In this document: one piece after another, positions 1 through 39,096 of the stretch
How the letters are laid out: every line of letters begins with the position of its first letter
Position numbering within the stretch: the first letter of the stretch is position 1
Sequence record: AY264777.1
Source of the DNA: Escherichia phage T7
Length of the DNA: 39,096 nt
Strand: one strand, 5' to 3'
Position numbers and translations under genes: made by a program
The notes under the pieces: model-generated
Seen by the model: only the letters and a program-made list of their open reading frames with translations
The model's database searches: none
Told to the model about the DNA's origin: nothing

Positions 1-137
1 TTCCCCCATAAGGGGTACCTAAAGCCCAGCCAATCACCTAAAGTCAACCTTCGGTTGATCTTGAGGGTTCCCTAAGGGTTGGGGATGACCCTTGGGTTTG
101 TCTTTGGGTGTTACCTTGAGTGTCTCTCTGTGTTCCT
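1..137. repeat. Left direct terminal repeat, partial (window starts about 23 bp inside the 160-bp repeat)
   Basis: 1..120 is identical to 38960..39079 at the other end; the last 17 bp differ from the right copy at 2 positions. Confidence 0.9.
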
Positions 138-149
138 ATCTGTTACAGT

Positions 150-330
150 CTTCTAAAGTATCCTCTTAAAGTCACCTCCTAACGTCCATCCTAAAGCCAA
201 CACCTAAAGCCTACACCTAAAGACCCATCAAGTCAACGCCTATCTTAAAGTTTAAACATAAAGACCAGACCTAAAGACCAGACCTAAAGACACTACATAA
301 AGACCAGACCTAAAGACGCCTTGTTGTTAG
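150..330. repeat. Left-end array of short CCTAAAG-like repeats (T7 end-proximal short repeats)
   Basis: Irregularly spaced cctaaag/cttaaag/cataaag heptamers, e.g. accagacctaaagaccagacctaaagac; non-coding. Confidence 0.6.
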
Positions 331-364
331 CCATAAAGTGATAATCTTTAATCATTGTCTTTAT

Positions 365-387
365 TAATACAACTCACTATAAGGAGA
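365..387 (+). promoter_or_regulatory. T7 RNAP promoter phiOL
   Basis: taatacaactcactataaggaga, 21/23 match to the T7 consensus. Confidence 0.8.
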
Positions 388-438
388 GACAACTTAAAGA
401 GACTTAAAAGATTAATTTAAAATTTATCAAAAAGAGTA

Positions 439-476
439 TTGACTTAAAGTCTAATCTATAGGATACTTACAGCCAT
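439..476 (+). promoter_or_regulatory. E. coli sigma70 early promoter A1
   Basis: -35 ttgact (439-444), 17-bp spacer, -10 gatact (462-467), start near 475; matches the recalled T7 A1 context. Confidence 0.8.
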
Positions 477-565
477 CGAGAGGGACACGGTGAATAGCCA
501 TCCCAATCGACACCGGGGTCAACCGGATAAGTAGACAGCCTGATAAGTCGCACGAAAAACAGGTA

Positions 566-604
566 TTGACAACATGAAGTAACATGCAGTAAAATACAAA
601 TCGC
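566..604 (+). promoter_or_regulatory. E. coli sigma70 early promoter A2
   Basis: -35 ttgaca (566-571), -10 taaaat (590-595), start near 603. Confidence 0.8.
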
Positions 605-690
605 TAGATAACACTAGCAGCGTCAACCGGGCGCACAGTGCCTTCTAGGTGACTTAAGCGCACCACGGCACATAAGGTGAAACAAAACGG

Positions 691-728
691 TTGACAACAT
701 GAAGTAAACACGGTACGATGTACCACAT
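691..728 (+). promoter_or_regulatory. E. coli sigma70 early promoter A3
   Basis: -35 ttgaca (691-696), -10 tacgat (714-719), start near 727. Confidence 0.8.
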
Positions 729-813
729 GAAACGACAGTGAGTCACCACACTGAAAGGTGATGCGATCTAACGAAACCTGACCTAAGACGCTCTTTAACA
801 ATCTGGTAAATAG

Positions 814-870
814 CTCTTGAGTGCATGACTAGCGAATAACTCAAGGGTATCGCAAGGTGCCCTTTATGAT
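814..870 (+). promoter_or_regulatory. Probable RNase III processing stem-loop R0.3
   Basis: Imperfect inverted repeat ctcttgagt...actcaaggg followed by ccctttatgat upstream of gene 0.3. Confidence 0.45.
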
Positions 871-901
871 ATTCACTACTAACTGCACGAGGTAACACAA
901 G

Positions 902-1255
902 ATGGTTATGTCTAACATGACTTACAACAACGTTTTCGACCACGCTTACGAAATGCTGAAAGAAAACATCCGTTATGATGACATCCGTGACACTGATGAC
1001 CTGCACGATGCTATTCACATGGCTGCCGATAATGCAGTTCCGCACTACTACGCTGACATCTTTAGCGTAATGGCAAGTGAGGGCATTGACCTTGAGTTCG
1101 AAGACTCTGGTCTGATGCCTGACACCAAGGACGTAATCCGCATCCTGCAAGCACGTATCTATGAGCAATTAACGATTGACCTCTGGGAAGACGCAGAAGA
1201 CTTGCTCAATGAATACTTGGAGGAAGTCGAGAAGTACGAGGAGAATGAAGAGTAA
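902..1255 (+). CDS. ocr: Gene 0.3 Ocr, DNA-mimic anti-restriction protein (117 aa)
   Basis: ORF track 902..1255; acidic protein matching recalled T7 Ocr apart from 3 substitutions. Confidence 0.92.
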
Positions 1256-1338
1256 TGTCTACTACCAACGTGCAATACGGTCTGACCGCTCAAACTGTAC
1301 TTTTCTATAGCGACATGGTGCGCTGTGGCTTTAACTGA
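1255..1338 (+). pseudogene. 0.4: Gene 0.4 (FtsZ inhibitor) truncated by premature TGA after 27 codons
   Basis: ATG at 1255 overlapping the ocr stop; tga at 1336-1338; reading through would give 51 codons ending at tga 1408-1410, the wild-type length. Confidence 0.7.
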
Positions 1339-1412
1339 TCACTCGCAATGGCACAGCTCAAAGAACTGTACGAAAACAACAAGGCAATAGCTTTAGAATC
1401 TGCTGAGTGATA

Positions 1413-1450
1413 GACTCAAGGTCGCTCCTAGCGAGTGGCCTTTATGATTA
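1413..1450 (+). promoter_or_regulatory. RNase III processing site R0.5
   Basis: Motif ctcaaggtcgctcctagcgagtggcctttatgatt, which recurs in intergenic regions. Confidence 0.55.
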
Positions 1451-1472
1451 TCACTTTACTTATGAGGGAGTA

Positions 1473-1616
1473 ATGTATATGCTTACTATCGGTCTACTCA
1501 CCGCTCTAGGTCTAGCTGTAGGTGCATCTTTTGGGAAGGCTTTAGGTGTAGCTGTAGGTTCTTACTTTACCGCTTGCATCATCATAGGAATCATCAAAGG
1601 GGCACTACGCAAATGA
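1473..1616 (+). CDS. 0.5: Gene 0.5, small hydrophobic protein (47 aa)
   Basis: ATG at 1473 inside ORF-track frame 1407..1616; product MYMLTIGLLTALGLAVG... Confidence 0.7.
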   Translation: MYMLTIGLLTALGLAVGASFGKALGVAVGSYFTACIIIGIIKGALRK

Positions 1617-1774
1617 TGAAGCACTACGTTATGCCAATCCACACGTCCAACGGGGCAACCGTATGTACACCTGATGGGTTCGCAATGAAACAACGAATCG
1701 AACGCCTTAAGCGTGAACTCCGCATTAACCGCAAGATTAACAAGATAGATTCCGGCTATGACAGAACGCACTGA
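1613..1774 (+). CDS. 0.6: Gene 0.6A (53 aa); 0.6B would be a frameshift extension into the 1758..1976 frame
   Basis: Internal ATG at 1613 of ORF 1574..1774; product MMKHYVMPIHTSNGATV... Confidence 0.65.
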   Translation: MMKHYVMPIHTSNGATVCTPDGFAMKQRIERLKRELRINRKINKIDSGYDRTH

Positions 1775-1998
1775 TGGCTTAAAGAAAGGTTATATGCCCA
1801 ATGGCACACTATACGCTGCAAATTGGCGAATAGTGAGAACTTGGCGAGAGAACAACCTCGAACGCCGCAAGGAACAAGAGAGGGCGGCGTGGCATAGACG
1901 AAAGGAAAAGGTTAAAGCCAAGAAACTCGCCGCACTTGAACAGGCACTAGTCAACACACTGAACGCTATCTCATAACGAACATAAAGGACACAATGCA

Positions 1999-2259
1999 AT
2001 GAACATTACCGACATCATGAACGCTATCGACGCAATCAAAGCACTGCCAATCTGTGAACTTGACAAGCGTCAAGGTATGCTTATCGACTTACTGATCGAG
2101 ATGGTCAACAGCGAGACGTGTGATGGCGAGCTAACCGAACTAAATCAGGCGCTTGAGGAACGAATCGCGCTGCACTGGCGTAATGCTGACCGGATGGCTA
2201 TCGCTAATGGTCTTACGCTCAACATTGATAAGCAACTTGACGCAATGTTAATGGGCTGA
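1999..2259 (+). CDS. 0.7: Gene 0.7 remnant, 86 aa, in-frame internal deletion of the protein kinase/host-shutoff protein (wild type 359 aa)
   Basis: ORF 1999..2259 joins the recalled gp0.7 N-terminus ([14 protein letters not shown]...ELNQALE) to its C-terminus ([33 protein letters not shown]). Confidence 0.85.
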
Positions 2260-2264
2260 TAGTC

Positions 2265-2305
2265 TTATCTTACAGGTCATCTGCGAGTGGCCTGAATAGG
2301 TACGA
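2265..2305 (+). promoter_or_regulatory. Probable RNase III processing site R1
   Basis: acaggtcatctgcgagtggcctgaatagg upstream of gene 1, related to the recurring motif. Confidence 0.45.
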
Positions 2306-2329
2306 TTTACTAACTGGAAGAGGCACTAA

Positions 2330-4981
2330 ATGAACACGATTAACATCGCTAAGAACGACTTCTCTGACATCGAACTGGCTGCTATCCCGTTCAACACTCT
2401 GGCTGACCATTACGGTGAGCGTTTAGCTCGCGAACAGTTGGCTCTTGAGCATGAGTCTTACGAGATGGGTGAAGCACGCTTTCGCAAGATGTTTGAGCGT
2501 CAACTTAAAGCTGGTGAGGTTGCGGATAACGCTGCCGCCAAGCCTCTCATCACTACCCTACTCCCTAAGATGATTGCACGCATCAACGACTGGTTTGAGG
2601 AAGTGAAAGCTAAGCGCGGCAAGCGCCCGACAGCTTTCCAGTTCCTGCAAGAAATCAAGCCGGAAGCCGTAGCGTACATCACCATTAAGACCACTCTGGC
2701 TTGCCTAACCAGTGCTGACAATACAACCGTTCAGGCTGCAGCAAGCGCAATCGGTCGGGCCATTGAGGACGAGGCTCGTTTCGGTCGTATCCGTGACCTT
2801 GAAGCTAAGCACTTCAAGAAAAACGTTGAGGAACAACTCAACAAGCGCGTAGGGCACGTCTACAAGAAAGCATTTATGCAAGTTGTCGAGGCTGACATGC
2901 TCTCTAAGGGTCTACTCGGTGGCGAGGCGTGGTCTTCGTGGCATAAGGAAGACTCTATTCATGTAGGAGTACGCTGCATCGAGATGCTCATTGAGTCAAC
3001 CGGAATGGTTAGCTTACATCGCCAAAATGCTGGCGTAGTAGGTCAAGACTCTGAGACTATCGAACTCGCACCTGAATACGCTGAGGCTATCGCAACCCGT
3101 GCAGGTGCGCTGGCTGGCATCTCTCCGATGTTCCAACCTTGCGTAGTTCTTCCTAAGCCGTGGACTGGCATTACTGGTGGTGGCTATTGGGCTAACGGTC
3201 GTCGTCCTCTGGCGCTGGTGCGTACTCACAGTAAGAAAGCACTGATGCGCTACGAAGACGTTTACATGCCTGAGGTGTACAAAGCGATTAACATTGCGCA
3301 AAACACCGCATGGAAAATCAACAAGAAAGTCCTAGCGGTCGCCAACGTAATCACCAAGTGGAAGCATTGTCCGGTCGAGAACATCCCTGCGATTGAGCGT
3401 GAAGAACTCCCGATGAAACCGGAAAACATCGACATGAATCCTGAGGCTCTCATCGCGTGGAAACGTGCTGCCGCTGCTGTGTACCGCAAGGACAAGGCTC
3501 GCAAGTCTCGCCGTATCAGCCTTGAGTTCATGCTTGAGCAAGCCAATAAGTTTGCTAATCATAAGGCCATTTGGTTCCCTTACAACATGGACTGGCGCGG
3601 TCGTGTTTACGCTGTGTCAATGTTCAACCCGCAAGGTAACGATATGACCAAAGGACTGCTTACGCTGGCAAAAGGTAAACCAATCGGTAAGGAAGGTTAC
3701 TACTGGCTGAAAATCCACGGTGCAAACTGTGCGGGTGTCGATAAGGTTCCGTTCCCTGAGCGCATCAAGTTCATTGAGGAAAACCACGAGAACATCATAG
3801 CTTGCGCTAAGTCTCCACTGGAGAACACTTGGTGGGCTGAGCAAGATTCTCCGTTCTGCTTCCTTGCGTTCTGCTTTGAGTACGCTGGGGTACAGCACCA
3901 CGGCCTGAGCTATAACTGCTCCCTTCCGCTGGCGTTTGACGGGTCTTGCTCTGGCATCCAGCACTCCTCCGCGATGCTCCGAGATGAGGTAGGTGGTCGC
4001 GCGGTTAACTTGCTTCCTAGTGAAACCGTTCACGACATCTACGGGATTGTTGCTAAGAAAGTCAACGAGATTCTACAAGCAGATGCAATCAATGGGACCG
4101 ATAACGAAGTAGTTACCGTGACCGATGAGAACACTGGTGAAATCTCTGAGAAAGTCAAGCTGGGCACTAAGGCACTGGCTGGTCAATGGCTGGCTTACAG
4201 TGTTACTCGCAGTGTGACTAAGCGTTCAGTCATGACGCTGGCTTACGGGTCCAAAGAGTTCGGCTTCCGTCAACAAGTGCTGGAAGATACCATTCAGCCA
4301 GCTATTGATTCCGGCAAGGGTCTGATGTTCACTCAGCCGAATCAGGCTGCTGGATACATGGCTAAGCTGATTTGGGAATCTGTGAGCGTGACGGTGGTAG
4401 CTGCGGTTGAAGCAATGAACTGGCTTAAGTCTGCTGCTAAGCTGCTGGCTGCTGAGGTCAAAGATAAGAAGACTGGAGAGATTCTTCGCAAGCGTTGCGC
4501 TGTGCATTGGGTAACTCCTGATGGTTTTCCTGTGTGGCAGGAATACAAGAAGCCTATTCAGACGCGCTTGAACCTGATGTTCCTCGGTCAGTTCCGCTTA
4601 CAGCCTACCATTAACACCAACAAAGATAGCGAGATTGATGCACACAAACAGGAGTCTGGTATCGCTCCTAACTTTGTACACAGCCAAGACGGTAGCCATC
4701 TTCGTAAGACTGTAGTGTGGGCACACGAGAAGTACGGAATCGAATCTTTTGCACTGATTCACGACTCCTTCGGTACCATTCCGGCTGACGCTGCGAACTT
4801 GTTCAAAGCAGTGCGCGAAACTATGGTTGACACATATGAGTCTTGTGATGTACTGGCTGATTTCTACGACCAGTTCGCTGACCAGTTGCACGAGTCTCAA
4901 TTGGACAAAATGCCAGCACTTCCGGCTAAAGGTAACTTGAACCTCCGTGACATCTTAGAGTCGGACTTCGCGTTCGCGTAA
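2330..4981 (+). CDS. 1: Gene 1, T7 RNA polymerase (883 aa)
   Basis: ORF 2330..4981; full-length single-subunit RNAP; specificity-loop region as recalled for wild type. Confidence 0.98.
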   Translation: MNTINIAKNDFSDIELAAIPFNTLADHYGERLAREQLALEHESYEMGEARFRKMFERQLKAGEVADNAAAKPLITTLLPKMIARINDWFEEVKAKRGKRPTAFQFLQEIKPEAVAYITIKTTLACLTSADNTTVQAAASAIGRAIEDEARFGRIRDLEAKHFKKNVEEQLNKRVGHVYKKAFMQVVEADMLSKGLLGGEAWSSWHKEDSIHVGVRCIEMLIESTGMVSLHRQNAGVVGQDSETIELAPEYAEAIATRAGALAGISPMFQPCVVLPKPWTGITGGGYWANGRRPLALVRTHSKKALMRYEDVYMPEVYKAINIAQNTAWKINKKVLAVANVITKWKHCPVENIPAIEREELPMKPENIDMNPEALIAWKRAAAAVYRKDKARKSRRISLEFMLEQANKFANHKAIWFPYNMDWRGRVYAVSMFNPQGNDMTKGLLTLAKGKPIGKEGYYWLKIHGANCAGVDKVPFPERIKFIEENHENIIACAKSPLENTWWAEQDSPFCFLAFCFEYAGVQHHGLSYNCSLPLAFDGSCSGIQHSSAMLRDEVGGRAVNLLPSETVHDIYGIVAKKVNEILQADAINGTDNEVVTVTDENTGEISEKVKLGTKALAGQWLAYSVTRSVTKRSVMTLAYGSKEFGFRQQVLEDTIQPAIDSGKGLMFTQPNQAAGYMAKLIWESVSVTVVAAVEAMNWLKSAAKLLAAEVKDKKTGEILRKRCAVHWVTPDGFPVWQEYKKPIQTRLNLMFLGQFRLQPTINTNKDSEIDAHKQESGIAPNFVHSQDGSHLRKTVVWAHEKYGIESFALIHDSFGTIPADAANLFKAVRETMVDTYESCDVLADFYDQFADQLHESQLDKMPALPAKGNLNLRDILESDFAFA

Positions 4982-4989
4982 CGCCAAAT

Positions 4990-5012
4990 CAATACGACTC
5001 ACTATAGAGGGA
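4990..5012 (+). promoter_or_regulatory. T7 promoter phi1.1A (part of the primary replication origin)
   Basis: caatacgactcactatagaggga. Confidence 0.85.
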
Positions 5013-5014
5013 CA

Positions 5015-5052
5015 AACTCAAGGTCATTCGCAAGAGTGGCCTTTATGATTGA
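5015..5052 (+). promoter_or_regulatory. RNase III processing site R1.1
   Basis: ctcaaggtcattcgcaagagtggcctttatgatt. Confidence 0.55.
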
Positions 5053-5064
5053 CCTTCTTCCGGT

Positions 5065-5087
5065 TAATACGACTCACTATAGGAGAA
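5065..5087 (+). promoter_or_regulatory. T7 promoter phi1.1B
   Basis: taatacgactcactataggagaa. Confidence 0.85.
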
Positions 5088-5165
5088 CCTTAAGGTTTAA
5101 CTTTAAAACCCTTAAGTGTTAATTAGAGATTTAAATTAAAGAATTACTAAGAGAGGACTTTAAGT

Positions 5166-5294
5166 ATGCGTAACTTCGAAAAGATGACCAAACGTTCTAA
5201 CCGTAATGCTCGTGACTTCGAGGCAACCAAAGGTCACAAGTTGAATAAGACTAAGCGTGACCGCTCTCACAAGCGTAGCTGGGAGGGTCAGTAA
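5166..5294 (+). CDS. 1.1: Gene 1.1 (42 aa, basic)
   Basis: ATG 5166 to taa 5292-5294; MRNFEKMTKRSNRNARDFEATKGHKLNKTKRDRSHKRSWEGQ. Confidence 0.7.
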   Translation: MRNFEKMTKRSNRNARDFEATKGHKLNKTKRDRSHKRSWEGQ

Positions 5295-5295
5295 G

Positions 5296-5553
5296 ATGGG
5301 ACGTTTATATAGTGGTAATCTGGCAGCATTCAAGGCAGCAACAAACAAGCTGTTCCAGTTAGACTTAGCGGTCATTTATGATGATTGGTATGATGCTTAT
5401 ACAAGAAAAGATTGCATACGGTTACGTATTGAGGACAGGAGTGGAAACTTGATTGATACTAGCACCTTCTACCACCACGACGAGGACGTTCTGTTCAATA
5501 TGTGTACTGATTGGTTGAACCATATGTATGACCAGTTGAAGGACTGGAAGTAA
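5296..5553 (+). CDS. 1.2: Gene 1.2, inhibitor of host dGTPase (85 aa)
   Basis: Internal ATG 5296 of ORF 5257..5553; MGRLYSGNLAAFKAATNKLF... Confidence 0.8.
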   Translation: MGRLYSGNLAAFKAATNKLFQLDLAVIYDDWYDAYTRKDCIRLRIEDRSGNLIDTSTFYHHDEDVLFNMCTDWLNHMYDQLKDWK

Positions 5554-5573
5554 TACGACTCAGTATAGGGACA
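5551..5573 (+). promoter_or_regulatory. T7 promoter phi1.3
   Basis: taatacgactcagtatagggaca. Confidence 0.85.
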
Positions 5574-5575
5574 AT

Positions 5576-5615
5576 GCTTAAGGTCGCTCTCTAGGAGTGG
5601 CCTTAGTCATTTAAC
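5576..5615 (+). promoter_or_regulatory. RNase III processing site R1.3
   Basis: cttaaggtcgctctctaggagtggccttagtcattt. Confidence 0.5.
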
Positions 5616-5633
5616 CAATAGGAGATAAACATT

Positions 5634-6713
5634 ATGATGAACATTAAGACTAACCCGTTTAAAGCCGTGTCTTTCGTAGAGTCTGCCATTAAGAAGGCTC
5701 TGGATAACGCTGGGTATCTTATCGCTGAAATCAAGTACGATGGTGTACGCGGGAACATCTGCGTAGACAATACTGCTAACAATTACTGGCTCTCTCGTGT
5801 ATCTAAAACGATTCCGGCACTGGAGCACTTAAACGGGTTTGATGTTCGCTGGAAGCGTCTACTGAACGATGACCGTTGCTTCTACAAAGATGGCTTTATG
5901 CTTGATGGGGAACTCATGGTCAAAGGCGTAGACTTTAACACAGGGTCCGGCCTACTGCGTACCAAATGGACTGACACGAAGAACCAAGAATTCCATGAAG
6001 AGTTATTCGTTGAACCAATCCGTAAGAAAGATAAAGTTCCCTTTAAGCTGCACACTGGACACCTTCACATAAAACTGTACGCTATCCTCCCGCTGCACAT
6101 CGTGGAGTCTGGAGAAGACTGTGATGTCATGACGTTGCTCATGCAGGAACACGTTAAGAACATGCTGCCTCTGCTACAGGAATACTTCCCTGAAATCGAA
6201 TGGCAAGCGGCTGAATCTTACGAGGTCTACGATATGGTAGAACTACAGCAACTGTACGAGCAGAAGCGAGCAGAAGGCCATGAGGGTCTCATTGTGAAAG
6301 ACCCGATGTGTATCTATAAGCGCGGTAAGAAATCTGGCTGGTGGAAAATGAAACCTGAGAACGAAGCTGACGGTATCATTCAGGGTCTGGTATGGGGTAC
6401 AAAAGGTCTGGCTAATGAAGGTAAAGTGATTGGTTTTGAGGTGCTTCTTGAGAGTGGTCGTTTAGTTAACGCCACGAATATCTCTCGCGCCTTAATGGAT
6501 GAGTTCACTGAGACAGTAAAAGAGGCCACCCTAAGTCAATGGGGATTCTTTAGCCCATACGGTATTGGCGACAACGATGCTTGTACTATTAACCCTTACG
6601 ATGGCTGGGCGTGTCAAATTAGCTACATGGAGGAAACACCTGATGGCTCTTTGCGGCACCCATCGTTCGTAATGTTCCGTGGCACCGAGGACAACCCTCA
6701 AGAGAAAATGTAA
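5634..6713 (+). CDS. 1.3: Gene 1.3, ATP-dependent DNA ligase (359 aa)
   Basis: ORF 5634..6713; ligase motif region EIKYDGVRG with the adenylation lysine. Confidence 0.95.
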   Translation: MMNIKTNPFKAVSFVESAIKKALDNAGYLIAEIKYDGVRGNICVDNTANNYWLSRVSKTIPALEHLNGFDVRWKRLLNDDRCFYKDGFMLDGELMVKGVDFNTGSGLLRTKWTDTKNQEFHEELFVEPIRKKDKVPFKLHTGHLHIKLYAILPLHIVESGEDCDVMTLLMQEHVKNMLPLLQEYFPEIEWQAAESYEVYDMVELQQLYEQKRAEGHEGLIVKDPMCIYKRGKKSGWWKMKPENEADGIIQGLVWGTKGLANEGKVIGFEVLLESGRLVNATNISRALMDEFTETVKEATLSQWGFFSPYGIGDNDACTINPYDGWACQISYMEETPDGSLRHPSFVMFRGTEDNPQEKM

Positions 6714-6718
6714 TCACA

Positions 6719-6752
6719 CTGGCTCACCTTCGGGTGGGCCTTTCTGCGTTTA
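6719..6752 (+). terminator. Early terminator TE (intrinsic, for E. coli RNAP)
   Basis: GC-rich hairpin ggctcaccttcgggtgggcc followed by tttctgcgttt just after the gene 1.3 stop. Confidence 0.8.
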
Positions 6753-6766
6753 TAAGGAGACACTTT

Positions 6767-6922
6767 ATGTTTAAGAAGGTTGGTAAATTCCTTGCGGCTT
6801 TGGCAGCTATCCTGACGCTTGCGTATATTCTTGCGGTATATCCTCAAGTAGCACTAGTAGTAGTTGGCGCTTGTTACTTAGCGGCAGTGTGTGCTTGCGT
6901 GTGGAGTATAATTAACTGGTAA
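6767..6922 (+). CDS. 1.4: Gene 1.4 (51 aa, hydrophobic)
   Basis: Internal ATG 6767 of ORF 6734..6922. Confidence 0.6.
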   Translation: MFKKVGKFLAALAAILTLAYILAVYPQVALVVVGACYLAAVCACVWSIINW

Positions 6923-6942
6923 TACGACTCACTAAAGGAGGT
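6920..6942 (+). promoter_or_regulatory. T7 promoter phi1.5
   Basis: taatacgactcactaaaggaggt. Confidence 0.85.
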
Positions 6943-6949
6943 ACACACC

Positions 6950-7039
6950 ATGATGTACTTAATGTTATTACTCATCGTCATTGTAGGATGCCTTGCGCTC
7001 TACTGTAGCGATGATGATATGCCAGATGGTCACGCTTAA
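6950..7039 (+). CDS. 1.5: Gene 1.5 (29 aa)
   Basis: ATG 6950 to taa 7037-7039 between phi1.5 and phi1.6. Confidence 0.55.
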   Translation: MMYLMLLLIVIVGCLALYCSDDDMPDGHA

Positions 7040-7059
7040 TACGACTCACTAAAGGAGAC
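7037..7059 (+). promoter_or_regulatory. T7 promoter phi1.6
   Basis: taatacgactcactaaaggagac. Confidence 0.85.
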
Positions 7060-7064
7060 ACTAT

Positions 7065-7325
7065 ATGTTTCGACTTCATTACAACAAAAGCGTTAAGAAT
7101 TTCACGGTTCGCCGTGCTGACCGTTCAATCGTATGTGCGAGCGAGTGCCGAGCTAAGATACCTCTTATTGGTAACACAGTTCCTTTGGCACCGAGCGTCC
7201 ACATCATTATCACCCGTGGTGACTTTGAGAAAGCAATAGACAAGAAACGTCCGGTTCTTAGTGTGGCAGTGACCCGCTTCCCGTTCGTCCGTCTGTTACT
7301 CAAACGAATCAAAGAGGTGTTCTGA
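7065..7325 (+). CDS. 1.6: Gene 1.6 (86 aa)
   Basis: ORF track 7065..7325. Confidence 0.75.
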
Positions 7326-7907
7326 TGGGACTGTTAGATGGTGAAGCCTGGGAAAAAGAAAACCCGCCAGTACAAGCAACTGGGTGTATAGCTTGCTTAG
7401 AGAAAGATGACCGTTATCCACATACCTGTAACAAAGGAGCTAACGATATGACCGAACGTGAACAAGAGATGATCATTAAGTTGATAGACAATAATGAAGA
7501 TCGCCCAGATGATTTGAATGGCTGCGGTATTCTCTGCTCCAATGTCCCTTGCCACCTCTGCCCCGCAAATAACGATCAAAAGATAACCTTAGGTGAAATC
7601 CGAACGATGGACCCACGTAAACCACATCTGAATAAACCTGAGGTAATTCCTACAGATGATCAGTCTTCCGCTGAGACAATCGAAGGTGTCACTAAGCCTT
7701 CCCACTACATGCTGTTTGACGACATTGAGGCTATCGAAGTGATTGCTCGTTCAATGACCGTTGAGCAATTCAAGGGATACTGCTTCGGTAACATTTTAAA
7801 GTACAGACTACGTGCTGGTAAGAAGTCAGAGTTAGCGTACTTAGAGAAAGACCTAGCGAAAGCAGACTTCTATAAAGAACTCTTTGAGAAACATAAGGAT
7901 AAATGTT

Positions 7908-7915
<8 letters not shown>
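7325..7915 (+). CDS. 1.7: Gene 1.7, nucleotide kinase (196 aa)
   Basis: ORF track 7325..7915; length matches T7 gp1.7. Confidence 0.85.
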
Positions 7916-8248
<333 letters not shown>

Positions 8249-8251
<3 letters not shown>

Positions 8252-8271
8252 TACGACTCACTATTAGAGAA
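8249..8271 (+). promoter_or_regulatory. T7 promoter phi2.5 (A-initiating class II promoter)
   Basis: taatacgactcactattagagaa. Confidence 0.8.
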
Positions 8272-8316
8272 GACTCCCTCTGAGAAACCAAACGAAACCT
8301 AAAGGAGATTAACATT

Positions 8317-9015
8317 ATGGCTAAGAAGATTTTCACCTCTGCGCTGGGTACCGCTGAACCTTACGCTTACATCGCCAAGCCGGACTACGGCAACGAAGAG
8401 CGTGGCTTTGGGAACCCTCGTGGTGTCTATAAAGTTGACCTGACTATTCCCAACAAAGACCCGCGCTGCCAGCGTATGGTCGATGAAATCGTGAAGTGTC
8501 ACGAAGAGGCTTATGCTGCTGCCGTTGAGGAATACGAAGCTAATCCACCTGCTGTAGCTCGTGGTAAGAAACCGCTGAAACCGTATGAGGGTGACATGCC
8601 GTTCTTCGATAACGGTGACGGTACGACTACCTTTAAGTTCAAATGCTACGCGTCTTTCCAAGACAAAAAAACCAAAGAGACCAAGCACATCAATCTGGTT
8701 GTGGTTGACTCAAAAGGTAAGAAGATGAAAGACGTTCCGATTATCGGTGGTGGCTCTAAGCTGAAAGTTAAATATTCTCTGATTCCATACAAGTGGAACA
8801 CTGCTGTAGGTGCGAGCGTTAAGCTGCAACTGGAATCCGTGATGCTGGTCGAACTGGCTACCTTTGGTGGCGGTGAAGACGATTGGGCTGACGAAGTTGA
8901 AGAGAACGGCTATGTTGCCTCTGGTTCTGCCAAAGCGAGCAAACCACGCGACGAAGAAAGCTGGGACGAAGACGACGAAGAGTCCGAGGAAGCAGACGAA
9001 AACGGAGACTTCTAA
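8317..9015 (+). CDS. 2.5: Gene 2.5, single-stranded DNA-binding protein (232 aa)
   Basis: ORF 8317..9015; acidic C-terminal tail ...DEESEEADENGDF. Confidence 0.95.
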   Translation: MAKKIFTSALGTAEPYAYIAKPDYGNEERGFGNPRGVYKVDLTIPNKDPRCQRMVDEIVKCHEEAYAAAVEEYEANPPAVARGKKPLKPYEGDMPFFDNGDGTTTFKFKCYASFQDKKTKETKHINLVVVDSKGKKMKDVPIIGGGSKLKVKYSLIPYKWNTAVGASVKLQLESVMLVELATFGGGEDDWADEVEENGYVASGSAKASKPRDEESWDEDDEESEEADENGDF

Positions 9016-9435
9016 GTGGAACTGCGGGAGAAAATCCTTGAGCGAATCAAGGTGACTTCCTCTGGGTGTTGGGAGTGGCAGGGCGCTACGAACAATAAAG
9101 GGTACGGGCAGGTGTGGTGCAGCAATACCGGAAAGGTTGTCTACTGTCATCGCGTAATGTCTAATGCTCCGAAAGATTCTACCGTCCTGCACTCCTGTGA
9201 TAATCCATTATGTTGTAACCCTGAACACTTATCCATAGGAACTCCAAAAGAGAACTCCACTGACATGGTAAATAAGGGTCGCTCACACAAGGGGTATAAA
9301 CTTTCAGACGAAGACGTAATGACAATCATGGAGTTCAGCGAGTCCAATGTATCCTTAGCTCGCACCTATGATGTCTCCCAACAGACTATTTGTGATATAC
9401 GCAAAGGGAGGCGACATGGCAGGTTACAGCGCTAA
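9016..9435 (+). CDS. 2.8: Gene 2.8, HNH-like protein (139 aa), apparent GTG start
   Basis: ORF 9016..9435; Cys/His-rich N-terminal half. Confidence 0.75.
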   Translation: MELREKILERIKVTSSGCWEWQGATNNKGYGQVWCSNTGKVVYCHRVMSNAPKDSTVLHSCDNPLCCNPEHLSIGTPKENSTDMVNKGRSHKGYKLSDEDVMTIMEFSESNVSLARTYDVSQQTICDIRKGRRHGRLQR

Positions 9436-9865
9436 AGGAATCCGAAAAGTTGGAGCGTTTCGCTCTGGCCTAGAGGACAAGGTTTCAAAGCAGTTGGAAT
9501 CAAAAGGTATTAAATTCGAGTATGAAGAGTGGAAAGTGCCTTATGTAATTCCGGCGAGCAATCACACTTACACTCCAGACTTCTTACTCCCAAACGGTAT
9601 ATTCGTTGAGACAAAGGGTCTGTGGGAAAGCGATGATAGAAAGAAGCACTTATTAATTAGGAAGCAGCACCCCGAGCTAGACATCCGTATTGTCTTCTCA
9701 AGCTCACGTACTAAGTTATACAAAGGTTCTCCAACGTCTTATGGAGAGTTCTGCGAAAAGCATGGTATTAAGTTCGCTGATAAACTGATACCTGCTGAGT
9801 GGATAAAGGAACCCAAGAAGGAGGTCCCCTTTGATAGATTAAAAAGGAAAGGAGGAAAGAAATAA
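9416..9865 (+). CDS. 3: Gene 3, endonuclease I, Holliday-junction resolvase (149 aa)
   Basis: Internal ATG 9416 of ORF 9368..9865; MAGYSAKGIRKVGAFRSGLEDKVSKQLE... Confidence 0.9.
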   Translation: MAGYSAKGIRKVGAFRSGLEDKVSKQLESKGIKFEYEEWKVPYVIPASNHTYTPDFLLPNGIFVETKGLWESDDRKKHLLIRKQHPELDIRIVFSSSRTKLYKGSPTSYGEFCEKHGIKFADKLIPAEWIKEPKKEVPFDRLKRKGGKK

Positions 9866-10320
9866 TGGCTCGTGTACAGTTTAAACAACGTGAATTTACT
9901 GATGCAATCTTTGTTCACTGCTCGGCTACCAAGCCAAGTCAGAATGTTGGTGTCCGTGAGATTCGCCAGTGGCACAAAGAGCAGGGTTGGCTCGATGTGG
10001 GATACCACTTTATCATCAAGCGAGACGGTACTGTGGAGGCAGGACGAGATGAGATGGCTGTAGGCTCTCACGCTAAGGGTTACAACCACAACTCTATCGG
10101 CGTCTGCCTTGTTGGTGGTATCGACGATAAAGGTAAGTTCGACGCTAACTTTACGCCAGCCCAAATGCAATCCCTTCGCTCACTGCTTGTCACACTGCTG
10201 GCTAAGTACGAAAGCGCTGTGCTTCGCGCCCATCATGAGGTGGCGCCGAAGGCTTGCCCTTCGTTCGACCTTAAGCGTTGGTGGGAGAAGAACGAACTGG
10301 TCACTTCTGACCGTGGATAA
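9865..10320 (+). CDS. 3.5: Gene 3.5, lysozyme (N-acetylmuramoyl-L-alanine amidase, RNAP inhibitor) (151 aa)
   Basis: ORF 9865..10320; MARVQFKQREFTDAIFVHCSATK... Confidence 0.95.
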   Translation: MARVQFKQREFTDAIFVHCSATKPSQNVGVREIRQWHKEQGWLDVGYHFIIKRDGTVEAGRDEMAVGSHAKGYNHNSIGVCLVGGIDDKGKFDANFTPAQMQSLRSLLVTLLAKYESAVLRAHHEVAPKACPSFDLKRWWEKNELVTSDRG

Positions 10321-10321
10321 T

Positions 10322-10344
10322 TAATTGAACTCACTAAAAGGAAA
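10322..10344 (+). promoter_or_regulatory. T7 promoter phi3.8 (variant initially transcribed sequence)
   Basis: taattgaactcactaaaaggaaa. Confidence 0.75.
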
Positions 10345-10383
10345 CCACAGCGGTTTCCCTTTGTTCGCATTGGAGGTCAAATA

Positions 10384-12424
<2,041 letters not shown>

Positions 12425-12482
12425 CAGGATTCTTGATGACTTTCCAGACGACTACGAAAAGTTTCGCTGGAGAGTCCCATTC

Positions 12483-12505
12483 TAATACGACTCACTAAAG
12501 GAGAC
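12483..12505 (+). promoter_or_regulatory. T7 promoter phi4.3
   Basis: taatacgactcactaaaggagac. Confidence 0.85.
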
Positions 12506-12510
12506 ACACC

Positions 12511-12723
12511 ATGTTCAAACTGATTAAGAAGTTAGGCCAACTGCTGGTTCGTATGTACAACGTGGAAGCCAAGCGATTGAACGATGAGGCTCGTAAAGAG
12601 GCCACACAGTCACGCGCTCTGGCGATTCGCTCCAACGAACTGGCTGACAGTGCATCCACTAAAGTTACCGAAGCTGCCCGTGTGGCAAACCAAGCTCAAC
12701 AGCTTTCCAAATTCTTTGAGTAA
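12511..12723 (+). CDS. 4.3: Gene 4.3 (70 aa)
   Basis: ORF track 12511..12723. Confidence 0.7.
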   Translation: MFKLIKKLGQLLVRMYNVEAKRLNDEARKEATQSRALAIRSNELADSASTKVTEAARVANQAQQLSKFFE

Positions 12724-12742
12724 TCAAACAGGAGAAACCATT

Positions 12743-13012
12743 ATGTCTAACGTAGTTGAAACTATCCGTCTATCCGATACAGCTGACCAGTGGAACCGTC
12801 GAGTCCACATCAACGTTCGCAACGGTAAGGCGACTATGGTTTACCGTTGGAAGGACTCTAAGTCCTCTAAGAATCACACTCAGCGTATGACGTTGACAGA
12901 TGAGCAAGCACTGCGTCTGGTCAATGCGCTTACCAAAGCTGCCGTGACAGCAATTCATGAAGCTGGTCGCATCAATGAAGCTATGGCTATCCTCGACAAG
13001 ATTGATAACTAA
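12743..13012 (+). CDS. 4.5: Gene 4.5 (89 aa)
   Basis: Internal ATG 12743 of ORF 12584..13012, preceded by aggagaaacc. Confidence 0.7.
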   Translation: MSNVVETIRLSDTADQWNRRVHINVRNGKATMVYRWKDSKSSKNHTQRMTLTDEQALRLVNALTKAAVTAIHEAGRINEAMAILDKIDN

Positions 13013-13020
13013 GAGTGGTA

Positions 13021-13058
13021 TCCTCAAGGTCGCCAAAGTGGTGGCCTTCATGAATACT
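13021..13058 (+). promoter_or_regulatory. RNase III processing site R4.7
   Basis: tcctcaaggtcgccaaagtggtggccttcatgaatact. Confidence 0.5.
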
Positions 13059-13079
13059 ATTCGACTCACTATAGGAGAT
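13057..13079 (+). promoter_or_regulatory. T7 promoter phi4.7
   Basis: ctattcgactcactataggagat. Confidence 0.8.
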
Positions 13080-13085
13080 ATTACC

Positions 13086-13493
13086 ATGCGTGACCCTAAA
13101 GTTATCCAAGCAGAAATCGCTAAACTGGAAGCTGAACTGAAGGACGTTAAGTACCATGAAACTAAGACTCGCTCCGCTGTTCACATCTTGAAGAACTTAG
13201 ACTGGACTTGGACAAGACAGACTGGCTGGAAGAAACCAGAAGTTACCAAGCTGAGTCATAAGGTGTTCGATAAGGACACTATGACCCACATCAAGGCTGG
13301 TGATTGGGTTAAGGTTGACATGGGAGTTGTTGGTGGATACGGCTACGTCCGCTCAGTTAGTGGCAAATATGCACAAGTGTCATACATCACAGGTGTTACT
13401 CCACGCGGTGCAATCGTTGCCGATAAAACCAACATGATTCACACAGGTTTCTTGACAGTTGTTTCATATAAAGAGATTGTTAAGTCACGATAA
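13086..13493 (+). CDS. 4.7: Gene 4.7 (135 aa)
   Basis: Internal ATG 13086 of ORF 12957..13493. Confidence 0.75.
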   Translation: MRDPKVIQAEIAKLEAELKDVKYHETKTRSAVHILKNLDWTWTRQTGWKKPEVTKLSHKVFDKDTMTHIKAGDWVKVDMGVVGGYGYVRSVSGKYAQVSYITGVTPRGAIVADKTNMIHTGFLTVVSYKEIVKSR

Positions 13494-13511
13494 TCAATAG
13501 GAGAAATCAAT

Positions 13512-15626
13512 ATGATCGTTTCTGACATCGAAGCTAACGCCCTCTTAGAGAGCGTCACTAAGTTCCACTGCGGGGTTATCTACGACTACTCCACCGCTGA
13601 GTACGTAAGCTACCGTCCGAGTGACTTTGGTGCGTATCTGGATGCGCTGGAAGCCGAGGTTGCACGAGGCGGTCTTATTGTGTTCCACAACGGTCACAAG
13701 TATGACGTTCCTGCATTGATCAAACTGGCAAAGTTGCAATTGAACCGAGAGTTCCACCTTCCTCGTGAGAACTGTATTGACACCCTTGTGTTGTCACGTT
13801 TGATTCATTCCAACCTCAAGAACATCGATATGGGTCTTCTGCGTTCCGGCAAGTTGCCCGGAAAACGCTTTGGGTCTCACGCTTTGGAGGCGTGGGGTTA
13901 TCGCTTAGGCGAGATGAAGGGTGAATACAAAGACGACTTTAAGCGTATGCTTGAAGAGCAGGGTGAAGAATACGTTGACGGAATGGAGTGGTGGAACTTC
14001 AACGAAGAGATGATGGACTATAACGTTCAGGACGTTGTGGTAACTAAAGCTCTCCTTGAGAAGCTACTCTCTGACAAACATTATTTCCCTCCTGAGATTG
14101 ACTTTACGGACGTAGGATACACTACGTTCTGGTCAGAATCCCTTGAGGCCGTTGACATTGAACATCGTGCTGCATGGCTGCTCGCTAAACAAGAGCGCAA
14201 CGGGTTCCCGTTTGACACAAAAGCAATCGAAGAGTTGTACGTAGAGTTAGCTTCTCGCCGCTCTGAATTGCTCCGTAAATTGACCGAAACGTTCGGCTCG
14301 TGGTATCAGCCTAAAGGTGGCACTGAGATGTTCTGCCATCCGCGAACAGGTAAGCCACTACCTAAATACCCTCGCATTAAGACACCTAAAGTTGGTGGTA
14401 TCTTTAAGAAGCCTAAGAACAAGGCACAGCGAGAAGGCCGTGAGCCTTGCGAACTTGATACCCGCGAGTACGTTGCTGGTGCTCCTTACACCCCAGTTGA
14501 ACATGTTGTGTTTAACCCTTCGTCTCGTGACCACATTCAGAAGAAACTCCAAGAGACTGGGTGGATCCCGACCAAGTACACCGATAAGGGTGCTCCTGTG
14601 GTGGACGATGAGGTACTCGAAGGAGTACGTGTAGATGACCCTGAGAAGCAAGCCGCTATCGACCTCATTAAAGAGTACTTGATGATTCAGAAGCGAATCG
14701 GACAGTCTGCTGAGGGAGACAAAGCATGGCTTCGTTATGTTGCTGAGGATGGTAAGATTCATGGTTCTGTTAACCCTAATGGAGCAGTTACGGGTCGTGC
14801 GACCCATGCGTTCCCAAACCTTGCGCAAATTCCGGGTGTACGTTCTCCTTATGGAGAGCAGTGTCGTGCTGCTTTTGGCGCTGAGCACCATTTGGATGGG
14901 ATAACTGGTAAGCCTTGGGTTCAGGCTGGCATCGACGCATCCGGTCTTGAGCTACGCTGCTTGGCTCACTTCATGGCTCGCTTTGATAACGGCGAGTACG
15001 CTCACGAGATTCTTAACGGCGACATCCACACTAAGAACCAGATAGCTGCTGAACTACCTACCCGAGATAACGCTAAGACGTTCATCTATGGGTTTCTCTA
15101 TGGTGCTGGTGATGAGAAGATTGGACAGATTGTTGGTGCTGGTAAAGAGCGCGGTAAGGAACTCAAGAAGAAATTCCTTGAGAACACCCCCGCGATTGCA
15201 GCACTCCGCGAGTCTATCCAACAGACACTTGTCGAGTCCTCTCAATGGGTAGCTGGTGAGCAACAAGTCAAGTGGAAACGCCGCTGGATTAAAGGTCTGG
15301 ATGGTCGTAAGGTACACGTTCGTAGTCCTCACGCTGCCTTGAATACCCTACTGCAATCTGCTGGTGCTCTCATCTGCAAACTGTGGATTATCAAGACCGA
15401 AGAGATGCTCGTAGAGAAAGGCTTGAAGCATGGCTGGGATGGGGACTTTGCGTACATGGCATGGGTACATGATGAAATCCAAGTAGGCTGCCGTACCGAA
15501 GAGATTGCTCAGGTAGTCATTGAGATCGCACAAGAAGCGATGCGCTGGGTTGGAGACCACTGGAACTTCCGGTGTCTTCTGGATACCGAAGGTAAGATGG
15601 GTCCTAATTGGGCGATTTGTCACTGA
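13512..15626 (+). CDS. 5: Gene 5, DNA polymerase (704 aa)
   Basis: ORF 13512..15626; family A polymerase with N-terminal 3'-5' exonuclease ([13 protein letters not shown]). Confidence 0.97.
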
Positions 15627-15641
15627 TACAGGAGGTTACTC

Positions 15642-15998
15642 ATGAACGAAAGACACTTAACAGATGCTGCTTCTGAAATGCTAGTAGCCTACAAATTTAC
15701 CAAAGCTGGGTACATTGTCTATTACCCTATGCTGACTCAGAGTAAAGAGGACTTGGTTGTATGTAAAAATGGTAAATTTAGTAAGGTTCAGGTTAAAACA
15801 GCCACAACGGTTCAAACCAACACAGGAGATGCCAAGCAGGTTAGGCTAGGTGGATGCGGTAGGTCCGAATATAAGGATGGAGACTTTGACATTCTTGCGG
15901 TTGTGGTTGACGAAGATGTGCTTATTTTCACATGGGACGAAGTAAAAGGTAAGACATCCATGTGTGTCGGCAAGAGAAACAAAGACATAAAATTATAG
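15642..15998 (+). CDS. 5.3: Gene 5.3, homing-endonuclease-like (118 aa)
   Basis: ORF track 15642..15998. Confidence 0.75.
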   Translation: MNERHLTDAASEMLVAYKFTKAGYIVYYPMLTQSKEDLVVCKNGKFSKVQVKTATTVQTNTGDAKQVRLGGCGRSEYKDGDFDILAVVVDEDVLIFTWDEVKGKTSMCVGKRNKDIKL

Positions 15999-16009
15999 GA
16001 GAAATTATT

Positions 16010-16309
16010 ATGGCTATGACAAAGAAATTTAAAGTGTCCTTCGACGTTACCGCAAAAATGTCGTCTGACGTTCAGGCAATCTTAGAGAAAGATATGCTGC
16101 ATCTATGTAAGCAGGTCGGCTCAGGTGCGATTGTCCCCAATGGTAAACAGAAGGAAATGATTGTCCAGTTCCTGACACACGGTATGGAAGGATTGATGAC
16201 ATTCGTAGTACGTACATCATTTCGTGAGGCCATTAAGGACATGCACGAAGAGTATGCAGATAAGGACTCTTTCAAACAATCTTCTGCAACAGTACGGGAG
16301 GTGTTCTGA
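16010..16309 (+). CDS. 5.5: Gene 5.5, H-NS-binding protein (99 aa)
   Basis: Internal ATG 16010 of ORF 15962..16309. Confidence 0.8.
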   Translation: MAMTKKFKVSFDVTAKMSSDVQAILEKDMLHLCKQVGSGAIVPNGKQKEMIVQFLTHGMEGLMTFVVRTSFREAIKDMHEEYADKDSFKQSSATVREVF

Positions 16310-16518
16310 TGTCTGACTACCTGAAAGTGCTGCAAGCAATCAAAAGTTGCCCTAAGACTTTCCAGTCCAACTATGTACGGAACAATGCGAGCCTCGTAGC
16401 GGAGGCCGCTTCTCGTGGTCACATCTCGTGCTTGACTACTAATGGACGTAACGGTGGCGCTTGGGAAATCATTGCTTCCGGTACTCGCTTTCTGAAACGA
16501 ATGGGAGGATGTGTCTAA
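16309..16518 (+). CDS. 5.7: Gene 5.7 (69 aa)
   Basis: ORF track 16309..16518. Confidence 0.75.
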   Translation: MSDYLKVLQAIKSCPKTFQSNYVRNNASLVAEAASRGHISCLTTNGRNGGAWEIIASGTRFLKRMGGCV

Positions 16519-16676
16519 TGTCTCGTGACCTTGTGACTATTCCACGCGATGTGTGGAACGATATACAGGGCTACATCGACTCTCTGGAACGTGAGAACGA
16601 TAGCCTTAAGAATCAACTAATGGAAGCTGACGAATACGTAGCGGAACTAGAGGAGAAACTTAATGGCACTTCTTGA
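16518..16676 (+). CDS. 5.9: Gene 5.9, RecBCD inhibitor (52 aa)
   Basis: Internal ATG 16518 of ORF 16461..16676. Confidence 0.75.
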   Translation: MSRDLVTIPRDVWNDIQGYIDSLERENDSLKNQLMEADEYVAELEEKLNGTS

Positions 16677-17565
16677 CCTTAAACAATTCTATGAGTTACG
16701 TGAAGACTGCGACGACAAGGGTATCCTTGTGATGGACGGCGACTGGCTGGTCTTCCAAGCTATGAGTGCTGCTGAATTTGATGTCTCTTGGGAGGAAGAG
16801 ATTTGGCATCGATGCTGTGACCACGCTAAGGCCCGTCAGATTCTTGAGGATTCCATTAAGTCCTACGAGACCCGTAAGAAGGCTTGGGCAGGTGCTCCAA
16901 TTGTCCTTGCGTTCACCGATAGTGTTAACTGGCGTAAAGAACTGGTTGACCCGAACTATAAGACTAACCGTAAGGCCGTGAAGAAACCTGTAGGGTACTT
17001 TGAGTTCCTTGATGCTCTCTTTGAGCGTGAAGAGTTCTATTGCATCCGTGAGCCTATGCTTGAGGGTGATGACGTTATGGGAGTTATTGCTTCCAATCCG
17101 TCTGCCTTCGGTGCTCGTAAGGCTGTAATCATCTCTTGCGATAAGGACTTTAAGACCATCCCTAACTGTGACTTCCTGTGGTGTACCACTGGTAACATCC
17201 TGACTCAGACCGAAGAGTCCGCTGACTGGTGGCACCTCTTCCAGACCATCAAGGGTGACATCACTGATGGTTACTCAGGGATTGCTGGATGGGGTGATAC
17301 CGCCGAGGACTTCTTGAATAACCCGTTCATAACCGAGCCTAAAACGTTTGTGCTTAAGTCCGGTAAGAACAAAGGCCAAGAGGTTACTAAATGGGTTAAA
17401 CGCGACCCTGAGCCTCATGAGACGCTTTGGGACTGCATTAAGTCCATTGGTGCGAAGGTTGGTATGACCGAAGAGGATATTATCAAGCAGGGCCAAATGG
17501 CTCGAATCCTACGGTTCAACGAGTACAACTTTATTGACAAGGAGATTTACCTGTGGAGACCGTAG
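16663..17565 (+). CDS. 6: Gene 6, 5'-3' exonuclease (300 aa)
   Basis: ORF track 16663..17565. Confidence 0.95.
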   Translation: MALLDLKQFYELREDCDDKGILVMDGDWLVFQAMSAAEFDVSWEEEIWHRCCDHAKARQILEDSIKSYETRKKAWAGAPIVLAFTDSVNWRKELVDPNYKTNRKAVKKPVGYFEFLDALFEREEFYCIREPMLEGDDVMGVIASNPSAFGARKAVIISCDKDFKTIPNCDFLWCTTGNILTQTEESADWWHLFQTIKGDITDGYSGIAGWGDTAEDFLNNPFITEPKTFVLKSGKNKGQEVTKWVKRDPEPHETLWDCIKSIGAKVGMTEEDIIKQGQMARILRFNEYNFIDKEIYLWRP

Positions 17566-17666
17566 CGTATATTGGTCTGGGTCTTTGTGTTCTCGGAGTG
17601 TGCCTCATTTCGTGGGGCCTTTGGGACTTAGCCAGAATAATCAAGTCGTTACACGACACTAAGTGA
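17553..17666 (+). CDS. 6.3: Gene 6.3 (37 aa), apparent GTG start overlapping the gene 6 end
   Basis: gtg 17553 to tga 17664-17666; hydrophobic peptide (V/M)ETVAYIGLGLCVLGVCLISWGLW... Confidence 0.5.
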   Translation: METVAYIGLGLCVLGVCLISWGLWDLARIIKSLHDTK

Positions 17667-17667
17667 T

Positions 17668-17730
17668 AAACTCAAGGTCCCTAAATTAATACGACTCACT
17701 ATAGGGAGATAGGGGCCTTTACGATTATTA
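17668..17730 (+). promoter_or_regulatory. RNase III site R6.5 flanking promoter phi6.5
   Basis: aactcaaggtccc ... aggggcctttacgatta bracketing the promoter. Confidence 0.5.
17687..17709 (+). promoter_or_regulatory. T7 class III promoter phi6.5 (exact consensus)
   Basis: taatacgactcactatagggaga. Confidence 0.9.
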
Positions 17731-17763
17731 CTTTAAGATTTAACTCTAAGAGGAATCTTTATT

Positions 17764-18018
17764 ATGTTAACACCTATTAACCAATTACTTAAGAACCCTA
17801 ACGATATTCCAGATGTACCTCGTGCAACCGCTGAGTATCTACAGGTTCGATTCAACTATGCGTACCTCGAAGCGTCTGGTCATATAGGACTTATGCGTGC
17901 TAATGGTTGTAGTGAGGCCCACATCTTGGGTTTCATTCAGGGCCTACAGTATGCCTCTAACGTCATTGACGAGATTGAGTTACGCAAGGAACAACTAAGA
18001 GATGATGGGGAGGATTGA
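17764..18018 (+). CDS. 6.5: Gene 6.5 (84 aa)
   Basis: ORF track 17764..18018. Confidence 0.75.
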
Positions 18019-18022
18019 CACT

Positions 18023-18289
18023 ATGTGTTTCTCACCGAAAATTAAAACTCCGAAGATGGATACCAATCAGATTCGAGCCGTTGAGCCAGCGCCTCTGACC
18101 CAAGAAGTGTCAAGCGTGGAGTTCGGTGGGTCTTCTGATGAGATGGATACCGAGGGCACCGAAGTGTCTGGACGCAAAGGCCTCAAGGTCGAACGTGATG
18201 ATTCCGTAGCGAAGTCTAAAGCCAGCGGCAATGGCTCCGCTCGTATGAAATCTTCCATCCGTAAGTCTGCATTTGGAGGTAAGAAGTGA
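18023..18289 (+). CDS. 6.7: Gene 6.7, head protein (88 aa)
   Basis: Internal ATG 18023 of ORF 18002..18289. Confidence 0.8.
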   Translation: MCFSPKIKTPKMDTNQIRAVEPAPLTQEVSSVEFGGSSDEMDTEGTEVSGRKGLKVERDDSVAKSKASGNGSARMKSSIRKSAFGGKK

Positions 18290-18690
18290 TGTCTGAGTTC
18301 ACATGTGTGGAGGCTAAGAGTCGCTTCCGTGCAATCCGGTGGACTGTGAAACACCTTGGGTTGCCTAAAGGATTCGAAGGACACTTTGTGGGCTACAGCC
18401 TCTACGTAAACGAAGTGATGGACATGTCTGGTTGCCGTGAAGAGTACATTCTGGACTCTACCGGAAAACATGTAGCGTACTTCGCGTGGTGCGTAAGCTG
18501 TGACATTCATCACAAAGGAGACATTCTGGATGTAACGTCCGTTGTCATTAATTCTGAGGCAGACTCTAAGGGCTTACAGCGATTCCTAGCGAAACGCTTT
18601 AAGTACCTTGCGGAACTCCACGATTGCGATTGGGTGTCTCGTTGTAAGCATGAAGGCGAGACAATGCGTGTATATTTTAAGGAGGTATAA
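18289..18690 (+). CDS. 7: Gene 7, host-range/adsorption-related protein (133 aa)
   Basis: Second ATG (18289) of ORF 18286..18690. Confidence 0.8.
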   Translation: MSEFTCVEAKSRFRAIRWTVKHLGLPKGFEGHFVGYSLYVNEVMDMSGCREEYILDSTGKHVAYFAWCVSCDIHHKGDILDVTSVVINSEADSKGLQRFLAKRFKYLAELHDCDWVSRCKHEGETMRVYFKEV

Positions 18691-18693
18691 GTT

Positions 18694-18993
18694 ATGGGTA
18701 AGAAAGTTAAGAAGGCCGTGAAGAAAGTCGCCAAGTTCGTTAAGAAAGTCGTTAAGGAAGGGGCTCGTCCGGTTAAACAGGTTGCTGGCGGTCTAGCTGG
18801 TCTGGCTGGTGGTACTGGTAAAGCACAGATGGTGGAAGTACCACAAGCTGCCGCACAGATTGTTGATGTACCTGAGAAAGAGGTTTCCACTGAGGACGAA
18901 GCACAGACAGAAAGCGGACGCAAGAAAGCTCGTGCTGGCGGTAAGAAATCCTTGAGTGTAGCCCGTAGCTCCGGTGGCGGTATCAACATTTAA
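18694..18993 (+). CDS. 7.3: Gene 7.3, tail-associated protein (99 aa)
   Basis: ORF track 18694..18993; Lys/Ala/Gly-rich. Confidence 0.8.
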   Translation: MGKKVKKAVKKVAKFVKKVVKEGARPVKQVAGGLAGLAGGTGKAQMVEVPQAAAQIVDVPEKEVSTEDEAQTESGRKKARAGGKKSLSVARSSGGGINI

Positions 18994-19006
18994 TCAGGAG
19001 GTTATC

Positions 19007-19399
19007 GTGGAAGACTGCATTGAATGGACCGGAGGTGTCAACTCTAAGGGTTATGGTCGTAAGTGGGTTAATGGTAAACTTGTGACTCCACATAGGCACA
19101 TCTATGAGGAGACATATGGTCCAGTTCCAACAGGAATTGTGGTGATGCATATCTGCGATAACCCTAGGTGCTATAACATAAAGCACTTTACGCTTGGAAC
19201 TCCAAAGGATAATTCCGAGGACATGGTTACCAAAGGTAGACAGGCTAAAGGAGAGGAACTAAGCAAGAAACTTACAGAGTCAGACGTTCTCGCTATACGC
19301 TCTTCAACCTTAAGCCACTGCTCCTTAGGAGAACTGTATGGAGTCAGTCAATCAACCATAACGCGAATACTACAGCGTAAGACATGGAGACACATTTAA
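19007..19399 (+). CDS. 7.7: Gene 7.7, HNH homing-endonuclease-like (130 aa), apparent GTG start
   Basis: gtg 19007 after aggagg; product (M)EDCIEWTGGVNSKGYGRKWV... Confidence 0.7.
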   Translation: MEDCIEWTGGVNSKGYGRKWVNGKLVTPHRHIYEETYGPVPTGIVVMHICDNPRCYNIKHFTLGTPKDNSEDMVTKGRQAKGEELSKKLTESDVLAIRSSTLSHCSLGELYGVSQSTITRILQRKTWRHI

Positions 19400-21009
19400 T
19401 GGCTGAGAAACGAACAGGACTTGCGGAGGATGGCGCAAAGTCTGTCTATGAGCGTTTAAAGAACGACCGTGCTCCCTATGAGACACGCGCTCAGAATTGC
19501 GCTCAATATACCATCCCATCATTGTTCCCTAAGGACTCCGATAACGCCTCTACAGATTATCAAACTCCGTGGCAAGCCGTGGGCGCTCGTGGTCTGAACA
19601 ATCTAGCCTCTAAGCTCATGCTGGCTCTATTCCCTATGCAGACTTGGATGCGACTTACTATATCTGAATATGAAGCAAAGCAGTTACTGAGCGACCCCGA
19701 TGGACTCGCTAAGGTCGATGAGGGCCTCTCGATGGTAGAGCGTATCATCATGAACTACATTGAGTCTAACAGTTACCGCGTGACTCTCTTTGAGGCTCTC
19801 AAACAGTTAGTCGTAGCTGGTAACGTCCTGCTGTACCTACCGGAACCGGAAGGGTCAAACTATAATCCCATGAAGCTGTACCGATTGTCTTCTTATGTGG
19901 TCCAACGAGACGCATTCGGCAACGTTCTGCAAATGGTGACTCGTGACCAGATAGCTTTTGGTGCTCTCCCTGAGGACATCCGTAAGGCTGTAGAAGGTCA
20001 AGGTGGTGAGAAGAAAGCTGATGAGACAATCGACGTGTACACTCACATCTATCTGGATGAGGACTCAGGTGAATACCTCCGATACGAAGAGGTCGAGGAT
20101 ATGGAAGTCCAAGGCTCCGATGGGACTTATCCTAAAGAGGCTTGCCCATACATCCCGATTCGGATGGTCAGACTAGATGGTGAATCCTACGGTCGTTCGT
20201 ACATTGAGGAATACTTAGGTGACTTACGGTCCCTTGAAAATCTCCAAGAGGCTATCGTCAAGATGTCCATGATTAGCTCTAAGGTTATCGGCTTAGTGAA
20301 TCCTGCTGGTATCACCCAGCCACGCCGACTGACCAAAGCTCAGACTGGTGACTTCGTTACTGGTCGTCCAGAAGACATCTCGTTCCTCCAACTGGAGAAG
20401 CAAGCAGACTTTACTGTAGCTAAAGCCGTAAGTGACGCTATCGAGGCTCGCCTTTCGTTTGCCTTTATGTTGAACTCTGCGGTTCAGCGTACAGGTGAAC
20501 GTGTGACCGCCGAAGAGATTCGGTATGTAGCTTCTGAACTTGAAGATACTTTAGGTGGTGTCTACTCTATCCTTTCTCAAGAATTACAATTGCCTCTGGT
20601 ACGAGTGCTCTTGAAGCAACTACAAGCCACGCAACAGATTCCTGAGTTACCTAAGGAAGCCGTAGAGCCAACCATTAGTACAGGTCTGGAAGCAATTGGT
20701 CGAGGACAAGACCTTGATAAGCTGGAGCGGTGTGTCACTGCGTGGGCTGCACTGGCACCTATGCGAAACGACCCTGATATTAACCTTGCGATGATTAAGT
20801 TACGTATTGCCAACGCTATCGGTATTGACACTTCTGGTATTCTACTCACCGAAGAACAGAAGCAACAGAAGATGGCCCAACAGTCTATGCAAATGGGTAT
20901 GGATAATGGTGCTGCTGCGCTGGCTCAAGGTATGGCTGCACAAGCTACAGCTTCACCTGAGGCTATGGCTGCTGCCGCTGATTCCGTAGGTTTACAGCCG
21001 GGAATTTAA
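19399..21009 (+). CDS. 8: Gene 8, head-tail connector (portal) (536 aa)
   Basis: Internal ATG 19399 of ORF 19384..21009. Confidence 0.95.
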   Translation: MAEKRTGLAEDGAKSVYERLKNDRAPYETRAQNCAQYTIPSLFPKDSDNASTDYQTPWQAVGARGLNNLASKLMLALFPMQTWMRLTISEYEAKQLLSDPDGLAKVDEGLSMVERIIMNYIESNSYRVTLFEALKQLVVAGNVLLYLPEPEGSNYNPMKLYRLSSYVVQRDAFGNVLQMVTRDQIAFGALPEDIRKAVEGQGGEKKADETIDVYTHIYLDEDSGEYLRYEEVEDMEVQGSDGTYPKEACPYIPIRMVRLDGESYGRSYIEEYLGDLRSLENLQEAIVKMSMISSKVIGLVNPAGITQPRRLTKAQTGDFVTGRPEDISFLQLEKQADFTVAKAVSDAIEARLSFAFMLNSAVQRTGERVTAEEIRYVASELEDTLGGVYSILSQELQLPLVRVLLKQLQATQQIPELPKEAVEPTISTGLEAIGRGQDLDKLERCVTAWAALAPMRNDPDINLAMIKLRIANAIGIDTSGILLTEEQKQQKMAQQSMQMGMDNGAAALAQGMAAQATASPEAMAAAADSVGLQPGI

Positions 21010-21029
21010 TACGACTCACTATAGAGAGA
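21007..21029 (+). promoter_or_regulatory. T7 class III promoter phi9 (variant at +2)
   Basis: taatacgactcactatagagaga. Confidence 0.85.
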
Positions 21030-21108
21030 CCTCATCTTTGAAATGAGCGATGACAAGAGGTTGGAGTCCTCGGTCTTCCTGTAGTTCAACTTTAAGGAGA
21101 CAATAATA

Positions 21109-22032
21109 ATGGCTGAATCTAATGCAGACGTATATGCATCTTTTGGCGTGAACTCCGCTGTGATGTCTGGTGGTTCCGTTGAGGAACATGAGCAGAACAT
21201 GCTGGCTCTTGATGTTGCTGCCCGTGATGGCGATGATGCAATCGAGTTAGCGTCAGACGAAGTGGAAACAGAACGTGACCTGTATGACAACTCTGACCCA
21301 TTCGGTCAAGAGGATGACGAAGGCCGCATTCAGGTTCGTATCGGTGATGGCTTTGAGCCGACCGATGTGGACACTGGAGAAGAAGGCGTTGAGGGCACCG
21401 AAGGTTCCGAAGAGTTTACCTCACTGGGCGAGACTCCAGAAGAACTGGTAGCTGCCTCTGAGCAACTTGGTGAGCACGAAGAGGGCTTCCAAGAGATGAT
21501 TAACATTGCTGCTGAGCGTGGCATGAGTGTCGAGACCATTGAGGCTATCCAGCGTGAGTACGAGGAGAACGAAGAGTTGTCCGCCGAGTCCTACGCTAAG
21601 CTGGCTGAAATTGGCTACACGAAGGCTTTCATTGACTCGTATATCCGTGGTCAAGAAGCTTTGGTGGAGCAGTACGTAAACAGTGTCATTGAGTACGCTG
21701 GTGGTCGTGAACGTTTTGATGCACTGTATAACCACCTTGAGACGCACAACCCTGAGGCTGCACAGTCGCTGGATAATGCGTTGACCAATCGTGACTTAGC
21801 GACCGTTAAGGCTATCATCAACTTGGCTGGTGAGTCTCGCGCTAAGGCGTTCGGTCGTAAGCCAACTCGTAGTGTGACTAATCGTGCTATTCCGGCTAAA
21901 CCTCAGGCTACCAAGCATGAAGGCTTTGCGGACCGTAGCGAGATGATTAAAGCTATGAGTGACCCTCGGTATCGCACAGATGCCAACTATCGTCGTCAAG
22001 TCGAACAGAAAGTAATCGATTCGAACTTCTGA
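21109..22032 (+). CDS. 9: Gene 9, capsid assembly (scaffolding) protein (307 aa)
   Basis: ORF 21109..22032; highly acidic. Confidence 0.95.
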   Translation: MAESNADVYASFGVNSAVMSGGSVEEHEQNMLALDVAARDGDDAIELASDEVETERDLYDNSDPFGQEDDEGRIQVRIGDGFEPTDVDTGEEGVEGTEGSEEFTSLGETPEELVAASEQLGEHEEGFQEMINIAAERGMSVETIEAIQREYEENEELSAESYAKLAEIGYTKAFIDSYIRGQEALVEQYVNSVIEYAGGRERFDALYNHLETHNPEAAQSLDNALTNRDLATVKAIINLAGESRAKAFGRKPTRSVTNRAIPAKPQATKHEGFADRSEMIKAMSDPRYRTDANYRRQVEQKVIDSNF

Positions 22033-22045
22033 TAGACTTCGAAAT

Positions 22046-22068
22046 TAATACGATTCATTATAGGGAGA
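22046..22068 (+). promoter_or_regulatory. T7 class III promoter phi10 (two substitutions, -9 and -5)
   Basis: taatacgattcattatagggaga followed by the gene 10 leader ccacaacggtttccctctagaaataattttgtttaactttaagaaggagatatacat. Confidence 0.9.
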
Positions 22069-22125
22069 CCACAACGGTTTCCCTCTAGAAATAATTTTGT
22101 TTAACTTTAAGAAGGAGATATACAT

Positions 22126-23163
22126 ATGGCTAGCATGACTGGTGGACAGCAAATGGGTACTAACCAAGGTAAAGGTGTAGTTGCTGCTGGAGATAAACTG
22201 GCGTTGTTCTTGAAGGTATTTGGCGGTGAAGTCCTGACTGCGTTCGCTCGTACCTCCGTGACCACTTCTCGCCACATGGTACGTTCCATCTCCAGCGGTA
22301 AATCCGCTCAGTTCCCTGTTCTGGGTCGCACTCAGGCAGCGTATCTGGCTCCGGGCGAGAACCTCGACGATAAACGTAAGGACATCAAACACACCGAGAA
22401 GGTAATCATCATTGACGGTCTCTTGACGGCTGACGTTCTGATTTATGATATTGAGGACGCGATGAACCACTACGACGTTCGCTCTGAGTATACCTCTCAG
22501 TTGGGTGAATCTCTGGCGATGGCTGCGGATGGTGCGGTTCTGGCTGAGATTGCCGATCTGTGTAACGTGGAAAGCAAATATAATGAGAACATCGAGGGCT
22601 TAGGTACTGCTACCGTAATTGAGACCACTCAAAACAAGGCCGCACTTACCGACCAAATTGCGCTGGGTAAGGAGATTATTGCGGCTCTGACTAAGGCTCG
22701 TGCGGTTCTGACCAAGAACTATGTTCCGGCTGCTGACCGTGTGTTCTACTGTGACCCAGATAGCTACTCTGCGATTCTGGCAGCACTGATGCCGAACGCA
22801 GCAAACTACGCTGCTCTGATTGACCCTGAGAAGGGTTCTATTCGCAACGTTATGGGCTTTGAGGTTGTAGAAGTTCCGCACCTCACCGCTGGTGGTGCTG
22901 GTACCGCTCGTGAGGGCACTACTGGTCAGAAGCACGTCTTCCCTGCCAATAAAGGTGAGGGTAATGTCAAGGTTGCTAAGGACAACGTTATCGGTCTGTT
23001 CATGCACCGCTCTGCGGTAGGTACTGTTAAGCTGCGTGACTTGGCTCTGGAGCGCGCTCGCCGTGCTAACTTCCAAGCGGACCAGATTATCGCTAAGTAC
23101 GCAATGGGCCACGGTGGTCTTCGCCCAGAAGCTGCTGGTGCAGTGGTTTTCAAAGTGGAGTAA
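22126..23163 (+). CDS. 10: Gene 10A, major capsid protein (345 aa)
   Basis: ORF 22126..23163; MASMTGGQQMG...VVFKVE. Confidence 0.98.
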   Translation: MASMTGGQQMGTNQGKGVVAAGDKLALFLKVFGGEVLTAFARTSVTTSRHMVRSISSGKSAQFPVLGRTQAAYLAPGENLDDKRKDIKHTEKVIIIDGLLTADVLIYDIEDAMNHYDVRSEYTSQLGESLAMAADGAVLAEIADLCNVESKYNENIEGLGTATVIETTQNKAALTDQIALGKEIIAALTKARAVLTKNYVPAADRVFYCDPDSYSAILAALMPNAANYAALIDPEKGSIRNVMGFEVVEVPHLTAGGAGTAREGTTGQKHVFPANKGEGNVKVAKDNVIGLFMHRSAVGTVKLRDLALERARRANFQADQIIAKYAMGHGGLRPEAAGAVVFKVE

Positions 23164-23321
23164 TGCTGGGGGTGGCCTCAACGGTCGCTGCTAGTCCCGA
23201 AGAGGCGAGTGTTACTTCAACAGAAGAAACCTTAACGCCAGCACAGAAGGCCGCACGCACCCGCGCTGCTAACAAAGCCCGAAAGGAAACTGAGTTGGCT
23301 GCTGCCACCGCTGAGCAATAA
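22126..23321 (+). CDS. 10: Gene 10B, minor capsid protein via -1 ribosomal frameshift near the 3' end of 10A
   Basis: Slippery tract ggttttc near 23147-23153; -1 frame open to taa 23319-23321. Confidence 0.55.
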
Positions 23322-23328
23322 CTAGCAT

Positions 23329-23369
23329 AATCCCTTGGGGCCTCTAAACGGGTCTTGAGGGGTTTTTTG
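23329..23369 (+). terminator. Tphi, T7 RNA polymerase terminator (stem variant)
   Basis: aatcccttggggcctctaaacgggtcttgaggggttttttg; GC-rich hairpin plus U-tract. Confidence 0.9.
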
Positions 23370-23386
23370 CTGAAAGGAGAAACTAT

Positions 23387-23977
23387 ATGCGCTCATACGA
23401 TATGAACGTTGAGACTGCCGCTGAGTTATCAGCTGTGAACGACATTCTGGCGTCTATCGGTGAACCTCCGGTATCAACGCTGGAAGGTGACGCTAACGCA
23501 GATGCAGCGAACGCTCGGCGTATTCTCAACAAGATTAACCGACAGATTCAATCTCGTGGATGGACGTTCAACATTGAGGAAGGCATAACGCTACTACCTG
23601 ATGTTTACTCCAACCTGATTGTATACAGTGACGACTATTTATCCCTAATGTCTACTTCCGGTCAATCCATCTACGTTAACCGAGGTGGCTATGTGTATGA
23701 CCGAACGAGTCAATCAGACCGCTTTGACTCTGGTATTACTGTGAACATTATTCGTCTCCGCGACTACGATGAGATGCCTGAGTGCTTCCGTTACTGGATT
23801 GTCACCAAGGCTTCCCGTCAGTTCAACAACCGATTCTTTGGGGCACCGGAAGTAGAGGGTGTACTCCAAGAAGAGGAAAATGAGGCTAGACGTCTCTGCA
23901 TGGAGTATGAGATGGACTACGGTGGGTACAATATGCTGGATGGAGATGCGTTCACTTCTGGTCTACTGACTCGCTAA
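23387..23977 (+). CDS. 11: Gene 11, tail tubular protein A (196 aa)
   Basis: ORF track 23387..23977. Confidence 0.95.
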
Positions 23978-24000
23978 CATTAATAAATAAGGAGGCTCTA

Positions 24001-26385
24001 ATGGCACTCATTAGCCAATCAATCAAGAACTTGAAGGGTGGTATCAGCCAACAGCCTGACATCCTTCGTTATCCAGACCAAGGGTCACGCCAAGTTAACG
24101 GTTGGTCTTCGGAGACCGAGGGCCTCCAAAAGCGTCCACCTCTTGTTTTCTTAAATACACTTGGAGACAACGGTGCGTTAGGTCAAGCTCCGTACATCCA
24201 CCTGATTAACCGAGATGAGCACGAACAGTATTACGCTGTGTTCACTGGTAGCGGAATCCGAGTGTTCGACCTTTCTGGTAACGAGAAGCAAGTTAGGTAT
24301 CCTAACGGTTCCAACTACATCAAGACCGCTAATCCACGTAACGACCTGCGAATGGTTACTGTAGCAGACTATACGTTCATCGTTAACCGTAACGTTGTTG
24401 CACAGAAGAACACAAAGTCTGTCAACTTACCGAATTACAACTCTAATCAAGACGGATTGATTAACGTTCGTGGTGGTCAGTATGGTAGGGAACTAATTGT
24501 ACACATTAACGGTAAAGACGTTGCGAAGTATAAGATACCAGATGGTAGTCAACCTGAACACGTAAACAATACGGATGCCCAATGGTTAGCTGAAGAGTTA
24601 GCCAAGCAGATGCGCACTAATTTGTCTGATTGGACTGTAAATGTAGGGCAAGGATTCATCCATGTGATCGCACCTAGTGGTCAACAGATTGACTCCTTCA
24701 CGACTAAAGATGGCTACGCAGACCAGTTGATTAACTCTGTGACCCACTACGCTCAGTCGTTCTCTAAGCTGCCACCTAATGCTCCTAACGGCTACATGGT
24801 GAAAATCGTAGGGGACGCCTCTAAGTCTGCCGACCAGTATTACGTTCGGTATGACGCTGAGCGGAAAGTTTGGACTGAGACTTTAGGTTGGAACACTGAG
24901 GACCAAGTTCTATGGGAAACCATGCCACACGCTCTTGTGCGAGCCGCTGACGGTAATTTCGACTTCAAGTGGCTTGAGTGGTCTCCTAAGTCTTGTGGTG
25001 ACGTTGACACCAACCCTTGGCCTTCTTTTGTTGGTTCAAGTATTAACGATGTGTTCTTTTTCCGTAACCGCTTAGGATTCCTTAGTGGGGAGAACATCAT
25101 ATTGAGTCGTACAGCCAAATACTTCAACTTCTACCCTGCGTCCATTGCGAACCTTAGTGATGACGACCCTATAGACGTAGCTGTGAGTACCAACCGAATA
25201 GCAATCCTTAAGTACGCCGTTCCGTTCTCAGAAGAGTTACTCATCTGGTCCGATGAAGCACAATTCGTCCTGACTGCCTCGGGTACTCTCACATCTAAGT
25301 CGGTTGAGTTGAACCTAACGACCCAGTTTGACGTACAAGACCGAGCGAGACCTTTTGGGATTGGGCGTAATGTCTACTTTGCTAGTTCGAGGTCCAGCTT
25401 CACGTCCATCCACAGGTACTACGCTGTGCAGGATGTCAGTTCCGTTAAAAATGCTGAGGACATTACATCACACGTTCCTAACTACATCCCTAATGGTGTG
25501 TTCAGTATTTGCGGAAGTGGTACGGAAAACTTCTGTTCGGTACTATCTCACGGGGACCCTAGTAAAATCTTCATGTACAAATTCCTGTACCTGAACGAAG
25601 AGTTAAGGCAACAGTCGTGGTCTCATTGGGACTTTGGGGAAAACGTACAGGTTCTAGCTTGTCAGAGTATCAGCTCAGATATGTATGTGATTCTTCGCAA
25701 TGAGTTCAATACGTTTCTAGCTAGAATCTCTTTCACTAAGAACGCCATTGACTTACAGGGAGAACCCTATCGTGCCTTTATGGACATGAAGATTCGATAC
25801 ACGATTCCTAGTGGAACATACAACGATGACACATTCACTACCTCTATTCATATTCCAACAATTTATGGTGCAAACTTCGGGAGGGGCAAAATCACTGTAT
25901 TGGAGCCTGATGGTAAGATAACCGTGTTTGAGCAACCTACGGCTGAGTGGAATAGCGACCCTTGGCTGAGACTCAGCGGTAATTTGGAGGGACGCATGGT
26001 GTACATTGGGTTCAACATTAACTTCGTATATGAGTTCTCTAAGTTCCTCATCAAGCAGACTGCCGACGACGGATCTACCTCCACGGAAGACATTGGGCGC
26101 TTACAGTTACGTCGAGCGTGGGTTAACTACGAGAACTCTGGTACGTTTGACATTTATGTTGAGAACCAATCGTCTAACTGGAAGTACACAATGGCTGGTG
26201 CCCGATTAGGCTCTAACACTCTGAGGGCTGGGAGACTGAACTTAGGGACCGGACAATATCGATTCCCTGTGGTTGGTAACGCCAAGTTCAACACTGTATA
26301 CATCTTGTCAGATGAGACTACCCCTCTGAACATCATTGGGTGTGGCTGGGAAGGTAACTACTTACGGAGAAGTTCCGGTATTTAA
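24001..26385 (+). CDS. 12: Gene 12, tail tubular protein B (794 aa)
   Basis: ORF track 24001..26385. Confidence 0.95.
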   Translation: MALISQSIKNLKGGISQQPDILRYPDQGSRQVNGWSSETEGLQKRPPLVFLNTLGDNGALGQAPYIHLINRDEHEQYYAVFTGSGIRVFDLSGNEKQVRYPNGSNYIKTANPRNDLRMVTVADYTFIVNRNVVAQKNTKSVNLPNYNSNQDGLINVRGGQYGRELIVHINGKDVAKYKIPDGSQPEHVNNTDAQWLAEELAKQMRTNLSDWTVNVGQGFIHVIAPSGQQIDSFTTKDGYADQLINSVTHYAQSFSKLPPNAPNGYMVKIVGDASKSADQYYVRYDAERKVWTETLGWNTEDQVLWETMPHALVRAADGNFDFKWLEWSPKSCGDVDTNPWPSFVGSSINDVFFFRNRLGFLSGENIILSRTAKYFNFYPASIANLSDDDPIDVAVSTNRIAILKYAVPFSEELLIWSDEAQFVLTASGTLTSKSVELNLTTQFDVQDRARPFGIGRNVYFASSRSSFTSIHRYYAVQDVSSVKNAEDITSHVPNYIPNGVFSICGSGTENFCSVLSHGDPSKIFMYKFLYLNEELRQQSWSHWDFGENVQVLACQSISSDMYVILRNEFNTFLARISFTKNAIDLQGEPYRAFMDMKIRYTIPSGTYNDDTFTTSIHIPTIYGANFGRGKITVLEPDGKITVFEQPTAEWNSDPWLRLSGNLEGRMVYIGFNINFVYEFSKFLIKQTADDGSTSTEDIGRLQLRRAWVNYENSGTFDIYVENQSSNWKYTMAGARLGSNTLRAGRLNLGTGQYRFPVVGNAKFNTVYILSDETTPLNIIGCGWEGNYLRRSSGI

Positions 26386-26415
26386 TTAAATATTCTCCCT
26401 GTGGTGGCTCGAAAT

Positions 26416-26438
26416 TAATACGACTCACTATAGGGAGA
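26416..26438 (+). promoter_or_regulatory. T7 class III promoter phi13 (exact consensus)
   Basis: taatacgactcactatagggaga. Confidence 0.9.
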
Positions 26439-26465
26439 ACAATACGACTACGGGAGGGTTTTCTT

Positions 26466-26882
26466 ATGATGACTATAAGACCTACTAAAAGTACAGACTT
26501 TGAGGTATTCACTCCGGCTCACCATGACATTCTTGAAGCTAAGGCTGCTGGTATTGAGCCGAGTTTCCCTGATGCTTCCGAGTGTGTCACGTTGAGCCTC
26601 TATGGGTTCCCTCTAGCTATCGGTGGTAACTGCGGGGACCAGTGCTGGTTCGTTACGAGCGACCAAGTGTGGCGACTTAGTGAAAAGGCTAAGCGAAAGT
26701 TCCGTAAGTTAATCATGGAGTATCGCGATAAGATGCTTGAGAAGTATGATACTCTTTGGAATTACGTATGGGTAGGCAATACGTCCCACATTCGTTTCCT
26801 CAAGACTATCGGTGCGGTATTCCATGAAGAGTACACACGAGATGGTCAATTTCAGTTATTTACAATCACGAAAGGAGGATAA
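26466..26882 (+). CDS. 13: Gene 13, internal virion protein A (138 aa)
   Basis: ORF track 26466..26882. Confidence 0.9.
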   Translation: MMTIRPTKSTDFEVFTPAHHDILEAKAAGIEPSFPDASECVTLSLYGFPLAIGGNCGDQCWFVTSDQVWRLSEKAKRKFRKLIMEYRDKMLEKYDTLWNYVWVGNTSHIRFLKTIGAVFHEEYTRDGQFQLFTITKGG

Positions 26883-26886
26883 CTAT

Positions 26887-27477
26887 ATGTGTTGGGCAGC
26901 CGCAATACCTATCGCTATATCTGGCGCTCAGGCTATCAGTGGTCAGAACGCTCAGGCCAAAATGATTGCCGCTCAGACCGTTGCTGGTCGTCGTCAAGTT
27001 ATGGAAATCATGAGGCAGACGAACATCCAGAATGCTGACTTATCGTTGCAAGCTCGAAGTAAACTTGAGGAAGCGTCCGCCGAGTTGACCTCACAGAACA
27101 TGCAGAAGGTCCAAGCTATTGGGTCTATCCGAACGGCTATCGGAGAGAGTATGCTTGAAGGTTCCTCAATGGACCGCATTAAGCGAGTCACAGAAGGACA
27201 GTTCATTCGGGAAGCCAATATGGTAACTGAGAACTATCGCCGTGACTACCAAGCAATCTTCGCACAGCAACTTGGTGGTACTCAAAGTGCTGCAAGTCAG
27301 ATTGACGAAATCTATAAGAGCGAACAGAAACAAAAAAGTAAGCTACAGATGGTTCTGGACCCACTGGCTATCATGGGGTCTTCCGCTGCGAGTGCTTACG
27401 CATCCGGTGCGTTCGACTCTAAGTCCACAACTAAGGCACCTATTGTTGCCGCTAAAGGAACCAAGACGGGGAGGTAA
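26887..27477 (+). CDS. 14: Gene 14, internal virion protein B (196 aa)
   Basis: Internal ATG 26887 of ORF 26812..27477 (MCWAAAIPIAISG...). Confidence 0.9.
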   Translation: MCWAAAIPIAISGAQAISGQNAQAKMIAAQTVAGRRQVMEIMRQTNIQNADLSLQARSKLEEASAELTSQNMQKVQAIGSIRTAIGESMLEGSSMDRIKRVTEGQFIREANMVTENYRRDYQAIFAQQLGGTQSAASQIDEIYKSEQKQKSKLQMVLDPLAIMGSSAASAYASGAFDSKSTTKAPIVAAKGTKTGR

Positions 27478-27483
27478 TGAGCT

Positions 27484-29727
27484 ATGAGTAAAATTGAATC
27501 TGCCCTTCAAGCGGCACAACCGGGACTCTCTCGGTTACGTGGTGGTGCTGGAGGTATGGGCTATCGTGCAGCAACCACTCAGGCCGAACAGCCAAGGTCA
27601 AGCCTATTGGACACCATTGGTCGGTTCGCTAAGGCTGGTGCCGATATGTATACCGCTAAGGAACAACGAGCACGAGACCTAGCTGATGAACGCTCTAACG
27701 AGATTATCCGTAAGCTGACCCCTGAGCAACGTCGAGAAGCTCTCAACAACGGGACCCTTCTGTATCAGGATGACCCATACGCTATGGAAGCACTCCGAGT
27801 CAAGACTGGTCGTAACGCTGCGTATCTTGTGGACGATGACGTTATGCAGAAGATAAAAGAGGGTGTCTTCCGTACTCGCGAAGAGATGGAAGAGTATCGT
27901 CATAGTCGCCTTCAAGAGGGCGCTAAGGTATACGCTGAGCAGTTCGGCATCGACCCTGAGGACGTTGATTATCAGCGTGGTTTCAACGGGGACATTACCG
28001 AGCGTAACATCTCGCTGTATGGTGCGCATGATAACTTCTTGAGCCAGCAAGCTCAGAAGGGCGCTATCATGAACAGCCGAGTGGAACTCAACGGTGTCCT
28101 TCAAGACCCTGATATGCTGCGTCGTCCAGACTCTGCTGACTTCTTTGAGAAGTATATCGACAACGGTCTGGTTACTGGCACAATCCCATCTGATGCTCAA
28201 GCCACACAGCTTATAAGCCAAGCGTTCAGTGACGCTTCTAGCCGTGCTGGTGGTGTTGACTTCCTGATGCGAGTCGGTGACAAGAAGGTAACACTTAACG
28301 GAGCCACTACGACTTATCGAGAGTTGATTGGTGAGGAACAGTGGAACGTTCTCATGGTCACAGCACAACGTTCTCAGTTTGAGACTGATGCGAAGCTGAA
28401 CGAGCAGTATCGCTTGAAGATTAACTCTGCGCTGAACCAAGAGGACCCAAGGACAGCTTGGGAGATGCTTCAAGGTATCAAGGCTGAACTAGATAAGGTC
28501 CAACCTGATGAGCAGATGACACCACAACGTGAGTGGCTAATCTCCGCACAGGAACAAGTTCAGAATCAGATGAACGCATGGACGAAAGCTCAGGCCAAGG
28601 CTTTGGACGATTCCATGAAGTCAATGAACAAACTTGACGTAATCGACAAGCAATTCCAGAAGCGAATCAACGGTGAGTGGGTCTCAACGGATTTTAAGGA
28701 TATGCCAGTCAACGAGAACACTGGTGAGTTCAAGCATAGCGATATGATTAACTACGCCAATAAGAAGCTCGCTGAGATTGACAGTATGGACATTTCAGAC
28801 GGTGCCAAGGATGCTATGAAGTTGAAGTACCTTCAAGCGGACTTTAAGGACGGAGCATTCCGTACAACCATCGGAACCATGGTCACTGACGCTGGTCAAG
28901 AGTGGTCTGCCGCTGTGATTAACGATAAGTTACCAGAACGAACCCCAGCTATGGATGCTCTGCGCAGAATCCGCAATGCTGACCCTCAGTTGATTGCTGC
29001 GCTATACCCAGACCAAGCTGAGCTATTCCTGACGATGGACATGATGGACAAGCAGGGTATTGACCCTCAGGTTATTCTTGATGCCGACCGACTGACTGTT
29101 AAGCGGTCCAAAGAGCAACGCTTTGAGGATGATAAAGCATTCGAGTCTGCACTGAATGCATCTAAGGCTCCTGAGATTGCCCGTATGCCAGCGTCACTGC
29201 GCGAATCTGCACGTAAGATTTATGACTCCGTTAAGTATCGCTCGGGGAACGAAAGCATGGCTATGGAGCAGATGACCAAGTTCCTTAAGGAATCTACCTA
29301 CACGTTCACTGGTGATGATGTTGACGGTGATACCGTTGGTGTGATTCCTAAGAATATGATGCAGGTTAACTCTGACCCGAAATCATGGGAGCAAGGTCGG
29401 GATATTCTGGAGGAAGCACGTAAGGGAATCATTGCGAGCAACCCTTGGATAACCAATAAGCAACTGACCATGTATTCTCAAGGTGACTCCATTTACCTTA
29501 TGGACACCACAGGTCAAGTCAGAGTCCGATACGACAAAGAGTTACTTTCGAAGGTCTGGAGTGAGAACCAGAAGAAACTCGAAGAGAAAGCTCGTGAGAA
29601 GACTCTGGCTGATGTGAACAAGCGAGCACCTATAGTTGCCGCTACGAAGGCTCGTGAAGCTGCTGCTAAACGAGTCCGAGAGAAACGTAAACAGACTCCT
29701 AAGTTCATTTACGAACGTAAGGAGTAA
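27484..29727 (+). CDS. 15: Gene 15, internal virion protein C (747 aa)
   Basis: ORF track 27484..29727. Confidence 0.95.
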   Translation: MSKIESALQAAQPGLSRLRGGAGGMGYRAATTQAEQPRSSLLDTIGRFAKAGADMYTAKEQRARDLADERSNEIIRKLTPEQRREALNNGTLLYQDDPYAMEALRVKTGRNAAYLVDDDVMQKIKEGVFRTREEMEEYRHSRLQEGAKVYAEQFGIDPEDVDYQRGFNGDITERNISLYGAHDNFLSQQAQKGAIMNSRVELNGVLQDPDMLRRPDSADFFEKYIDNGLVTGTIPSDAQATQLISQAFSDASSRAGGVDFLMRVGDKKVTLNGATTTYRELIGEEQWNVLMVTAQRSQFETDAKLNEQYRLKINSALNQEDPRTAWEMLQGIKAELDKVQPDEQMTPQREWLISAQEQVQNQMNAWTKAQAKALDDSMKSMNKLDVIDKQFQKRINGEWVSTDFKDMPVNENTGEFKHSDMINYANKKLAEIDSMDISDGAKDAMKLKYLQADFKDGAFRTTIGTMVTDAGQEWSAAVINDKLPERTPAMDALRRIRNADPQLIAALYPDQAELFLTMDMMDKQGIDPQVILDADRLTVKRSKEQRFEDDKAFESALNASKAPEIARMPASLRESARKIYDSVKYRSGNESMAMEQMTKFLKESTYTFTGDDVDGDTVGVIPKNMMQVNSDPKSWEQGRDILEEARKGIIASNPWITNKQLTMYSQGDSIYLMDTTGQVRVRYDKELLSKVWSENQKKLEEKAREKTLADVNKRAPIVAATKAREAAAKRVREKRKQTPKFIYERKE

Positions 29728-29753
29728 CTAAAGGCTACATAAGGAGGCCCTAA

Positions 29754-32700
29754 ATGGATAAGTACGATAAGAACGTACCAAGTGATTATGATGGTCTGTT
29801 CCAAAAGGCTGCTGATGCCAACGGGGTCTCTTATGACCTTTTACGTAAAATCGCTTGGATAGAATCACGATTTGTGCATACAGCAAAATCTAAGACTGGA
29901 CCATTAGGCATGATGCAATTTACCAAGGCAACCGCTAAGGCCCTCGGTCTGCGAATTACCGATGGTCCAGACGACGACCGACTGAACCCTGAGTTAGCTA
30001 TTAATGCTGCCGCTAAGCAACTTGCAGGTCTGGTAGGGAAGTTTGATGGCGATGAACTCAAAGCTGCCCTTGCGTACAACCAAGGCGAGGGACGCTTGGG
30101 TAATTCACAACTTGAGGCGTACTCTAAGGGAGACTTCGCATCAATCTCTGAGGAGGGACGTAACTACATGCGTAACCTTCTGGATGTTGCTAAGTCACCT
30201 ATGGCTGGACAGTTGGAAACTTTTGGTGGCATAACCCCAAAGGGTAAAGGCATTCCGGCTGAGGTAGGATTGGCTGGAATTGGTCACAAGCAGAAAGTAA
30301 CACAGGAACTTCCTGAGTCCACAAGTTTTGACGTTAAGAGTATCGAACAGGAGGCTACGGCGAAACCATTCGCCAAGGACTTTTGGGAGACCCACGGAGA
30401 AACACTTGACGAGTACAACAGTCGTTCAACCTTCTTCGGATTCAAAAATGTTGCCGAAGCTGAATTCTCCAACTCAGTCGCTGGGATGGCTTTCCGTGCT
30501 GGTCGTCTCGATAATGGTTTTGATGTGTTTAAAGACACCATTACGCCGACTCGCTGGAACTCTCACATCTGGACTCCAGAGGAGTTAGAGAAGATTCGAA
30601 CAGAGGTTAAGAACCCTGCGTACATCAACGTTGTAATTGGTGGTTCCCCTGAGAACCTCGATGATCTCATTAAATTGGCTAACGAGAACTTTGAGAATGA
30701 CTCCCGCGCTGCCGAGGCTGGCCTAGGTGCCAAACTGAGTGCTGGTATTATTGGTGCTGGTGTGGACCCGCTTAGCTATGTTCCTATGGTCGGTGTCACT
30801 GGTAAGGGCTTTAAGTTAATCAATAAGGCTCTTGTAGTTGGTGCCGAAAGTGCTGCTCTGAACGTTGCATCCGAAGGTCTCCGTACTTCCGTAGCTGGTG
30901 GTGACGCAGACTATGCGGGTGCTGCCTTAGGTGGCTTTGTGTTTGGCGCAGGCATGTCTGCAATCAGTGACGCTGTAGCTGCTGGACTGAAACGCAGTAA
31001 ACCAGAAGCTGAGTTCGACAATGAGTTCATCGGTCCTATGATGCGATTGGAAGCCCGTGAGACAGCACGAAACGCCAACTCTGCGGACCTCTCTCGGATG
31101 AACACTGAGAACATGAAGTTTGAAGGTGAACATAATGGTGTCCCTTATGAGGACTTACCAACAGAGAGAGGTGCCGTGGTGTTACATGATGGCTCCGTTC
31201 TAAGTGCAAGCAACCCAATCAACCCTAAGACTCTAAAAGAGTTCTCCGAGGTTGACCCTGAGAAGGCTGCACGAGGAATCAAACTGGCTGGGTTCACCGA
31301 GATTGGCTTGAAGACCTTGGGGTCTGACGATGCTGACATTCGTAGAATGGCTATCGACCTCGTTCGTTCTCCTACTGGTATGCAGTCTGGTGCCTCAGGT
31401 AAGTTCGGTGCAACAGCTTCTGACATCCATGAGAGACTTCATGGTACTGACCAGCATACTTATAATGACTTGTACAAAGCAATGTCTGACGCTATGAAAG
31501 ACCCTGAGTTCTCTACTGGCGGCGCTAAGATGTCCCGTGAAGAAACTCGATACACTATCTACCGTAGAGCGGCACTAGCTATTGAGCGTCCAGAACTACA
31601 GAAGGCACTCACTCCGTCTGAGAGAATCGTTATGGACATCATTAAGCGTCACTTTGACACCAAGCGTGAACTTATGGAAAACCCAGCAATATTCGGTAAT
31701 ACAAAGGCTGTGAGTATCTTCCCTGAGAGTCGCCACAAAGGTACTTACGTTCCTCACGTATATGACCGTCATGCCAAGGCGCTGATGATTCAACGCTACG
31801 GTGCCGAAGGTTTGCAGGAAGGGATTGCCCGCTCATGGATGAACAGCTACGTCTCCAGACCTGAGGTCAAAGCCAGAGTCGATGAGATGCTTAAGGAATT
31901 ACACGGGGTGAAGGAAGTAACACCAGAGATGGTAGAGAAGTACGCTATGGATAAGGCTTATGGTATCTCCCACTCAGACCAGTTCACCAACAGTTCCATA
32001 ATAGAAGAGAACATTGAGGGCTTAGTAGGTATCGAGAATAACTCATTCCTTGAGGCACGTAACTTGTTTGATTCGGACCTATCCATCACTATGTCAGACG
32101 GACAGCAATTCTCAGTGAATGATCTAAGGGACTTCGATATGTTCCGCATCATGCCAGCGTATGACCGTCGTGTCAATGGTGACATCGCCATCATGGGGTC
32201 TACTGGTAAAACCACTAAGGAACTTAAGGATGAGATTTTGGCTCTCAAAGCGAAAGTTGCGGGAAACGGTAAGAAGACTGGCGAGGTACATGCTTTAATG
32301 GATACCGTTAAGATTCTTACTGGTCGTGCTAGACGCAATCAGGACACTGTGTGGGAAACCTCACTGCGTGCCATCAATGACCTAGGGTTCTTCGCTAAGA
32401 ACGCCTACATGGGTGCTCAGAACATTACGGAGATTGCTGGGATGATTGTCACTGGTAACGTTCGTGCTCTAGGGCATGGTATCCCAATTCTGCGTGATAC
32501 ACTCTACAAGTCTAAACCAGTTTCAGCTAAGGAACTCAAGGAACTCCATGCGTCTCTGTTCGGGAAGGAGGTGGACCAGTTGATTCGGCCTAAACGTGCT
32601 GACATTGTGCAGCGCCTAAGGGAAGCAACTGATACCGGACCTGCCGTGGCGAACATCGTAGGGATCTTGAAGTATTCAACACAGGAACTGGCTGCTCGCT

Positions 32701-33710
32701 CTCCGTGGACTAAGCTACTGAACGGAACCACTAACTACCTTCTGGATGCTGCGCGTCAAGGTATGCTTGGGGATGTTATTAGTGCCACCCTAACAGGTAA
32801 GACTACCCGCTGGGAGAAAGAAGGCTTCCTTCGTGGTGCCTCCGTAACTCCTGAGCAGATGGCTGGCATCAAGTCTCTCATCAAGGAACATATGGTACGC
32901 GGTGAAGACGGGAAGTTTACCGTTAAGGACAAGCAAGCGTTCTCTATGGACCCACGGGCTATGAACTTATGGAGACTGGCTGACAAGGTAGCTGATGAGG
33001 CAATGCTGCGTCCACATAAGGTGTCCTTACAGGATTCCCATGCGTTCGGAGCACTAGGTAAGATGGTTATGCAGTTTAAGTCTTTCACTATCAAGTCCCT
33101 TAACTCTAAGTTTCTGCGAACCTTCTATGATGGATACAAGAACAACCGAGCGATTGACGCTGCGCTGAGCATCATCACCTCTATGGGTCTCGCTGGTGGT
33201 TTCTATGCTATGGCTGCACACGTCAAAGCATACGCTCTGCCTAAGGAGAAACGTAAGGAGTACTTGGAGCGTGCACTGGACCCAACCATGATTGCCCACG
33301 CTGCGTTATCTCGTAGTTCTCAATTGGGTGCTCCTTTGGCTATGGTTGACCTAGTTGGTGGTGTTTTAGGGTTCGAGTCCTCCAAGATGGCTCGCTCTAC
33401 GATTCTACCTAAGGACACCGTGAAGGAACGTGACCCAAACAAACCGTACACCTCTAGAGAAGTAATGGGCGCTATGGGTTCAAACCTTCTGGAACAGATG
33501 CCTTCGGCTGGCTTTGTGGCTAACGTAGGGGCTACCTTAATGAATGCTGCTGGCGTGGTCAACTCACCTAATAAAGCAACCGAGCAGGACTTCATGACTG
33601 GTCTTATGAACTCCACAAAAGAGTTAGTACCGAACGACCCATTGACTCAACAGCTTGTGTTGAAGATTTATGAGGCGAACGGTGTTAACTTGAGGGAGCG
33701 TAGGAAATAA
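29754..33710 (+). CDS. 16: Gene 16, internal virion protein D with N-terminal lytic transglycosylase domain (1318 aa)
   Basis: ORF 29754..33710; N-terminal region (IAWIESRF...GPLGMMQF) typical of lytic transglycosylases. Confidence 0.95.
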   Translation: MDKYDKNVPSDYDGLFQKAADANGVSYDLLRKIAWIESRFVHTAKSKTGPLGMMQFTKATAKALGLRITDGPDDDRLNPELAINAAAKQLAGLVGKFDGDELKAALAYNQGEGRLGNSQLEAYSKGDFASISEEGRNYMRNLLDVAKSPMAGQLETFGGITPKGKGIPAEVGLAGIGHKQKVTQELPESTSFDVKSIEQEATAKPFAKDFWETHGETLDEYNSRSTFFGFKNVAEAEFSNSVAGMAFRAGRLDNGFDVFKDTITPTRWNSHIWTPEELEKIRTEVKNPAYINVVIGGSPENLDDLIKLANENFENDSRAAEAGLGAKLSAGIIGAGVDPLSYVPMVGVTGKGFKLINKALVVGAESAALNVASEGLRTSVAGGDADYAGAALGGFVFGAGMSAISDAVAAGLKRSKPEAEFDNEFIGPMMRLEARETARNANSADLSRMNTENMKFEGEHNGVPYEDLPTERGAVVLHDGSVLSASNPINPKTLKEFSEVDPEKAARGIKLAGFTEIGLKTLGSDDADIRRMAIDLVRSPTGMQSGASGKFGATASDIHERLHGTDQHTYNDLYKAMSDAMKDPEFSTGGAKMSREETRYTIYRRAALAIERPELQKALTPSERIVMDIIKRHFDTKRELMENPAIFGNTKAVSIFPESRHKGTYVPHVYDRHAKALMIQRYGAEGLQEGIARSWMNSYVSRPEVKARVDEMLKELHGVKEVTPEMVEKYAMDKAYGISHSDQFTNSSIIEENIEGLVGIENNSFLEARNLFDSDLSITMSDGQQFSVNDLRDFDMFRIMPAYDRRVNGDIAIMGSTGKTTKELKDEILALKAKVAGNGKKTGEVHALMDTVKILTGRARRNQDTVWETSLRAINDLGFFAKNAYMGAQNITEIAGMIVTGNVRALGHGIPILRDTLYKSKPVSAKELKELHASLFGKEVDQLIRPKRADIVQRLREATDTGPAVANIVGILKYSTQELAARSPWTKLLNGTTNYLLDAARQGMLGDVISATLTGKTTRWEKEGFLRGASVTPEQMAGIKSLIKEHMVRGEDGKFTVKDKQAFSMDPRAMNLWRLADKVADEAMLRPHKVSLQDSHAFGALGKMVMQFKSFTIKSLNSKFLRTFYDGYKNNRAIDAALSIITSMGLAGGFYAMAAHVKAYALPKEKRKEYLERALDPTMIAHAALSRSSQLGAPLAMVDLVGGVLGFESSKMARSTILPKDTVKERDPNKPYTSREVMGAMGSNLLEQMPSAGFVANVGATLMNAAGVVNSPNKATEQDFMTGLMNSTKELVPNDPLTQQLVLKIYEANGVNLRERRK

Positions 33711-33730
33711 TACGACTCACTATAGGGAGA
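33708..33730 (+). promoter_or_regulatory. T7 class III promoter phi17 (exact consensus)
   Basis: taatacgactcactatagggaga. Confidence 0.9.
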
Positions 33731-33782
33731 GGTGAAATAATCTTCTCCCTGTAGTTTCTTAGATTTACTTTAAGGAGGTCAA

Positions 33783-35444
33783 ATGGCTAACGTAATTAAA
33801 ACCGTTTTGACTTACCAGTTAGATGGCTCCAATCGTGATTTTAATATCCCGTTTGAGTATCTAGCCCGTAAGTTCGTAGTGGTAACTCTTATTGGTGTAG
33901 ACCGAAAGGTCCTTACGATTAATACAGACTATCGTTTTGCTACACGTACTACTATCTCTCTGACAAAGGCTTGGGGTCCAGCCGATGGCTACACGACCAT
34001 CGAGTTACGTCGAGTAACCTCCACTACCGACCGATTGGTTGACTTTACGGATGGTTCAATCCTCCGCGCGTATGACCTTAACGTCGCTCAGATTCAAACG
34101 ATGCACGTAGCGGAAGAGGCCCGTGACCTCACTACGGATACTATCGGTGTCAATAACGATGGTCACTTGGATGCTCGTGGTCGTCGAATTGTGAATCTAG
34201 CGAACGCTGTGAATGACCGCGATGCTGTTCCGTTTGGTCAACTAAAAACCATGAACCAGAACTCATGGCAAGCACGTAATGAAGCCTTACAGTTCCGTAA
34301 TGAGGCTGAGACTTTCAGAAACCAAGCGAAGGGCTTTAAGAACGAGTTCAGTACCAACGCTACGAACACAAAGCAGTGGCGCGATGAGACCAAGGGTTTC
34401 CGAGACGAAGCCAAGCGGTTCAAGAATACGGCTGGTCAATACGCTACATCTGCTGGGAACTCTGCTTCCGCTGCGCATCAATCTGAGGTAAACGCTGAGA
34501 ACTCTGCCACAGCATCCGCTAACTCTGCTCATTTGGCAGAACAGCAAGCAGATCGTGCGGAACGTGAGGCAGACAAGCTGGAAAATTACAATGAATTGGC
34601 TGGTGCAATTGATAAGGTAGATGGAACCAATGTGTACTGGAAAGGAAATATTCACGCTAACGGGCGCCTTTACATGACCACAAACGGTTTTGACTGTGGC
34701 CAGTATCAACAGTTCTTTGGTGGTGTCACTAATCGTTACTCTGTCATGGAGTGGGGAGATGAGAACGGATGGCTGATGTATGTTCAACGTAGAGAGTGGA
34801 CAACAGCGATAGGCGGTAACATCCAGTTAGTAGTAAACGGACAGATCATCACCCAAGGTGGAGCCATGACCGGTCAGCTAAAATTGCAGAATGGGCATGT
34901 TCTTCAATTAGAGTCCGCATCCGACAAGGCGCACTATATTCTATCTAAAGATGGTAACAGGAATAACTGGTACATTGGTAGAGGGTCAGATAACAACAAT
35001 GACTGTACCTTCCACTCCTATGTACATGGTACGACCTTAACACTCAAGCAGGACTATGCAGTAGTTAACAAACACTTCCACGTAGGTCAGGCCGTTGTGG
35101 CCACTGATGGTAATATTCAAGGTACTAAGTGGGGAGGTAAATGGCTGGATGCTTACCTACGTGACAGCTTCGTTGCGAAGTCCAAGGCGTGGACTCAGGT
35201 GTGGTCTGGTAGGGTTGGCGGTGGGGTAAGTGTGACTGTTTCACAGGATCTCCGCTTCCGCAATATCTGGATTAAGTGTGCCAACAACTCTTGGAACTTC
35301 TTCCGTACTGGCCCCGATGGAACCTACTTCATAGCCTCTGATGGTGGATGGTTACGATTCCAAATACACTCCAACGGTCTCGGATTCAAGAATATTGCAG
35401 ACAGTCGTTCAGTACCTAATGCAATCATGGTGGAGAACGAGTAA
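33783..35444 (+). CDS. 17: Gene 17, tail fiber protein (553 aa)
   Basis: ORF track 33783..35444. Confidence 0.95.
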   Translation: MANVIKTVLTYQLDGSNRDFNIPFEYLARKFVVVTLIGVDRKVLTINTDYRFATRTTISLTKAWGPADGYTTIELRRVTSTTDRLVDFTDGSILRAYDLNVAQIQTMHVAEEARDLTTDTIGVNNDGHLDARGRRIVNLANAVNDRDAVPFGQLKTMNQNSWQARNEALQFRNEAETFRNQAKGFKNEFSTNATNTKQWRDETKGFRDEAKRFKNTAGQYATSAGNSASAAHQSEVNAENSATASANSAHLAEQQADRAEREADKLENYNELAGAIDKVDGTNVYWKGNIHANGRLYMTTNGFDCGQYQQFFGGVTNRYSVMEWGDENGWLMYVQRREWTTAIGGNIQLVVNGQIITQGGAMTGQLKLQNGHVLQLESASDKAHYILSKDGNRNNWYIGRGSDNNNDCTFHSYVHGTTLTLKQDYAVVNKHFHVGQAVVATDGNIQGTKWGGKWLDAYLRDSFVAKSKAWTQVWSGRVGGGVSVTVSQDLRFRNIWIKCANNSWNFFRTGPDGTYFIASDGGWLRFQIHSNGLGFKNIADSRSVPNAIMVENE

Positions 35445-35502
35445 TTGGTAAATCACAAGGAAAGACGTGTAGTCCACGGATGGACTCTCAAGGAGGTACA
35501 AG

Positions 35503-35706
35503 GTGCTATCATTAGACTTTAACAACGAATTGATTAAGGCTGCTCCAGTTGTTGGGACGGGTGTAGCAGATATTAGTGCTCGACTGTTCTTTGGGTTAAG
35601 CCTTAACGAATGGTTCTACGCTGCTGCTATCGCCTACACAGTGGTTCAGATTGGTGCCAAGGTAGTCGATAAGATGATTGACTGGAAGAAAGCTAATAAG
35701 GAGTGA
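35503..35706 (+). CDS. 17.5: Gene 17.5, holin (67 aa)
   Basis: ORF 35503..35706; one hydrophobic segment and a charged C-terminus. Confidence 0.85.
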   Translation: MLSLDFNNELIKAAPVVGTGVADISARLFFGLSLNEWFYAAAIAYTVVQIGAKVVDKMIDWKKANKE

Positions 35707-35711
35707 TATGT

Positions 35712-35981
35712 ATGGAAAAGGATAAGAGCCTTATTACATTCTTAGAGATGTTGGACACTGCGATGGCTCAGCGTATGCTTGCGGACCTTTCGGACCATGA
35801 GCGTCGCTCTCCGCAACTCTATAATGCTATTAACAAACTGTTAGACCGCCACAAGTTCCAGATTGGTAAGTTGCAGCCGGATGTTCACATCTTAGGTGGC
35901 CTTGTTGGTGCTCTTGAAGAGTACAAAGAGAAAGTCGGTGATAACGGTCTTACGGATGATGATATTTACACATTACAATGA
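35712..35981 (+). CDS. 18: Gene 18, terminase small subunit (89 aa)
   Basis: Internal ATG 35712 of ORF 35703..35981. Confidence 0.85.
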   Translation: MEKDKSLITFLEMLDTAMAQRMLADLSDHERRSPQLYNAINKLLDRHKFQIGKLQPDVHILGGLVGALEEYKEKVGDNGLTDDDIYTLQ

Positions 35982-35983
35982 TA

Positions 35984-36020
35984 TACTCAAGGCCACTACA
36001 GATAGTGGTCTTTATGGATG
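35984..36020 (+). promoter_or_regulatory. RNase III processing site R18.5
   Basis: tactcaaggccactacagatagtggtctttatggatg. Confidence 0.5.
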
Positions 36021-36075
36021 TCATTGTCTATACGAGATGCTCCTACGTGAAATCTGAAAGTTAACGGGAGGCATT

Positions 36076-36507
36076 ATGCTAGAATTTTTACGTAAGCTAA
36101 TCCCTTGGGTTCTCGTTGGGATGCTATTCGGGTTAGGATGGCATCTAGGGTCAGACTCAATGGACGCTAAATGGAAACAGGAGGTACACAATGAGTACGT
36201 TAAGAGAGTTGAGGCTGCGAAGAGCACTCAAAGAGCAATCGGTGCGGTATCTGCTAAGTATCAAGAAGACCTTGCCGCGCTGGAAGGGAGCACTGATAGG
36301 ATTATTTCTGATTTGCGTAGCGACAATAAGCGGTTGCGCGTCAGAGTCAAAACTACCGGAATCTCCGATGGTCAGTGTGGATTCGAGCCTGATGGTCGAG
36401 CCGAACTTGACGACCGAGATGCTAAACGTATTCTCGCAGTGACCCAGAAGGGTGACGCATGGATTCGTGCGTTACAGGATACTATTCGTGAACTGCAACG
36501 TAAGTAG
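36076..36507 (+). CDS. 18.5: Gene 18.5, Rz-like i-spanin (143 aa)
   Basis: ORF 36076..36507 with N-terminal transmembrane segment. Confidence 0.85.
   Translation: MLEFLRKLIPWVLVGMLFGLGWHLGSDSMDAKWKQEVHNEYVKRVEAAKSTQRAIGAVSAKYQEDLAALEGSTDRIISDLRSDNKRLRVRVKTTGISDGQCGFEPDGRAELDDRDAKRILAVTQKGDAWIRALQDTIRELQRK
36191..36442 (+). CDS. 18.7: Gene 18.7, Rz1-like o-spanin embedded in a different frame of 18.5 (83 aa)
   Basis: ORF 36191..36442 wholly inside 18.5; lipobox-like LICVATISGCAS. Confidence 0.7.
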   Translation: MSTLRELRLRRALKEQSVRYLLSIKKTLPRWKGALIGLFLICVATISGCASESKLPESPMVSVDSSLMVEPNLTTEMLNVFSQ

Positions 36508-36528
36508 GAAATCAAGTAAGGAGGCAAT

Positions 36529-38289
36529 GTGTCTACTCAATCCAATCGTAATGCGCTCGTAGTGGCGCAACTGAAAGGAGACTTCGTGGCGTTCCTATTC
36601 GTCTTATGGAAGGCGCTAAACCTACCGGTGCCCACTAAGTGTCAGATTGACATGGCTAAGGTGCTGGCGAATGGAGACAACAAGAAGTTCATCTTACAGG
36701 CTTTCCGTGGTATCGGTAAGTCGTTCATCACATGTGCGTTCGTTGTGTGGTCTTTATGGAGAGACCCTCAGTTGAAGATACTTATCGTATCAGCCTCTAA
36801 GGAGCGTGCAGACGCTAACTCCATCTTTATTAAGAACATCATTGACCTGCTGCCATTCCTATCTGAGTTAAAGCCAAGACCCGGACAGCGTGACTCGGTA
36901 ATTAGCTTTGATGTAGGCCCAGCCAATCCTGACCACTCTCCTAGTGTGAAATCAGTAGGTATTACTGGTCAGTTAACTGGTAGCCGTGCTGACATTATCA
37001 TTGCGGATGACGTTGAGATTCCGTCTAACAGTGCAACTATGGGTGCCCGTGAGAAGCTATGGACTCTGGTTCAGGAGTTCGCTGCATTACTTAAACCGCT
37101 GTCTTCCTCTCGCGTTATCTACCTTGGTACACCTCAGACAGAGATGACTCTCTATAAGGAACTTGAGGATAACCGTGGGTACACAACCATTATTTGGCCT
37201 GCTCTGTACCCAAGGACACGTGAAGAGAACCTCTATTACTCACAGCGTCTTGCTCCTATGTTACGCGCTGAGTACGATGAGAACCCTGAGGCACTTGCTG
37301 GGACTCCAACAGACCCAGTGCGCTTTGACCGTGATGACCTGCGCGAGCGTGAGTTGGAATACGGTAAGGCTGGCTTTACGCTACAGTTCATGCTTAACCC
37401 TAACCTTAGTGATGCCGAGAAGTACCCGCTGAGGCTTCGTGACGCTATCGTAGCGGCCTTAGACTTAGAGAAGGCCCCAATGCATTACCAGTGGCTTCCG
37501 AACCGTCAGAACATCATTGAGGACCTTCCTAACGTTGGCCTTAAGGGTGATGACCTGCATACATACCACGATTGTTCCAACAACTCAGGTCAGTACCAAC
37601 AGAAGATTCTGGTCATTGACCCTAGTGGTCGCGGTAAGGACGAAACAGGTTACGCTGTGCTGTACACACTGAACGGTTACATCTACCTTATGGAAGCTGG
37701 AGGTTTCCGTGATGGCTACTCCGATAAGACCCTTGAGTTACTCGCTAAGAAGGCAAAGCAATGGGGAGTCCAGACGGTTGTCTACGAGAGTAACTTCGGT
37801 GACGGTATGTTCGGTAAGGTATTCAGTCCTATTCTTCTTAAACACCACAACTGTGCGATGGAAGAGATTCGTGCCCGTGGTATGAAAGAGATGCGTATTT
37901 GCGATACTCTTGAGCCAGTCATGCAGACTCACCGCCTTGTAATTCGTGATGAGGTCATTAGGGCCGACTACCAGTCCGCTCGTGACGTAGACGGTAAGCA
38001 TGACGTTAAGTACTCGTTGTTCTACCAGATGACCCGTATCACTCGTGAGAAAGGCGCTCTGGCTCATGATGACCGATTGGATGCCCTTGCGTTAGGCATT
38101 GAGTATCTTCGTGAGTCCATGCAGTTGGATTCCGTTAAGGTCGAGGGTGAAGTACTTGCCGACTTCCTTGAGGAACACATGATGCGTCCTACGGTTGCTG
38201 CTACGCATATCATTGAGATGTCTGTGGGAGGAGTTGATGTGTACTCTGAGGACGATGAGGGTTACGGTACGTCTTTCATTGAGTGGTGA
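36529..38289 (+). CDS. 19: Gene 19, terminase large subunit (586 aa), apparent GTG start
   Basis: ORF track 36529..38289. Confidence 0.95.
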
Positions 38290-38370
38290 TTTATGCATTA
38301 GGACTGCATAGGGATGCACTATAGACCACGGATGGTCAGTTCTTTAAGTTACTGAAAAGACACGATAAAT

Positions 38371-38393
38371 TAATACGACTCACTATAGGGAGA
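38371..38393 (+). promoter_or_regulatory. T7 promoter phiOR (exact consensus)
   Basis: taatacgactcactatagggaga. Confidence 0.9.
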
Positions 38394-38547
38394 GGAGGGA
38401 CGAAAGGTTACTATATAGATACTGAATGAATACTTATAGAGTGCATAAAGTATGCATAATGGTGTACCTAGAGTGACCTCTAAGAATGGTGATTATATTG
38501 TATTAGTATCACCTTAACTTAAGGACCAACATAAAGAGAGGAGACTC

Positions 38548-38697
38548 ATGTTCCGCTTATTGTTGAACCTACTGCGGCATAGAGTCACCTACCGATTTCT
38601 TGTGGTACTTTGTGCTGCCCTTGGGTACGCATCTCTTACTGGAGACCTCAGTTCACTGGAGTCTGTCGTTTGCTCTATACTCACTTGTAGCGATTAG
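38548..38697 (+). CDS. 19.5: Gene 19.5 (49 aa)
   Basis: ATG 38548 to tag 38695-38697; MFRLLLNLLRHRVTYRFLVVLCAALGYASLTG... Confidence 0.6.
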   Translation: MFRLLLNLLRHRVTYRFLVVLCAALGYASLTGDLSSLESVVCSILTCSD

Positions 38698-38759
38698 GGT
38701 CTTTCTGACCGACTGATGGCTCACCGAGGGATTCAGCGGTATGATTGCATCACACCACT

Positions 38760-38936
38760 TCATCTCTATAGAGTCAAGTCCTAAGGTATATCCATAAAGA
38801 GCCTCTAATGGTCTATCCTAAGGTCTATACCTAAAGATAGGCCATCCTATCAGTGTCACCTAAAGAGGGTCTTAGAGAGGGCCTATGGAGTTCCTATAGG
38901 GTCCTTTAAAATATACCATAAAAATCTGAGTGACTA
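38760..38936. repeat. Right-end short-repeat region (cctaaag/cctaagg-like motifs) preceding the terminal repeat
   Basis: Recurring tcctaaggtctatacctaaagataggccatcctatcagtgtcacctaaagag motifs. Confidence 0.45.
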
Positions 38937-39096
38937 TCTCACAGTGTACGGACCTAAAGTTCCCCCATAAGGGGTACCTAAAGCCCAGCCAATCACCTAA
39001 AGTCAACCTTCGGTTGATCTTGAGGGTTCCCTAAGGGTTGGGGATGACCCTTGGGTTTGTCTTTGGGTGTTACCTTGAGTGTCTCTCTGTGTCCCA
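38937..39096. repeat. Right direct terminal repeat (160 bp)
   Basis: 38960..39079 identical to 1..120; begins tctcacagtgtacggacctaaag. Confidence 0.9.

Follow-up and report, generated by a model that had tools for sequence, protein, structure and literature searches.

A genome-wide, predominantly G:C->A:T mutation load in a deposited laboratory genome of bacteriophage T7

Bull et al. (2003) reportedly grew T7 lines with a mutagen and population bottlenecks, and the abstract of that paper is said to give 299 and 404 substitutions. Later T7 mutagenesis by the same group (Springman et al., 2010, with nitrosoguanidine; Bull et al., 2013, with hydroxylamine) reportedly used large populations, in contrast to the bottleneck fixation proposed below for the present line. 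What these later studies share with it is the dominance of G:C->A:T changes, which also predominate in nitrosoguanidine mutagenesis of T7 (PMC6042481). In earlier work of this group, T7 was serially grown with mutagen as well (PMC2491900). The related deposited genomes form a GenBank series, namely, AY264774 (wild type; ascribed to Bull et al., 2003; PMC2680503), AY264775 (isolate K), AY264776 (K115), and AY264778 (P82). Among mutational signatures, C>T at CpC and CpT is the O6-methylguanine-dependent pattern of SN1 methylating agents (MNNG, MNU, and temozolomide; COSMIC SBS11) (PMC12556801).

The window analyzed here is the whole stretch of 39,096 nucleotides, which we compared by global MAFFT alignment with wild-type T7 (NC_001604/V01146, the Dunn-Studier reference).

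Positions 1..39096 (reference bases 24-39937), no strand assigned: near-complete T7 genome that differs from wild type by 304 substitutions, of which 286 are G:C->A:T.

With 39,095 bases compared, the 304 substitutions amount to 0.78%, or 1 per 129 bp. The G:C->A:T class makes up 94.1% of them and is found on both strands (127 G>A and 159 C>T), as the first-pass annotation had proposed for the genome as a whole. That annotation went too far in calling the spectrum exclusive, because the other 18 substitutions comprise 11 A:T->G:C transitions (7 T>C and 4 A>G) and 7 transversions, one of which is the final base of the record and a doubtful call. As a control, we aligned AY264774, the wild type of the Bull laboratory, with the Dunn-Studier reference and found one adjacent GT/TG swap and one 1-bp insertion (~3 changes). 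Since these differences are so few, the load in the window is ~100-fold above the drift of laboratory stocks; an excess far above drift had been claimed and stands, whereas the accompanying density of about 1 per 100 bp was too high. A G:C->A:T share of more than 95% had been expected for a one-type load. This value was narrowly missed when all changes were counted and was exceeded (271/282, 96.1%) once the changes common to the sister line K were removed. The sites common to the window and K are enriched for changes that are not of the mutagen type.

The substitutions are placed roughly as a Poisson process (variance/mean 1.12 in 500-bp bins, p = 0.23). Across the window we found no excess of close mutation pairs and no strand-coordinated runs in the order of G>A and C>T changes (runs test z = -0.27). 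Clustered or strand-coordinated multiple hits, such as the action of nitrosoguanidine at replication forks might produce, were rejected on these grounds.

The mutation rate depends strongly on the base 5' of the mutated G. A purine occupies this position in 239 of the 286 G:C->A:T changes (83.6%), compared to a background of 51%, and the per-site rates span an 11-fold range (GG 0.030, AG 0.021, CG 0.008, and TG 0.003; chi-square p = 1e-29). By contrast with this, the base 3' of the mutated G had no effect among the same 286 changes (p = 0.39). The sister line K repeats the pattern, with 94.6% G:C->A:T and 80% 5' purine. The order GG > AG >> CG > TG at G is equivalent to C>T at CpC/CpT, and the context table thus appears to carry the O6-methylguanine signature left by nitrosoguanidine and other SN1 methylating agents. 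At the level of dinucleotides, the preference for GpG and ApG is that of SBS11; the window differs in being a phage genome shaped by selection and copied in E. coli by T7 DNA polymerase. The first-pass annotation had suggested a mutagenized or mutation-accumulation lineage exposed to an alkylating agent, among several candidates. The 94% G:C->A:T on both strands agrees with this suggestion, and the 5'-purine context narrows the list of agents to the SN1 methylating agents, of which nitrosoguanidine is one; the dinucleotide context alone may let the agent be named.

Other mutagens, namely, hydroxylamine or bisulfite acting on virion cytosine, or EMS ethylating guanine, likewise yield nearly pure G:C->A:T spectra, but a strong 5'-base dependence is not known to be characteristic of hydroxylamine or EMS. 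The 11-fold dependence observed here fits SN1 methylation (PMC12556801). Moreover, although hydroxylamine was later applied to T7 by the same laboratory (PMC6042481), the record series comes from the 2003 study and predates that work, and we regard such an agent as improbable. Enzymatic cytosine deamination during T7 replication (by APOBEC, AID, or a base-editor deaminase) is a still poorer candidate. Deaminases do produce C>T/G>A hypermutation at ~1% density. However, they choose their targets by the base 5' of C (TC, CC, or WRC), which corresponds to the position 3' of the mutated G and is without effect here (p = 0.39), and their hits on single-stranded DNA are typically clustered and strand-coordinated, unlike the dispersion and runs reported above. 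The context argues against APOBEC/AID-type deamination, and we consider this origin highly unlikely.

Two indels relative to the reference are located near the left end, whereas the first-pass annotation had seen no confident transversion or indel beyond the gene 0.7 deletion.

Position 1873, + strand: 1-bp insertion relative to V01146, after reference base 1895/1896, present also in AY264774.
Positions 2146..2147, + strand: junction of the gene 0.7 deletion, an in-frame loss of 819 bp (reference 2170-2988).

A 1-bp insertion after base 1896 has been described in the Bull/Molineux wild-type T7+ stock (PMC2680503), and the insertion at 1873, a marker of this parental laboratory stock, is inherited from it. 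The gene 0.7 deletion arose between copies of an imperfect direct repeat, AGGC(A/G)CTTGAG. What remains of the gene is an ORF of 86 codons at window positions 1999-2259.

The gene 10 region and the terminal repeats carry many of the individual changes that had been singled out from the sequence.

Positions 22046..22068, + strand: phi10 promoter, with C>T at -9 (22054) and -5 (22058), TAATACGACTCACTATAGGGAGA -> TAATACGATTCATTATAGGGAGA.
Positions 22126..23163, + strand: gene 10A, encoding the major capsid protein; of its 8 substitutions, 4 are missense and 4 are silent.
Positions 1..137, + strand: left terminal repeat, covering TR positions 24-160 and changed at 11 (G>A), 59 (C>T), and 134 (C>T; TR position 157).
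Positions 38937..39096, + strand: right terminal repeat, with changes at 38970 and 39018 (TR positions 34 and 82) that match the left copy.

Further regulatory changes were found in the phi9 promoter (G>A at +2, window 21025), in Tphi (C>T at 23331), and in the gene 11 Shine-Dalgarno sequence (G>A at 23380). The four missense changes in gp10A are T95I (ACC>ATC), G144D (GGT>GAT), V178I (GTT>ATT), and A194V (GCT>GTT), and two more substitutions lie in the 10B tail (23247 and 23289). The resulting gp10A protein is identical to GenBank AAP34105.1 and AAP34157.1. The two terminal repeats are discordant at TR position 157, which is wild type in the right copy, and the final base of the right copy is A, not T. 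A right-end primer spanning roughly the final 20 bases would account for this discordance.

Among the coding changes, 143 are missense, 121 are silent, and one is nonsense. With context weighting, missense changes reach 0.65 of the expected number in essential genes but 1.33 in the non-essential ones, and nonsense mutations in essential genes are absent (0 vs. 6.1 expected, P = 0.002). Such a pattern, in which many missense changes became fixed and only strongly deleterious ones were lost, is that of mutation accumulation under bottlenecks, with relaxed selection. All essential ORFs are intact in the window, and exactly 54 CDSs are intact by the Bull-lab annotation scheme. The interrupted frames are as follows.

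Positions 1255..1410, + strand: gene 0.4, with the inactivating change W28* (G>A at 1338, TGG>TGA).
Positions 12147..12485, + strand: ORF 4.2, embedded in gene 4 and interrupted at codon 59.

The change in gene 0.4 is the sole nonsense mutation in a primary reading frame, and gene 4A/4B is intact despite the interruption of ORF 4.2. The P82 annotation calls these regions "similar to gene 0.4" and "similar to gene 4.2", respectively. The ocr protein carries three missense changes (A2V, E111K, and D115N). The first-pass annotation had listed the codons affected in ocr (2, 111, and 115), gene 0.4, and gene 10A (four codons), the two 10B-tail positions, the phi10, phi9, Tphi, and gene 11 sites, and two terminal-repeat changes (11 and 59). 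Each was verified in the alignment, and all of them differ from the reference as it had said.

The window and AY264778 (T7 isolate P82) agree at 99.9% of bases. P82 is a recovery-phase descendant, and the two share nearly all of the ~300 substitutions, the 819-bp gene 0.7 deletion, the gene 0.4 nonsense mutation, and the interruption of ORF 4.2. P82 differs by 25-26 further substitutions of mixed spectrum, four of which restore the wild-type base, by a 12-bp deletion in gene 7.3, by the loss of 1 bp in each of genes 2.8 and 4.7, which are thereby inactivated, and by 1 base in length at the right end. Of the 25 substitutions that separate isolate P from P82, 12 are G:C->A:T and 10 are transversions, and this mixed spectrum fits a phase without mutagen. 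Isolate K (AY264775) is instead a sister mutagenized line. It resembles the window in spectrum, in 5'-purine context, and in having an independent 0.7-region deletion of ~820 bp (821 bp, between CCGCAAG repeats), but it differs in the deletion end points and in its 409-417 substitutions, only 22 of which are common to the window. Our counts of 304 (window) and 409-417 (K) compare with the 299 and 404 reportedly published. The accession AAP34105 falls within AAP34067-AAP34120, a block of 54 accessions between the K115 and P82 proteins, and 54 is also the number of intact CDSs in the window. An exact protein look-up gave no match for gp1 or gp7.3 of the window, which counts against the identification made below, as does the mismatch between 304 and 299 substitutions. 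A natural divergent T7 strain, or a sequencing or DNA-damage artifact, is ruled out because the changes bear a footprint of selection and were passed on to P82, and it has a negligible probability in our view. Two laboratory wild-type records are only ~3 changes apart. Natural divergence would not yield a spectrum in which a single class makes up 94% of the substitutions and bears a dinucleotide signature, and an artifact would neither spare essential genes from nonsense mutations, deplete missense changes there only, nor pass to a descendant.

We are therefore highly confident that the window is a laboratory T7 line passaged with nitrosoguanidine through bottlenecks, most probably isolate P (AY264777; Bull, Badgett, Rokyta, and Molineux, 2003). 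Nitrosoguanidine was used on T7 by this group in related work (PMC6042481), and we infer from the mutational signature and the literature which mutagen was used, how it acted, and how the line was passaged. The spectrum, its sequence context, the selection footprint, and the kinship with the deposited series are shown directly by the comparisons above. The line descends from the Bull/Molineux wild-type stock and would have been grown in N-methyl-N'-nitro-N-nitrosoguanidine through repeated population bottlenecks. The mutagen would methylate the O6 of guanine, favoring a G with a 5' purine neighbor, and T7 DNA polymerase would pair O6-methylguanine with T, giving G:C->A:T on whichever strand bore the lesion. 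The bottlenecks would then fix changes almost irrespective of their fitness effects, such that only strongly deleterious ones were purged.

The two strands were not affected equally, contrary to the expectation of no strand asymmetry that accompanied the first-pass annotation. The rate of C>T per C is 1.80%, compared to 1.26% for G>A per G (ratio 1.42, binomial p = 0.003). This 1.4-fold asymmetry, modest but significant, is not foreseen by simple alkylation and counts against the nitrosoguanidine explanation given above. In the sister line K, the asymmetry is weaker (1.11) and not significant. Purifying selection was rejected as the sole cause; G>A on the coding strand more often causes a missense or nonsense change, and this accounts for part of the asymmetry, but the bias is kept at synonymous sites (C>T 81 vs. 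50.5 expected, G>A 37 vs. 37 expected; p = 0.019). Replication direction was also rejected, because C>T exceeds G>A on both sides of the primary origin (ratio 1.49 to the left, where 42 mutations give low power, and 1.41 to the right). The genes of T7 are all transcribed from one strand. As a speculative possibility to which we attach little weight, the excess at guanines of the template (minus) strand could arise if transcription or replication in T7 made the formation, repair, or bypass of O6-methylguanine unequal between the strands.

The one-type mutation load is real, and the genome is deposited and already known. Since this genome and its load are reportedly the subject of the 2003 paper, and since the genome is part of a public GenBank series, the present analysis adds little to them. 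Its value is that of a positive control, in which a mutagen-type spectrum was recognized from raw sequence with all listed sites correct. Small refinements obtained as by-products are the table of contexts, the bias between strands, and the finding that non-mutagen-type changes are enriched at the sites shared with K. If the transcription- or replication-linked origin of the asymmetry were true, old mutagenized T7 genomes would be usable data for the study of strand-specific alkylation mutagenesis in phage.

The window was aligned globally to the wild-type T7 reference (NC_001604/V01146) and to AY264774, P82, K, and K115, which belong to one run of accessions:
AY264774, wild type (Bull-lab stock)
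AY264775, isolate K (a sister mutagenised line)
AY264776, isolate K115
AY264778, isolate P82

Against the reference, we found 304 substitutions among 39,095 aligned columns (1 per 129 bp), namely, 127 G>A, 159 C>T, seven T>C, four A>G, and seven transversions, with G:C->A:T changes accounting for 94.1%. The window also has an 819-bp deletion (reference 2170-2988) and a 1-bp insertion derived from the stock, and the first 23 reference bases have no counterpart. As the baseline for strain drift, we used the difference between the two wild-type records, which are apart by only one adjacent GT/TG swap and a 1-bp insertion. The one-type mutation load is real and highly non-random. Every example listed in the first-pass annotation was found at its place and with its type in the alignment to the reference, and the interpretation as a heavily mutagenised or mutation-accumulation T7 lineage is correct. 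However, its impression that confident transversions and other indels are lacking fails genome-wide, as 18 substitutions fall outside the G:C->A:T class.

Sequence context narrows the choice of agent to a methylating mutagen of the nitrosoguanidine type. When every G:C->A:T change was oriented to the G-bearing strand, the 5' neighbour of the mutated G was G in 123, A in 116, C in 33, and T in 14 cases. With background dinucleotide counts of 4155, 5489, 4016, and 5251, respectively, the per-site rates are 0.030, 0.021, 0.008, and 0.003 (chi-square p=1.5e-29). No effect was seen for the base on the 3' side across all G:C->A:T changes (p=0.39). The classical lacI spectra for MNNG follow the same 5'-purine rule, and nitrosoguanidine has the same methyldiazonium chemistry as temozolomide. 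In the pyrimidine convention, the context corresponds to C>T at CpC and CpT, and temozolomide, an SN1 methylating agent, produces this same pattern in an O6-methylguanine-dependent manner (PMC12556801). G:C->A:T changes predominate in T7 after either nitrosoguanidine or hydroxylamine mutagenesis, according to work by the group behind the Bull-lab records (PMC6042481). The G-context pattern of the window would not be expected of hydroxylamine or EMS. Deaminases of the APOBEC/AID type are disfavoured, as their choice is set by the base 5' of C, unlike the context observed here. Line K, which is independent of the window, has 94.6% G:C->A:T changes, 80% with a 5' purine, and the same rank order of contexts as the window.

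The mutations are spread in a near-Poisson manner (variance/mean 1.12 in 500-bp bins, p=0.23), with no genome-wide excess of pairs lying close together, and G>A and C>T changes follow one another in random order (140 runs vs 142 expected). Such a distribution fits numerous independent hits that became fixed in the course of many passages, not a few multi-hit events. The expectation of no strand asymmetry held only in part: the rates are 1.80% for C>T per C and 1.26% for G>A per G (ratio 1.42, p=0.003). The gap stays when dinucleotide context is weighted (G>A: 152.5 expected, 127 observed; C>T: 133.5 expected, 159 observed). The asymmetry is partly derived from selection, because coding-strand G>A changes are more often missense or nonsense, and it is still seen at synonymous sites (p=0.019). 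No reversal was seen left of the primary origin. The ratio in line K is only 1.11, which is not significant. In the last quarter of the window genome (~29.2-39.1 kb; reference 30-40 kb), the ratio is 2.2. We regard the asymmetry as a modest feature.

The minority classes have a different profile. Among coding substitutions, 13 of 16 outside the G:C->A:T class are missense, compared with 131 of 249 within it (Fisher p=0.036). The window and line K have 22 substitutions in common, including 7/18 of the non-G:C->A:T changes and 15/286 of the G:C->A:T changes (p=7e-5). The seven sites are:
14253
18730, gene 7.3, A>G
29878
35323, gene 17, T>C
35548, gene 17.5
35621, gene 17.5
39096
This sharing suggests either adaptive substitution in parallel or differences that a common ancestor of both lines already carried. 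When K-shared sites are excluded, G:C->A:T changes represent 96.1% of the window-specific substitutions.

The primary reading frames contain 143 missense, 121 synonymous, and one nonsense change, and 39 further changes are intergenic. With selection ratios calculated as observed counts over context-weighted opportunity, and genes divided by general knowledge of T7, missense G:C->A:T changes have an observed/expected ratio of 0.65 in essential genes and 1.33 in non-essential genes, and synonymous changes range from 0.9 to 1.6. No nonsense mutation was found in essential genes, compared with 6.1 expected (P=0.002). Interruptions are confined to gene 0.4 (W28*) and the embedded ORF 4.2; all other annotated ORFs are intact, although gp16 has as many as 17 amino-acid changes, gp15 has 10, and RNA polymerase has nine. 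The window has 54 intact CDS compared with 57 for the wild type in the series annotation, the losses being 0.4, 4.2, and 0.7. ORFs that stay intact under so many changes indicate that the differences are real inherited mutations that passed through viable phage, and this footprint of selection excludes sequencing damage as their source.

The gene 0.7 deletion (junction at window 2146/2147) removed exactly 273 codons in frame, lies between the copies of an imperfect direct repeat, AGGC(A/G)CTTGAG, and leaves an 86-codon ORF at 1999-2259. Line K lost 821 bp from this region between CCGCAAG repeats (~1734 in K); the two deletions are independent and parallel. The T7 RNA polymerase promoters hold six substitutions:
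8268, phi2.5, +3
10339, phi3.8, +1
10343, phi3.8, +5
21025, phi9, +2
22054, phi10, -9
22058, phi10, -5
The upstream recognition region is altered only in phi10, the capsid-gene promoter, which reads TAATACGATTCATTATAGGGAGA in the window and TAATACGACTCACTATAGGGAGA in the reference. Judging from sequence, this double hit would probably weaken the promoter.

For the terminal repeats, the C>T change at repeat position 157 is found only in the left copy (window 134), from which the right copy (39093) differs, and the record ends (39096) in A where T is expected. In line K, too, a change near the repeat end is confined to the left copy, the right end is wild type, and the terminal base is A. The disagreement between copies persists in P82. 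T7 rebuilds both repeats from one concatemer-junction copy, so the copies would not be expected to differ stably. At the right end, the final ~20 bases probably come from a primer or were assumed; the absence of the first 23 bases fits this as well.

A megablast search of GenBank phage records with the first 20 kb of the window returned T7 matches throughout, with 99.1% identity to ordinary T7 records and 99.9% to AY264778.1 alone ('Enterobacteria phage T7 isolate P82'). The window gp10A matches AAP34105.1 and AAP34157.1 exactly, the latter being the P82 copy. The K115 proteins run up to AAP34066 and those of P82 start at AAP34121, which places AAP34105 among 54 intervening accessions that must be those of AY264777, the one member of the run not listed above; 54 is also the number of CDS kept in the window. 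P82 departs from the window by 25 substitutions of mixed type, lacks 12 bp in gene 7.3, and has lost single bases in genes 2.8 and 4.7, both of which are thereby inactivated. Such changes would be expected from a later recovery phase in the absence of mutagen. By parallel with K and K115, we take the window to be the pre-recovery isolate 'P'. At 4 of the 25 sites (window 3966, 4033, 16472, and 18730), P82 has the wild-type base. Bull and colleagues, in their 2003 study, reportedly had two reversions only; some of the four may reflect corrections made from one record to the next and not genuine reversions. AY264774 is credited to Bull et al. 2003, and the wild type of this laboratory has 1 bp inserted after base 1896 relative to the Dunn-Studier sequence (PMC2680503), an insertion also present in the window. 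The GT/TG swap (AY264774 11062-11063; NC_001604 11061-11062) is probably an error in AY264774, because the window, descended from Bull-lab stock, agrees with the reference there.

K and P may be terminal lineages from the experimental T7 phylogeny that Hillis et al. built in 1992. In that phylogeny work, T7 was likewise grown with mutagen (PMC2491900). The genome has been published and deposited as a product of experimental evolution, which makes the finding a known one. The 2003 abstract of Bull and colleagues is said to describe two T7 lines under mutagenesis and bottlenecks with 404 and 299 substitutions, more missense than silent changes, missense changes commoner in non-essential genes, and fitness that partly recovered with few additional substitutions, and all results presented here agree with this account.

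Follow-up and report, generated by a model that had tools for sequence, protein, structure and literature searches.

The 160-bp direct terminal repeat of bacteriophage T7 was reportedly described by Dunn and Studier in 1983. In T7 maturation, the single repeat copy of a concatemer junction is duplicated, and an earlier, sequence-only reading of the DNA analyzed here started from the sound and established premise that copies regenerated from one concatemer-junction copy should match. Because there is one repeat copy per junction, a virion with discordant copies would give concordant progeny within one cycle. Our literature search on the processing of T7 concatemer junctions found passing mentions only. 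A second described system that bears on genome ends is methodological: primer-derived sequence and an untemplated 3′ A are a general artifact of Sanger sequencing from PCR products.

We analyzed the terminal repeat in a stretch of 39,096 nucleotides from Escherichia phage T7 (record AY264777.1, one strand, 5′ to 3′; hereafter the window). It belongs to a set of five records (AY264774–AY264778) which we take to be the Bull-lab T7 series, the original paper presumably being Bull, Badgett, Rokyta and Molineux 2003 (J Mol Evol 57:241-248). The members of the series and the coordinates of the features are collected in Table 1.

Terminal repeat copies and their two mismatches

An ungapped alignment of window positions 1–137 with positions 38960–39096 contains exactly two mismatches, T at 134 (left) against C at 39093 (right), and T at 137 (left) against A at 39096 (right). 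Positions 1–133 equal 38960–39092 exactly, an identical stretch of 133 bp by both direct reading and alignment. The sequence-only reading had placed the mismatches near the inner boundary and at the last base, which the alignment bears out, and its shared variant bases are real differences from wild-type T7 in both copies (Table 1); the identity that it described is likewise real, but its length of 120 bp was an understatement. A repeat search of the window returned a single direct-repeat family (1–136 and 38960–39095, 99%), and chance is no plausible source of a 137-nt repeat shared by the two ends of a sequence of 39 kb.

In T7 numbering, window positions 134 and 137 are repeat positions 157 and 160, where wild-type T7 has C and T, respectively, in both copies. 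The right copy begins 23 nt further out, and positions 38937–38959 read TCTCACAGTGTACGGACCTAAAG, the true start of the 160-bp T7 repeat; these bases are missing at the left terminus of the window, where the record is incomplete (a 23-nt left gap in the whole-genome alignment).

Table 1 Features of the terminal repeats in the window and records of the same submission series
Feature	Window position	Strand	Remarks
Left terminal repeat copy	1..137	+	Repeat positions 24-160 of 160; aligned to AY264774 and to the right copy
Right terminal repeat copy	38937..39096	+	All 160 repeat positions; carries G>A (38970) and C>T (39018), like the left copy
Two mutations in both copies	11..59	+	11 = 38970, G>A; 59 = 39018, C>T; relative to wild-type T7
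C>T mutation at repeat position 157	134..134	+	Read from template in the left-end amplicon
Inferred footprint of a wild-type reverse primer	39075..39095	+	At most repeat positions 139-159, at least 147-159; includes C at 39093
Terminal A in place of wild-type T	39096..39096	+	Probably an untemplated 3′ A at run-off of a product ending at C159
Submission series			AY264774, wild type; AY264775, isolate K; AY264776, isolate K115; AY264778, isolate P82

The two copies stand in direct orientation at both genome ends, and they are homologous to the T7 repeat together with its flanking unique DNA. Compared with the 160-bp repeat of T7 (V01146 / NC_001604), the window repeat is about 98% identical and leads into the unique left-end sequence of T7 (ATCTGTTACAG...), whereas it differs by three mutagen-type substitutions (repeat positions 34, 82, and 157, the last being recorded in the left copy only), by a final base recorded as A, and by a left copy that is 23 nt short. 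The two substitutions that are present in both copies, at 11/38970 and 59/39018, are a positive control for homogenization between copies. What is expected of a terminal repeat and is not found in the record is identity of the copies within one genome, and we attribute these two mismatches, on comparison of the related sequences, most likely to the sequencing method and not to the DNA.

Mutational background and relatives of the genome

Window positions 1–1200 match AY264778 (T7 isolate P82) at 100% identity and positions 24–1223 of wild-type T7 (V01146, NC_001604, and AY264774) at 98.8%, and the right end of the window is 99.1% identical to wild-type T7. We then relied on an alignment of five genomes (the window, AY264774, K, K115, and P82). 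Relative to wild-type AY264774, the window has 306 substitutions, 286 of which (93%) are G:C>A:T transitions; on the + strand, C>T (159) is slightly more frequent than G>A (127), and a 5′ purine stands next to the mutated G in 84% of the 286 transitions vs. 51% in the background. This transition spectrum and the 5′-purine context we take to be the signature of alkylating, nitrosoguanidine-type mutagenesis.

P82 is back at wild type at four of the sites mutated in the window, and it carries nearly all of the window mutations together with 20 new substitutions of a different spectrum, so the window is ancestral to P82. The 20 additional substitutions are of a nonmutagen spectrum, many of them G>T, and P82 further differs from the window by small deletions: two of 1 bp at wild-type positions 10248 and 13936 (around 9409 and 13096 in P82), where the P82 record is without the gene 2.8 and gene 4.7 CDSs, and one of 12 bp in gene 7.3 (around 18742 in P82).

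A larger deletion, of 819 bp and thus in-frame in length, is located at window position 2146/2147 inside gene 0.7 (protein kinase), corresponding to positions 2170–2988 of wild-type AY264774. In the K line the deletion is another one, of 821 bp from wild-type position 1759 onward, and the deletions in the gene 0.7 region of the window and of the K line are independent losses in the same nonessential early region.

The window and K have 25 differences from the wild-type record in common (e.g., at window positions 10220–10221, 14253, 18730, 29878, 35323, 35548, and 35621), and the two lines are therefore not fully independent. Several of these 25 sites, such as GT>TG at wild-type 11062–11063, are not of the mutagen type, and the set points to a pre-adapted ancestor of both lines, to parallel adaptation, or to reference errors. 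Another of the common sites is G>T at wild-type position 15095. It looks like the gene 5 change at 15094 (A248S) of an adapted T7 in another Bull-lab paper (PMC3470554), given a presumed one-base offset from V01146 numbering.

Terminal repeats in the sibling records

At repeat position 157, P82 has the same state as the window, T in the left copy and C in the right. Its record boundaries differ (the record starts at repeat position 20 and ends in ...CCC), and the discordance is thus seen in what is apparently a separate assembly of a later stock. From the differing boundaries, and from nothing else, we infer that the ends of P82 and K115 were re-sequenced and not copied from the parent records.

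K and K115 differ from the window in their repeat mutations, which in the K line are at repeat positions 18, 60, 138, and 147, none of them common to the window. Positions 60 and 138 are mutant in both copies. At position 147, both K and K115 have T in the left copy (position 123 in the AY264775 and K115 records) and the wild-type C in the right copy, while the C>T at position 18 is visible in the right copy only, the left copy being too short. Across the two lines, both copies cover six repeat mutations. Four of them, up to and including repeat position 138 (34, 60, 82, and 138), are concordant, and the two at or after 147 (147 and 157) are discordant, with the wild-type base in the right copy at both; over positions 139–159, none of the four evolved records departs from wild type in its right copy. 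If discordance were random, the chance of such an arrangement would be about 1/15 × 1/4 = 0.017 by simple combinatorics.

The record ends are ragged as well. At the left, 19–24 nt of the repeat are missing from each of the four evolved records, and because the deposited left ends are short, a "complete genome" record is not complete at its ends. At the right, the window ends in CCCA, P82 in CCC, K in CCCA, and K115 in ...GTG, vs. CCCT in the wild type, and the true terminal T is shown in none of the four evolved records. K, K115, and P82 are thus like the window in three respects: short left ends, no terminal T, and mutations of the last 21 nt that appear in the left copy alone.

Source of the discordances

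The T at 134 is, as judged from the aligned genomes, a genuine lineage-specific C>T mutation. It is present also in the descendant P82, and P82 is the only one of the 103 records matching window positions 88–148 with an identity of at least 99%. Its type, a G:C>A:T transition, and its context, a 5′ purine beside the mutated G, are those of 84% of the 286 transitions in this genome. In the phage, the C>T at repeat position 157 would almost certainly be present in both repeat copies. We considered and rejected an artifactual origin of this T, because a wild-type primer cannot give a mutant base, the T is common to P82, and it fits the mutagen signature.

The A at 39096 is the sole T>A among the 306 substitutions in the genome, and none of the best 12 records listed for the last base aligns to it. 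A final A stands where the wild type has T in both the window and K, and it is not seen in P82 or K115; it is probably an untemplated 3′ A. The terminal A common to the window and K could in principle be inherited, though their repeat mutations differ.

We consider that the discordances most likely come from the sequencing of the right end, i.e., from PCR-primer sequence plus an added A, and not from the phage DNA (with a probability of roughly 0.85). A mutagenized T7 genome would have been Sanger-sequenced from PCR products, and its right end would have been amplified with a wild-type reverse primer located inside repeat positions 139–159, with the 5′ end at C159. The footprint of this putative primer would be 13–21 nt long, because position 138 is concordant, 147 and 157 are mutant in the left copy only, and the right copy is wild type over 139–159. 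Bases within the footprint would be those of the primer, and phage mutations there would be masked; one candidate is 5′-GGGACACAGAGAGACACTCAA-3′, and any other primer with its end at T7 39936 would also serve. The C at 39093 would then have been copied from the primer, hiding the C>T at repeat position 157. The product would end at C159, and a Taq-type polymerase would add an untemplated A, which would give CCCA in two records; the A at 39096 would occupy the place of a never-sequenced T160, and in P82 the added A would have been trimmed off. The first 23 bases missing from the left end may be the matching footprint of a left-end primer, or of a read start.

Several observations are consistent with a masking primer. 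From the last concordant mutation (138) to the record end (159) there are 21 nt, an ordinary primer size. The discordant positions (147 and 157) are both within this primer-length terminal stretch and have the wild-type allele there, and the pattern recurs in the window, P82, K, and K115, all with different boundaries. The likeness to the general artifact of PCR-product Sanger sequencing is that a wild-type stretch of primer length at the extreme end masks mutations, and that an extra A follows the last primer base. The difference is that here it is the comparison of four records, from which the discordance pattern and the mutation spectrum are read directly, and not documentation, that points to a primer and to its extent.

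The same laboratory used ABI BigDye sequencing from PCR products (PMC3470554) and sequencing from PCR products or the viral genome (PMC2680503). A literature text search for the putative end-primer sequence gave no match, and a search on the accession series gave no primer or end-sequencing details, the VIRIDIC preprint using AY264776 merely as a test genome. With a direct reading of the right end on virion DNA, the C at 39093 would have come from the template.

Some other artifact of the genome ends, with poor-quality right-end bases padded or edited to the reference, or miscalled, during Sanger assembly, is improbable. Such handling would likewise leave the right copy of either line with wild-type bases, and Ns do stand near record ends (e.g., the seventh base of K). 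However, padding to the reference predicts ...CCCT everywhere instead of the four endings listed above, and it leaves the ragged ends unexplained, while miscalling would call for four independent errors all towards wild type, which is unlikely.

Population heterogeneity, which the sequence-only reading had raised, would mean a C/T mixture at repeat position 157 with the consensus called differently at each end. We regard it as more doubtful still, even though the phage was heavily mutagenized (306 substitutions, 93% G:C>A:T) and new repeat mutations must go through a mixed state: the same left-mutant, right-wild-type calls are found in P82 after its further, recovery passages, an analogous discordance is found at another site in K and K115, and the right copy is wild type every time. 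Mutations further from the end (34, 82, 60, and 138) are concordant, and a mixture explains neither the terminal A nor the short left ends. The pattern in the sibling records instead supports another suggestion of that reading, an end-specific artifact that includes an untemplated terminal A. Its interpretation holds as far as an end artifact is concerned; it had left the primer unnamed as a cause and had overlooked the 23-nt truncation at the left.

A real and stable difference between the copies in virion DNA, with a right-terminal stretch of at most 21 nt not regenerated from the junction template shared with the left copy, is the least credible of these explanations, and we consider it very improbable. 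The bare pattern, recurring in two lines and persisting in their descendants, agrees with it, but it contradicts the established concatemer-junction model of T7, and we know of no mechanism for a stable difference between T7 repeat copies. The right copy is moreover always wild type and never a new variant, and the terminal A and the short left ends point to method. That the discordance is kept from the window to P82, and likewise from K to K115, each time with the wild-type base near the right terminus, cannot be a property of the DNA.

Two further candidates were rejected: a right-end cut at a shifted place, with a shorter repeat as its result, under which the wild-type bases beyond the cut still need explaining, and Illumina A-tailing or an assembler k-mer overlap, as the records are from 2003, contain Ns, and have ragged ends of Sanger type, and the repeat is not k-mer-sized.

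Implications for T7 genome ends

The region is the usual T7 terminal repeat, in a laboratory-mutagenized genome that had been published before, and the mismatch is most likely an artifact of the record and not a biological feature. If the record closes with primer sequence plus an added A, the virion is predicted to end in ...GTGTTCCT, with T at the equivalent of 39093 and a terminal T, and to begin at the left with TCTCACAGTGTACGGACCTAAAG; the corrected sequence would most likely have T at 39093, T at 39096, and 23 additional bases at the left end. The ends of Sanger-era phage records may hold primer sequence and an added A, and copy differences there should not be taken as biology. The concordant mutations at 34, 82, 60, and 138 illustrate regeneration from a single junction copy, and they offer a small positive control, in that all repeat mutations lying beyond the suspected primer footprint are carried by both copies, as expected under the single-junction-copy model.

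Follow-up and report, generated by a model that had tools for sequence, protein, structure and literature searches.

Intact essential genes and missing stop codons in a heavily mutated bacteriophage T7 genome

A bacteriophage T7 (Teseptimavirus T7) genome that differs from its wild type at hundreds of positions, nearly all of them changed in the same direction, and that nevertheless keeps almost all of its genes open raises the question of whether these mutations were gathered by a phage that had to remain viable or were placed in a molecule that never faced selection. We addressed this question for the window, the whole stretch of 39,096 nucleotides analysed here (AY264777.1), by comparing its mutations with those expected from the mutagen, and with the related genomes.

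Genome identity and open reading frames

Mutations were called by alignment with AY264774, the T7+ ancestor and wild type of the Bull laboratory; according to a passage in a published article (PMC2680503), it is the T7+ from Bull et al. 2003. T7+ AY264774 and V01146 each displayed 99.2% identity with the window, in two collinear blocks split by a deletion in gene 0.7, and the window lacked the reference's initial 23 nt. Compared with wild-type T7 (V01146 / NC_001604; laboratory T7+ AY264774), gene order and all regulatory landmarks were the same, and each of the 17 T7 promoters was located where expected, with six substitutions lying inside them. The differences from the wild type amounted to 306 substitutions and one 819-bp deletion, and three dispensable ORFs were disrupted. 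Because the window carries the 1-bp insertion of T7+ after base 1896 (there is no indel at this site relative to AY264774), and because it has 300 substitutions and the deletion in common with isolate P82 described below, we conclude that it descends from laboratory T7+.

The initial annotation had stated that every canonical ORF apart from genes 0.4 and 0.7 is full length. We found that start codon, length and stop were kept in 54 of the 57 annotated CDSs (alignment to AY264774), namely genes 0.3, 0.5, 0.6A and, with the exception of 4.2, all those between 1 and 19.5 inclusive; the reading frames extended by frameshifting, 0.6B and 10B, were likewise open. The statement therefore holds for these 54 CDSs but overlooked the nonsense mutation W59* in gene 4.2, so that the lesions extend to one more ORF and two nonsense mutations are present (Table 1). 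The substitution that causes W59* is, in the frame of gene 4A, the replacement E534K. Gene 0.7 is not truncated but has suffered an in-frame deletion of reference positions 2170-2988, by which most of the protein between the N- and C-terminal ends is gone; the deletion junction falls near window positions 2147-2157, inside the imperfect direct repeat AGGC(A/G)CTTGAG. The dispensability of the three disrupted genes, 0.4, 0.7 and 4.2, is established, and all of them belong to the low-essentiality cluster in a genome-wide T7 knockout screen (PMC11482910). In the annotation of P82, the two nonsense-bearing stretches are labelled 'similar to gene 0.4' and 'similar to gene 4.2'.

Table 1. Positions of the genome, the intact gene block and the three disrupted genes in the window
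Feature	Window coordinates	Strand	Remark
Near-complete phage T7 genome	1..39096	+	Alignment to T7+ (AY264774)
Gene 0.4, nonsense W28* (TGG>TGA, G>A at window 1338)	1255..1410	+	
Gene 0.7 remnant, 86-aa in-frame ORF	1999..2259	+	Left by 819-bp deletion
Genes 1 to 19.5, all annotated CDSs except 4.2 full length	2330..38697	+	Start/stop preserved
Gene 4.2, nonsense W59* (TGG>TGA, G>A at window 12323)	12147..12485	+	Out of frame inside gene 4

Mutational spectrum and sequence context

Among the 306 substitutions relative to AY264774, 286 (93.5%) were G:C>A:T changes, which corresponds to 1.51% of the 18,911 aligned G:C sites. The mutation rate of G depended on its 5' neighbour (G, 2.96%; A, 2.11%; C, 0.82%; T, 0.27%), a 5' purine being favoured over a pyrimidine (2.1-3.0% versus 0.27-0.82%; chi-square test, P = 5e-30), and no effect of the 3' neighbour on the rate was detected (P = 0.38). 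A preference of MNNG for G after a 5' purine has been reported (PMC11381349), and G:C>A:T changes were dominant in T7 after nitrosoguanidine mutagenesis (PMC6042481). From this signature, from the citing papers and from what the abstract of Bull et al. 2003 is reported to state, we infer that the mutagen was an alkylating agent of the nitrosoguanidine (MNNG) type.

Two further properties of the spectrum were considered. Clustering of mutations by MNNG co-mutation at replication forks was dropped as a feature of this genome, because the numbers of gaps of <=10 and <=30 nt matched those of context-weighted simulations (P = 0.25 and 0.48, respectively). A replication-linked strand bias was likewise unsupported, since C>T changes outnumbered G>A changes on either side of the primary origin and no switch between the two occurred across it.

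Amino acid replacements, sister lines and the regime of propagation

We defined a set of 20 essential genes from general T7 genetics; the outcome was stable across three alternative lists. The G:C>A:T changes in these genes comprised 87 synonymous, 81 nonsynonymous and 0 nonsense mutations, and dN/dS was 0.49 (binomial P = 6.5e-6), compared with 0.88 in non-essential genes (P = 0.64). Thus, dN/dS was not uniformly close to 1, which agrees with the selection proposed in the initial annotation, although the contrast between the two gene classes was borderline in the window alone (Fisher P = 0.058). The contrast was clear in line K (AY264775), an independently mutagenised line from the same study in which 387 of 412 substitutions were G:C>A:T with the same context bias as in the window: dN/dS was 0.46 in essential and 1.02 in non-essential genes (Fisher P = 0.001). 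The mutations of line K are almost wholly distinct from those of the window, and its disrupted genes are 0.6A, 4.7, 5.7 and 5.9, as opposed to 0.4, 0.7 and 4.2 in the window.

Isolate P82 (AY264778), also from the Bull laboratory, is 99.9% identical to the window over its full length. It has 300 of the 306 window substitutions and the same 819-bp gene 0.7 deletion, and it bears 0.4 W28*, 4.2 W59* and the double mutation of the phi10 promoter as well. In addition, its genes 2.8 and 4.7 have each lost 1 bp and its gene 7.3 has lost 12 bp, and it has 22 private substitutions, many of which are transversions, with a spectrum unlike that of the window. At four sites mutated in the window, P82 is wild-type, and all four are nonsynonymous changes (gene 1 F546S and Q568H, 5.7 T55I and 7.3 T13A); at codon 351 of gene 1, where the window has D351N, P82 has a different base that specifies another residue. 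The same relation holds between K115 and K. Most probably, therefore, the window is isolate 'P' of Bull et al. 2003, one of the mutation-accumulation lines AY264775-AY264778, and the parent of P82. In keeping with its being the deposit AY264777, the gap in the protein accessions, AAP34067-AAP34120, spans 54 entries, as many as the window has intact CDSs.

These observations, together with the deficit of nonsense mutations presented below, leave us with little doubt that the window is a viable laboratory T7 derivative, most probably isolate 'P', in which approximately 300 MNNG-type mutations were gathered during live propagation. Each transfer would have needed a plaque-forming phage, a requirement that would have purged nonsense mutations and about half of the nonsynonymous mutations from essential genes. 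Dispensable genes would have drifted near-neutrally and taken the sole disruptions, namely 0.4 W28*, 4.2 W59* and the 0.7 deletion. Propagation presumably passed through bottlenecks.

We also examined whether selection for rapid growth in large populations, going beyond plaque formation under bottlenecks, was the main influence on the line. Gene 0.7 was lost independently in both lines (819 bp in the window and 821 bp in line K, reference 1759-2579), which suggests a growth advantage, and about 25-26 positions are common to the window and K, 8 of them outside the mutagen's spectrum; parallel adaptation or a common starting stock may account for these. However, roughly one in two nonsynonymous changes was tolerated in the essential genes, two mutations sit in the core of the strongest late promoter, and P82 later reverted the four nonsynonymous changes listed above and replaced D351N at the same site, a combination that fits relaxed selection followed by recovery. 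In addition, a passage in PMC4811365 cites Bull et al. 2003 to illustrate how random mutations are fixed by serial bottlenecks. We accordingly consider selection mainly for fast growth to be unlikely, and propagation under the demand for plaque formation to be the better account.

The phi10 promoter is the late promoter that drives the major capsid gene. Its core contains two substitutions in the window, C>T at -9 and at -5, which the recovered line P82 has retained. Gene 1, which encodes the RNA polymerase, has nine substitutions in the window, none of which falls within residues 739-770, which we take to be the specificity loop; on this basis, co-evolution of polymerase and promoter was rejected, as no sign of it was seen. 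It is conceivable, if rather doubtful, that T7 tolerates a severely weakened phi10 or compensates for it elsewhere. If this is the case, the line would serve as a natural test of how far promoters are redundant in the late expression of T7.

Nonsense mutations in essential genes

The 20 essential genes contain 697 stop-susceptible G:C sites. At the naive per-site rate, 10.5 nonsense mutations were expected in these genes and 0 were observed (Poisson P = 2.6e-5), and the naive expectations ranged from 10.5 to 13.8. Such figures are about twice too high, because the mutagen rarely hits the sites at which CAA, CAG and CGA become stop codons or TGG becomes TAG, all of which are cold. The sole hot stop-creating site is TGG>TGA, which makes up two thirds of the context-corrected nonsense expectation and all of the nonsense mutations (5/5) found across the window line and line K.

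These cold sites lend some weight to the idea that, with no selection at all, stops are missing from the essential genes merely through the sequence preference of the mutagen; conditioning on the 5' neighbour indeed almost halved the expectation, from 10.5 to 5.9. Nevertheless, the absence of nonsense mutations remained significant against 5.9 (Poisson P = 0.0027) and against the 7.8 obtained when the 5'-neighbour rate was scaled to the synonymous rate (Poisson P = 0.0004). The context, context plus strand and trinucleotide models gave 5.4-6.0 expected mutations, or 6.7-7.8 at synonymous-rate scaling, so that all context-aware models together predicted 5.4-7.8 where 0 were observed (P = 0.0004-0.005). 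When mutations were simulated with weights for context and strand, just 0.41% of 20,000 simulations yielded zero nonsense mutations in essential genes, and none of the 20,000 reached a nonsynonymous count as low as that observed. Over all genes, 2 nonsense mutations were observed compared with 8.4-11.2 expected (P = 0.01-0.001). Line K exhibited the same pattern, with 0 nonsense mutations in essential genes versus 9.3-12 expected; its non-essential genes carried 3 (in 4.7, 5.7 and 5.9). The unscaled essential-gene expectations of the window and K sum to about 15, and none was observed. Context alone was thus rejected as the cause of the missing stops at the level of the 5' neighbour, of strand and of the trinucleotide, and we regard it as very improbable. 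The earlier argument that several nonsense mutations should have appeared in an unselected molecule consequently survives with context taken into account, at roughly half of the naive figure, and the deficit in essential genes holds under both kinds of model.

It is even harder to view the window as an unselected mutagenised molecule or as a T7 genome mutated in silico. A mutation load so high and so one-sided looks artificial at first sight, but the reduced dN/dS of the essential genes and their lack of nonsense mutations are not what such a molecule would display, the near-identity to P82 ties the sequence to a deposited phage isolate, and the reversion in P82 of several nonsynonymous changes of the window implies a living lineage. 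Ordinary divergence of a natural T7 variant under purifying selection, which also produces dN/dS below 1 and intact ORFs, can be practically dismissed, since the differences are overwhelmingly one-directional with an alkylation context, the window clusters with the laboratory isolates P82, K and K115, derived from laboratory T7+, and dN/dS values of ~0.9 in accessory and 0.5 in essential genes are, in our judgement, far more relaxed than would be expected of natural divergence.

The conclusion of the initial annotation, a viable and propagated phage, is therefore supported by the nonsense deficit, by the dN/dS of essential genes and by line K, and it agrees with the provenance of the record. 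The study of Bull et al. 2003 (Bull, Badgett, Rokyta & Molineux, J Mol Evol 57:241) reportedly made the point that a functional T7 genome can bear hundreds of induced mutations. The intact essential genes are the expected product of the design of that study, which our results essentially confirm. For tests of selection on mutagenised genomes, our results indicate that the number of nonsense mutations to be expected has to take the sequence context of the mutagen into account.

Origin of the genome and its mutational spectrum

In a megablast search of the phage collection, the first 20 kb of the window matched T7 records only. The best match was AY264778, "Enterobacteria phage T7 isolate P82" (99.9%), and all wild-type T7 records ranked after it (99.1%). 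Over the full length, the window and P82 formed a single collinear alignment with 26 mismatches and 3 gap openings, and alignment with AY264774, our reference, gave two collinear blocks with a deletion between them. The wild-type T7 of Bull et al. 2003 was deposited as AY264774, which matches V01146, the Dunn and Studier sequence, apart from a 1-bp insertion following base 1896 (PMC2680503); our own alignment reproduced this difference. The related records are T7+ (AY264774), isolate K (AY264775, an independent mutagenised line), isolate K115 (AY264776) and isolate P82 (AY264778), and we infer that the window, AY264777, is "P", the parent of P82. In this series, the protein accessions pass from AAP34066, the last of K115, to AAP34121, the first of P82; the gap of 54 numbers equals the count of intact CDS in the window. 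The first base of the window corresponds to reference base 24, the left terminal repeat lacking its first 23 nt, and the last base of the window is changed from T to A, as in K; both features probably arose because sequencing of the deposit was limited at its ends, rather than from biology.

Compared with AY264774, the window carried 306 substitutions (159 C>T, 127 G>A and 20 others) and one internal indel, an 819-bp deletion (reference 2170-2988). G:C>A:T changes constituted 93.5% of the substitutions and affected 1.51% of 18,911 aligned G:C sites. Their rate varied approximately ten-fold with the base immediately 5' of the altered G (G 2.96%, A 2.11%, C 0.82%, T 0.27%; chi-square P = 5e-30), and no effect of the 3' neighbour was found over the whole window. 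It was reported that O6-methylguanine lesions and mutations caused by MNNG favour guanines with a 5' purine (PMC11381349), and that G:C>A:T changes dominate in nitrosoguanidine-treated T7 (PMC6042481). The context pattern of the window is a nitrosoguanidine-type alkylation signature, and this one-directional spectrum excludes natural divergence. A modest strand asymmetry was also present: among sites with a preceding purine, the + strand rate was 2.91% for C>T compared with 2.10% for G>A (Fisher P = 0.0125), in the same direction on either side of the primary replication origin. By raw counts, the asymmetry looks weaker in K (196 G>A vs 191 C>T).

Disrupted genes and the deficit of stop codons

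When the 57 annotated CDS of AY264774 were placed on the window, start codon, length and stop proved unchanged in 54 of them; the frameshift extensions 0.6B and 10B were open too. The initial annotation had recognized only genes 0.4 and 0.7 as disrupted, with one nonsense mutation. Its view of the intact genes agrees with these counts, but it missed a third disrupted ORF, gene 4.2, and the window thus has two nonsense mutations. All three disrupted ORFs fall within the low-essentiality clusters of a genome-wide T7 knockout screen, which hold 0.3, 0.4, 0.5, 0.6A/B, 0.7, 4.2, 4.3, 4.7 and 4.5 (PMC11482910). In the P82 record, the depositors had labelled the gene 4.2 region "similar to gene 4.2". 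In gene 0.7, the length of the deletion is a multiple of three and an in-frame ORF remains; the junction lies inside an imperfect direct repeat, AGGC(A/G)CTTGAG.

Positions in the window of the features discussed
Feature	Position	Description
Gene 0.4	1338	TGG>TGA, W28*
Gene 0.7 remnant	1999-2259	86-aa ORF
Gene 0.7 deletion junction	~2147-2157	within direct repeat
Gene 1, sites altered in P82	3380, 3966, 4033	
Gene 4.2	12323	TGG>TGA, W59*; E534K in overlapping gene 4A
Gene 5.7, site altered in P82	16472	
Gene 7.3, site altered in P82	18730	
Gene 8	19399-21009	portal
phi10	22046-22068	class III promoter; 22054 and 22058 both C>T
Gene 19	36529-38289	terminase large subunit
Changes in common with K (include)	10220-10221, 14253, 29878, 35323, 35548, 35621	
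Last base	39096	T>A

From general knowledge of T7 genetics, we took 20 genes to be essential (1, 2, 2.5, 3, 4, 5, 6, 7.3 and 8-19). These genes contain 697 G:C sites at which G:C>A:T mutation yields a stop codon: 160 CAA>TAA, 194 CAG>TAG, 73 CGA>TGA, 135 TGG>TAG and 135 TGG>TGA. Applying the observed rate uniformly to these sites gave an expectation of 10.5 nonsense mutations. This value is overstated because the CAA, CAG, CGA and TGG>TAG sites are all cold; read on the complementary strand, the C of CAA and CAG is a G with a 5' T and that of CGA a G with a 5' C, and in TGG a T stands 5' of the middle G. With 5'-neighbour rates, the expectation was 5.9, of which 4.0 came from TGG>TGA alone, indicating that context dependence halves the expected count. 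Adding strand or using trinucleotides gave 5.4-6.0, and scaling to the synonymous-site rate, which was taken as the better neutral proxy, gave 6.7-7.8.

No nonsense mutation was observed in the essential genes (Poisson P 0.005 to 0.0004 for the context-aware expectations), an outcome reached in 0.41% of 20,000 simulations in which 286 mutations were placed by context and strand, and the deficit was stable over three alternative gene lists. Context bias alone accordingly fails to account for the missing stops, with 5.4-7.8 expected even when context is considered. The deficit proposed in the initial annotation therefore holds, although the context-aware figure is about half of the naive one. 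For all genes together, 2 nonsense mutations were observed compared with 8.4-11.2 expected (P 0.01-0.001). There was no deficit in non-essential genes (1 vs 2.0-3.5 expected) or in embedded ORFs (1 vs 0.5-0.7 expected).

Protein constraint in two mutagenised lines

We computed dN/dS against the context-aware expectation. The essential genes showed 87 synonymous (66.1 expected) and 81 nonsynonymous changes (125.2 expected), giving a dN/dS of 0.49 (binomial P 6.5e-6), and a nonsynonymous count as low as 81 appeared in none of 20,000 simulations. The non-essential genes showed 31 synonymous (21.4 expected) and 50 nonsynonymous changes (39.1 expected), giving a dN/dS of 0.88 (binomial P 0.64). A uniform value near 1 was thus not seen, and the contrast between the two groups was borderline in the window alone (Fisher P = 0.058). 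Among large genes, constraint was strongest in gene 19, with 10 synonymous and 1 nonsynonymous (P192S) G:C>A:T changes (dN/dS 0.06, P = 0.0005), and also in gene 1 (dN/dS 0.27). Gene 8 contained 3 G:C>A:T changes compared with 12.2 expected (Poisson P = 0.002, uncorrected for 57 genes); since synonymous changes were also short (1 vs 3.8 expected), protein constraint alone does not explain those missing.

In isolate K, 387 of the 412 unambiguous substitutions were G:C>A:T, and the context bias was like that of the window. Its essential genes had no nonsense mutation compared with 9.3-12.0 expected (P 9e-5 to 6e-6), and its non-essential genes had 3 (4.7, 5.7 and 5.9; 3.6-5.5 expected). When the unscaled expectations for both lines were added, ~15 nonsense mutations were expected in essential genes and none was seen. 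The window and K have five nonsense mutations between them, each of them TGG>TGA, as the context model predicts. In K, dN/dS was 0.46 for essential and 1.02 for non-essential genes (Fisher P = 0.001).

The early-region deletion of K (821 bp, reference 1759-2579) differs from that of the window, so gene 0.7 was lost independently; this parallel loss suggests an advantage under the culture conditions. The two lines had 26 substitution positions in common, one being the terminal base; by a rough estimate, ~8 coincidences at G:C>A:T hot sites were expected by chance. Some common changes are atypical of the mutagen: a GT>TG doublet (gene 3.5), G>T (gene 5), C>A (gene 16), and T>C and A>G in genes 17 and 17.5. 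The common positions could reflect a shared starting stock differing from AY264774, or parallel adaptation.

Probable later recovery and the mode of selection

P82 kept 300 of the 306 window substitutions. It additionally had a 1-bp deletion in each of genes 2.8 and 4.7, lacked 12 bp of 7.3 and carried 22 further substitutions, many of them transversions, with a spectrum unlike that of the mutagen. At four window-mutant sites, P82 had the wild-type base (gene 1 F546S and Q568H, 5.7 T55I and 7.3 T13A), and at gene 1 codon 351 (D351N in the window) it had a third base. The window changes at these five sites were all nonsynonymous, three of them in the RNA polymerase gene (gene 1), and the alterations resemble reversions or replacements that arose as fitness recovered. 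Similarly, K115 had 386 changes in common with K, showed 4 others reverted or altered, and carried 18 new ones whose spectrum was mixed. Both relations fit a lineage in which mutagenesis of the parent gave way to recovery in the absence of mutagen. One paper cites Bull et al. 2003 to illustrate how random mutations can be fixed through serial extreme bottlenecks (PMC4811365).

The phi10 promoter, upstream of the major capsid gene, had two core substitutions (C>T at -9 and -5), which were present in P82 but not in K. Overall, the 17 T7 promoters contained 6 substitutions compared with 2.6 expected, the others lying at +1 to +5 of phi2.5, phi3.8 and phi9. No gene 1 substitution was found at polymerase residues 739-770.

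Adaptive selection in a large population, as opposed to bare selection for viability, is a quite improbable account of the line, although sequence alone does not fully separate the two. That the window and K each lost gene 0.7 independently is a hint of some positive selection. On the other side, dN/dS was relaxed, the phi10 core was mutated and reversions followed in P82, all of which indicate that selection was weak while the mutations accumulated. The dN/dS and nonsense signals, together with the lineage relation to P82, exclude an unselected or computer-made molecule. The conclusion of the initial annotation that the window is a viable, propagated phage is correct, having withstood both the nonsense count and dN/dS, and it restates a result that the depositors had aimed to demonstrate.

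What the first reader, a model, noticed from the sequence alone, without database searches (positions are those of the whole stretch)
1255..1410. Gene 0.4 (FtsZ inhibitor) is cut to 27 codons by a TGG->TGA change
From the ATG at 1255 the frame reads [27 protein letters not shown] and stops at tga 1336-1338. Replacing that codon with tgg restores a 51-codon ORF ending at 1408-1410, which is the wild-type gp0.4 length and matches its recalled C-terminus (WSLAMAQLKELYENNKAIALESAE). The change is G->A at 1338. Loss of 0.4 should be tolerated in the laboratory.
Basis: partly seen in the sequence, partly recalled or inferred. Interest (0 to 1): 0.5.

Follow-up and report, generated by a model that had tools for sequence, protein, structure and literature searches.

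The report
T7 gene 0.4 knocked out by stop
A single G-to-A change puts a stop codon in the middle of phage T7's small cell-division-inhibitor gene 0.4; this is a real but ordinary and already recorded knockout in a laboratory-mutagenised T7 lineage.

Summary
Window 1255-1338 reads 27 codons and then TGA. The only difference from wild-type T7 in the 156-nt gene 0.4 is G->A at 1338 (TGG->TGA, W28*). The window is a heavily mutated laboratory T7: 306 substitutions against the Bull-lab ancestor AY264774, 93% of them G:C->A:T. It is almost certainly the unheld record AY264777. Its descendant AY264778 (isolate P82) carries the same allele, annotated there as 'similar to gene 0.4', not as a CDS. The stop removes W28 and the whole second helix. 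Published mutagenesis shows that W28, M32, L35 and Y39 are each needed for FtsZ binding, so the allele is best read as a null. It fits neutral mutation accumulation. Non-essential genes carry about the expected number of nonsense hits (2 seen, 3.7 expected), and essential genes carry none (10.7 expected). The stop was not reverted in P82, and 0.4-defective T7 phages are viable in other studies. There is no sign of programmed readthrough or recoding. Verdict: real, correctly interpreted, already known, low interest. One side prediction: this phage should escape the CapRel(Ebc) defence, which senses the Gp0.4-FtsZ complex.

The parts
1255..1338 (+). Truncated gene 0.4 ORF: 27 codons ([27 protein letters not shown]) plus a premature TGA
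   Evidence: translation and ORF list; alignment to T7 references.
1336..1338 (+). Premature stop codon TGA (wild type TGG, Trp28). The mutated base is G->A at 1338.
   Evidence: the only difference from NC_001604 and AY264774 inside the gene. T7+ position 1361, codon 28. W28 is invariant in homologues down to 45% identity.
1339..1410 (+). Now-untranslated remnant of gene 0.4 (codons 29-51, SLAMAQLKELYENNKAIALESAE, and the original stop TGA at 1408-1410). It is identical to wild type.
1348..1410 (+). 20-codon ATG ORF (MAQLKELYENNKAIALESAE) inside the remnant, starting 10 nt after the new stop. It is a theoretical re-initiation product, has no Shine-Dalgarno-like sequence upstream, and is not considered functional.
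   Evidence: ORF list; upstream sequence ctgatcactcgca. The peptide would lack W28 and helix 1 (V15, V22), which are required for FtsZ binding.
902..1255 (+). Gene 0.3 (ocr), intact with 3 substitutions (A2V, E111K, D115N). Its TAA stop overlaps the 0.4 ATG (TAATG). G1244A also weakens the GGAGG upstream of the 0.4 start.
1405..1456 (+). Stable hairpin immediately after gene 0.4, at the position of the T7 RNase III processing site R0.5. The part covered by the alignment (to 1440) is unchanged from wild type, so the 3' end of the 0.3/0.4 mRNA should be unaffected.
   Evidence: dG -25 kcal/mol, z = -3.6; 1405-1440 identical to the reference. Identity as R0.5 rests on established T7 knowledge (Dunn & Studier 1983) and was not tested here.

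Best explanation
This is a loss-of-function (null) allele of bacteriophage T7 gene 0.4, made by one G:C->A:T transition (TGG->TGA, W28*). The genome is a laboratory T7 lineage that accumulated hundreds of alkylating-mutagen-type transitions: the Bull et al. 2003 series, lineage 'P', the ancestor of isolate P82. Translation starts normally at 1255 and ends at codon 28, releasing a 27-residue peptide that is roughly helix 1 of the two-helix hairpin. It lacks W28 and all of helix 2 (M32, L35, Y39). Each of these residues is individually required for binding monomeric FtsZ, so the phage can no longer sequester FtsZ and block host cell division. Gene 0.4 is dispensable for growth in laboratory culture, so the stop was fixed by drift or hitch-hiking and was not removed later. 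Shown here: the base change, its absence from wild type, its sharing with P82, the genome-wide mutation spectrum and the selection pattern. Taken from the literature: the residue requirements and the viability of 0.4-defective phage. Inferred: that the truncated peptide is inactive, and that fixation was neutral.
For: The allele is confirmed in the sequence and against references.
AY264778.1 (T7 isolate P82) carries the identical allele and annotates 1259-1414 as misc_feature 'similar to gene 0.4', not as a CDS.
AY264774 is the T7+ of Bull et al. 2003 (PMC2680503), and that study fixed random mutations through bottlenecks (PMC4811365).
The window has 306 substitutions against T7+, 286 of them G>A or C>T. 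P82 shares 301 of them and adds 21.
Selection pattern: essential genes have 0 nonsense hits against 10.7 expected (P = 2e-5) and missense/synonymous 98/94 against 122/68 expected. Non-essential genes have 2 nonsense hits (0.4 and 4.2) against 3.7 expected and missense/synonymous 47/28 against 43/25 expected, which is neutral.
W28 is invariant in eight full-length homologues down to 45% identity.
PMC13423816: Gp0.4 is 51 aa, two antiparallel helices, and binds monomeric FtsZ with Kd 382 nM. [quoted passage not shown] T7 clones with a frameshift in 0.4 are viable.
Other laboratory T7 clones independently lost the second half of 0.4 by deletion after codon 25.
P82 changed 4 other sites back to wild type but kept W28*.
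Against: Inactivity of the 27-aa peptide is inferred from single-residue substitutions, not from a tested truncation.
UGA is the leakiest stop codon in E. coli K-12, and near-cognate tRNA-Trp would restore the wild-type residue, so a trace of full-length Gp0.4 cannot be excluded.
T7 lacking 0.4 is reported to be at a competitive disadvantage (Kiro et al. 2013, as cited). 'Neutral' therefore holds only for the bottlenecked or laboratory regime.
The window's identity as AY264777 is inferred from that accession's absence from the collection and the window's near-identity to P82. It was not checked directly.
Confidence: 0.9

Rival explanations
1. Leaky stop (hypomorph, not null): near-cognate tRNA-Trp reads UGA often enough to make functional amounts of wild-type-sequence Gp0.4.
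For: From established knowledge: UGA is the least efficient stop codon in E. coli K-12, and tRNA-Trp is its usual near-cognate reader, which would insert the original tryptophan. The Bull-lab host IJ1133 is a K-12 strain. The downstream 23 codons are intact.
Against: The base after the stop is U (TGAT), which from established knowledge is a strong termination context (Poole et al. 1995, recalled and not checked here). There is no stimulatory structure downstream: 1330-1400 folds no better than shuffles (z = +0.59). There was no Rfam hit. Gp0.4 acts by stoichiometric sequestration of abundant FtsZ monomers at Kd 382 nM, so readthrough at the per-cent level should be ineffective. An intact downstream frame is expected anyway for a recent mutation.
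Confidence: 0.06
2. Adaptive loss: inactivation of 0.4 was positively selected under the laboratory passage regime and did not drift to fixation.
For: The stop was kept through the P-to-P82 phase, while 4 other sites changed back to the wild-type base. Other laboratory T7 clones independently deleted the distal half of 0.4. Early-region deletions are recurrently selected in laboratory T7 (PMC8923235; PMC6042481 abstract).
Against: The parallel K and K115 lines keep 0.4 open, with one missense change, L16F. The number of nonsense hits in non-essential genes is at or below the neutral expectation. Deletions are thought to gain from a shorter genome or faster entry, which a point mutation does not give. 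T7 lacking 0.4 is reported to be less competitive.
Confidence: 0.05
3. Sequencing or assembly error: the real phage has TGG.
For: It is a single-base difference in an early-2000s Sanger genome. P82 contains an N, and the ends of the window are incomplete.
Against: The same base is present in the separately deposited descendant genome AY264778, whose depositors deliberately demoted the gene to 'similar to gene 0.4'. The change is of the dominant mutation class in this genome.
Confidence: 0.02

Closest known systems
Wild-type T7 gene 0.4 / Gp0.4 (FtsZ inhibitor; Kiro et al. 2013 PNAS; NP_041955, T7 1278-1433)
   Same: Same locus, same start overlapping the gene 0.3 stop, and 155 of 156 nt identical. 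The first 27 residues are identical.
   Different: Codon 28 is TGA instead of TGG. The product lacks W28 and helix 2, so it should not bind FtsZ.
T7 isolate P82, GenBank AY264778.1 (Bull et al. 2003 series)
   Same: Identical W28* allele, the same 819-nt deletion in gene 0.7 and the same gene 4.2 nonsense change. 301 of the window's 306 substitutions are shared.
   Different: P82 has 21 further substitutions, 4 back-changes, 1-nt deletions in genes 2.8 and 4.7, and a 12-nt deletion in gene 7.3. It is a descendant of the window genotype, not the same record.
T7 escape mutants of the CapRel(Ebc) defence (Zhang et al. 2026, PMC13423816)
   Same: They are loss-of-function alleles of gene 0.4 in viable phage. 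They include a frameshift with a premature stop and a substitution at the very same residue, W28L.
   Different: Those alleles were selected by a defence system. This one arose under chemical mutagenesis and bottlenecking with no such selection known, and it is a nonsense mutation at codon 28.
Laboratory T7 clones MZ375283, MZ375290, OL964739 and others ('Mutant Escherichia phage T7 clone T7_260L' etc.), and refactored T7.1 (DQ100054, 'truncated protein 0.4')
   Same: The distal half of Gp0.4 is lost in laboratory phage.
   Different: In the MZ and OL clones the loss is by a deletion starting after codon 25 that also removes genes 0.5 and 0.6, giving a 43-aa fusion ORF. In T7.1 it is by design. 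Neither is a point nonsense mutation.

Membership tests
T7 gene 0.4 (Gp0.4 FtsZ-inhibitor family) | Genomic position: first small ORF directly downstream of gene 0.3 (ocr) in the class I early region, with its start overlapping the 0.3 stop | tested here: met
   TAATG overlap at 1253-1257. Gene order 0.3-0.4-0.5-0.6 as in NC_001604.
T7 gene 0.4 (Gp0.4 FtsZ-inhibitor family) | Sequence homology to T7 gene 0.4 | tested here: met
   155 of 156 nt identical to NC_001604 and AY264774.
T7 gene 0.4 (Gp0.4 FtsZ-inhibitor family) | Uninterrupted ORF of about 45-57 codons encoding both helices | tested here: not met
   Stop at codon 28. It is the gene's locus but a pseudogene or null allele, not a functional member.
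T7 gene 0.4 (Gp0.4 FtsZ-inhibitor family) | Conserved FtsZ-interface residues W28, M32, L35, Y39 | tested here: not met
   W28 is invariant in 8 full-length homologues and is replaced here by a stop. M32, L35 and Y39 lie after the stop. Their requirement comes from PMC13423816.
T7 gene 0.4 (Gp0.4 FtsZ-inhibitor family) | Binds FtsZ and blocks cell division | not testable with these tools
   Needs expression, two-hybrid or microscopy experiments.
Bull et al. 2003 mutagenised T7 lineage P (AY264777 / AY264778) | Derived from T7+ (AY264774) with hundreds of predominantly G:C->A:T substitutions | tested here: met
   306 substitutions, 286 of them G>A or C>T. AY264774 is tied to Bull et al. 2003 by PMC2680503.
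Bull et al. 2003 mutagenised T7 lineage P (AY264777 / AY264778) | Shares lineage-specific markers with isolate P82 | tested here: met
   The same 819-nt deletion in 0.7, the same 0.4 and 4.2 nonsense changes, and 301 of 306 substitutions shared.
Bull et al. 2003 mutagenised T7 lineage P (AY264777 / AY264778) | Is the record AY264777 itself | not testable with these tools
   AY264777 is absent from the collection. Its neighbours AY264774, AY264775, AY264776 and AY264778 are present.
Programmed stop-codon recoding (readthrough or selenocysteine) | Stimulatory RNA structure or element just downstream of the UGA, and conservation of the stop among relatives | tested here: not met
   There is no structure (z = +0.59) and no Rfam hit. 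All relatives have TGG. The TGA allele is absent from IMG/VR, while the TGG allele is found there.

The most novel reading that the evidence does not exclude
The W28* allele might not be a passive casualty of mutagenesis. It could be selectively favoured in serial laboratory passage, or act as a leaky UGA that tunes Gp0.4 down to a low, non-toxic dose. That would mean the FtsZ inhibitor is costly to T7 under high-density, short-cycle growth. A practical corollary is that this published lineage is already an escape mutant of CapRel(Ebc)-type defences that sense the Gp0.4-FtsZ complex.
Probability: 0.06. Interest if true: 0.3.

Novelty: already known. Interest (0 to 1): 0.1.

Why it matters
It matters little beyond correct annotation. 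Gene 0.4 in this genome should be marked as a pseudogene (W28*), as its depositors did for the sister record. The allele is a clean illustration that T7's FtsZ inhibitor is dispensable in laboratory culture. It also shows that, under heavy mutagenesis, nonsense mutations survive only in non-essential genes (0 of about 11 expected in essential genes). It gives a ready-made natural control: a T7 lineage predicted not to inhibit cell division and predicted to evade the CapRel(Ebc) defence, because it cannot form the Gp0.4-FtsZ complex.

Tried and rejected
- Recoding or readthrough element: the 71 nt around and after the stop fold no better than shuffles, and Rfam finds nothing in the whole window. 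Rejected.
- Natural polymorphism: an exact 25-mer with TGA is absent from IMG/VR, while the TGG version is found there. In 50,697 phage records, P82 was the only full-length 100% match listed for the TGA allele. Rejected.
- Other features overlapping the mutated base: NC_001604 annotates only gene 0.4 there. No promoter-like or terminator-like site lies in 1100-1700. The ORFs in other frames are 20-25 codons and unannotated. Nothing else is hit.
- Re-initiation at ATG 1348 giving a complementing C-terminal peptide: there is no SD-like sequence, and the peptide would lack W28, V15 and V22. Rejected as functional.
- Bull et al. 2003 (DOI 10.1007/s00239-003-2470-1) and Kiro et al. 2013 (PMC3845191) are not held in the library, so both are cited only through papers that cite them. 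The source paper for the MZ3752xx and OL964739 clones could not be found.
- Structure prediction was not run. The restored 51-aa sequence is not a window sequence, and published AlphaFold3 and ab initio models already give the two-helix hairpin.
- The large protein-database searches were not used, because the phage collection gave enough homologues.

Full report
OBSERVATION. The window reads exactly as the first-stage reader described. The ATG at 1255-1257 overlaps the TAA stop of the preceding 117-codon ORF (TAATG). The frame gives [27 protein letters not shown], then TGA at 1336-1338. The same frame continues SLAMAQLKELYENNKAIALESAE to TGA at 1408-1410. I aligned 1230-1440 to the T7 reference NC_001604 and to the Bull-laboratory wild type AY264774. 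Inside gene 0.4 there is one difference: window 1338 is A where both references have G, so TGG becomes TGA at codon 28 (T7+ position 1361). The reference gene (1278-1433) is 51 codons plus a stop.

WHAT THE WINDOW IS. The best match in 50,697 phage records is AY264778.1, 'Enterobacteria phage T7 isolate P82', at 100% over 900-1800 and 99.9% over the first 25 kb. AY264774 (T7+), AY264775 (isolate K), AY264776 (K115) and AY264778 (P82) are all in the collection. AY264777 is not. The window is very probably that record. AY264774 is stated to be the T7+ of Bull et al. 2003 (PMC2680503). That study is cited as an example of fixing random mutations by serial extreme bottlenecks (PMC4811365). From memory, unverified here because the paper is not held, nitrosoguanidine was the mutagen.

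A five-genome alignment gives the following:
- 306 substitutions between the window and T7+, of which 286 (93%) are G>A or C>T.
- A 23-nt shortfall at the left end.
- An 819-nt in-frame deletion in gene 0.7.
- P82 shares 301 of the 306 substitutions. It adds 21 of its own, returns 4 sites to the wild-type base, and has small deletions in genes 2.8, 4.7 and 7.3. It is therefore a descendant of the window genotype.
- P82 keeps the W28* allele, and its depositors annotated 1259-1414 as misc_feature 'similar to gene 0.4', not as a CDS.

The allele was thus already seen and recorded.

IS IT MORE THAN CHANCE? It is a real mutation, but it is what the mutation load predicts. At 286 transitions over 19,329 G/C sites (1.48% per site), the five nonsense-capable sites of gene 0.4 give a 7% chance of a hit. 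The 250 such sites in all non-essential genes give 3.7 expected hits, and two are seen: 0.4 W28* and 4.2 W59*. My list of essential genes comes from general T7 knowledge. Those genes have 723 such sites, so 10.7 hits are expected, and none is seen (Poisson P = 2e-5). Missense to synonymous counts tell the same story:
- Non-essential genes: 47 to 28 observed, against 42.7 to 24.6 expected, which is neutral.
- Essential genes: 98 to 94 observed, against 122.4 to 67.6 expected, which indicates purifying selection.

Gene 0.4 behaves like a dispensable gene taking a random hit.

WHAT THE MUTATION DOES. Gp0.4 is the T7 inhibitor of the cell-division protein FtsZ (Kiro et al. 2013, as cited in PMC4944311 and PMC13423816). 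Zhang et al. 2026 (PMC13423816) report the following:
- Gp0.4 is 51 residues, predicted to form two antiparallel helices.
- It binds monomeric FtsZ with Kd 382 nM at the synergy-loop face and so blocks polymerisation.
- W28L and L35P were isolated as phage escape mutants. They abolish toxicity and the two-hybrid interaction with FtsZ.
- V15A, V22A, W28A, M32A, L35A and Y39A each abolish toxicity.
- Non-binding variants accumulate to lower levels.
- T7 clones with a frameshift in 0.4 are viable.

The window's allele removes W28 itself and every residue after it, so the 27-residue product should be inactive and probably unstable. This is an inference from single-residue data, since no truncation was tested. 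W28 is invariant in eight full-length homologues down to 45% identity: T7, the K line, N30, WW2, P1338, Morganella MP2, Citrobacter CR8 and Rahnella Sarma103.

SURROUNDINGS. Gene 0.3 (ocr) upstream is intact with three substitutions. One of them, G1244A, also weakens the GGAGG ahead of the 0.4 start. The hairpin at 1405-1456 (dG -25 kcal/mol, z = -3.6) lies where T7's RNase III site R0.5 is, and the aligned part of it is unchanged, so mRNA processing should be normal. NC_001604 annotates nothing but gene 0.4 over the mutated base. There are no promoter-like or terminator-like sites in 1100-1700. The short ORFs in other frames and on the minus strand are unannotated.

RIVALS.
- Leaky UGA. Near-cognate tRNA-Trp would restore the wild-type protein, and the Bull-lab host is a K-12 strain. 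Against this, the fourth base is U, the region after the stop has no structure (z = +0.59), and Rfam finds nothing. A stoichiometric sequestering inhibitor would also need far more than per-cent expression. This rival is unlikely to matter.
- Adaptive loss. The stop persists in P82, and other laboratory T7 clones (MZ375283, MZ375290, OL964739 and others) independently lost the gene's second half, by a deletion after codon 25 that fuses it to the end of the 0.6 region. But the K and K115 lines keep 0.4 open with one missense change, L16F. The nonsense count is at neutral expectation. T7 lacking 0.4 is reported to be less competitive.
- Sequencing error. This is excluded in practice by the independent P82 record.
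- Natural polymorphism. The TGA 25-mer is absent from IMG/VR, while the TGG version is found there. P82 was the only full-length 100% match listed in the phage collection.

COMPARISON AND NOVELTY. The locus is T7 gene 0.4 by position and sequence. It fails the family's functional requirements of an open 51-codon frame with W28 and helix 2 present, so it is a pseudogene of a known gene in a known, published laboratory lineage. A closely related allele class (frameshift, W28L) has been characterised experimentally. Novelty: already known. The one mildly useful prediction is that this lineage should be blind to cell-division inhibition and should escape the CapRel(Ebc) defence, which needs the Gp0.4-FtsZ complex.

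VERDICT. The mechanism is a nonsense knockout of a dispensable early gene, fixed during mutagen-driven mutation accumulation (confidence 0.9). Interest is 0.1.

Noticed in passing
window 2146/2147 (ORF 1999-2259): An 819-nt in-frame deletion in gene 0.7 (protein kinase / host shut-off; T7+ 2170-2988) leaves an 86-codon fusion ORF. P82 shares it. The K and K115 lines carry different deletions in the same region.
   Followed up: partly
window 12321-12323 (gene 4.2, 12147-12485): This is the window's only other nonsense mutation, also TGG->TGA (W59* of 112). In the overlapping gene 4A/4B frame the same base change is E534K. P82 annotates the region as 'similar to gene 4.2'.
   Followed up: partly
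whole window: 306 substitutions against T7+ (AY264774), 93% of them G:C->A:T. Essential genes show 0 nonsense hits (10.7 expected) and a depressed missense/synonymous ratio. Non-essential genes match the neutral expectation.
   Followed up: yes
window 2443, 4699, 7001, 10220-10221, 10939, 11155, 12458, 14253, 16963, 18730, 18737, 25716, 29714, 29850, 29878, 31271, 33113, 34594, 35323, 35548, 35621, 35694, 39096: 24 derived substitutions are shared with the separate K lineage (AY264775), against about 5.6 expected by chance. Ten of the 24 are not G:C->A:T. Possible causes are parallel adaptation, mutational hot spots, or differences between the deposited T7+ and the true common ancestor.
   Followed up: partly
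window 3380, 3966, 4033 (gene 1), 16472 (gene 5.7), 18730 (gene 7.3): At these sites the descendant P82 has returned to the wild-type base, or at 3380 changed again. They are candidate compensatory or reversion events during fitness recovery. Three of the five lie in the T7 RNA polymerase gene, which carries 9 amino-acid changes in the window.
   Followed up: partly
window 1 (left end) and 39096 (right end): The window starts 23 nt inside the T7 left terminal repeat (4 nt further in than P82), and its last base differs from T7+ (A against T). This is probably incomplete end sequencing, not biology.
   Followed up: partly
L008 401-532 (MZ375283.1), L009 (MZ375290.1), L010 (OL964739.1): Other 'Mutant Escherichia phage T7' laboratory clones have a deletion beginning after codon 25 of gene 0.4. 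It removes the rest of 0.4 plus 0.5 and 0.6A, leaving a 43-codon fusion ORF just upstream of gene 0.7. The source study could not be found in the library.
   Followed up: partly
window 902-1255 and 1238-1245: Ocr (gp0.3) carries A2V, E111K and D115N. The D115N change (G1244A) converts the GGAGGA ahead of the 0.4 start to GGAGAA, which would probably lower 0.4 translation initiation even without the stop.
   Followed up: no
L006 1254-1409 (AY264775, isolate K): The independent K lineage keeps gene 0.4 open but has L16F. L16 is reported as needed for CapRel(Ebc) activation but not for FtsZ inhibition (L16A, PMC13423816).
   Followed up: no

Follow-up and report, generated by a model that had tools for sequence, protein, structure and literature searches.

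The window analysed here is the whole stretch of 39,096 nucleotides in record AY264777.1 of Escherichia phage T7. An open reading frame of 86 codons plus a stop follows genes 0.5 and 0.6 and precedes gene 1, which encodes the 883-codon T7 RNA polymerase. This is the T7 gene order, in which the frame occupies the place of gene 0.7. Wild-type gene 0.7 comprises 359 codons (2021..3100 in NC_001604, 2022..3101 in AY264774). The reduction to 86 codons, reported by an earlier sequence-only reading of this DNA, is confirmed by the ORF list and by these two records. The coordinates of the remnant, its parts and the neighboring gene 1 are collected in Table 1.

Table 1. Gene 0.7 remnant, its segments and gene 1 in the window
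Feature	Position in the window	Strand	Evidence
Gene 0.7 remnant, in-frame fusion with native start, ribosome-binding region and stop	1999..2259	+	ORF list, translation, PHROG 2828
Left-specific segment, equal to T7+ (AY264774) 2022-2169, codon 1 to the first base of codon 50	1999..2146	+	Ungapped BLAST, per-base register
V33I substitution, G>A, mutagen-type class	2095	+	Per-base comparison, translation
Hybrid direct-repeat copy AGGCGCTTGAG at the junction; no other copy in the window	2147..2157	+	Junction alignment, pattern searches, 11-bp BLAST overlap
AGGC, interval of the left-to-right switch	2147..2150	+	Per-base comparison with both registers
Right-specific segment, equal to T7+ (AY264774) 2993-3101, third base of Ala324 to the stop	2151..2259	+	Ungapped BLAST, per-base register
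Gene 1 (T7 RNA polymerase), intact, 9 amino-acid substitutions, shifted by 842 nt relative to T7+	2330..4981	+	ORF list, BLAST

Comparison of the translation with the ancestral protein revealed that the 86 residues correspond to residues 1–53 and 327–359 of the 359 in gp0.7, in agreement with the roughly 53 N-terminal and 33 C-terminal residues claimed before. The C-terminal part contains 33 residues, or 36 when the repeated A-L-E is counted with it, and the N-terminal 53 residues differ from gp0.7 only by V33I. At the DNA level, both ends share 99% identity with T7 0.7. Two stretches of the remnant match PHROG 2828, a 'serine-threonine kinase' family (E=2.5e-25). Homology and position both place the remnant in gene 0.7.

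Ungapped BLAST against the wild type T7+ (AY264774) aligned window 1–2157 with ancestor 24–2180 and window 2147–22800 with ancestor 2989–23642, the two segments overlapping by 11 bp. The ungapped register reaches the final base, where window 39096 equals ancestor 39938, so the downstream offset is constant, as the earlier reading had noted. One gap of 819 bp (273 codons) is the sole indel relative to T7+ genome-wide. BLAST, the per-base register and the translation agree on this gap, which is the single in-frame deletion internal to 0.7 that had been proposed. Apart from it, the window is colinear with T7+ nt 24–39938, and the 23 nt absent at the left end reflect the start point of the record (T7 nt 24). 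Gene 0.7 is intact in AY264774 and the missing segment lies inside it, which disposes of two objections named in advance, that the gene might be absent from the parental lineage itself or that the segment might not be internal to 0.7.

The deletion sits in a heavily mutated genome. Relative to T7+, we counted 306 evenly spread substitutions, 286 of them (93.5%) G:C>A:T. Every annotated protein of at least 300 residues is altered, with 9 changes in RNA polymerase, 17 in gp16 and 10 in gp15, for example. Previous work has shown that GC>AT changes dominate T7 after nitrosoguanidine or hydroxylamine mutagenesis (PMC6042481). The nearest megablast match of the window is 'Enterobacteria phage T7 isolate P82' (AY264778), which is 100% identical over 1400–2800 and 99.9% identical over 25 kb, whereas wild-type T7 records match at 99.2% identity and always in two pieces. 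The 0.7 junction and its flanks in P82 are identical to those in the window. P82 differs in length (39,085 against 39,096 bp) and by a few extra substitutions, 3 of which lie in the first 4.3 kb, and its record leaves 0.7 unannotated and labels 0.4 as 'similar to gene 0.4' (misc_feature). The companion records K (AY264775), K115 (AY264776) and P82 fit a mutagenised experimental-evolution series. On the basis of these comparisons, the window genome derives from T7+, the Bull-lab wild type, via propagation under a G:C>A:T mutagen, and is a sibling or parent of P82.

We also notice sequence changes outside gene 0.7. In gene 0.4 (window 1255..1410), a mutagen-type G>A at 1338 creates a premature stop, W28*, which matches the misc_feature label of gene 0.4 in the P82 record. 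At about 12321–12323, ORF 4.2 (window 12147..12485) is cut short by a stop codon, W59*. This ORF and the 3′ end of gene 4 overlap; gene 4A/4B remains open, with 6 amino-acid changes. A further G>A at window 2286 (T7+ nt 3128) falls between 0.7 and gene 1, just 3′ of E. coli promoter C (annotated at 3113) and in the area of the R1 RNase III site.

The alignment to the T7 reference that the sequence-only reading had called for defined both breakpoints and the microhomology. The left repeat AGGCACTTGAG occupies T7+ 2170–2180 and encodes Q50-A-L-E53, and the right repeat AGGCGCTTGAG occupies T7+ 2989–2999 and encodes K323-A-L-E326. Written as AGGC[A]CTTGAG on the left and AGGC[G]CTTGAG on the right, they form an imperfect 11-bp direct repeat that matches at 10 of 11 positions. 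The junction consists of a single hybrid copy with the right-copy G. The sequence is still left-specific at base 2146 and already right-specific at base 2151 (G), so the switch is confined to AGGC. The strict microhomology at the switch would be these 4 bp, unless the entire right copy was kept. With this ambiguity of 4 nt, the deleted interval spans T7+ 2174–2992 (V01146 2173–2991).

These results bear on several claims of the sequence-only reading. It had placed the junction at 2149–2160, where we find the sequence that it gave, gcgcttgaggaa. The wild-type motifs that it named are correct, with NQALEHQD at residues 49–56 and KALEERIA at 323–330, and recombination between short direct repeats is supported by breakpoints lying on GC[A/G]CTTGAG-type repeats. 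The short direct repeat itself stands, and its description is refined to an 11-mer with one mismatch, of which the right-copy base is kept. The repeat is present twice in the parent and once at the junction with no filler, the parent AY264774 is intact and elsewhere colinear with the window, as is typical of the short-repeat deletion class. No restriction-site, linker or marker scar was found at the junction, where either wild-type flank accounts for every base.

Identity of 10/11 is rare in gene 0.7, where it is reached by 19 of about 572,000 position pairs, so the location of both endpoints on such a pair is not due to chance. A better substrate is present in the gene, the exact 10-bp repeat ACTTGACGCA at 2423/3077. 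The pair that was used gives the largest deletion among the internal pairs of 0.7. Repeat quality alone is insufficient to explain which pair was used, so selection or chance must be added.

The T7 kinase protein (T7K) is divided into a kinase domain (PK, 1–242) and a shutoff domain (SO, 243–359), the latter being toxic and binding DNA and RNA (PMC13645617). In T7K, G76 belongs to the ATP site and its mutants are catalytically dead, and a DPV motif (213–215) takes the place of DFG (PMC13645617). Both G76 and D213-P-V215 are present in the T7+ ancestor, and both fall within the deleted residues 54–326, in line with the earlier claim that the ATP-binding and catalytic regions are gone. Since G76 and DPV213–215 within PK 1–242 are deleted, the remnant has no kinase core and is a derivative of gene 0.7, not a kinase. 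The earlier claim of kinase loss was correct but incomplete, because 84 of the 117 SO residues (about 72%) and 26 of its 30 Lys/Arg are deleted too. Only 327–359 are left, and the remnant does not retain the C-terminal SO domain (243–359, basic helix). Among the known activities, none has been mapped to gp0.7 residues 1–53 or 327–359 (PMC13645617). The remnant would be a null allele, and both activities of gp0.7, phosphorylation and shutoff, should be lost.

A Pfam-A scan of wild-type gp0.7 and the remnant gave no match at E<=0.01, and a relaxed scan returned only a spurious Peptidase_S49_N (E=0.66). A PDB sequence search likewise gave no match. Because these searches gave nothing, the domain limits were taken from PMC13645617 and from PHROG families, of which the kinase families cover wild-type residues 6–281. 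We notice that a precomputed Pfam tag, PF27024.1, is attached to all gp0.7 remnants (P0001–P0010), N-terminal-only and C-terminal-only alike. This family is probably newer than the local Pfam-A copy, since the local scan of gp0.7 was empty. The protein search that yielded P0001–P0010 did not list full-length gp0.7, presumably owing to a word-index limit.

Deletion between short direct repeats is a classical route to T7 early-region deletions, and the class has been known since Studier et al. 1979. PMC5630979 cites Studier et al. 1979 and Kong & Masker 1994 for direct-repeat deletions. Studier's H1 removes nt 1256–2735 between 12-bp repeats AGGAAGTCGAGG; it arose spontaneously in rich medium at 37 °C and was attributed to polymerase slippage (PMC7261183). 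Like the deletion in the window, H1 is an early-region deletion between short repeats, produces an in-frame fusion and removes the gp0.7 kinase domain. In contrast, H1 spans 1.48 kb, begins in 0.3 and removes 0.4–0.6, whereas the window allele is confined to 0.7 with 0.3–0.6 present. H1 also keeps the C-terminal 121 residues of gp0.7, including most of the shutoff domain, while the window allele keeps the last 33. The deletion described here is therefore of the Studier class, and by its endpoints in V01146 it is an allele distinct from H1.

Isolate K (AY264775) carries a different deletion of 821 bp between exact CCGCAAG repeats at 1752 and 2573, with a junction at about 1729–1735 of AY264775, which fuses 0.6A in frame to gp0.7 residues ~187–359. 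K resembles the window in being mutagenised, in belonging to the same GenBank series, in its ~820-bp short-repeat deletion and in the loss of the kinase ATP site. Unlike the window allele, however, it keeps the DPV motif and the entire shutoff domain. In K115 (AY264776), a descendant of K, 0.5–0.7 are lost altogether. The T7 mutants in the MZ375xxx records were considered as further internal 0.7 deletions and rejected, as MZ375237 has a full-length kinase CDS of 1080 bp and its deletion lies upstream.

In the phage collection, the junction is found in one piece only in P82 and in Yersinia phage YpP-R (JQ965701, 1545..1805; AFK13397), a phage of Yersinia pestis. The YpP-R CDS, named 'protein kinase', is 261 bp long, with exactly 86 codons in the same register. 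It uses the same repeat pair and shares 92% amino-acid and 89% DNA identity with the window across the junction. On the other hand, its junction is AGGCACTTGAG, with the left-copy A, and its flanks diverge from T7 within 8 nt on the left and 11 nt on the right of the repeat. Cedecea phage Yanou, the nearest full-length relative of YpP-R, has A in the left copy and G in the right, 819 bp apart, like T7; N30 has A in the left copy and T in the right. Since the flanks and the junction base differ and the repeat arrangement of Yanou fits, the YpP-R deletion is independent of that in T7 and was differently resolved.

A related fusion is found in phiA1122, which belongs to the same species as YpP-R. 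Its gp0.3 (NC_004777, 906..1328), of 140 residues, is an in-frame fusion of Ocr with the last 33 residues of gp0.7. The junction gagtatCTTGAGGAAcgaatc is located at about 1219–1227; the right-hand site is CTTGAGGAA, covering 0.7 codons L325–E327, and gene 0.3 contributes the left partner, the L-E-E codons at its 3′ end. The right-hand site and the in-frame 33-residue tail are the same as in the window, but 0.4–0.6 and nearly all of 0.7 are absent. The fusion could be a second deletion in a YpP-R-like genome. In its record, phiA1122 gp0.3 is annotated as 'ocr-like anti-restriction'. YpsP-G (JQ965703) has no 0.7 CDS. We notice that its RNA polymerase CDS (1347..4058) has 903 codons, 20 above that of T7, and overlaps the preceding 0.6-like ORF. 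This may reflect an early-region deletion up to gene 1, or an annotation artefact.

A 30-mer junction pattern had no match in IMG/VR or GTDB genomes. A 17-mer pattern matched 16 IMG/VR and at least 120 metagenome loci, none of them T7-like by BLAST, and these were set aside as chance matches.

We propose that a spontaneous deletion joined the two 11-bp imperfect direct repeats inside gene 0.7. The misaligned repeats may have been resolved by replication slippage (copy-choice) or by annealing after a break, and the sequence fits either. Masker reportedly described both a recombination-independent route and a route stimulated by double-strand breaks for direct-repeat deletion. Under a slippage model, retention of the right copy (G) would fit leftward synthesis of the nascent strand, and retention of the left copy (A) in YpP-R would fit rightward synthesis. 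The event left one hybrid repeat copy and an 86-residue protein from which the kinase core is missing, together with most of the shutoff domain.

The allele may have spread because gp0.7 is dispensable and reportedly costly in rich-medium serial passage, and bottlenecks may have helped. That 0.7 is dispensable in the laboratory, as the sequence-only reading had claimed, is stated in PMC2680503, which describes gp0.7 as deleterious in rich medium and 0.7 substitutions and deletions as common in serial transfer. PMC6042481 makes the same point for early-region deletions. According to the summary in PMC5850294, Cunningham et al. 1997 worked with nitrosoguanidine and observed 9 deletions and 11 nonsense codons. 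As a whole, a mutagenised T7+ lineage in which a short-repeat deletion inactivated 0.7, and in which the cost of gp0.7 spread the null allele, is very probably the correct explanation.

It is less likely, though worth taking seriously, that the deletion was neutral and was fixed by bottleneck drift in the mutagenised lineage instead of by selection against gp0.7. Strong drift or hitch-hiking did operate here, because the lineage fixed nonsense codons in the nonessential gene 0.4 and in ORF 4.2, together with many missense changes. Drift does not, however, account well for the independent loss of the kinase region in lineage K, nor for the recurrence of this loss among Yersinia phages and in further passage experiments with T7, and the literature reports a growth benefit of the loss in rich medium (PMC2680503, PMC6042481). 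We thus favor spread of the null allele through the cost of gp0.7.

The deletions that end inside 0.7 are five in number, namely H1, those of lineages K and P (the latter seen in the window and P82) and those of YpP-R and phiA1122; all of them produce in-frame fusions, which raises the question of whether the product is under selection. We counted 11-mer direct repeats in the early coding region (AY264774 925..3101). At a threshold of 10/11 identity there are 23 repeat families, and in 18 of them the copies share codon phase (P=1.3e-5 in a binomial test with an expectation of 1/3). Near-perfect 11-mer pairs in gene 0.7 number 19, as against 4.9 +/- 3.0 after shuffling, an excess of about four-fold. 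Similar peptide motifs and codon usage presumably create these phase-sharing repeats. Because 18 of 23 families share codon phase, the in-frame outcome is mutationally expected and selection is not needed to explain it. We considered the in-frame fusion as proof of selection and rejected it as unnecessary given this bias.

This count weighs against the idea that the 86-residue remnant is a functional mini-protein, or that gene 1 expression depends in cis on translation as far as the native stop of 0.7. In its favor, YpP-R keeps the 86-codon architecture intact, phiA1122 has the same 33-residue tail in frame with Ocr, and the H1 and K deletions are in frame too. K115, YpsP-G and UV-evolved T7 nevertheless have no separate 0.7 gene, and no known activity resides in residues 1–53 or 327–359; we regard a function of the remnant as improbable. 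The T7 P lineage, YpP-R and phiA1122 each used the ALE(E)-coding site at 0.7 codons 323–327 independently. One might speculate that this repeat is a deletion hotspot of Teseptimavirus, or that its product is selected, with the 33-residue tail or the mini-protein functioning as protein or in cis, through ribosomes that travel up to gene 1. We hold such a role to be just as doubtful. The preferred reading remains a null allele whose reading frame was kept by the phase of the repeats.

With respect to the G at the junction, the switch might instead have occurred in the 6-bp CTTGAG, giving a AGGCACTTGAG junction as in YpP-R with a later A>G change, or the left copy might have changed A>G first, giving a perfect 11-bp repeat. 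The lineage is heavily mutated, with its 306 substitutions, a perfect repeat would be a better deletion substrate, and a change at this third base of an Ala codon is synonymous. But A>G is the wrong class for the mutagen, seen at 4 of the 10,843 A sites (about 3.7e-4 per site), and the G is already supplied by the right copy. Since A>G is so rare in the lineage, the junction G was inherited from the right copy and did not arise by later mutation, and we consider either order of events very improbable. An assembly or sequencing artefact, or an engineered deletion, is scarcely credible: the window by itself would also fit a collapse between the repeats, with nothing specific in favor of one, but an imperfect 11-bp repeat is far too short for assembly collapse, the separately deposited P82 genome has the identical junction, and the junction contains no foreign or linker sequence.

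The deletion is an ordinary event of an already known kind, and the sister genome P82 with its junction has been public since its deposit in 2003. It is mildly notable only in that T7, YpP-R and phiA1122 used one repeat site independently of each other, and its consequences are slight beyond correct annotation. For annotation, the ORF in the window is a null remnant and should not be called 'protein kinase'; the YpP-R CDS is likewise misnamed, as its kinase core is absent. The use of one repeat pair in two phage species offers an example of mutational predictability, with no new principle involved. In 2026, T7K was found to disarm many bacterial defences (PMC13645617). Phages with the remnant allele, including the plague-diagnostic relatives YpP-R and phiA1122, are predicted to be sensitive to such defences, which may be relevant to those who use these phage stocks.

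Follow-up and report, generated by a model that had tools for sequence, protein, structure and literature searches.

The RNA polymerase of bacteriophage T7 is an enzyme of 883 amino acids (V01146, NC_001604 and AY264774; PDB 1cez, 1qln and 1msw), encoded by gene 1, which established T7 genetics shows to be essential. Residues 251–296 of the protein, P274 included, have been drawn as the C-linker (PMC3961267). A described variant, P266L, has its substitution in the hinge formed by residues 258–266, and displays reduced abortive cycling together with a delayed transition to elongation. PMC2680503 attributes the T7+ genome, AY264774, to Bull et al. 2003. Other deposited genomes carry a heavy mutational load, namely P82 (AY264778.1, polymerase AAP34124.1) and the pair K and K115 (AY264775 and AY264776), a parallel mutagenised line from the same series with the same kind of G:C>A:T load.

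The window, meaning the whole stretch of 39,096 nucleotides analysed here (AY264777.1), belongs to a lineage that is already known, its genome having been deposited from a published experimental evolution study of 2003. We take it to be isolate P of the mutagenesis-and-bottleneck series (Bull, Badgett, Rokyta and Molineux 2003), the parent of P82. Its gene 1 aligns without gaps, over the full length, to the reference gene in V01146 and AY264774, with a nucleotide identity of 99.2% to V01146 and 99.9% to AY264778. Relative to T7+, there are 21 substitutions, 12 synonymous and nine missense, leaving 874 of the 883 residues identical to the wild-type enzyme. Both expected Pfam domains are recognized well above their curated cut-offs, RNA_pol (PF00940) at 360.9 bits for a cut-off of 22 and RPOL_N (PF14700) at 116.7 bits for a cut-off of 30.1. 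Chance matching is no concern for any of these changes, because they are exact differences from a reference. Two antisense open reading frames lie within gene 1 on the minus strand (3617–4033 and 4598–4900); they are mechanical reading frames without supporting evidence. The features discussed below are as follows.

1..39096, plus strand: near-complete T7 genome, with about 305 substitutions relative to T7+ and a deletion in gene 0.7
2330..4981, plus strand: gene 1 (T7 RNA polymerase), an intact open reading frame of 883 codons plus stop
2738..2740, plus strand: V137A, GTA>GCA (T>C at 2739), N-terminal domain; common to P82
3149..3151, plus strand: P274L, CCT>CTT (C>T at 3150), VVPPKPW segment; retained in P82
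3380..3382, plus strand: D351N, GAC>AAC (G>A at 3380), thumb; the same nucleotide is changed in P82, giving TAC (Tyr)
3425..3427, plus strand: D366N, GAC>AAC (G>A at 3425), thumb; retained in P82
3452..3454, plus strand: T375I, ACC>ATC (C>T at 3453), thumb; retained in P82
3797..3799, plus strand: M490I, ATG>ATA (G>A at 3799), four-helix bundle 449–531; retained in P82
3965..3967, plus strand: F546S, TTC>TCC (T>C at 3966); wild-type Phe in P82
4031..4033, plus strand: Q568H, CAG>CAC (G>C at 4033), fingers; wild-type Gln in P82
4199..4201, plus strand: G624S, GGT>AGT (G>A at 4199), fingers; retained in P82

Six of these substitutions, P274L (codon CTT at 3149–3151 for CCT), D351N, D366N, T375I, M490I in ENHENIIACAK and G624S in AYSVTRS, had been proposed in the original prediction, and alignment to reference gene 1 bears out all of them: the reference differs at each of the six codons, the coordinates are right, and every change is a single G:C>A:T, as had been supposed. 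The list was correct but incomplete, since it lacked V137A, F546S and Q568H, which are precisely the exceptions to the G:C>A:T type that accounts for 18 of the 21 substitutions in the gene; at the level of residues, the prediction was accurate for mutagen-type changes and missed the others. The expectation that the catalytic and specificity-loop segments would be unchanged also agrees with the alignment. Wild-type sequence is kept in motif A (532–545), motif B with the O-helix (625–655), motif C (805–815), the specificity loop (739–770), the AT-rich loop (93–101) and the intercalating hairpin (230–245), and D537, D812, K631 and Y639, all invariant in 146 diverse homologues, fall within unchanged segments. 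The overall picture of point substitutions relative to the reference, G:C>A:T in type and with functional loops intact, is therefore supported.

In the whole genome, 286 of 305 substitutions (94%) are G:C>A:T, and gene 0.7 has additionally suffered an in-frame deletion of 819 bp. Mutated G residues are preceded by a 5′ purine 4.9-fold more often than expected (chi-square p=5e-30), while their 3′ neighbours are unbiased. Such a 5′-purine-G bias is a known mark of MNNG-type alkylation, and spectrum and context together are the signature of an alkylating agent. Substitution density is 7.9 per kb in gene 1 and 7.8 per kb genome-wide, which rules out an enrichment of mutations in the polymerase gene. 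The changes in gene 1 are a proportional slice of chemical mutagenesis spread evenly over the genome, and are not specific to the polymerase. Genome-wide mutagenesis as the source of the changes had no place in the original prediction.

What gene 1 does show is a depletion of missense changes, a sign of purifying selection. Its G:C>A:T substitutions divide into six missense and 12 synonymous, where missense changes would be expected to make up a fraction of 0.62 (p=0.015, dN/dS-like ratio 0.31). Essential genes as a group behave likewise, with a missense fraction of 0.48 against an expected 0.64 (p=1.6e-5), whereas nonessential genes are at expectation. This difference also bears on the trustworthiness of the record, a Sanger-era sequence in which errors of sequencing or assembly might be mistaken for mutations; in gene 3.5, a change of the dinucleotide GT to TG (10220–10221) that is present in all four evolved genomes could be an error of the reference. 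However, a missense load that differs between essential and nonessential genes is what biology predicts, the spectrum and context match a chemical mutagen rather than faulty base calling, and of the 21 changes in gene 1, 18 recur identically in the independently deposited genome of P82. Sharing with P82 and the mutagen context lead us to rule out sequencing error, which we consider extremely improbable as an account of these changes.

The comparison with P82 is the most informative. The two genomes have 300 substitutions and the identical 819-bp deletion in common, and in gene 1 they share V137A, P274L, D366N, T375I, M490I and G624S, whereas P82 has Tyr in place of Asn at residue 351 and wild-type F546 and Q568. 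Beyond gene 1, P82 carries 20 additional substitutions and three small deletions relative to the window. Only five of the substitutions in the window differ in P82, all of them missense, and three of the five fall in gene 1 (P about 0.003). One of the remaining sites gives the direction of change: at 18730, the mutant base of the window is also found in the independent K and K115 genomes while P82 has the wild-type base, so that P82 has reverted there. For codon 351, the order G>A followed by A>T fits the spectra, changes private to P82 being 50% G:C>A:T compared with 95% for the shared ones (p=2e-7). The step from K to K115 likewise comprises a few reversions and same-site second hits. A point on the other side is that the recovery of the published lineage reportedly involved only two reversions, fewer than the four apparent in P82 here.

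The same five sites can be read in the opposite direction, F546S, Q568H and D351N being private changes that arose late in the lineage of the window, once this had diverged from the ancestor of P82; P82 would then not have reverted them, and they would be compensatory or adaptive changes of the polymerase, or the product of a single clustered event of error-prone repair. F546S and Q568H, a T>C and a G>C change, are both of non-mutagen types and are separated by 67 nt, restoring CAG exactly from CAC would require a rare C>G transversion, and five discordant sites that are all missense, three of them in gene 1, would fit positive selection in the lineage of the window as well. On the other hand, sharing with K and K115 demonstrates that the window has the ancestral state at site 18730, and it would be highly coincidental for one nucleotide of codon 351 to undergo G>A in one lineage and, independently, G>T in the other. 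The record names, with P82 standing alongside K and K115, imply a parent and its descendant, and F546S is not a plausible adaptive change, as it places a small polar residue where homologues always have F, Y, L or M. We regard late private origin of all three changes as unlikely, although F546S and Q568H taken by themselves could have arisen late, and privately, in the sequenced isolate, and not be ancestral lesions. For the gene 1 sites, we infer that change ran from P to P82.

Conservation was assessed in 119 close and 146 diverse homologues, 265 in total. F546 is the first residue past motif A (DGSCSGIQH-F). It is Phe in 119 of 119 close homologues, and the diverse set has F in 104, Y in 26, L in 15, M in one and S in none, so that a small polar residue is never seen there among the 265; judged by conservation, F546S is the most radical missense change in the set. 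Residue 568 is Q in 115 of the close homologues and H in one; since this position is variable in distant homologues, it is not evident that Q568H would be very costly. At residue 351, 114 of the 119 close homologues have Asp, and the diverse ones vary. G624, three residues ahead of R627 in the O-helix, is Gly in 115 of the close and 120 of the diverse homologues. Ala is the commonest residue at position 137 in close homologues (56 of 119), and V137A is probably neutral for this reason. Asn occurs at position 366 in 16 of the 146 diverse homologues, position 375 is variable, mostly K or R, with Ile in 14 of 146, and at position 490 Leu, Ile and Met are interchangeable among close and diverse homologues alike. 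D366N also appears in a table of PMC11617373 as a component of an active evolved T7 RNAP. A literature search combining T7 RNA polymerase with P274L, F546S, Q568H, G624S or M490I found no paper, and nothing usable came from looking for deep mutational scanning of the enzyme. In IMG/VR, the P274L and F546S alleles have zero exact matches, while the wild-type allele is present in five contigs.

P274L had been given prominence in the original prediction, with promoter clearance as the process of interest. Like P266L, it replaces Pro by Leu in the linker that joins the N-terminal domain to the polymerase domain, and the window has thereby lost a conserved proline of the C-linker region 251–296 (PMC3961267). 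All 119 close homologues have Pro at this position, as do 112 of the 146 diverse ones; Leu occurs in one of the 146. Unlike P266L, however, the change leaves the hinge 258–266 (AGALAGISP) in its wild-type form and falls eight residues downstream of P266, in VVPPKPW, a segment that does not vary among close relatives; it also stems from unselected mutagenesis and not from a screen. The K line provides an independent view of the same region. Although 23–24 substitutions of the window are shared with K and K115, their gene 1 has only two synonymous changes in common with it, A38A and H790H, and none of its nine missense changes, having instead T132I, V273I, P275S, D310N, E365K, S397N, D506N and V609I, with F825C added in K115. 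Several of these adjoin changes of the window, V273I and P275S flanking P274L and E365K lying next to D366N.

It could be argued from this proximity that P274L and other polymerase changes were selected, either for P266L-like effects on initiation and promoter clearance or as a co-adaptation to mutated promoters. The neighbouring V273I and P275S in an independent line (adjacency permutation p=0.02) and the position of P274L, itself a change of Pro to Leu, close to P266 are in keeping with the former, and for the latter, several promoters of the window are indeed mutated, including phi10 at −9 and −5, while 11 of 16 consensus-like T7 promoters are unchanged. Yet gene 1 is hit at the density of the genome mean and its missense changes are depleted rather than enriched, P274L is itself a mutagen-type C>T in a 5′-purine-G context on the opposite strand, and with both the hinge and the specificity loop unchanged there is no recognisable route by which the enzyme would compensate for the promoter change at −9. 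The design of the experiment is moreover said to have fixed mutations indiscriminately. Selection of these polymerase changes is accordingly very improbable. Co-evolution of polymerase and promoters was rejected, since the specificity loop retains its wild-type sequence, the hits in mutated promoters are of mutagen type and the phi10 changes are still present in P82. Nor do the present data support an emphasis on P274L or on promoter clearance; P274L persists in P82, where F546S and Q568H have given way to the wild-type residues and residue 351 has changed again. This pattern suggests that the costly changes would be F546S, Q568H and D351N, and not P274L, a reading that depends on these being the sites that differ in the recovered P82.

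The history that best accommodates the data begins with T7 being put through heavy mutagenesis by an alkylating agent, probably of the nitrosoguanidine type, with population bottlenecks. The window would most probably be isolate P and P82 its descendant, and gene 1 would have received its proportional share of damage in the form of the 21 substitutions, nine of them missense. Strongly damaging polymerase mutations would have been filtered out because gene 1 is essential and every plaque is viable. From the untouched state of the named segments and the depletion of missense changes, we infer that the polymerase of the window is functional, a viable and filtered survivor; the deposition of the genome together with isolates from a viable line of phage agrees with this. 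The enzyme would probably be impaired to some degree, chiefly through F546S next to motif A and perhaps also through Q568H and D351N, the sites that would later be restored or altered in P82, while P274L, D366N, T375I, M490I, G624S and V137A would be tolerated passengers. Taken as a whole, this explanation, a mutagenised lineage with gene 1 proportionally hit and filtered, and costly sites restored or altered between P and P82, is in our view very probably correct.

A more far-reaching proposal is that the polymerase would be the main fitness-limiting lesion of this phage, by way of F546S, Q568H and D351N, which would have crippled transcription and been the very sites restored or replaced during recovery to P82, while substitutions in VVPPKPW (P274L here, V273I and P275S in the K line) would be tolerated in vivo, possibly with a P266L-like effect on abortive cycling. 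We put this forward tentatively and think it rather doubtful; if true, the window and the K line would supply a small collection of T7 RNAP alleles that separate functions, already filtered by nature and uncharacterised so far. The alignment itself, as a correct read-out of a deposited genome, carries little weight beyond bookkeeping. Its modest value lies in a map of tolerance: an enzyme in wide biotechnological use can carry nine missense substitutions and still support a viable phage, and two of the nine, P274L and F546S, are at positions that are invariant in close relatives.

Gene 1, the T7 RNA polymerase (RNAP) ORF at window 2330-4981 on the + strand, encodes 883 amino acids and gives an ungapped alignment with T7 gene 1, showing 99.2% identity to V01146, NC_001604, AY264774 and dozens of further T7 records, and 99.9% identity to a single record, AY264778.1 (the T7 isolate P82). 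Base-by-base comparison with V01146 and AY264774 gives 21 differences, 9 missense and 12 synonymous. The missense changes are listed with their domains and with the residues found in 119 close (66-97% identity) and 146 diverse (33-58% identity) homologues.

Missense changes in gene 1 (+ strand), with domain boundaries from the review PMC11617373
V137A: T>C at 2739; N-terminal domain; close, A commonest (56/119); diverse, variable, A 21/146
P274L: C>T at 3150, codon CTT at 3149-3151; N-terminal domain; close, P 119/119; diverse, P 112/146, L 1/146
D351N: G>A at 3380; thumb; close, D 114/119; diverse, variable
D366N: G>A at 3425; thumb; close, D 113/119; diverse, N 16/146
T375I: C>T at 3453; thumb; close, mostly K; diverse, mostly K or R, I 14/146
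M490I: G>A at 3799; four-helix bundle; close, L 81, M 35, I 2; diverse, L 67, I 24
F546S: T>C at 3966; fingers; close, F 119/119; diverse, F 104, Y 26, L 15, M 1, never small or polar
Q568H: G>C at 4033; fingers; close, Q 115/119, H 1/119; diverse, variable
G624S: G>A at 4199; fingers; close, G 115/119; diverse, G 120/146

The original prediction had named P274L, D351N, D366N, T375I, M490I and G624S; alignment to the reference shows all six codons to differ, at exactly the residues stated and each through one G:C>A:T change, as proposed. Its list was nevertheless incomplete, lacking V137A, F546S and Q568H, which are exactly the three missense changes of another type. Its view that the catalytic and specificity-loop segments are unchanged is borne out: motif A, motif B/O-helix, motif C, the specificity loop (739-770), the AT-rich loop, the intercalating hairpin, the 258-266 hinge and the C-terminus are all wild-type.

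The window is a near-complete T7 genome, and its mutations are not peculiar to gene 1. Approximately 305 substitutions separate it from T7+ (AY264774), 286 of them (94%) G:C>A:T, and their density is 7.9 per kb in gene 1 and 7.8 per kb on average across the genome. A purine lies 5′ of the mutated guanine 4.9 times more often than a pyrimidine (p=5e-30), the context signature of MNNG-type alkylation, and the 3′ neighbour shows no bias in the tally over the whole window. On the + (coding) strand of the whole window, C>T per C reaches 0.0180 versus 0.0126 for G>A per G (p=0.003), so that guanines of the transcribed strand show a roughly 1.4-fold excess of hits or fixations. The window and P82 have 300 substitutions and an identical 819-bp deletion in common, and the neighbouring accessions are AY264774 (T7+, credited to Bull et al. 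in PMC2680503), AY264775 (isolate K), AY264776 (K115) and AY264778 (P82). The lineage is already known as that of a published experimental-evolution genome, and the K/K115 naming pattern makes it almost certain that the window is isolate P (AY264777), a parent of P82 that had itself gone through mutagenesis and bottlenecks.

With all G and C positions of gene 1 taken as equally mutable and nonsense changes left out, 62% of G:C>A:T changes should be missense; the observed numbers are 6 missense and 12 synonymous (p=0.015; dN/dS-like ratio 0.31). Under the report author's own approximate classification of genes, missense changes are depleted in the essential group (0.48 observed versus 0.64 expected, p=1.6e-5), and nonessential genes stand at expectation (0.62 versus 0.64). 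This depletion marks the nine surviving missense changes as a filtered, tolerated subset, and on this evidence the polymerase would work well enough to form plaques. The gene 1 changes have an ordinary explanation: an essential gene received chemical-mutagen hits in proportion, and viability filtered them.

The 819-bp deletion (T7+ 2170-2988, window junction 2146/2147) is in frame and removes codons ~50-322 of gene 0.7 (protein kinase), leaving an 86-aa ORF at 1999-2259, identically in P82; the parallel, independently mutagenised K line carries a different 821-bp deletion (T7+ 1759-2579), larger in K115. In gene 3.5, whose product is the RNAP inhibitor T7 lysozyme, neighbouring G>T and T>G changes at window 10220-10221 convert codon 119 from GGT to GTG (G119V). 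This change is common to the window, P82, K and K115, among ~24 found in both lines, and may have arisen early in the common trunk or may reflect a difference in the starting stock or a mistake in the T7+ reference; the window line further has S11F and G117S in gp3.5. The class III phi10 promoter of the major capsid gene (22046-22068, TAATACGATTCATTATAGGGAGA) has C>T at -9 and -5, within the recognition element, and P82 retains both; since the specificity loop is unchanged, this promoter is probably weakened and not compensated. Initiation-region G>A changes occur in phi9 at +2 (21007-21029), phi2.5 at +3 (8249-8271) and phi3.8 at +1 and +5 (10322-10344), and a consensus scan, which did not recover phi4.7, found eleven other consensus-like T7 promoters intact. 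Also common to the window and P82 is a G>A at 2286, in untranslated leader sequence 44 nt before gene 1 begins and in the vicinity of the R1 RNase III processing site.

Judged by the homologue counts, F546S, at the first residue beyond motif A (DGSCSGIQH-F), is the most radical of the nine changes. G624 lies three residues ahead of R627 of the O-helix. The replacement residues of D366N, T375I, M490I and V137A occur naturally among homologues, and a table in PMC11617373 places D366N in an evolved T7 RNAP that is published and active. P274 falls within the C-linker region drawn as residues 251-296, and P266L, in the 258-266 hinge, yields fewer short abortive products and a later transition to elongation (PMC3961267); unlike that mutant, the window leaves the hinge wild-type and changes P274. 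Sequence analysis of the window gave no sign of P274L affecting initiation, a literature search found no paper mentioning P274L, and an exact-match scan of IMG/VR found the wild-type allele in 5 contigs and the P274L allele in none. In the independent K line, V273I and P275S flank P274 and E365K adjoins D366N (adjacency permutation p=0.02). With P275 invariant in all 265 homologues, the 146 diverse ones among them, the VVPPKPW segment evidently tolerates more in the laboratory than conservation suggests. Both V273I and P275S are kept after recovery in K115 (gene 1 at AY264776 1557-4208; in K, AY264775 2327-4978), which gains F825C, likewise at a position that does not vary among close homologues.

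Of the sites at which the window has a non-wild-type base, just five differ in P82, all of them missense: codon 351 (Asn, against Tyr in P82), F546S and Q568H in gene 1 (the latter two wild-type in P82), and gp5.7 T55I and gp7.3 T13A elsewhere. At least three of five would fall in gene 1 by chance with a probability of ~0.003 in this post hoc test. A further 20 substitutions are private to P82, which also has three small deletions, and G:C>A:T makes up 50% of P82-private versus 95% of shared changes (p=2e-7), which points to a later, unmutagenised phase. Two of the deletions, of 1 bp at 9406 and 13094, disrupt genes 2.8 and 4.7; the third, 12 bp and in frame (18741-18752), falls within gene 7.3 near codon 13, reverted in P82, and this proximity suggests that gene 7.3 was under selection during recovery.

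The direction of change can be determined at two of the five sites, window 18730 and codon 351. At 18730 (gene 7.3 codon 13) the mutant base is common to the window and the independent K and K115, so P82 reverted there; at codon 351, a mutagen-type GAC>AAC with a subsequent AAC>TAC is by far the likelier order. From K to K115 the pattern is alike: two sites reverted and two were hit a second time. Weighing against reversion of F546S and Q568H in P82 are their spacing of 67 nt, the fact that neither is a mutagen-type change, and the abstract of Bull et al., which reportedly mentions only two reversions. As an unlikely alternative, both may have arisen late and in the sequenced isolate alone. 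The simplest reading, with direction at F546S and Q568H unproven, is that the parent carried F546S, Q568H and D351N as costly lesions, their cost being marked by a fitness recovery that would have corrected or replaced all three; P274L and the other five missense changes (V137A, D366N, T375I, M490I and G624S) persist in P82. What is left of mild interest is that fitness recovery may have targeted F546S, Q568H and D351N in the polymerase.

Follow-up and report, generated by a model that had tools for sequence, protein, structure and literature searches.

A G-to-A substitution at +3 of the phi2.5 promoter in a heavily mutated laboratory line of bacteriophage T7

The window, meaning the whole stretch of DNA analysed here, comprises 39,096 nucleotides of an Escherichia phage T7 record (AY264777.1) read on one strand from 5' to 3'. 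It contains the promoter phi2.5 in the interval from the stop codon of gene 2 to the start codon of gene 2.5, a position orthologous to that in the reference V01146 by alignment. The TAA stop of gene 2 (8249-8251) supplies the first three bases of the promoter. Window 8249-8273 reads TAATACGACTCACTATTAGAGAAGA, a sequence with a single occurrence in the window and none expected in shuffles, and ten further T7-type promoters are present, identifying the DNA as a T7 genome. The aligned transcription start is the A at window 8266, corresponding to V01146 9107. Positions -17 to -2 are those of the 23-bp T7 promoter consensus (-17 to +6), the T at -1 and the A at +1 are those of wild-type phi2.5, and the sequence is wild type throughout -17 to +2 and from +4 onward. 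At +3, a whole-genome MAFFT alignment places the A at window 8268 opposite G at V01146 9109 and at AY264774 9110. An earlier sequence-only reading had given the wild-type promoter as CACTATT followed by AGGGAA and had reported AGAGAA in the window; both statements hold against the reference alignment, and the references do not carry AGAGAA. The promoter phiOL (window 365-387, start 382) also has A at +1 according to the V01146 annotation (TATA before the start, AGGAGA from it), so that, by annotation alone, phi2.5 is not the sole A-start T7 promoter.

Table 1. Features of the phi2.5 region, and promoter changes elsewhere in the window, in window coordinates.
Feature	Position	Strand	Basis or remark
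T7 RNA polymerase promoter phi2.5, class II, -17 to +6	8249..8271	+	alignment to V01146 'T7 promoter phi2.5' at 9107
G>A at phi2.5 +3; wild-type context AGGGA, 5' neighbour G; intergenic	8268	+	alignment
First 14 nt of phi2.5 transcript	8266..8279	+	wild type AGGGAAGACUCCCU, with a 5'-terminal hairpin predicted at -5.6 kcal/mol
Gene 2, inhibitor of host RNA polymerase	8057..8251	+	annotation/alignment
Gene 2.5, single-stranded DNA-binding protein; first gene to follow phi2.5	8317..9015	+	annotation/alignment
phi3.8, G>A at +1 (10339) and +5 (10343)	10339..10343	+	alignment
phi9, G>A at +2	21025	+	alignment
phi10 core, C>T at -9 (22054) and -5 (22058)	22054..22058	+	alignment

The window was aligned with V01146 (the Dunn and Studier reference, promoter-annotated), AY264774 (T7+), AY264778 (P82), AY264775 (K) and AY264776 (K115). 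Relative to AY264774, it carries 306 substitutions, is 23 bp short at the left end and has lost 819 bp within gene 0.7. With the Bull-laboratory T7+ it shares the marker of that strain, a 1-bp insertion after V01146 1895-1896. A megablast search with the 801 bases around 8268 matched 286 phage records, with AY264778 ('Enterobacteria phage T7 isolate P82') as the sole 100% match and wild-type T7 records at 99.0%. The A at phi2.5 +3 is found in the window and in P82, with G in V01146, AY264774, K and K115, and the allele is already public in the AY264778 record. P82 differs from the window by 26 substitutions; every promoter change of the window, including the phi2.5 +3 A, is also present in P82, and so is the 819-bp gene 0.7 deletion. 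From the window to P82, 4 sites truly reverted, some 20 further changes were gained, and one deletion of 12 bp and two of 1 bp occurred; the pattern of reversions and new changes makes the window look like the P82 parent, and it is most likely the 'P' isolate of the GenBank series AY264774-AY264778, judging from the neighbouring records. The T7+ of Bull et al. 2003 is deposited as AY264774 (PMC2680503), and that study is cited elsewhere as an example of random mutations being fixed by extreme bottlenecks (PMC4811365).

Several other features of these genomes were recorded. The 819-bp deletion, a multiple of three in length, has its junction at window 2146/2147 and lacks V01146 2169-2987, the K line deletion in the gene 0.7 region is a different one (V01146 1759-2578) and that of K115 is larger, indicating that this region was lost repeatedly. 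The P and K lines have 26 substituted sites in common, about 15 of them G:C>A:T, where the context model described below predicts about 8.3 (P about 0.02). Several non-transitions among the common sites (GT>TG at V01146 about 11061-2, G>T at 15094 and C>A at 30719) appear to reflect a true ancestor that differed from the T7+ record as deposited. Gene 1, encoding T7 RNA polymerase (window about 2330-4981), has nine amino-acid changes, V137A, P274L, D351N, D366N, T375I, M490I, F546S, Q568H and G624S; in P82, F546S and Q568H are reverted and D351N has become D351Y, and the K line polymerase carries V273I and P275S, adjoining P274L. The gene 2.5 protein has E138K, V156I and D229N, the last of these in the acidic C-terminal tail. 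The gene 3.5 lysozyme (window 9858-10313 approximately), which regulates RNA polymerase, has S11F, G117S and G119V, and G119V is also present in the K line.

The substitutions that separate the window from AY264774 are dominated by a single class, G:C>A:T, which accounts for 286 of the 306 (93%; 159 C>T and 127 G>A), and for 387 of 417 in the K line. When both strands are collapsed, the proportion of guanines mutated depends on the 5' neighbour, amounting in the window to 2.96% after G, 2.11% after A, 0.82% after C and 0.27% after T, and in the K line to 3.84%, 2.73%, 1.02% and 0.69%, respectively. The preference for a 5' purine over a 5' pyrimidine (RG versus YG) corresponds to an odds ratio (OR) of 5.0 in the window (p = 4e-31) and 4.0 in the K line (p = 5e-33). 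The phi2.5 +3 position is a GG site, and thus belongs to the most mutable context, with 3-4% of such sites hit. The sequence-only reading had suggested that GGG runs may be mutational hotspots, an idea that the genome-wide comparison does not bear out: in the window, G/C runs of at least three were mutated at 32/1785 sites, versus 254/17126 for shorter runs (OR 1.21, p = 0.31), and when the run effect was stratified by 5' base, the Mantel-Haenszel OR was 0.69 for the window and 0.99 for the K line. Among trinucleotides, the rate for GGG (2.6%) is not above those for GGA (3.5%) or GGT (3.1%), and the run hotspot was accordingly rejected. Runs of G collect hits because each G past the first has a 5' purine, and the correct rule, replacing the hotspot idea, is a guanine preceded by a purine.

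The distribution of the changes between the strands was also considered. On the + strand of the whole window, C>T changes are more frequent than G>A changes (1.80% versus 1.26% per site, p = 0.003), implying more mutated guanines on the template strand, and no such asymmetry is seen in the K line. From gene 2 to gene 2.5, all 8 changes are G>A on the + strand and lie inside a run of 9. A genome-wide runs test gave no sign of same-strand clustering (z = -0.27), and a run of this length would, by rough estimate, be unremarkable for 286 events; local clustering was rejected.

A preference for guanine with a 5' purine is classical for methylating agents of the MNNG (SN1) type, which act via O6-methylguanine and give G:C>A:T changes. 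Burns, Gordon and Glickman reportedly described such a preference of MNNG for 5'-purine-G in E. coli lacI in the late 1980s, and nitrosoguanidine is said to have been used by Bull et al. in 2003. The context bias, taken together with this background, would assign the agent to the MNNG type. A literature search for a description of the 5'-purine rule of MNNG in bacteria yielded one paper, which concerns a different signature, dominated by T>C, in a human cell system (PMC10114081) and is not taken as support.

The purine-G rule accounts for the hits in purine-rich start regions of the GGGAGA type. The further start-region changes that had been named at phi9 and phi3.8 are confirmed by alignment (Table 1), and phi17 has a change at +9. 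Across +1 to +6 of 17 T7 promoters there are 63 G/C sites, and start regions are hit because 60 of these are in purine-G context. Expected numbers of promoter hits were derived from context-specific rates at synonymous sites and compared by Poisson statistics. The window has 4 hits in +1 to +6 versus 2.0 expected (Poisson P = 0.15), and the K line has 3 versus 2.7, so that over the 17 promoters there is no significant enrichment in either. In the -17 to -1 core there are 2 hits versus 1.4 expected in the window and 0 versus 1.8 in the K line. The promoter changes of the K line are at phi1.1A +5, phi1.5 +1 and phi4c +5, with none at phi2.5. The 4 hits versus 2.0 expected fit a roughly neutral accumulation, without proving neutrality. 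G:C>A:T rates at purine-G sites are 3.1% for synonymous, 3.5% for intergenic and 2.0% for nonsynonymous positions, indicating that genome-wide selection was weak, as expected in a bottlenecked accumulation line. Base composition suffices to explain the hits in the start regions.

The promoter phi10 (window 22046-22068), the strongest late promoter, is changed at the two hot-context cytosines of the consensus, -9 and -5; both changes are retained in P82, and phi9, with its +2 change, lies just upstream. A functional effect is more likely for these phi10 core changes than for the phi2.5 +3 change. The window line thus tolerates several promoter lesions, two of them in the phi10 core.

Outside the P lineage, the +3 position of phi2.5 was found to be G throughout. 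A 61-base query centred on 8268 matched 134 records, with AY264778 as the only full-length 100% match among the matches listed; a second record in the band of at least 99% identity is, we infer, a partial match. The 20-mer carrying the window allele, AGAGAAGA, had no exact match in IMG/VR, in which all 10 loci with the -16 to +1 core AATACGACTCACTATTA continue with AGGGA. In an alignment to which Ebrios, T3, ESh1, Bas103, 04922B and WX2 were added, the window alone lacks G at +3. The A allele is thus absent from K, K115, about 130 further phage records, of which many were evolved in the laboratory, and the 10 IMG/VR loci. The retention of G in all natural relatives sampled suggests that the G>A change is probably mildly harmful. 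The earlier suggestion of relaxed constraint applies to fixation in the laboratory line alone; in nature, every phi2.5 homologue sampled has G at +3.

The +3 base also forms part of a predicted secondary structure at the 5' end of the phi2.5 transcript. In the window allele, the central G3-C12 pair of the wild-type hairpin (Table 1) is lost, and a shifted AGAG/CUCU stem, predicted at -2.8 kcal/mol and reaching position 8281, becomes the most favourable fold. For 11 of 11 natural homologues, including T3 and Ebrios, a hairpin is predicted that starts at the 5' end or at most 2 nt from it, with predicted energies of -3.7 to -11.8 kcal/mol. The homologue stems differ (AGGGA/UCCCU, GGGG/CCCC, GGG/CCC and GGGAG/CUCCC), the loop lengths vary, and the z-scores against shuffles range from -0.2 to -2.5 and are mostly weak. 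The predictions hint at a conserved structure in the phi2.5 leader, which is to be taken as a lead and not yet as a finding. The joint occurrence of a +3 G and a 5' leader hairpin throughout the sampled natural homologues is a mildly useful by-product of the comparison.

These observations favour, with a probability of about 0.9, the reading that the window is a laboratory T7 carrying about 300 mutagen-type mutations, and that the phi2.5 +3 G>A is an ordinary one of them, fixed by chance or hitchhiking and not for its usefulness. The change would have arisen as a mutagen-induced G:C>A:T at a guanine that follows another guanine, the context in which the agent mutates most readily, and its fixation would have owed nothing to benefit. 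The binding and melting region from -17 to -1 and the A and G at +1 and +2 are untouched, so that phi2.5 should still fire. The transcript would begin with pppAGA in place of pppAGG, productive initiation would probably be slightly lowered, and the predicted stability of the leader hairpin would be halved. In vitro, phi2.5 templates have yielded RNAs with an AGA start, with a 5' heterogeneity of 7% versus 11% for AGG, the comparison of the two starts being one of 5' heterogeneity only and not of yield (PMC3683919), and for the G-start promoter, the most active of the +2/+3 variants was the one with GGG at +1 to +3 (PMC7429497). It is plausible that the +3 A modestly reduces productive initiation and weakens the leader hairpin. 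Gene 2.5 would in addition be reached by read-through from upstream class II promoters, and the window has no mutation in phiOL, phi1.1A, 1.1B, 1.3, 1.5 or 1.6. Dunn and Studier are said to have reported in 1983 that no T7 terminator lies between the class II promoters and Tphi. With such read-through, the phage as a whole should be little affected. As a counterpoint, +3 is G in every natural homologue examined; the site is constrained, and the change may cost more than is assumed here.

A different possibility is that the +3 G>A was adaptive or compensatory, retuning gene 2.5 expression or suiting the altered RNA polymerase of the line. This is improbable. Features that would suit an adaptive origin are the unaltered persistence of the A in the recovery line P82, in which 4 other sites reverted, the many mutations of the polymerase, three of whose sites show a further change in P82, and the +1 to +6 hits of the window line, nominally about twice the expectation; the excess of hits is not significant, and retention in P82 is the default, since about 300 of the 306 changes were kept. 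Furthermore, no parallel change is found in K, K115 or about 130 other T7-type records, natural relatives conserve the +3 G, and the site lies in the hottest mutational context, so that selection is not needed to explain the change. The more specific proposal of a selected +3 A, either co-adapted with the mutated polymerase or lowering gene 2.5 mRNA stability or expression via the weakened hairpin, is slightly more doubtful still; if true, it would make the initially transcribed sequences of T7 promoters evolvable tuning knobs. The polymerase substitution P266L reduces abortive initiation, and P274L of the window line is near the P266L region.

An origin without any link to a mutagen, as a spontaneous replication error or a pre-existing polymorphism of the stock, is very unlikely. 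The origin of one G>A is not assignable from sequence alone, which leaves room for such an event; set against it are the 286 G:C>A:T changes with their 5'-purine bias, which make the prior for a mutagen-induced RG>RA overwhelming, the presence of G both in AY264774, the record of the ancestor, and in the sister K line, and the absence of the A allele from IMG/VR and from other records except AY264778. A sequencing or assembly error, conceivable in Sanger-era whole-genome records of which some have N calls, has hardly any probability left, since the separately deposited descendant AY264778 also has A, within an 801-bp stretch that is 100% identical, which makes a read error peculiar to one record unlikely, and since the change fits the mutational spectrum of the line.

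On the preferred reading of an ordinary mutagen-induced change, the phi2.5 +3 substitution would itself be of little consequence, as a normal product of chemical mutagenesis, and any deviation from the reference in the window is to be read first as one of the roughly 300 induced G:C>A:T changes. Compared with known systems, the window differs from the wild-type T7 phi2.5 that is used for ATP-initiated in vitro transcription (V01146 start 9107) in having AGAGAA in place of AGGGAA. With the T7 late mRNAs, which have 5'-terminal stem-loops (e.g. in the gene 10 leader), and with the mRNA-stabilising 5' hairpins of E. coli, the phi2.5 leader has in common a predicted 5' hairpin, which the window allele would weaken. 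The spectrum of the window resembles the MNNG-type signature in being 93% G:C>A:T, in its five-fold preference for a 5' purine and in the slight excess of GG over AG; the G:C>A:T class is not unique to that type, as it predominates in T7 after mutagenesis with either nitrosoguanidine or hydroxylamine (PMC6042481). The independent lineage of K and K115 (AY264775 and AY264776) has G at phi2.5 +3, and shows a mutational spectrum and context bias like those of the window.

Follow-up and report, generated by a model that had tools for sequence, protein, structure and literature searches.

What does it mean for a T7 phage when the nucleotide at which one of its promoters starts transcription is itself replaced? 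This question is raised by the phi3.8 promoter in a 39,096-nucleotide stretch of DNA from Escherichia phage T7 (sequence record AY264777.1), which was analyzed over its full length and is referred to here as the window. The site is a class II promoter for T7 RNA polymerase and occupies positions 10322–10344 on the + strand (promoter positions −17 to +6), where the window reads TAATTGAACTCACTAAAAGGAAA, that is, TAATTGAACTCACTAAA followed by AGGAAA from +1 onward. An earlier note on this DNA had named the site as phi3.8, given the wild-type start as GGGAGA, and placed G-to-A changes at +1 and +5, adding that its reading would fall if wild-type phi3.8 already carried AGGAAA at +1 to +6. Alignment with reference T7 bears out the identification, the stated wild type, and both positions. 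Specifically, the feature "T7 promoter phi3.8" in NC_001604 and in V01146 has its +1 at 11180, the counterpart of window position 10339, and the reference promoter is TAATTGAACTCACTAAAGGGAGA, with TAATTGAACTCACTAAA followed by GGGAGA rather than AGGAAA. The two forms are identical at 21 of 23 positions, and shuffled sequences yielded no chance matches to the 23-mer.

Both substitutions are G>A on the + strand in a 5′-AG context, one at the initiating nucleotide (+1, position 10339) and the other in the initially transcribed sequence (+5, position 10343). Promoter positions +2, +3, +4, and +6 and the flanks are unchanged, and the surrounding 120 bases hold only these two differences. As annotated in the reference, phi3.8 lies between gene 3.5 and gene 3.8. 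Gene 3.5 (lysozyme/amidase; 9865–10320, + strand, corresponding to NC_001604 10706–11161 shifted by −841) ends 2 bases before the promoter, and the first gene downstream of it is gene 3.8 (HNH endonuclease homologue; 10384–10749, + strand), which is intact and encodes a protein identical to AAP34084.1, an accession that falls between the gene 3.8 proteins of AY264776 (AAP34034) and AY264778 (AAP34137). This protein carries three missense changes (G37D, P39S, and D45N), all close together in the HNH motif region DHIDGNPLNDALDNL, a pattern in keeping with a dispensable gene on which selection has relaxed.

With respect to the origin of the promoter changes, the window carries 303 substitutions relative to NC_001604, of which 286 are G:C>A:T transitions (159 C>T and 127 G>A). 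The rate of G>A change varies with the 5′ neighbor, reaching 3.0% after G and 2.1% after A but only 0.8% when the neighbor is C and 0.27% when it is T. An excess of G:C>A:T with a bias toward G preceded by a 5′ purine is the pattern typically left by alkylating agents such as nitrosoguanidine. Dominance of G:C>A:T is likewise reported for nitrosoguanidine-treated T7. Exposure to a mutagen of this alkylating, nitrosoguanidine type would account for the approximately 286 G:C>A:T transitions, with the two in phi3.8 falling at the preferred 5′-AG context. Since they form 2 of the 303 substitutions in a chemically mutagenized lineage, the phi3.8 changes are most likely unselected, and as part of a load of this size they are no special feature of that promoter.

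The nearest sequence record is AY264778 (T7 isolate P82), which has 294 substitutions in common with the window, including both phi3.8 changes. Relative to the window, P82 has 19 further substitutions, is without three of the window's substitutions, and differs at two more sites. The five sites at which the window and P82 differ in this way include three within the RNA polymerase gene. P82 has also lost single bases at window positions 9406 and 13094 and a 12-bp segment of gene 7.3 at 18741–18752. Of its 19 private substitutions, five are G>T, which is not the mutagen signature, and the record contains one N. These private changes may have arisen during subsequent passages from which the mutagen was absent, or they may reflect a sequence of poorer quality.

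The P82 record also bears on whether the altered bases are real, as a sequencing or assembly error, or a natural polymorphism among T7 stocks, could in principle produce the same picture. Nothing specific speaks for this reading beyond the Sanger-era date of the record and the N and odd G>T differences in P82. Against it, the separately deposited P82 genome has both bases in identical form, so the phi3.8 changes are not a read error; both also match the genome-wide mutagen spectrum, and among the T7 records listed all others, together with 12 natural relatives, read GGGAGA. We therefore assign error or stock polymorphism next to no probability.

Comparison with other phages was used to place the altered version further. 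When a 91-base query was compared with 50,697 phage records, 174 matches were obtained, of which only P82 reached at least 99% identity (100%), with the other 173 below that level. A scan of IMG/VR in which any bases were allowed at +1 to +6 recovered only reference T7. Among the natural relatives, the sequence GGGAGACC…GGTTTCCCTTT is invariant in 12 of 12, including a member of another genus, and the +1 G, the +5 G, and the arms of a hairpin that overlaps the promoter are kept even in relatives that lack gene 3.8 and have gene 4 directly next. A natural variant of phi3.8 was accordingly ruled out as an origin of the altered promoter, this version being present, among the phage records searched, only in the window and in P82, and the relatives all having GGGAGACC. 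The invariance among relatives implies that the wild-type element is constrained in nature, and judging from this conservation the changes to phi3.8 and to the overlapping hairpin may be costly to the phage, although probably only modestly so. Costs of this kind were imposed on the lineage on purpose.

In addition to its substitutions, the window differs structurally from the reference in lacking the first 23 bases (terminal repeat), in an 819-bp deletion, and in a 1-bp insertion. The deletion removes wild-type positions 2169–2987 in the gene 0.7 region, leaving a junction at window position 2146/2147, and is common to P82. The insertion lies at window position 1873, after wild-type position 1895/1896; an insertion after 1896 is described as a marker of the Bull/Molineux laboratory T7+ stock.

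A second mutagenized line, K (AY264775), also among the T7 genomes of Bull et al. 2003, has 405 substitutions, whose spectrum and dependence on sequence context match those of the window. Unlike the window and P82, K and its relative K115 (AY264776) are wild type at phi3.8. There are 21 sites substituted both in the lineage of the window and P82 and in line K, 20 of them by the identical change (2443, 4699, 7001, 10939, and 11155 are examples), which points either to a common ancestor early in the history of the lines or to changes that arose in parallel and may be adaptive. Line K also has a deletion in the gene 0.7 region, and since this deletion differs from that of the window, the deletions in this region are parallel events.

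An experimental phylogeny of T7 driven by nitrosoguanidine was reportedly described by Hillis and colleagues in 1992. We take "K" and "P" to be terminal lineages of the T7 experimental phylogeny, with K115 and P82 as later passages. The window would represent a sister or an ancestor of P82, and to judge from the isolate names P presumably precedes P82. Taken together, these observations indicate that the genome is that of a heavily mutagenized laboratory T7 lineage, almost certainly the isolate "P" described by Bull et al. (2003). The phi3.8 changes belong to an already published and deposited genome and are in that sense already known. This lineage was overlooked in the earlier note, as were the natural occurrence of A at +1 and +5 in T7 promoters and the overlap with an RNA processing site, so that its reading of the locus is supported in part, for the site and the changes themselves.

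Given such a mutation load, it can be asked whether two hits in one small element are more than chance would supply. The context-specific rates predict 0.15 G:C>A:T hits for the phi3.8 23-mer, which in fact carries 2 (P ~0.01, uncorrected). This excess is a statistical argument for a reading in which the changes were selected, either because a weaker processing hairpin lowers cleavage and raises expression of gene 4 and the other DNA-metabolism genes in a crippled genome, or because the change at +5 compensates that at +1. P82, moreover, keeps both changes. The excess is not significant when corrected for the 17 promoters tested, among which phi10 also has two hits, and close pairs of mutations are common genome-wide, with 13 neighboring pairs at most 4 bases apart against 9.3 expected. 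In addition, both changes are of the transition type that characterizes the mutagen and lie in the context it favors, and the independent line K is unchanged at phi3.8. A later Bull paper cites Bull et al. 2003 as an example of random mutations fixed via extreme bottlenecks, a regime that favors drift. On this evidence the phi3.8 pair most likely represents unselected mutagen hits, fixed by drift or hitch-hiking rather than by selection, and we regard a selected origin as very improbable.

Across all 17 T7 promoters, 6 hits were found where 2.6 are expected (P ~0.05), and four promoters are altered (phi2.5, phi3.8, phi9, and phi10). Given this excess and that at phi3.8 itself, some selection or a local mutational hotspot may have contributed. 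In line K, G+1A occurs in phi1.5, and G+5A occurs in phi1.1A and phi4c, which shows that G>A in class II start regions is recurrent and tolerated.

The changes in the remaining altered promoters of the window are as follows. In phi10 (22046–22068), C>T changes are present at −9 and −5 (22054 and 22058), both conserved positions, and both are common to P82. The phi10 promoter is the strongest in T7 and drives the major capsid gene, and in a high-throughput screen of T7 promoters −5 was the position most often mutated among low-activity variants that keep the CTC core. The double change in phi10 is likely to be a larger functional hit than that in phi3.8. In phi9 (21007–21029), G>A at +2 (21025) converts GGGAGA to GAGAGA, and in phi2.5 (8249–8271), G>A at +3 (8268) converts AGGGAA to AGAGAA.

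In terms of promoter function, phi3.8 is wild type from −17 to −1, a stretch that takes in both the region recognized by the polymerase (−17 to −5) and the region that melts (−4 to −1). Since these regions are untouched, T7 RNA polymerase would still be expected to bind the mutant promoter. What is altered is the start. G is found at +1 in 15 of the 17 T7 promoters, a pattern from which mutant phi3.8 departs with its A. The two wild-type promoters with a natural A at the aligned +1 are phi2.5 (TATT followed by AGGGAA) and phiOL (TATA followed by AGGAGA), and by this precedent an A at +1 does not disqualify phi3.8 as a T7 promoter. A natural A at +5 is found in five wild-type T7 promoters, namely phi1.1B, phi1.6, phi2.5, phi4.3, and phi4.7. 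The change at +5 alone would be approximately neutral for the promoter.

The earlier note had also held that replacing the initiating G usually reduces initiation or shifts the start site. This expectation agrees with the literature, in which GTP is the usual initiator for T7 RNA polymerase and is recognized via specific contacts. Moreover, substitution of the +1 G has been associated with heterogeneous 5′ ends, as a later paper notes with reference to Cunningham 1991, Helm 1999, and Imburgio 2000. In vitro start screens also give the highest activity to GGG at +1 to +3, and sequences that are AT-rich from +4 to +8 tend toward activity. In the randomized-start screen of Conrad 2020 (Supplementary Data 1), the mutant start GGGAAACC ranked 111th (2.50) and the wild-type start GGGAGACC ranked 146th (2.33), so that GGGAAACC is at least as active as wild-type GGGAGACC in vitro. 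The slightly higher value for GGGAAACC is one of the points that would suit a selected change.

These data bear on a second alternative, in which the double change abolishes phi3.8 and leaves genes 3.8, 4, and onward to be expressed by read-through only. The favored status of GTP as initiator and the superior activity of GGG starts would fit such a loss, as would the weak rating of phi3.8, whose wild-type sequence is nonconsensus at −13, −12, −11, and −2; a complete loss would furthermore be masked by read-through. On the other side stand the unchanged sequence from −17 to −1, the natural AGG starts of phi2.5 and phiOL, and the finding that phi2.5, an ATP-initiating promoter in vitro, supports efficient AGG starts with ~11% 5′ heterogeneity. 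In addition, G is kept at +2 and +3 of mutant phi3.8, which makes a shifted start possible. Weighing these points, we consider a complete loss of phi3.8 activity unlikely. The preferred reading is of a promoter that is functional and probably weaker, at which transcription would begin with ATP at 10339 and/or with GTP at 10340, probably less efficiently and with more heterogeneity at the 5′ end.

Altered promoters might also be accommodated by changes in the polymerase that reads them. The RNA polymerase gene of the window (gene 1, 2330–4981) encodes nine changes, V137A, P274L, D351N, D366N, T375I, M490I, F546S, Q568H, and G624S; the P82 polymerase is without F546S and Q568H and has D351Y in place of D351N. 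The line K polymerase has V273I and P275S, which flank P274L of this lineage, and the three may form a parallel cluster. The specificity loop of T7 RNA polymerase comprises residues 739–770. None of the nine changes falls at residues 425, 632, 784, or 222 or within the specificity loop. The idea that the polymerase has become adapted to the altered promoters, or to initiation with A, finds no support at these residues.

The phi3.8 sequence has a second role as RNA. In transcripts read through from upstream promoters, the region 10322–10372 on the + strand is predicted to fold into R3.8, an RNase III processing hairpin, and the phi3.8 23-mer sits wholly in the 5′ arm of this predicted fold. The structure comprises a lower stem (10322–10330 with 10363–10372), an asymmetric 5-nt internal loop (10331–10335), an 11-bp upper stem (10336–10346 with 10352–10362), and a 5-nt terminal loop (10347–10351). 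An annotation of the same arrangement is found in Yersinia phage Y (JQ957925), where "phi3.8" and "R3.8; RNase III site" features overlap at bases equivalent to window positions 10323–10371. Because the RNase III site uses the same bases, any promoter change at phi3.8 must be read at both levels.

Specifically, the change at +1 converts the upper-stem pair G(+1)–C(+21), whose partner is C 10359, to an A·C mismatch, and the change at +5 converts the wobble G(+5)·U(+17), whose partner is U 10355, to an A–U pair. The predicted energy of wild-type R3.8 is −21.6 kcal/mol. It becomes −15.0 kcal/mol with G+1A alone, −21.5 kcal/mol with G+5A alone, and −14.9 kcal/mol with both, which makes the mutant hairpin 6.7 kcal/mol less stable than wild type by prediction. 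The z-score moves from −3.15 to −1.46, and the same architecture is predicted for both forms. As for other elements, comparison with Rfam gave a single chance-level match at the site, far below the gathering score, and when the altered sequence was scanned for sigma-70 promoters and terminators that the changes might have created, the one relevant match was the hairpin, which resembles a terminator.

The wild-type coordinate for R3.8 cleavage is reportedly to be found in the work of Dunn and Studier from 1983. We take it to be 11203, in which case the +1 mismatch would lie ~3 base pairs away from the cleavage site. The A·C mismatch may weaken the hairpin and with it the processing of read-through transcripts. 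Jack et al. 2019 treat the promoter and R3.8 as a single locus in which transcription starts just upstream of the cleavage site, and observe a sustained drop in RNA coverage downstream of R3.8 in normal infections.

These features lend a selected change a plausible target, since transcripts normally fall after R3.8 and a weaker site could raise downstream expression, and the change at +1 is predicted to cost ~6.6 kcal/mol of hairpin stability. The +5 change, by comparison, is without energetic effect on the hairpin (−15.0 kcal/mol for the single and −14.9 kcal/mol for the double mutant), so that it provides no structural compensation for +1, and compensation of this kind was rejected. A related proposal is that the +1 change acts mainly on the RNA, where loss of a G–C pair near the cleavage site could reduce RNase III processing and make the drop in transcripts downstream smaller. 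We give this proposal a low probability. If it were true, gene 4 and the later class II genes would be expressed at altered levels, and the lineage would represent a ready-made mutant with which to probe the role of R3.8 and the overlap of promoter and processing site.

Whatever the balance between promoter and hairpin, several properties of T7 suggest that the cost to the phage would be small. The only terminators annotated in T7 are TE and Tphi, with none between the class II promoters and Tphi (24210), and since no T7 terminator intervenes, genes 3.8, 4, and onward are also read from phi1.1A to phi2.5. T7 messages are polycistronic, and the phage can grow in hosts that lack RNase III and survives even a double knockout of phi9 and phi10. 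The published T7 model of Jack et al. 2019 sets the strength of phi3.8 at 0.01 of that of phi10. The weakness of phi3.8, read-through from upstream, the dispensability of gene 3.8, and growth independent of RNase III would each help to keep the cost low, and both phi3.8 changes are still present in P82. It is also of note that G>A at +1 of a class II promoter has arisen in two independent lines, at phi3.8 here and at phi1.5 in line K, and that both phages are viable, which illustrates the redundancy of T7 class II transcription.

Taken together, we consider it probable, with fairly good confidence, that the window represents mutagenized lineage P and that the changes at +1 and +5 of phi3.8 are drift or hitch-hiking hits, which would have weakened both a minor, redundant promoter and the R3.8 hairpin that overlaps it. 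On this basis the phi3.8 changes are an ordinary part of the mutation load in the published product of a mutagenesis and evolution experiment, and they matter little.

It is instructive, finally, to compare the mutant element with its natural counterparts. The start AGGAAA is identical at 5 of 6 positions to that of phi2.5 and likewise to that of phiOL, and all three have A followed by GG. Since wild-type T7 has A at +1 in some promoters and at +5 in others, neither A is foreign to T7 promoters. The resemblance has its limits. Upstream of the start, phi2.5 and phiOL both follow the consensus more closely than phi3.8 does. Moreover, whereas phi2.5 has T at −1, mutant phi3.8 has AAA at −3 to −1, which produces a run of four A residues across the start that may favor slippage or the use of neighboring starts. 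At the RNA level, the mutant R3.8 resembles the R3.8 of T7 and its relatives in the lower stem, the internal loop, and the terminal loop, and it differs from them at two pairs of the upper stem. The A at +1 of mutant phi3.8 is a mutagen hit rather than an evolved feature.

Follow-up and report, generated by a model that had tools for sequence, protein, structure and literature searches.

The window, that is the whole 39,096-nucleotide stretch of DNA analysed here (Escherichia phage T7, record AY264777.1), carries the T7 phi9 late promoter at positions 21007-21029 of the forward strand, with the letters TAATACGACTCACTATAGAGAGA. Scanning for the 23-bp T7 class III consensus gave 22/23 identities at this site and a single mismatch. 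The scan returned 10 sites with at most three mismatches in the window and none in 100 shuffled sequences; perfect matches were found at four positions (17687, 26416, 33708 and 38371). Whole-genome alignment places the annotated phi9 +1 of NC_001604 (21865) on window position 21024, and the mismatch is thus the +2 base (window 21025, T7 21866). The locus comprises the following features:

21007-21029, forward strand: phi9 late (class III) promoter, -17 to +6, orthologous to NC_001604 21848-21870, annotated there as 'T7 promoter phi9'.
21007-21009, forward strand: stop codon TAA of gene 8, intact, at phi9 -17 to -15 (sequence; P82 annotation, offset +10).
21024, forward strand: presumed phi9 transcription start, +1 G unchanged (alignment to the annotated NC_001604 +1, 21865).
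21025, forward strand: phi9 +2 G->A transition in the context 5'-GG-3' (alignment, T7 position 21866).
21024-21108, forward strand: 5' leader of the phi9-initiated gene 9 mRNA, with the Shine-Dalgarno sequence AAGGAG at 21094-21099.
21024-21031 with 21072-21079, forward strand: 5'-terminal helix predicted by folding, leader nt 1-8 with nt 49-56.
21109-22032, forward strand: gene 9 (scaffolding protein), intact, with S82F, P105S and R270H (P82 annotation, offset +10).

The location is orthologous to that of phi9 in T7: the promoter overlaps the gene 8 stop, which Paff et al. 2018 (PMC6068830) also locate within phi9, and the gene 9 ATG follows 85 nt downstream. From -17 to -1, the recognition and melting region, all 17 of 17 positions are identical to TAATACGACTCACTATA. 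The +1 to +6 segment reads GAGAGA, not GGGAGA, so that the 23/23 match by which T7 class III promoters are defined is lost at +2. Because the A at +2 breaks GGGAGA, the phi9 of the window is, on its sequence, a mutated class III promoter and not a consensus one. In the alignment, the +2 base is A in the window and in isolate P82, and G in NC_001604, V01146, AY264774, K and K115. A preliminary description of this DNA had placed the promoter and the A at 21025 exactly where the alignment puts them, with G as the wild-type base, and had asked whether wild-type phi9 might itself depart from consensus at +2; the reference alignment shows the consensus GGGAGA there. Its base call was therefore right, but it missed the mutagenised state of the genome, the read-through of late transcription and the harder-hit phi10.

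The whole-window alignment took in T7+ (AY264774), the T7 reference, P82 (AY264778), K (AY264775) and K115 (AY264776). AY264774 is stated in the literature to represent the T7+ used by Bull et al. in 2003. Relative to T7+, the window carries 306 substitutions, of which 127 are G->A and 159 C->T, so that 286/306 (93%) are G:C->A:T; relative to K, the count is 666. The rate of G:C->A:T change depends on the preceding base, with 3.0% of sites changed in 5'-GG, 2.1% in 5'-AG, 0.8% in 5'-CG and 0.27% in 5'-TG. A bias towards 5'-purine-G is the signature of guanine O6-alkylation, as produced by nitrosoguanidine, which was reportedly the mutagen that Bull and colleagues applied to T7 in their 2003 study. 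GC->AT changes dominate after nitrosoguanidine treatment of T7 (PMC6042481). The window is a chemically mutagenised, mutation-accumulation T7 genome, and the spectrum points to a mutagen of the nitrosoguanidine type. The phi9 change fits this pattern: it is a G:C->A:T transition, and with the +1 G immediately before it, the +2 G forms a 5'-GG site, the most mutable context.

The load extends over the whole genome, with amino-acid changes in nearly every protein (gp16 has 17 and gp15 has 10, for instance). Premature stops are present in gene 0.4 (W28*, ~1255-1410) and gene 4.2 (W59*, ~12147-12485), two genes that the P82 record annotates merely as 'similar to gene'. Most of gene 0.7, the gene for the protein kinase / host shut-off function, is lost through an 819-bp deletion with its junction at window ~2146 (T7 2169-2987), and the left end of the window begins 23 bases inside the T7 reference sequence.

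Across the 17 T7 promoters of the window, the alignment revealed six substitutions, located in phi9, phi10, phi3.8 and phi2.5. A context-aware expectation is 2.6 (P ~0.05, uncorrected). When the window was pooled with the independent K line, the +1 to +6 segment showed 7 substitutions against 3.5 expected and the -17 to -1 segment 2 against 2.5. Neither an enrichment nor a depletion of promoter substitutions was significant, for the window alone or for the window pooled with K. With its purine-rich sequence, the GGGAGA start region is an easy target for this mutagen, and as a mutational event the phi9 +2 change is no more than chance gives in a genome with 306 substitutions. The other three damaged promoters, as defined by the alignment, are:

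22046-22068: phi10, TAATACGATTCATTATAGGGAGA, with -9 C->T and -5 C->T (22054 and 22058).
10322-10344: phi3.8 (class II), with +1 G->A (10339) and +5 G->A (10343).
8249-8271: phi2.5 (class II), with +3 G->A (8268).

The two phi10 changes lie at positions where single mutants are severely affected, -9T retaining 0.03% and -5T 0.7% of wild-type output (Komura 2018), and position -9 was called essential in the scan of Kartje 2020. From these values, phi10, the promoter that chiefly drives the capsid gene, is probably dead in the window genome. Its damage is far greater than the phi9 change and matters far more.

The history of these lesions can be followed in T7 isolate P82 (AY264778), which belongs to the series of Bull et al. 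2003 and shares the phi9 +2A and the phi10 -9T and -5T with the window. Between 20000 and 22500, the identity of the window is 100% with P82 and 99.5% with wild-type T7; outside this interval, 26 substitutions and a small number of short indels separate the two isolates. The differences are of two kinds only: at some of them P82 carries a derived state and the window the wild-type base, and at all the others the mutant base is that of the window, with P82 wild type. This pattern places the window as the mutagenised parent or a sibling of P82, and elimination within the accession series, in which AY264774 is T7+, AY264775 K, AY264776 K115 and AY264778 P82, leaves AY264777 and makes the window most likely isolate 'P'. 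Among the roughly 20 new substitutions of P82, G:C->A:T does not predominate, consistent with a recovery without mutagen, and P82 further differs from the window by a 12-bp in-frame deletion in gene 7.3 (18741-18752) and by single-base deletions in genes 2.8 and 4.7.

The gene of the T7 RNA polymerase differs between the two isolates:

2330-4981: gene 1 (T7 RNA polymerase), with 9 changes in the window, V137A, P274L, D351N, D366N, T375I, M490I, F546S, Q568H and G624S.

In P82, F546 and Q568 are in the wild-type state and codon 351 has changed a second time. Neither phi9 nor phi10 is restored to wild type in P82, and the phi3.8 and phi2.5 changes are likewise retained. With gene 1 sites wild type and the promoters unrepaired, fitness recovery appears to have targeted the polymerase and not the damaged promoters, although the gene 1 differences could alternatively be private changes of the window isolate. 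No change in the window polymerase was found that would affect promoter or initiation specificity, all 9 lying outside the specificity loop and the AT-rich recognition loop, which we take to span residues ~739-770 and ~93-101, respectively. Nor did a search for compensatory new T7 promoters, at up to six mismatches to the consensus, detect any beyond the wild-type set in the window or in P82.

What the +2 A would do to transcription can be considered step by step. First, as the -17 to -1 determinants are intact, polymerase binding and melting should be normal, and T7 RNA polymerase would still start at the same +1 G. Secondly, pppGpA would form instead of pppGpG, the second nucleotide being ATP and not GTP; the altered transcript 5' end announced in the preliminary description (pppGG to pppGA) is thus supported. 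Thirdly, phi9 would be expected to yield as much productive transcript as before or, at worst, about half of it, and its 5' ends would vary less through G-slippage, the in vitro 5' heterogeneity being 17% with GAG starts as opposed to 45% with GGG. Finally, gene 9 expression should persist through phi6.5 and the earlier promoters, since these read through and no T7 terminator stands before Tphi.

Two published data sets bear on the third step. The pooled in vitro assay of Komura 2018 (file S2), which included the same -17 to +6 sequence, gave 169+-19 for wild type and 76.4 and 72.1 for two barcoded +2A variants, that is ~44% of wild-type output on a template that has GAGA at +3 to +6 as in the window but is not the phi9 template. 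Kartje 2020 observed no loss at +2, also on a template other than phi9, and the two studies disagree on the direction of the effect. Taken together with the native use of A at +2, the small cost of phi9 ablation and the unrestored promoters of P82, they point to a change that is between neutral and an approximately two-fold promoter-down, with a small fitness cost, and the weakening of phi9 is probably only mild. The expectation of lowered productive initiation in the preliminary description is therefore plausible in its direction, with the ~44% coming from one pooled assay, but its strength was overstated.

The cost to the phage can be bounded by the engineered T7 in which the whole of phi9 was replaced, at an expense of ~4 doublings/h out of ~45 (Paff et al. 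2018, PMC6068830). Complete ablation is cheap, as transcripts started at upstream promoters continue to the single terminator, located after gene 10 (PMC6068830).

We consider it highly probable that the phi9 of the window is the late promoter of a mutagenised T7, most likely isolate P, whose +2 G->A is a nitrosoguanidine-type transition at a 5'-GG hot spot, carried as a passenger and neutral or slightly deleterious. The reading as a passenger follows from the mutagenised state of a genome with 306 substitutions.

The best surviving alternative, which we nevertheless judge unlikely, is that +2 G->A is strongly disabling and that phi9 is effectively lost, T7 RNA polymerase needing GTP at both +1 and +2. 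Older single-template work, by Milligan in 1987 and Imburgio in 2000, is said to have found sensitivity at +1/+2, which would count in its favor. So would the presence of G at +2 in 15/17 wild-type T7 promoters and the reduction to ~44% in Komura 2018; yet 44% is not a loss of function when -9T and -5T, in the same data, fall to 0.03% and 0.7%. The strong dependence on G at +2 assumed in the preliminary description proved too strong on two counts: Kartje 2020 saw no loss at this position, and A at +2 is native in T7 phi4c (GAGAGA) and phi1.1A (GAGGGA), the two remaining wild-type promoters, and in the left-end promoter of Yersinia phage phiA1122. Moreover, phi9 did not revert during the 82-passage recovery, though gene 1 sites did.

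Somewhat less likely again is a selective origin, in which +2A compensates for the crippled phi10 by retuning gene 9 against gene 10, either through promoter strength or through a refolding of the leader that sequesters the Shine-Dalgarno sequence. The retention of +2A in P82 and the nominal excess of promoter substitutions are consistent with it. However, the type, context and number of these substitutions fit mutation pressure alone, and +2A is absent from the independent K line as well as from K115. A weaker phi9 would also depress gene 10 mRNA still more, given that phi9 supplies as much 10A RNA as phi10 does (PMC6068830).

The leader route was explored by folding prediction. In the wild-type leader, nt 1-8 (GGGAGACC) are predicted to pair with nt 49-56 (GGUCUUCC) with a probability of 0.95-0.99 in folding windows of 60-200 nt. 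The +2A would turn the G2-C55 pair of this 5'-terminal hairpin into an A.C mismatch and may alter the folding of the leader: the predicted helix probability drops to ~0.03-0.05 in windows of 80-200 nt and is 0.74 in a 60-nt window. Part of the predicted +2A ensemble pairs the gene 9 Shine-Dalgarno sequence, whose predicted unpaired probability is 0.19 with +2A against 0.58-0.85 without it in windows of 80-120 nt, and this lower accessibility would speak for selection. The predicted effect weakens at 60 nt and fades at 300 nt, and for the Shine-Dalgarno sequence it is gone at 150-300 nt, which argues against it; the leader fold energies are no better than those of shuffled sequences (z -0.3 and -0.9). 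Among natural gene 9 leaders, three architectures (the T7 type, L010/L026 and L022) are all predicted to pair nt 1-8, with G2 facing a C, and the pairing register is predicted to be shifted in the variant L011. As the three architectures all pair nt 1-8, the 5' hairpin is plausible as a real feature. In its full form, this model has +2A acting mainly after initiation, the break of G2-C55 sequestering the gene 9 ribosome-binding site in phi9-initiated transcripts alone and the mutation being retained by rebalancing scaffold and capsid synthesis after the loss of phi10; we hold this to be quite improbable, and the predicted refolding is offered as a lead and not as a finding.

Two further explanations were rejected. 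A sequencing or assembly error might be suspected for a single-base difference in a Sanger genome of the early 2000s, but is very improbable given that the separately deposited descendant P82 has the same A and that the change has the type and context of the mutagen. A natural phi9 polymorphism among T7 strains, in favor of which nothing was found, is scarcely credible: when the 80-bp phi9 region was compared with 146 phage records, AY264778 was the sole exact full-length match among the matches listed, the wild-type and other laboratory T7 records among them showing one mismatch, and IMG/VR contained 0 contigs with GACTCACTATAGAGAGACC (…TATAGAGAGACC) against 22 stretches with GGGAGACC. The +2A variant was thus not found at phi9 in natural T7-like phages, in the phage collection or in IMG/VR.

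As a passenger in a mutagenised phage, the phi9 base change is of little weight alone. The finding is ordinary and already known, as the sequence is public in AY264778 and the lineage is published. Its value is illustrative: T7 tolerates changes in its two strongest late promoters, mild in phi9 and severe in phi10, and leaves them unrepaired during fitness recovery. RNA polymerase residues that are back to wild type beside promoters that are not fit the known redundancy of late transcription by read-through. More generally, departures from a consensus must be weighed against the mutation load of the genome in which they occur.

Comparison with known systems places the mutated promoter among several relatives. 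Wild-type T7 phi9 (NC_001604 / V01146, +1 at 21865) occupies the same locus, flanked likewise by genes 8 and 9, agrees from -17 to -1 and from +3 to +6, and differs from the window promoter by the +2 base alone, G instead of A. Within T7, middle-class (class II) promoters are weaker than late ones. The class II promoter phi4c (CAATCCGACTCACTAAAGAGAGA; …AAAGAGAGA) natively has the GAGAGA start of the window phi9, and phi1.1A (…TATAGAGGGA) starts with GAGGGA; unlike the window phi9, both are also off consensus upstream (-17, -13/-12 and -2).

In the Yersinia phages phiA1122 and YpsP-G, the promoter at the left end, in the phiOL position, contains a 23-mer identical to the window phi9 (TAATACGACTCACTATAGAGAGA). 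It lies ~360 bp from the left end of the phiA1122 genome, ahead of a GA repeat, and does not serve gene 9; phiA1122 keeps GGGAGACC in its own phi9 and phi10, unlike the window phi9. Promoters with a GAGAGA start are found at the phiOL position in several natural T7-group phages (L035 at 357-379, which is phiA1122, L052, L036, L040 and L042), and in phiA1122 a long (GA)n run follows.

The engineered phi9 knock-out of Paff et al. 2018 (PMC6068830) is the closest functional parallel, a lesion that removes strength at the same promoter and reveals the redundancy provided by read-through. The knock-out replaces the whole promoter, whereas the window changes one initially transcribed base, and the expected effect of the +2 A would be a fraction of the ~4 doublings/h lost in that construct.

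Follow-up and report, generated by a model that had tools for sequence, protein, structure and literature searches.

Two mutagen-type transitions in the phi10 promoter of a bacteriophage T7 isolate, an ordinary passenger lesion in a mutagenized genome

This work describes a doubly substituted phi10 promoter in a bacteriophage T7 genome of 39,096 nucleotides (AY264777.1; the whole of this stretch is referred to here as the window). The lesion is real, yet it is an ordinary passenger in a mutagenized T7 genome. An earlier reading of the window from its letters alone (the sequence-only reading) had presented the phi10 change as an isolated regulatory event; the two changes are in fact 2 of 306 substitutions, 93% of them G:C>A:T, in a mutagenized lineage already in GenBank. 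Both base changes together probably inactivate the promoter, and we hold it highly probable that phi10 is a near-null passenger of mutagenesis with gene 10 served by upstream promoters. The strain, the effects of the single substitutions, and the fact that phi10 can be dispensed with had been recorded before; the case serves as a reminder that, in a mutagenized genome, a striking regulatory lesion needs to be weighed against the genome-wide mutation load.

The variant phi10 promoter

The promoter and its neighbors are listed below. phi10 was placed by direct reading, a consensus scan, a five-genome MAFFT alignment, and synteny with NC_001604; the coordinates of gene 9 were transferred from AY264774, and Tphi is annotated in NC_001604.

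21109 to 22032, + strand: gene 9 (scaffold), with S82F, P105S, and R270H; stop codon TGA at 22030 to 22032
22046 to 22068, + strand: phi10, class III promoter of gene 10, variant TAATACGATTCATTATAGGGAGA
22069 to 22125, + strand: gene 10 leader and ribosome-binding site, as in the wild type (no differences from wild-type position 22900 to 23251)
22126 to 23163, + strand: gene 10A (major capsid protein), frame intact, with T95I, G144D, V178I, and A194V
23329 to 23370, + strand: Tphi terminator hairpin and T-run, with C>T at 23331

The scan employed the 23-bp class III consensus with a tolerance of ≤3 mismatches and returned 10 sites, all on the + strand, against an expectation of 0 in shuffled sequence. 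Exact copies of the consensus stand at 17687 (phi6.5), 26416 (phi13), 33708 (phi17), and 38371 (phiOR), while phi10 departs from it at two positions, C>T at 22054 (-9) and C>T at 22058 (-5), where numbering runs from the T at -17 and +1 is the G at 22063. In both respects, the two substitutions with their numbering and the four intact consensus copies, the sequence-only reading was borne out. The gene 9 stop precedes the promoter, and the gene 10A ATG follows it at a distance of approximately 63 bp; in the alignment the promoter stands opposite wild-type positions 22888 to 22910, syntenic with the start annotated at 22904 of NC_001604. Wild-type T7 (AY264774) has C at both -9 and -5 in the alignment, as had been presumed. 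Across the natural T7 promoters, -9 is C in 17 of 17, and -5 is C in 16 and G in one (phi1.3). The variant thus has T rather than the C of a functional T7 promoter at -9, and T rather than C or G at -5.

A 56-bp context of the variant promoter found its sole match among 50,697 phage records in AY264778, and the exact variant 23-mer occurs 0 times in the 2.9 million contigs of IMG/VR. By these comparisons, the variant is a private allele confined to the mutagenized T7 lineage, and the same two results rule out a natural allele.

A mutagenized lineage and its mutation spectrum

The genomes aligned with the window were AY264774 (T7, 39,938 bp), AY264775 (isolate K), AY264776 (K115), and AY264778 (isolate P82). 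Bull and colleagues reportedly mutagenized and bottlenecked T7 and afterwards passaged it in large populations for recovery of fitness, and we take AY264774 to AY264778 to be the genomes of that mutagenesis and mutation-accumulation study, the 2003 work of Bull, Badgett, Rokyta, and Molineux. P82 is presumably a descendant from a passaged recovery line, judging from the isolate name. Isolate names and mutation spectrum suggest that P82 most likely derives from the window, which would then be isolate P. A later Bull review cites Bull et al. 2003 for extreme bottlenecks fixing random mutations.

The relation to P82 is close. Identity to AY264778 is 100% over positions 20500 to 23500 and 99.9% over positions 1 to 25000, compared with 99.2 to 99.3% for ordinary T7 records. 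P82 shares the 819-bp gene 0.7 deletion and all six promoter substitutions, its spectrum is likewise dominated by G:C>A:T, and both phi10 changes are kept. A total of 26 substitutions, together with three small internal deletions in P82, separate it from the window, and the ends of the two records extend differently. In the alignment, no difference between P82 and the window falls between wild-type positions 19572 and 26235, so that the vicinity of phi9, phi10, and gene 10 has acquired no cis change in the recovery line; cis compensation there is ruled out.

Relative to AY264774, the 306 substitutions in the window comprise 159 C>T, 127 G>A, and 20 others; the comparison also shows the gene 0.7 deletion of 819 bp, and the leftmost 23 bases are unsequenced in the window. 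G:C>A:T transitions therefore make up 286 of 306 (93.5%), and 239 of the 286 are at a G with a 5' purine (per-site transition rates of 2.1% at AG, 3.0% at GG, 0.8% at CG, and 0.3% at TG). Transitions of this type and context are what nitrosoguanidine and similar alkylating mutagens are expected to leave. Both hallmarks of mutation accumulation under a mutagen of this type, the G:C>A:T excess and the 5'-RG preference, are found in the lineage, and both phi10 changes are bottom-strand G>A in a 5'-AG context that matches the signature.

How surprising the double hit is was gauged with a context-aware model, which gave a probability of 0.0105 for at least 2 hits in phi10 itself and of 0.145 for at least 2 hits in any of the 17 promoters. 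Over the whole window, mutations are clustered beyond the same model, with 17 neighboring pairs within 5 bp where 9.7 would be expected (P = 0.025), which is consistent with closely linked multiple mutagen hits. Once the mutation load of the whole genome is known, the double hit in phi10 is unremarkable.

Expected activity of the variant promoter

The effect of each substitution can be gauged from the work of Komura et al. 2018 (PMC5937735), in which 7,847 barcoded variants were scored in vitro as RNA reads over DNA reads; the templates were linear with one barcode per variant, and in infected cells the abundant polymerase of the late phase could raise the activity. In the S2 file of that study, the wild-type promoter scores 169 ± 19, the -9T single mutant 0.0426 (approximately 0.03% of the wild type), and the -5T single mutant 1.145 (approximately 0.7%). 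Among the matches listed there, which are sorted by activity and do not include the -9T/-5T combination, the top score is 0.045 for variants bearing -9T and 1.14 for those bearing -5T, and -5G, the natural base of phi1.3, gives scores of 24 to 56. Variants with >1% activity keep the -9 base in 99.2% of cases and the -5 base in 92.2%. The Discussion of PMC5937735 has R756 of the polymerase touching the -9 base pair and the specificity loop reading -11 to -7, describes -5 as the boundary at which melting begins, and cites earlier work in which substitutions from -9 to -7 left <5% activity. The sequence-only reading had placed -9 in the specificity-loop segment and -5 at the edge of melting, in agreement with this account.

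Because each single change leaves <1% of activity in vitro, the -9T/-5T promoter is most likely a functional null, or nearly so, with wild-type polymerase, a conclusion drawn from the single-mutant values. The sequence-only reading had called the promoter weakened; a reduction in activity is upheld, and the degree implied was probably too mild. T7 promoter mutant collections (Imburgio et al. 2000; Komura et al. 2018, PMC5937735; Chapman and Burgess 1987/1988) include -9 C>T and -5 C>T, both strongly defective. Those collections use plasmid or PCR templates, whereas here the two changes are combined in a phage genome.

Could the promoter nevertheless contribute appreciably in vivo, such that gene 10 does not mainly depend on read-through? 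High polymerase levels late in infection and a genomic template might permit a useful firing rate, and the sole quantitative data are in vitro scores with one barcode per variant. Some tolerance at -5 is evident from phi1.3 (TAATACGACTCAGTATAGGGACA), a natural class II promoter that functions despite a non-C base at -5, and from the -5G scores set against 169 for the wild type. The likeness to phi1.3 is partial, however: phi1.3 has G at -5 and C at -9, the variant has T at both, and in vitro -5G is substantially active and -5T is not. Further evidence against appreciable firing comes from -9, where T left approximately 0.03% of activity in two independent variants with no listed -9T match above 0.045, where C is invariant among the natural promoters, and where the earlier measurements cited in PMC5937735 point the same way; moreover, two combined defects should exceed either one. 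Taken together, a weakened phi10 that still contributes usefully is unlikely.

Supply of gene 10 transcripts

Two upstream promoters, both placed by scan and alignment, bear on the supply of gene 10 in the presence of a probably near-null phi10.

17687 to 17709, + strand: phi6.5, intact class III consensus, an upstream source of read-through
21007 to 21029, + strand: phi9 (TATAGAGAGA), with G>A at +2 (21025)

Of the upstream promoters from which gene 10 could be transcribed, phi9 is the closest. In the S2 file of Komura et al. 2018 (PMC5937735), +2A variants score 72 to 76, approximately 44% of the wild type in vitro for the phi9 change, and +1A scores 68. By analogy with these values, phi9 in the window should retain roughly half of its activity. 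Given an intact phi6.5 and a phi9 of about half strength, read-through would be expected to sustain gene 10 expression, but at a lower level.

Read-through of this kind has a direct precedent. Paff et al. 2018 (PMC6068830) exchanged phi9 and/or phi10 for arbitrary sequence, and their loss was tolerated because the sole T7 terminator follows gene 10A. The phi10 single knockout was viable, with a nonsignificant loss of fitness (P = 0.075); the phi9 and phi10 knockouts affected 10A RNA similarly, and approximately 14% of 10A RNA remained in the double knockout (PMC6068830). Over approximately 160 to 180 generations the promoters were not restored, and gene 1 changed instead, e.g., E222A (PMC6068830). 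The window resembles the phi10 knockout of that study in having a disabled phi10 (here by inference), a phage viable through upstream promoters, and no restoration on passaging. The differences are that 18 to 23 bp were replaced in a near-wild-type genome by Paff et al. (PMC6068830), compared with two point transitions accompanied by 304 other substitutions here, and that phi9 was ablated there and has only the +2 change here. An engineered knockout is itself rejected as the identity of the variant, in that 21 of the 23 phi10 positions are kept and both changes are mutagen-type transitions. As for the suggestion in the sequence-only reading that gene 10 may rely on read-through from phi6.5 and phi9, the route is established for phi10 ablation (PMC6068830), but the phi9 back-up, which that reading did not list among the intact promoters, is itself altered at +2. 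The window would thus be a case in which T7 survives the loss, by point mutation, of its strongest late promoter; deliberate phi10 knockouts had already shown such tolerance.

Downstream of gene 10A, the C>T change at 23331 falls in the Tphi hairpin (approximately 23329 to 23364) and converts the outermost stem pair from G-C to G-U, with the predicted ΔG moving from -28.2 to -25.6 kcal/mol. P82 keeps this change, which on the folding prediction could slightly increase read-through into genes 11 and 12. A separate G>A at 23380 alters the gene 11 Shine-Dalgarno sequence from AAAGGAGGAAC to AAAGGAGAAAC, 7 nt 5' of the ATG, and is likewise kept in P82.

RNA polymerase and the absence of compensation

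The polymerase that would have to read the variant promoter is itself mutated.

2330 to 4981, + strand: gene 1 (T7 RNA polymerase), with V137A, P274L, D351N, D366N, T375I, M490I, F546S, Q568H, and G624S

Gene 1 carries 21 substitutions in 2,652 bp, in line with the genome-wide mutagen density. The specificity loop (residues 739 to 770, and also the wider span of 736 to 775) is wild type, and a comparison of gene 1 with the wild type revealed no compensating change in the loop or at E222. The sequence-only reading was accordingly right that the loop looks wild type, with no obvious compensating change; this does not extend to the whole enzyme, which has nine substitutions outside the promoter-contact elements. 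In the structure, none of the nine is known to fall in the AT-rich recognition loop (residues ~93 to 101) or the intercalating hairpin (residues ~230 to 245). F546S and Q568H stem from base changes that are not of the mutagen type (T>C and G>C), and P82 has the wild-type residue at both positions; D351N of the window is D351Y in P82. These differences suggest reversion or compensation during recovery, or polymorphism of the founding stock.

Nine substitutions in gene 1 invite the reading that a polymerase with relaxed or shifted recognition still uses the variant phi10, the two forming a co-evolved pair, and promoter-knockout lines commonly adapt through changes in gene 1, as with E222A (PMC6068830). 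The unchanged specificity loop and E222, the positions of the nine changes, none of them known to fall in the other contact elements, and a substitution density in gene 1 that matches the rest of the genome all speak against a co-evolved pair. So do the other promoters: all 16 keep C at -9 and the wild-type base at -5, and no covariation is seen. We regard this reading as very improbable. An altered-specificity promoter/polymerase pair of the T3-like or evolved orthogonal type was also considered and rejected, as the loop (the N748, R756, and Q758 region) is unchanged and no promoter has matching changes.

Other promoters and the question of selection

In addition to phi9 and phi10, two promoters are altered in the window lineage, both identified in the alignment.

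8249 to 8271: phi2.5, with G>A at +3 (8268)
10322 to 10344: phi3.8, with G>A at +1 (10339) and +5 (10343)

Altogether, 4 of the 17 promoters have six changes, all of which are kept in P82. The K lineage has promoter hits in phi1.1A, phi1.5, and phi4c. Across both lineages, the binding region (-17 to -5) is altered in phi10 of the window alone. No new T7-type promoter was detected in a position-weight-matrix scan of both strands: the window and P82 each have the 17 known sites only, and a replacement promoter elsewhere was rejected on this basis. No sigma-70-like promoter arising from the phi10 changes was found in the window or the wild type, and that candidate was likewise rejected.

The six promoter hits compare with 2.58 expected under the context model (P = 0.047, a marginal, post hoc result). 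This is slightly above the model, and loss of phi10 might have been selected rather than fixed by drift alone, for instance by rebalancing capsid expression amid damaged morphogenesis genes; phi3.8 and phi10 each have two hits, and both phi10 changes persist in P82. Against selection, the enrichment is marginal and post hoc, and mutation clustering inflates double hits. Engineered loss of phi10 lowers fitness or leaves it equal and does not raise it (PMC6068830), persistence in P82 is explained equally well if no single mutation can restore a working promoter, and the independent K lineage has an intact phi10. Selected loss is, in our estimation, likewise very improbable. Even taken together, continued use of the -9T/-5T promoter through relaxed polymerase recognition and positive selection for phi10 loss are very unlikely; if either were true, the window would offer an unplanned case in T7 of a promoter and a polymerase co-evolving, or of a promoter lost through adaptation. 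Sequencing or assembly error has a negligible probability: nothing specific favors it beyond the records being older Sanger-era genomes with an occasional N, and both substitutions recur in the separately deposited descendant AY264778 and fit the genome-wide mutagen signature and context.

Proposed history of the lesion

The preferred explanation, a passenger lesion of mutagenesis, would run as follows. An experiment in T7 mutagenesis and mutation accumulation would have yielded the window genome, with an alkylating mutagen inducing hundreds of G:C>A:T transitions that then became fixed. Two of these would have struck phi10 4 bp apart, at the template-strand G of -9, read by R756, and at the G of -5, the base pair immediately adjoining the melted region. 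With wild-type T7 RNA polymerase, the resulting promoter would be approximately null, a loss of function in vivo that we infer. Gene 10 would be carried on polycistronic RNAs from phi9 (reduced by +2 G>A), phi6.5, and the class II promoters, and the phage would remain viable because no terminator stands between phi6.5 and Tphi. The predicted outcome is less capsid mRNA at a modest cost in fitness.

The same explanation may account for the lack of reversion. A single reversion would leave phi10 dead, with no one-step return; as either single revertant would still have <1% activity, retention of both changes in P82 is to be expected. For attenuation design, the modest lesson would be that two individually lethal hits per promoter preclude single-step reversion, with which retention in P82 is consistent.

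Other lesions in the genome

The gene 0.7 deletion, 819 bp in frame (wild-type positions 2170 to 2988, junction at 2146/2147), is flanked by imperfect direct repeats, GGC(A/G)CTTGAG; an open reading frame of 86 aa remains at 1999 to 2259. The K lineage has a different deletion, of 821 bp at wild-type position 1759, and that of K115 is larger. Despite unlike deletions in the early region, the window and the K lineage (AY264775) have 24 substitutions in common, which suggests a common mutagenized ancestor or recurrent hot spots. Nonsense mutations are present in the nonessential genes 0.4 (W28*, at 1338) and 4.2 (W59*, at 12323) and correspond to misc_features labeled "similar to gene" in the P82 record; the change at 12323 also produces E534K in gene 4A.
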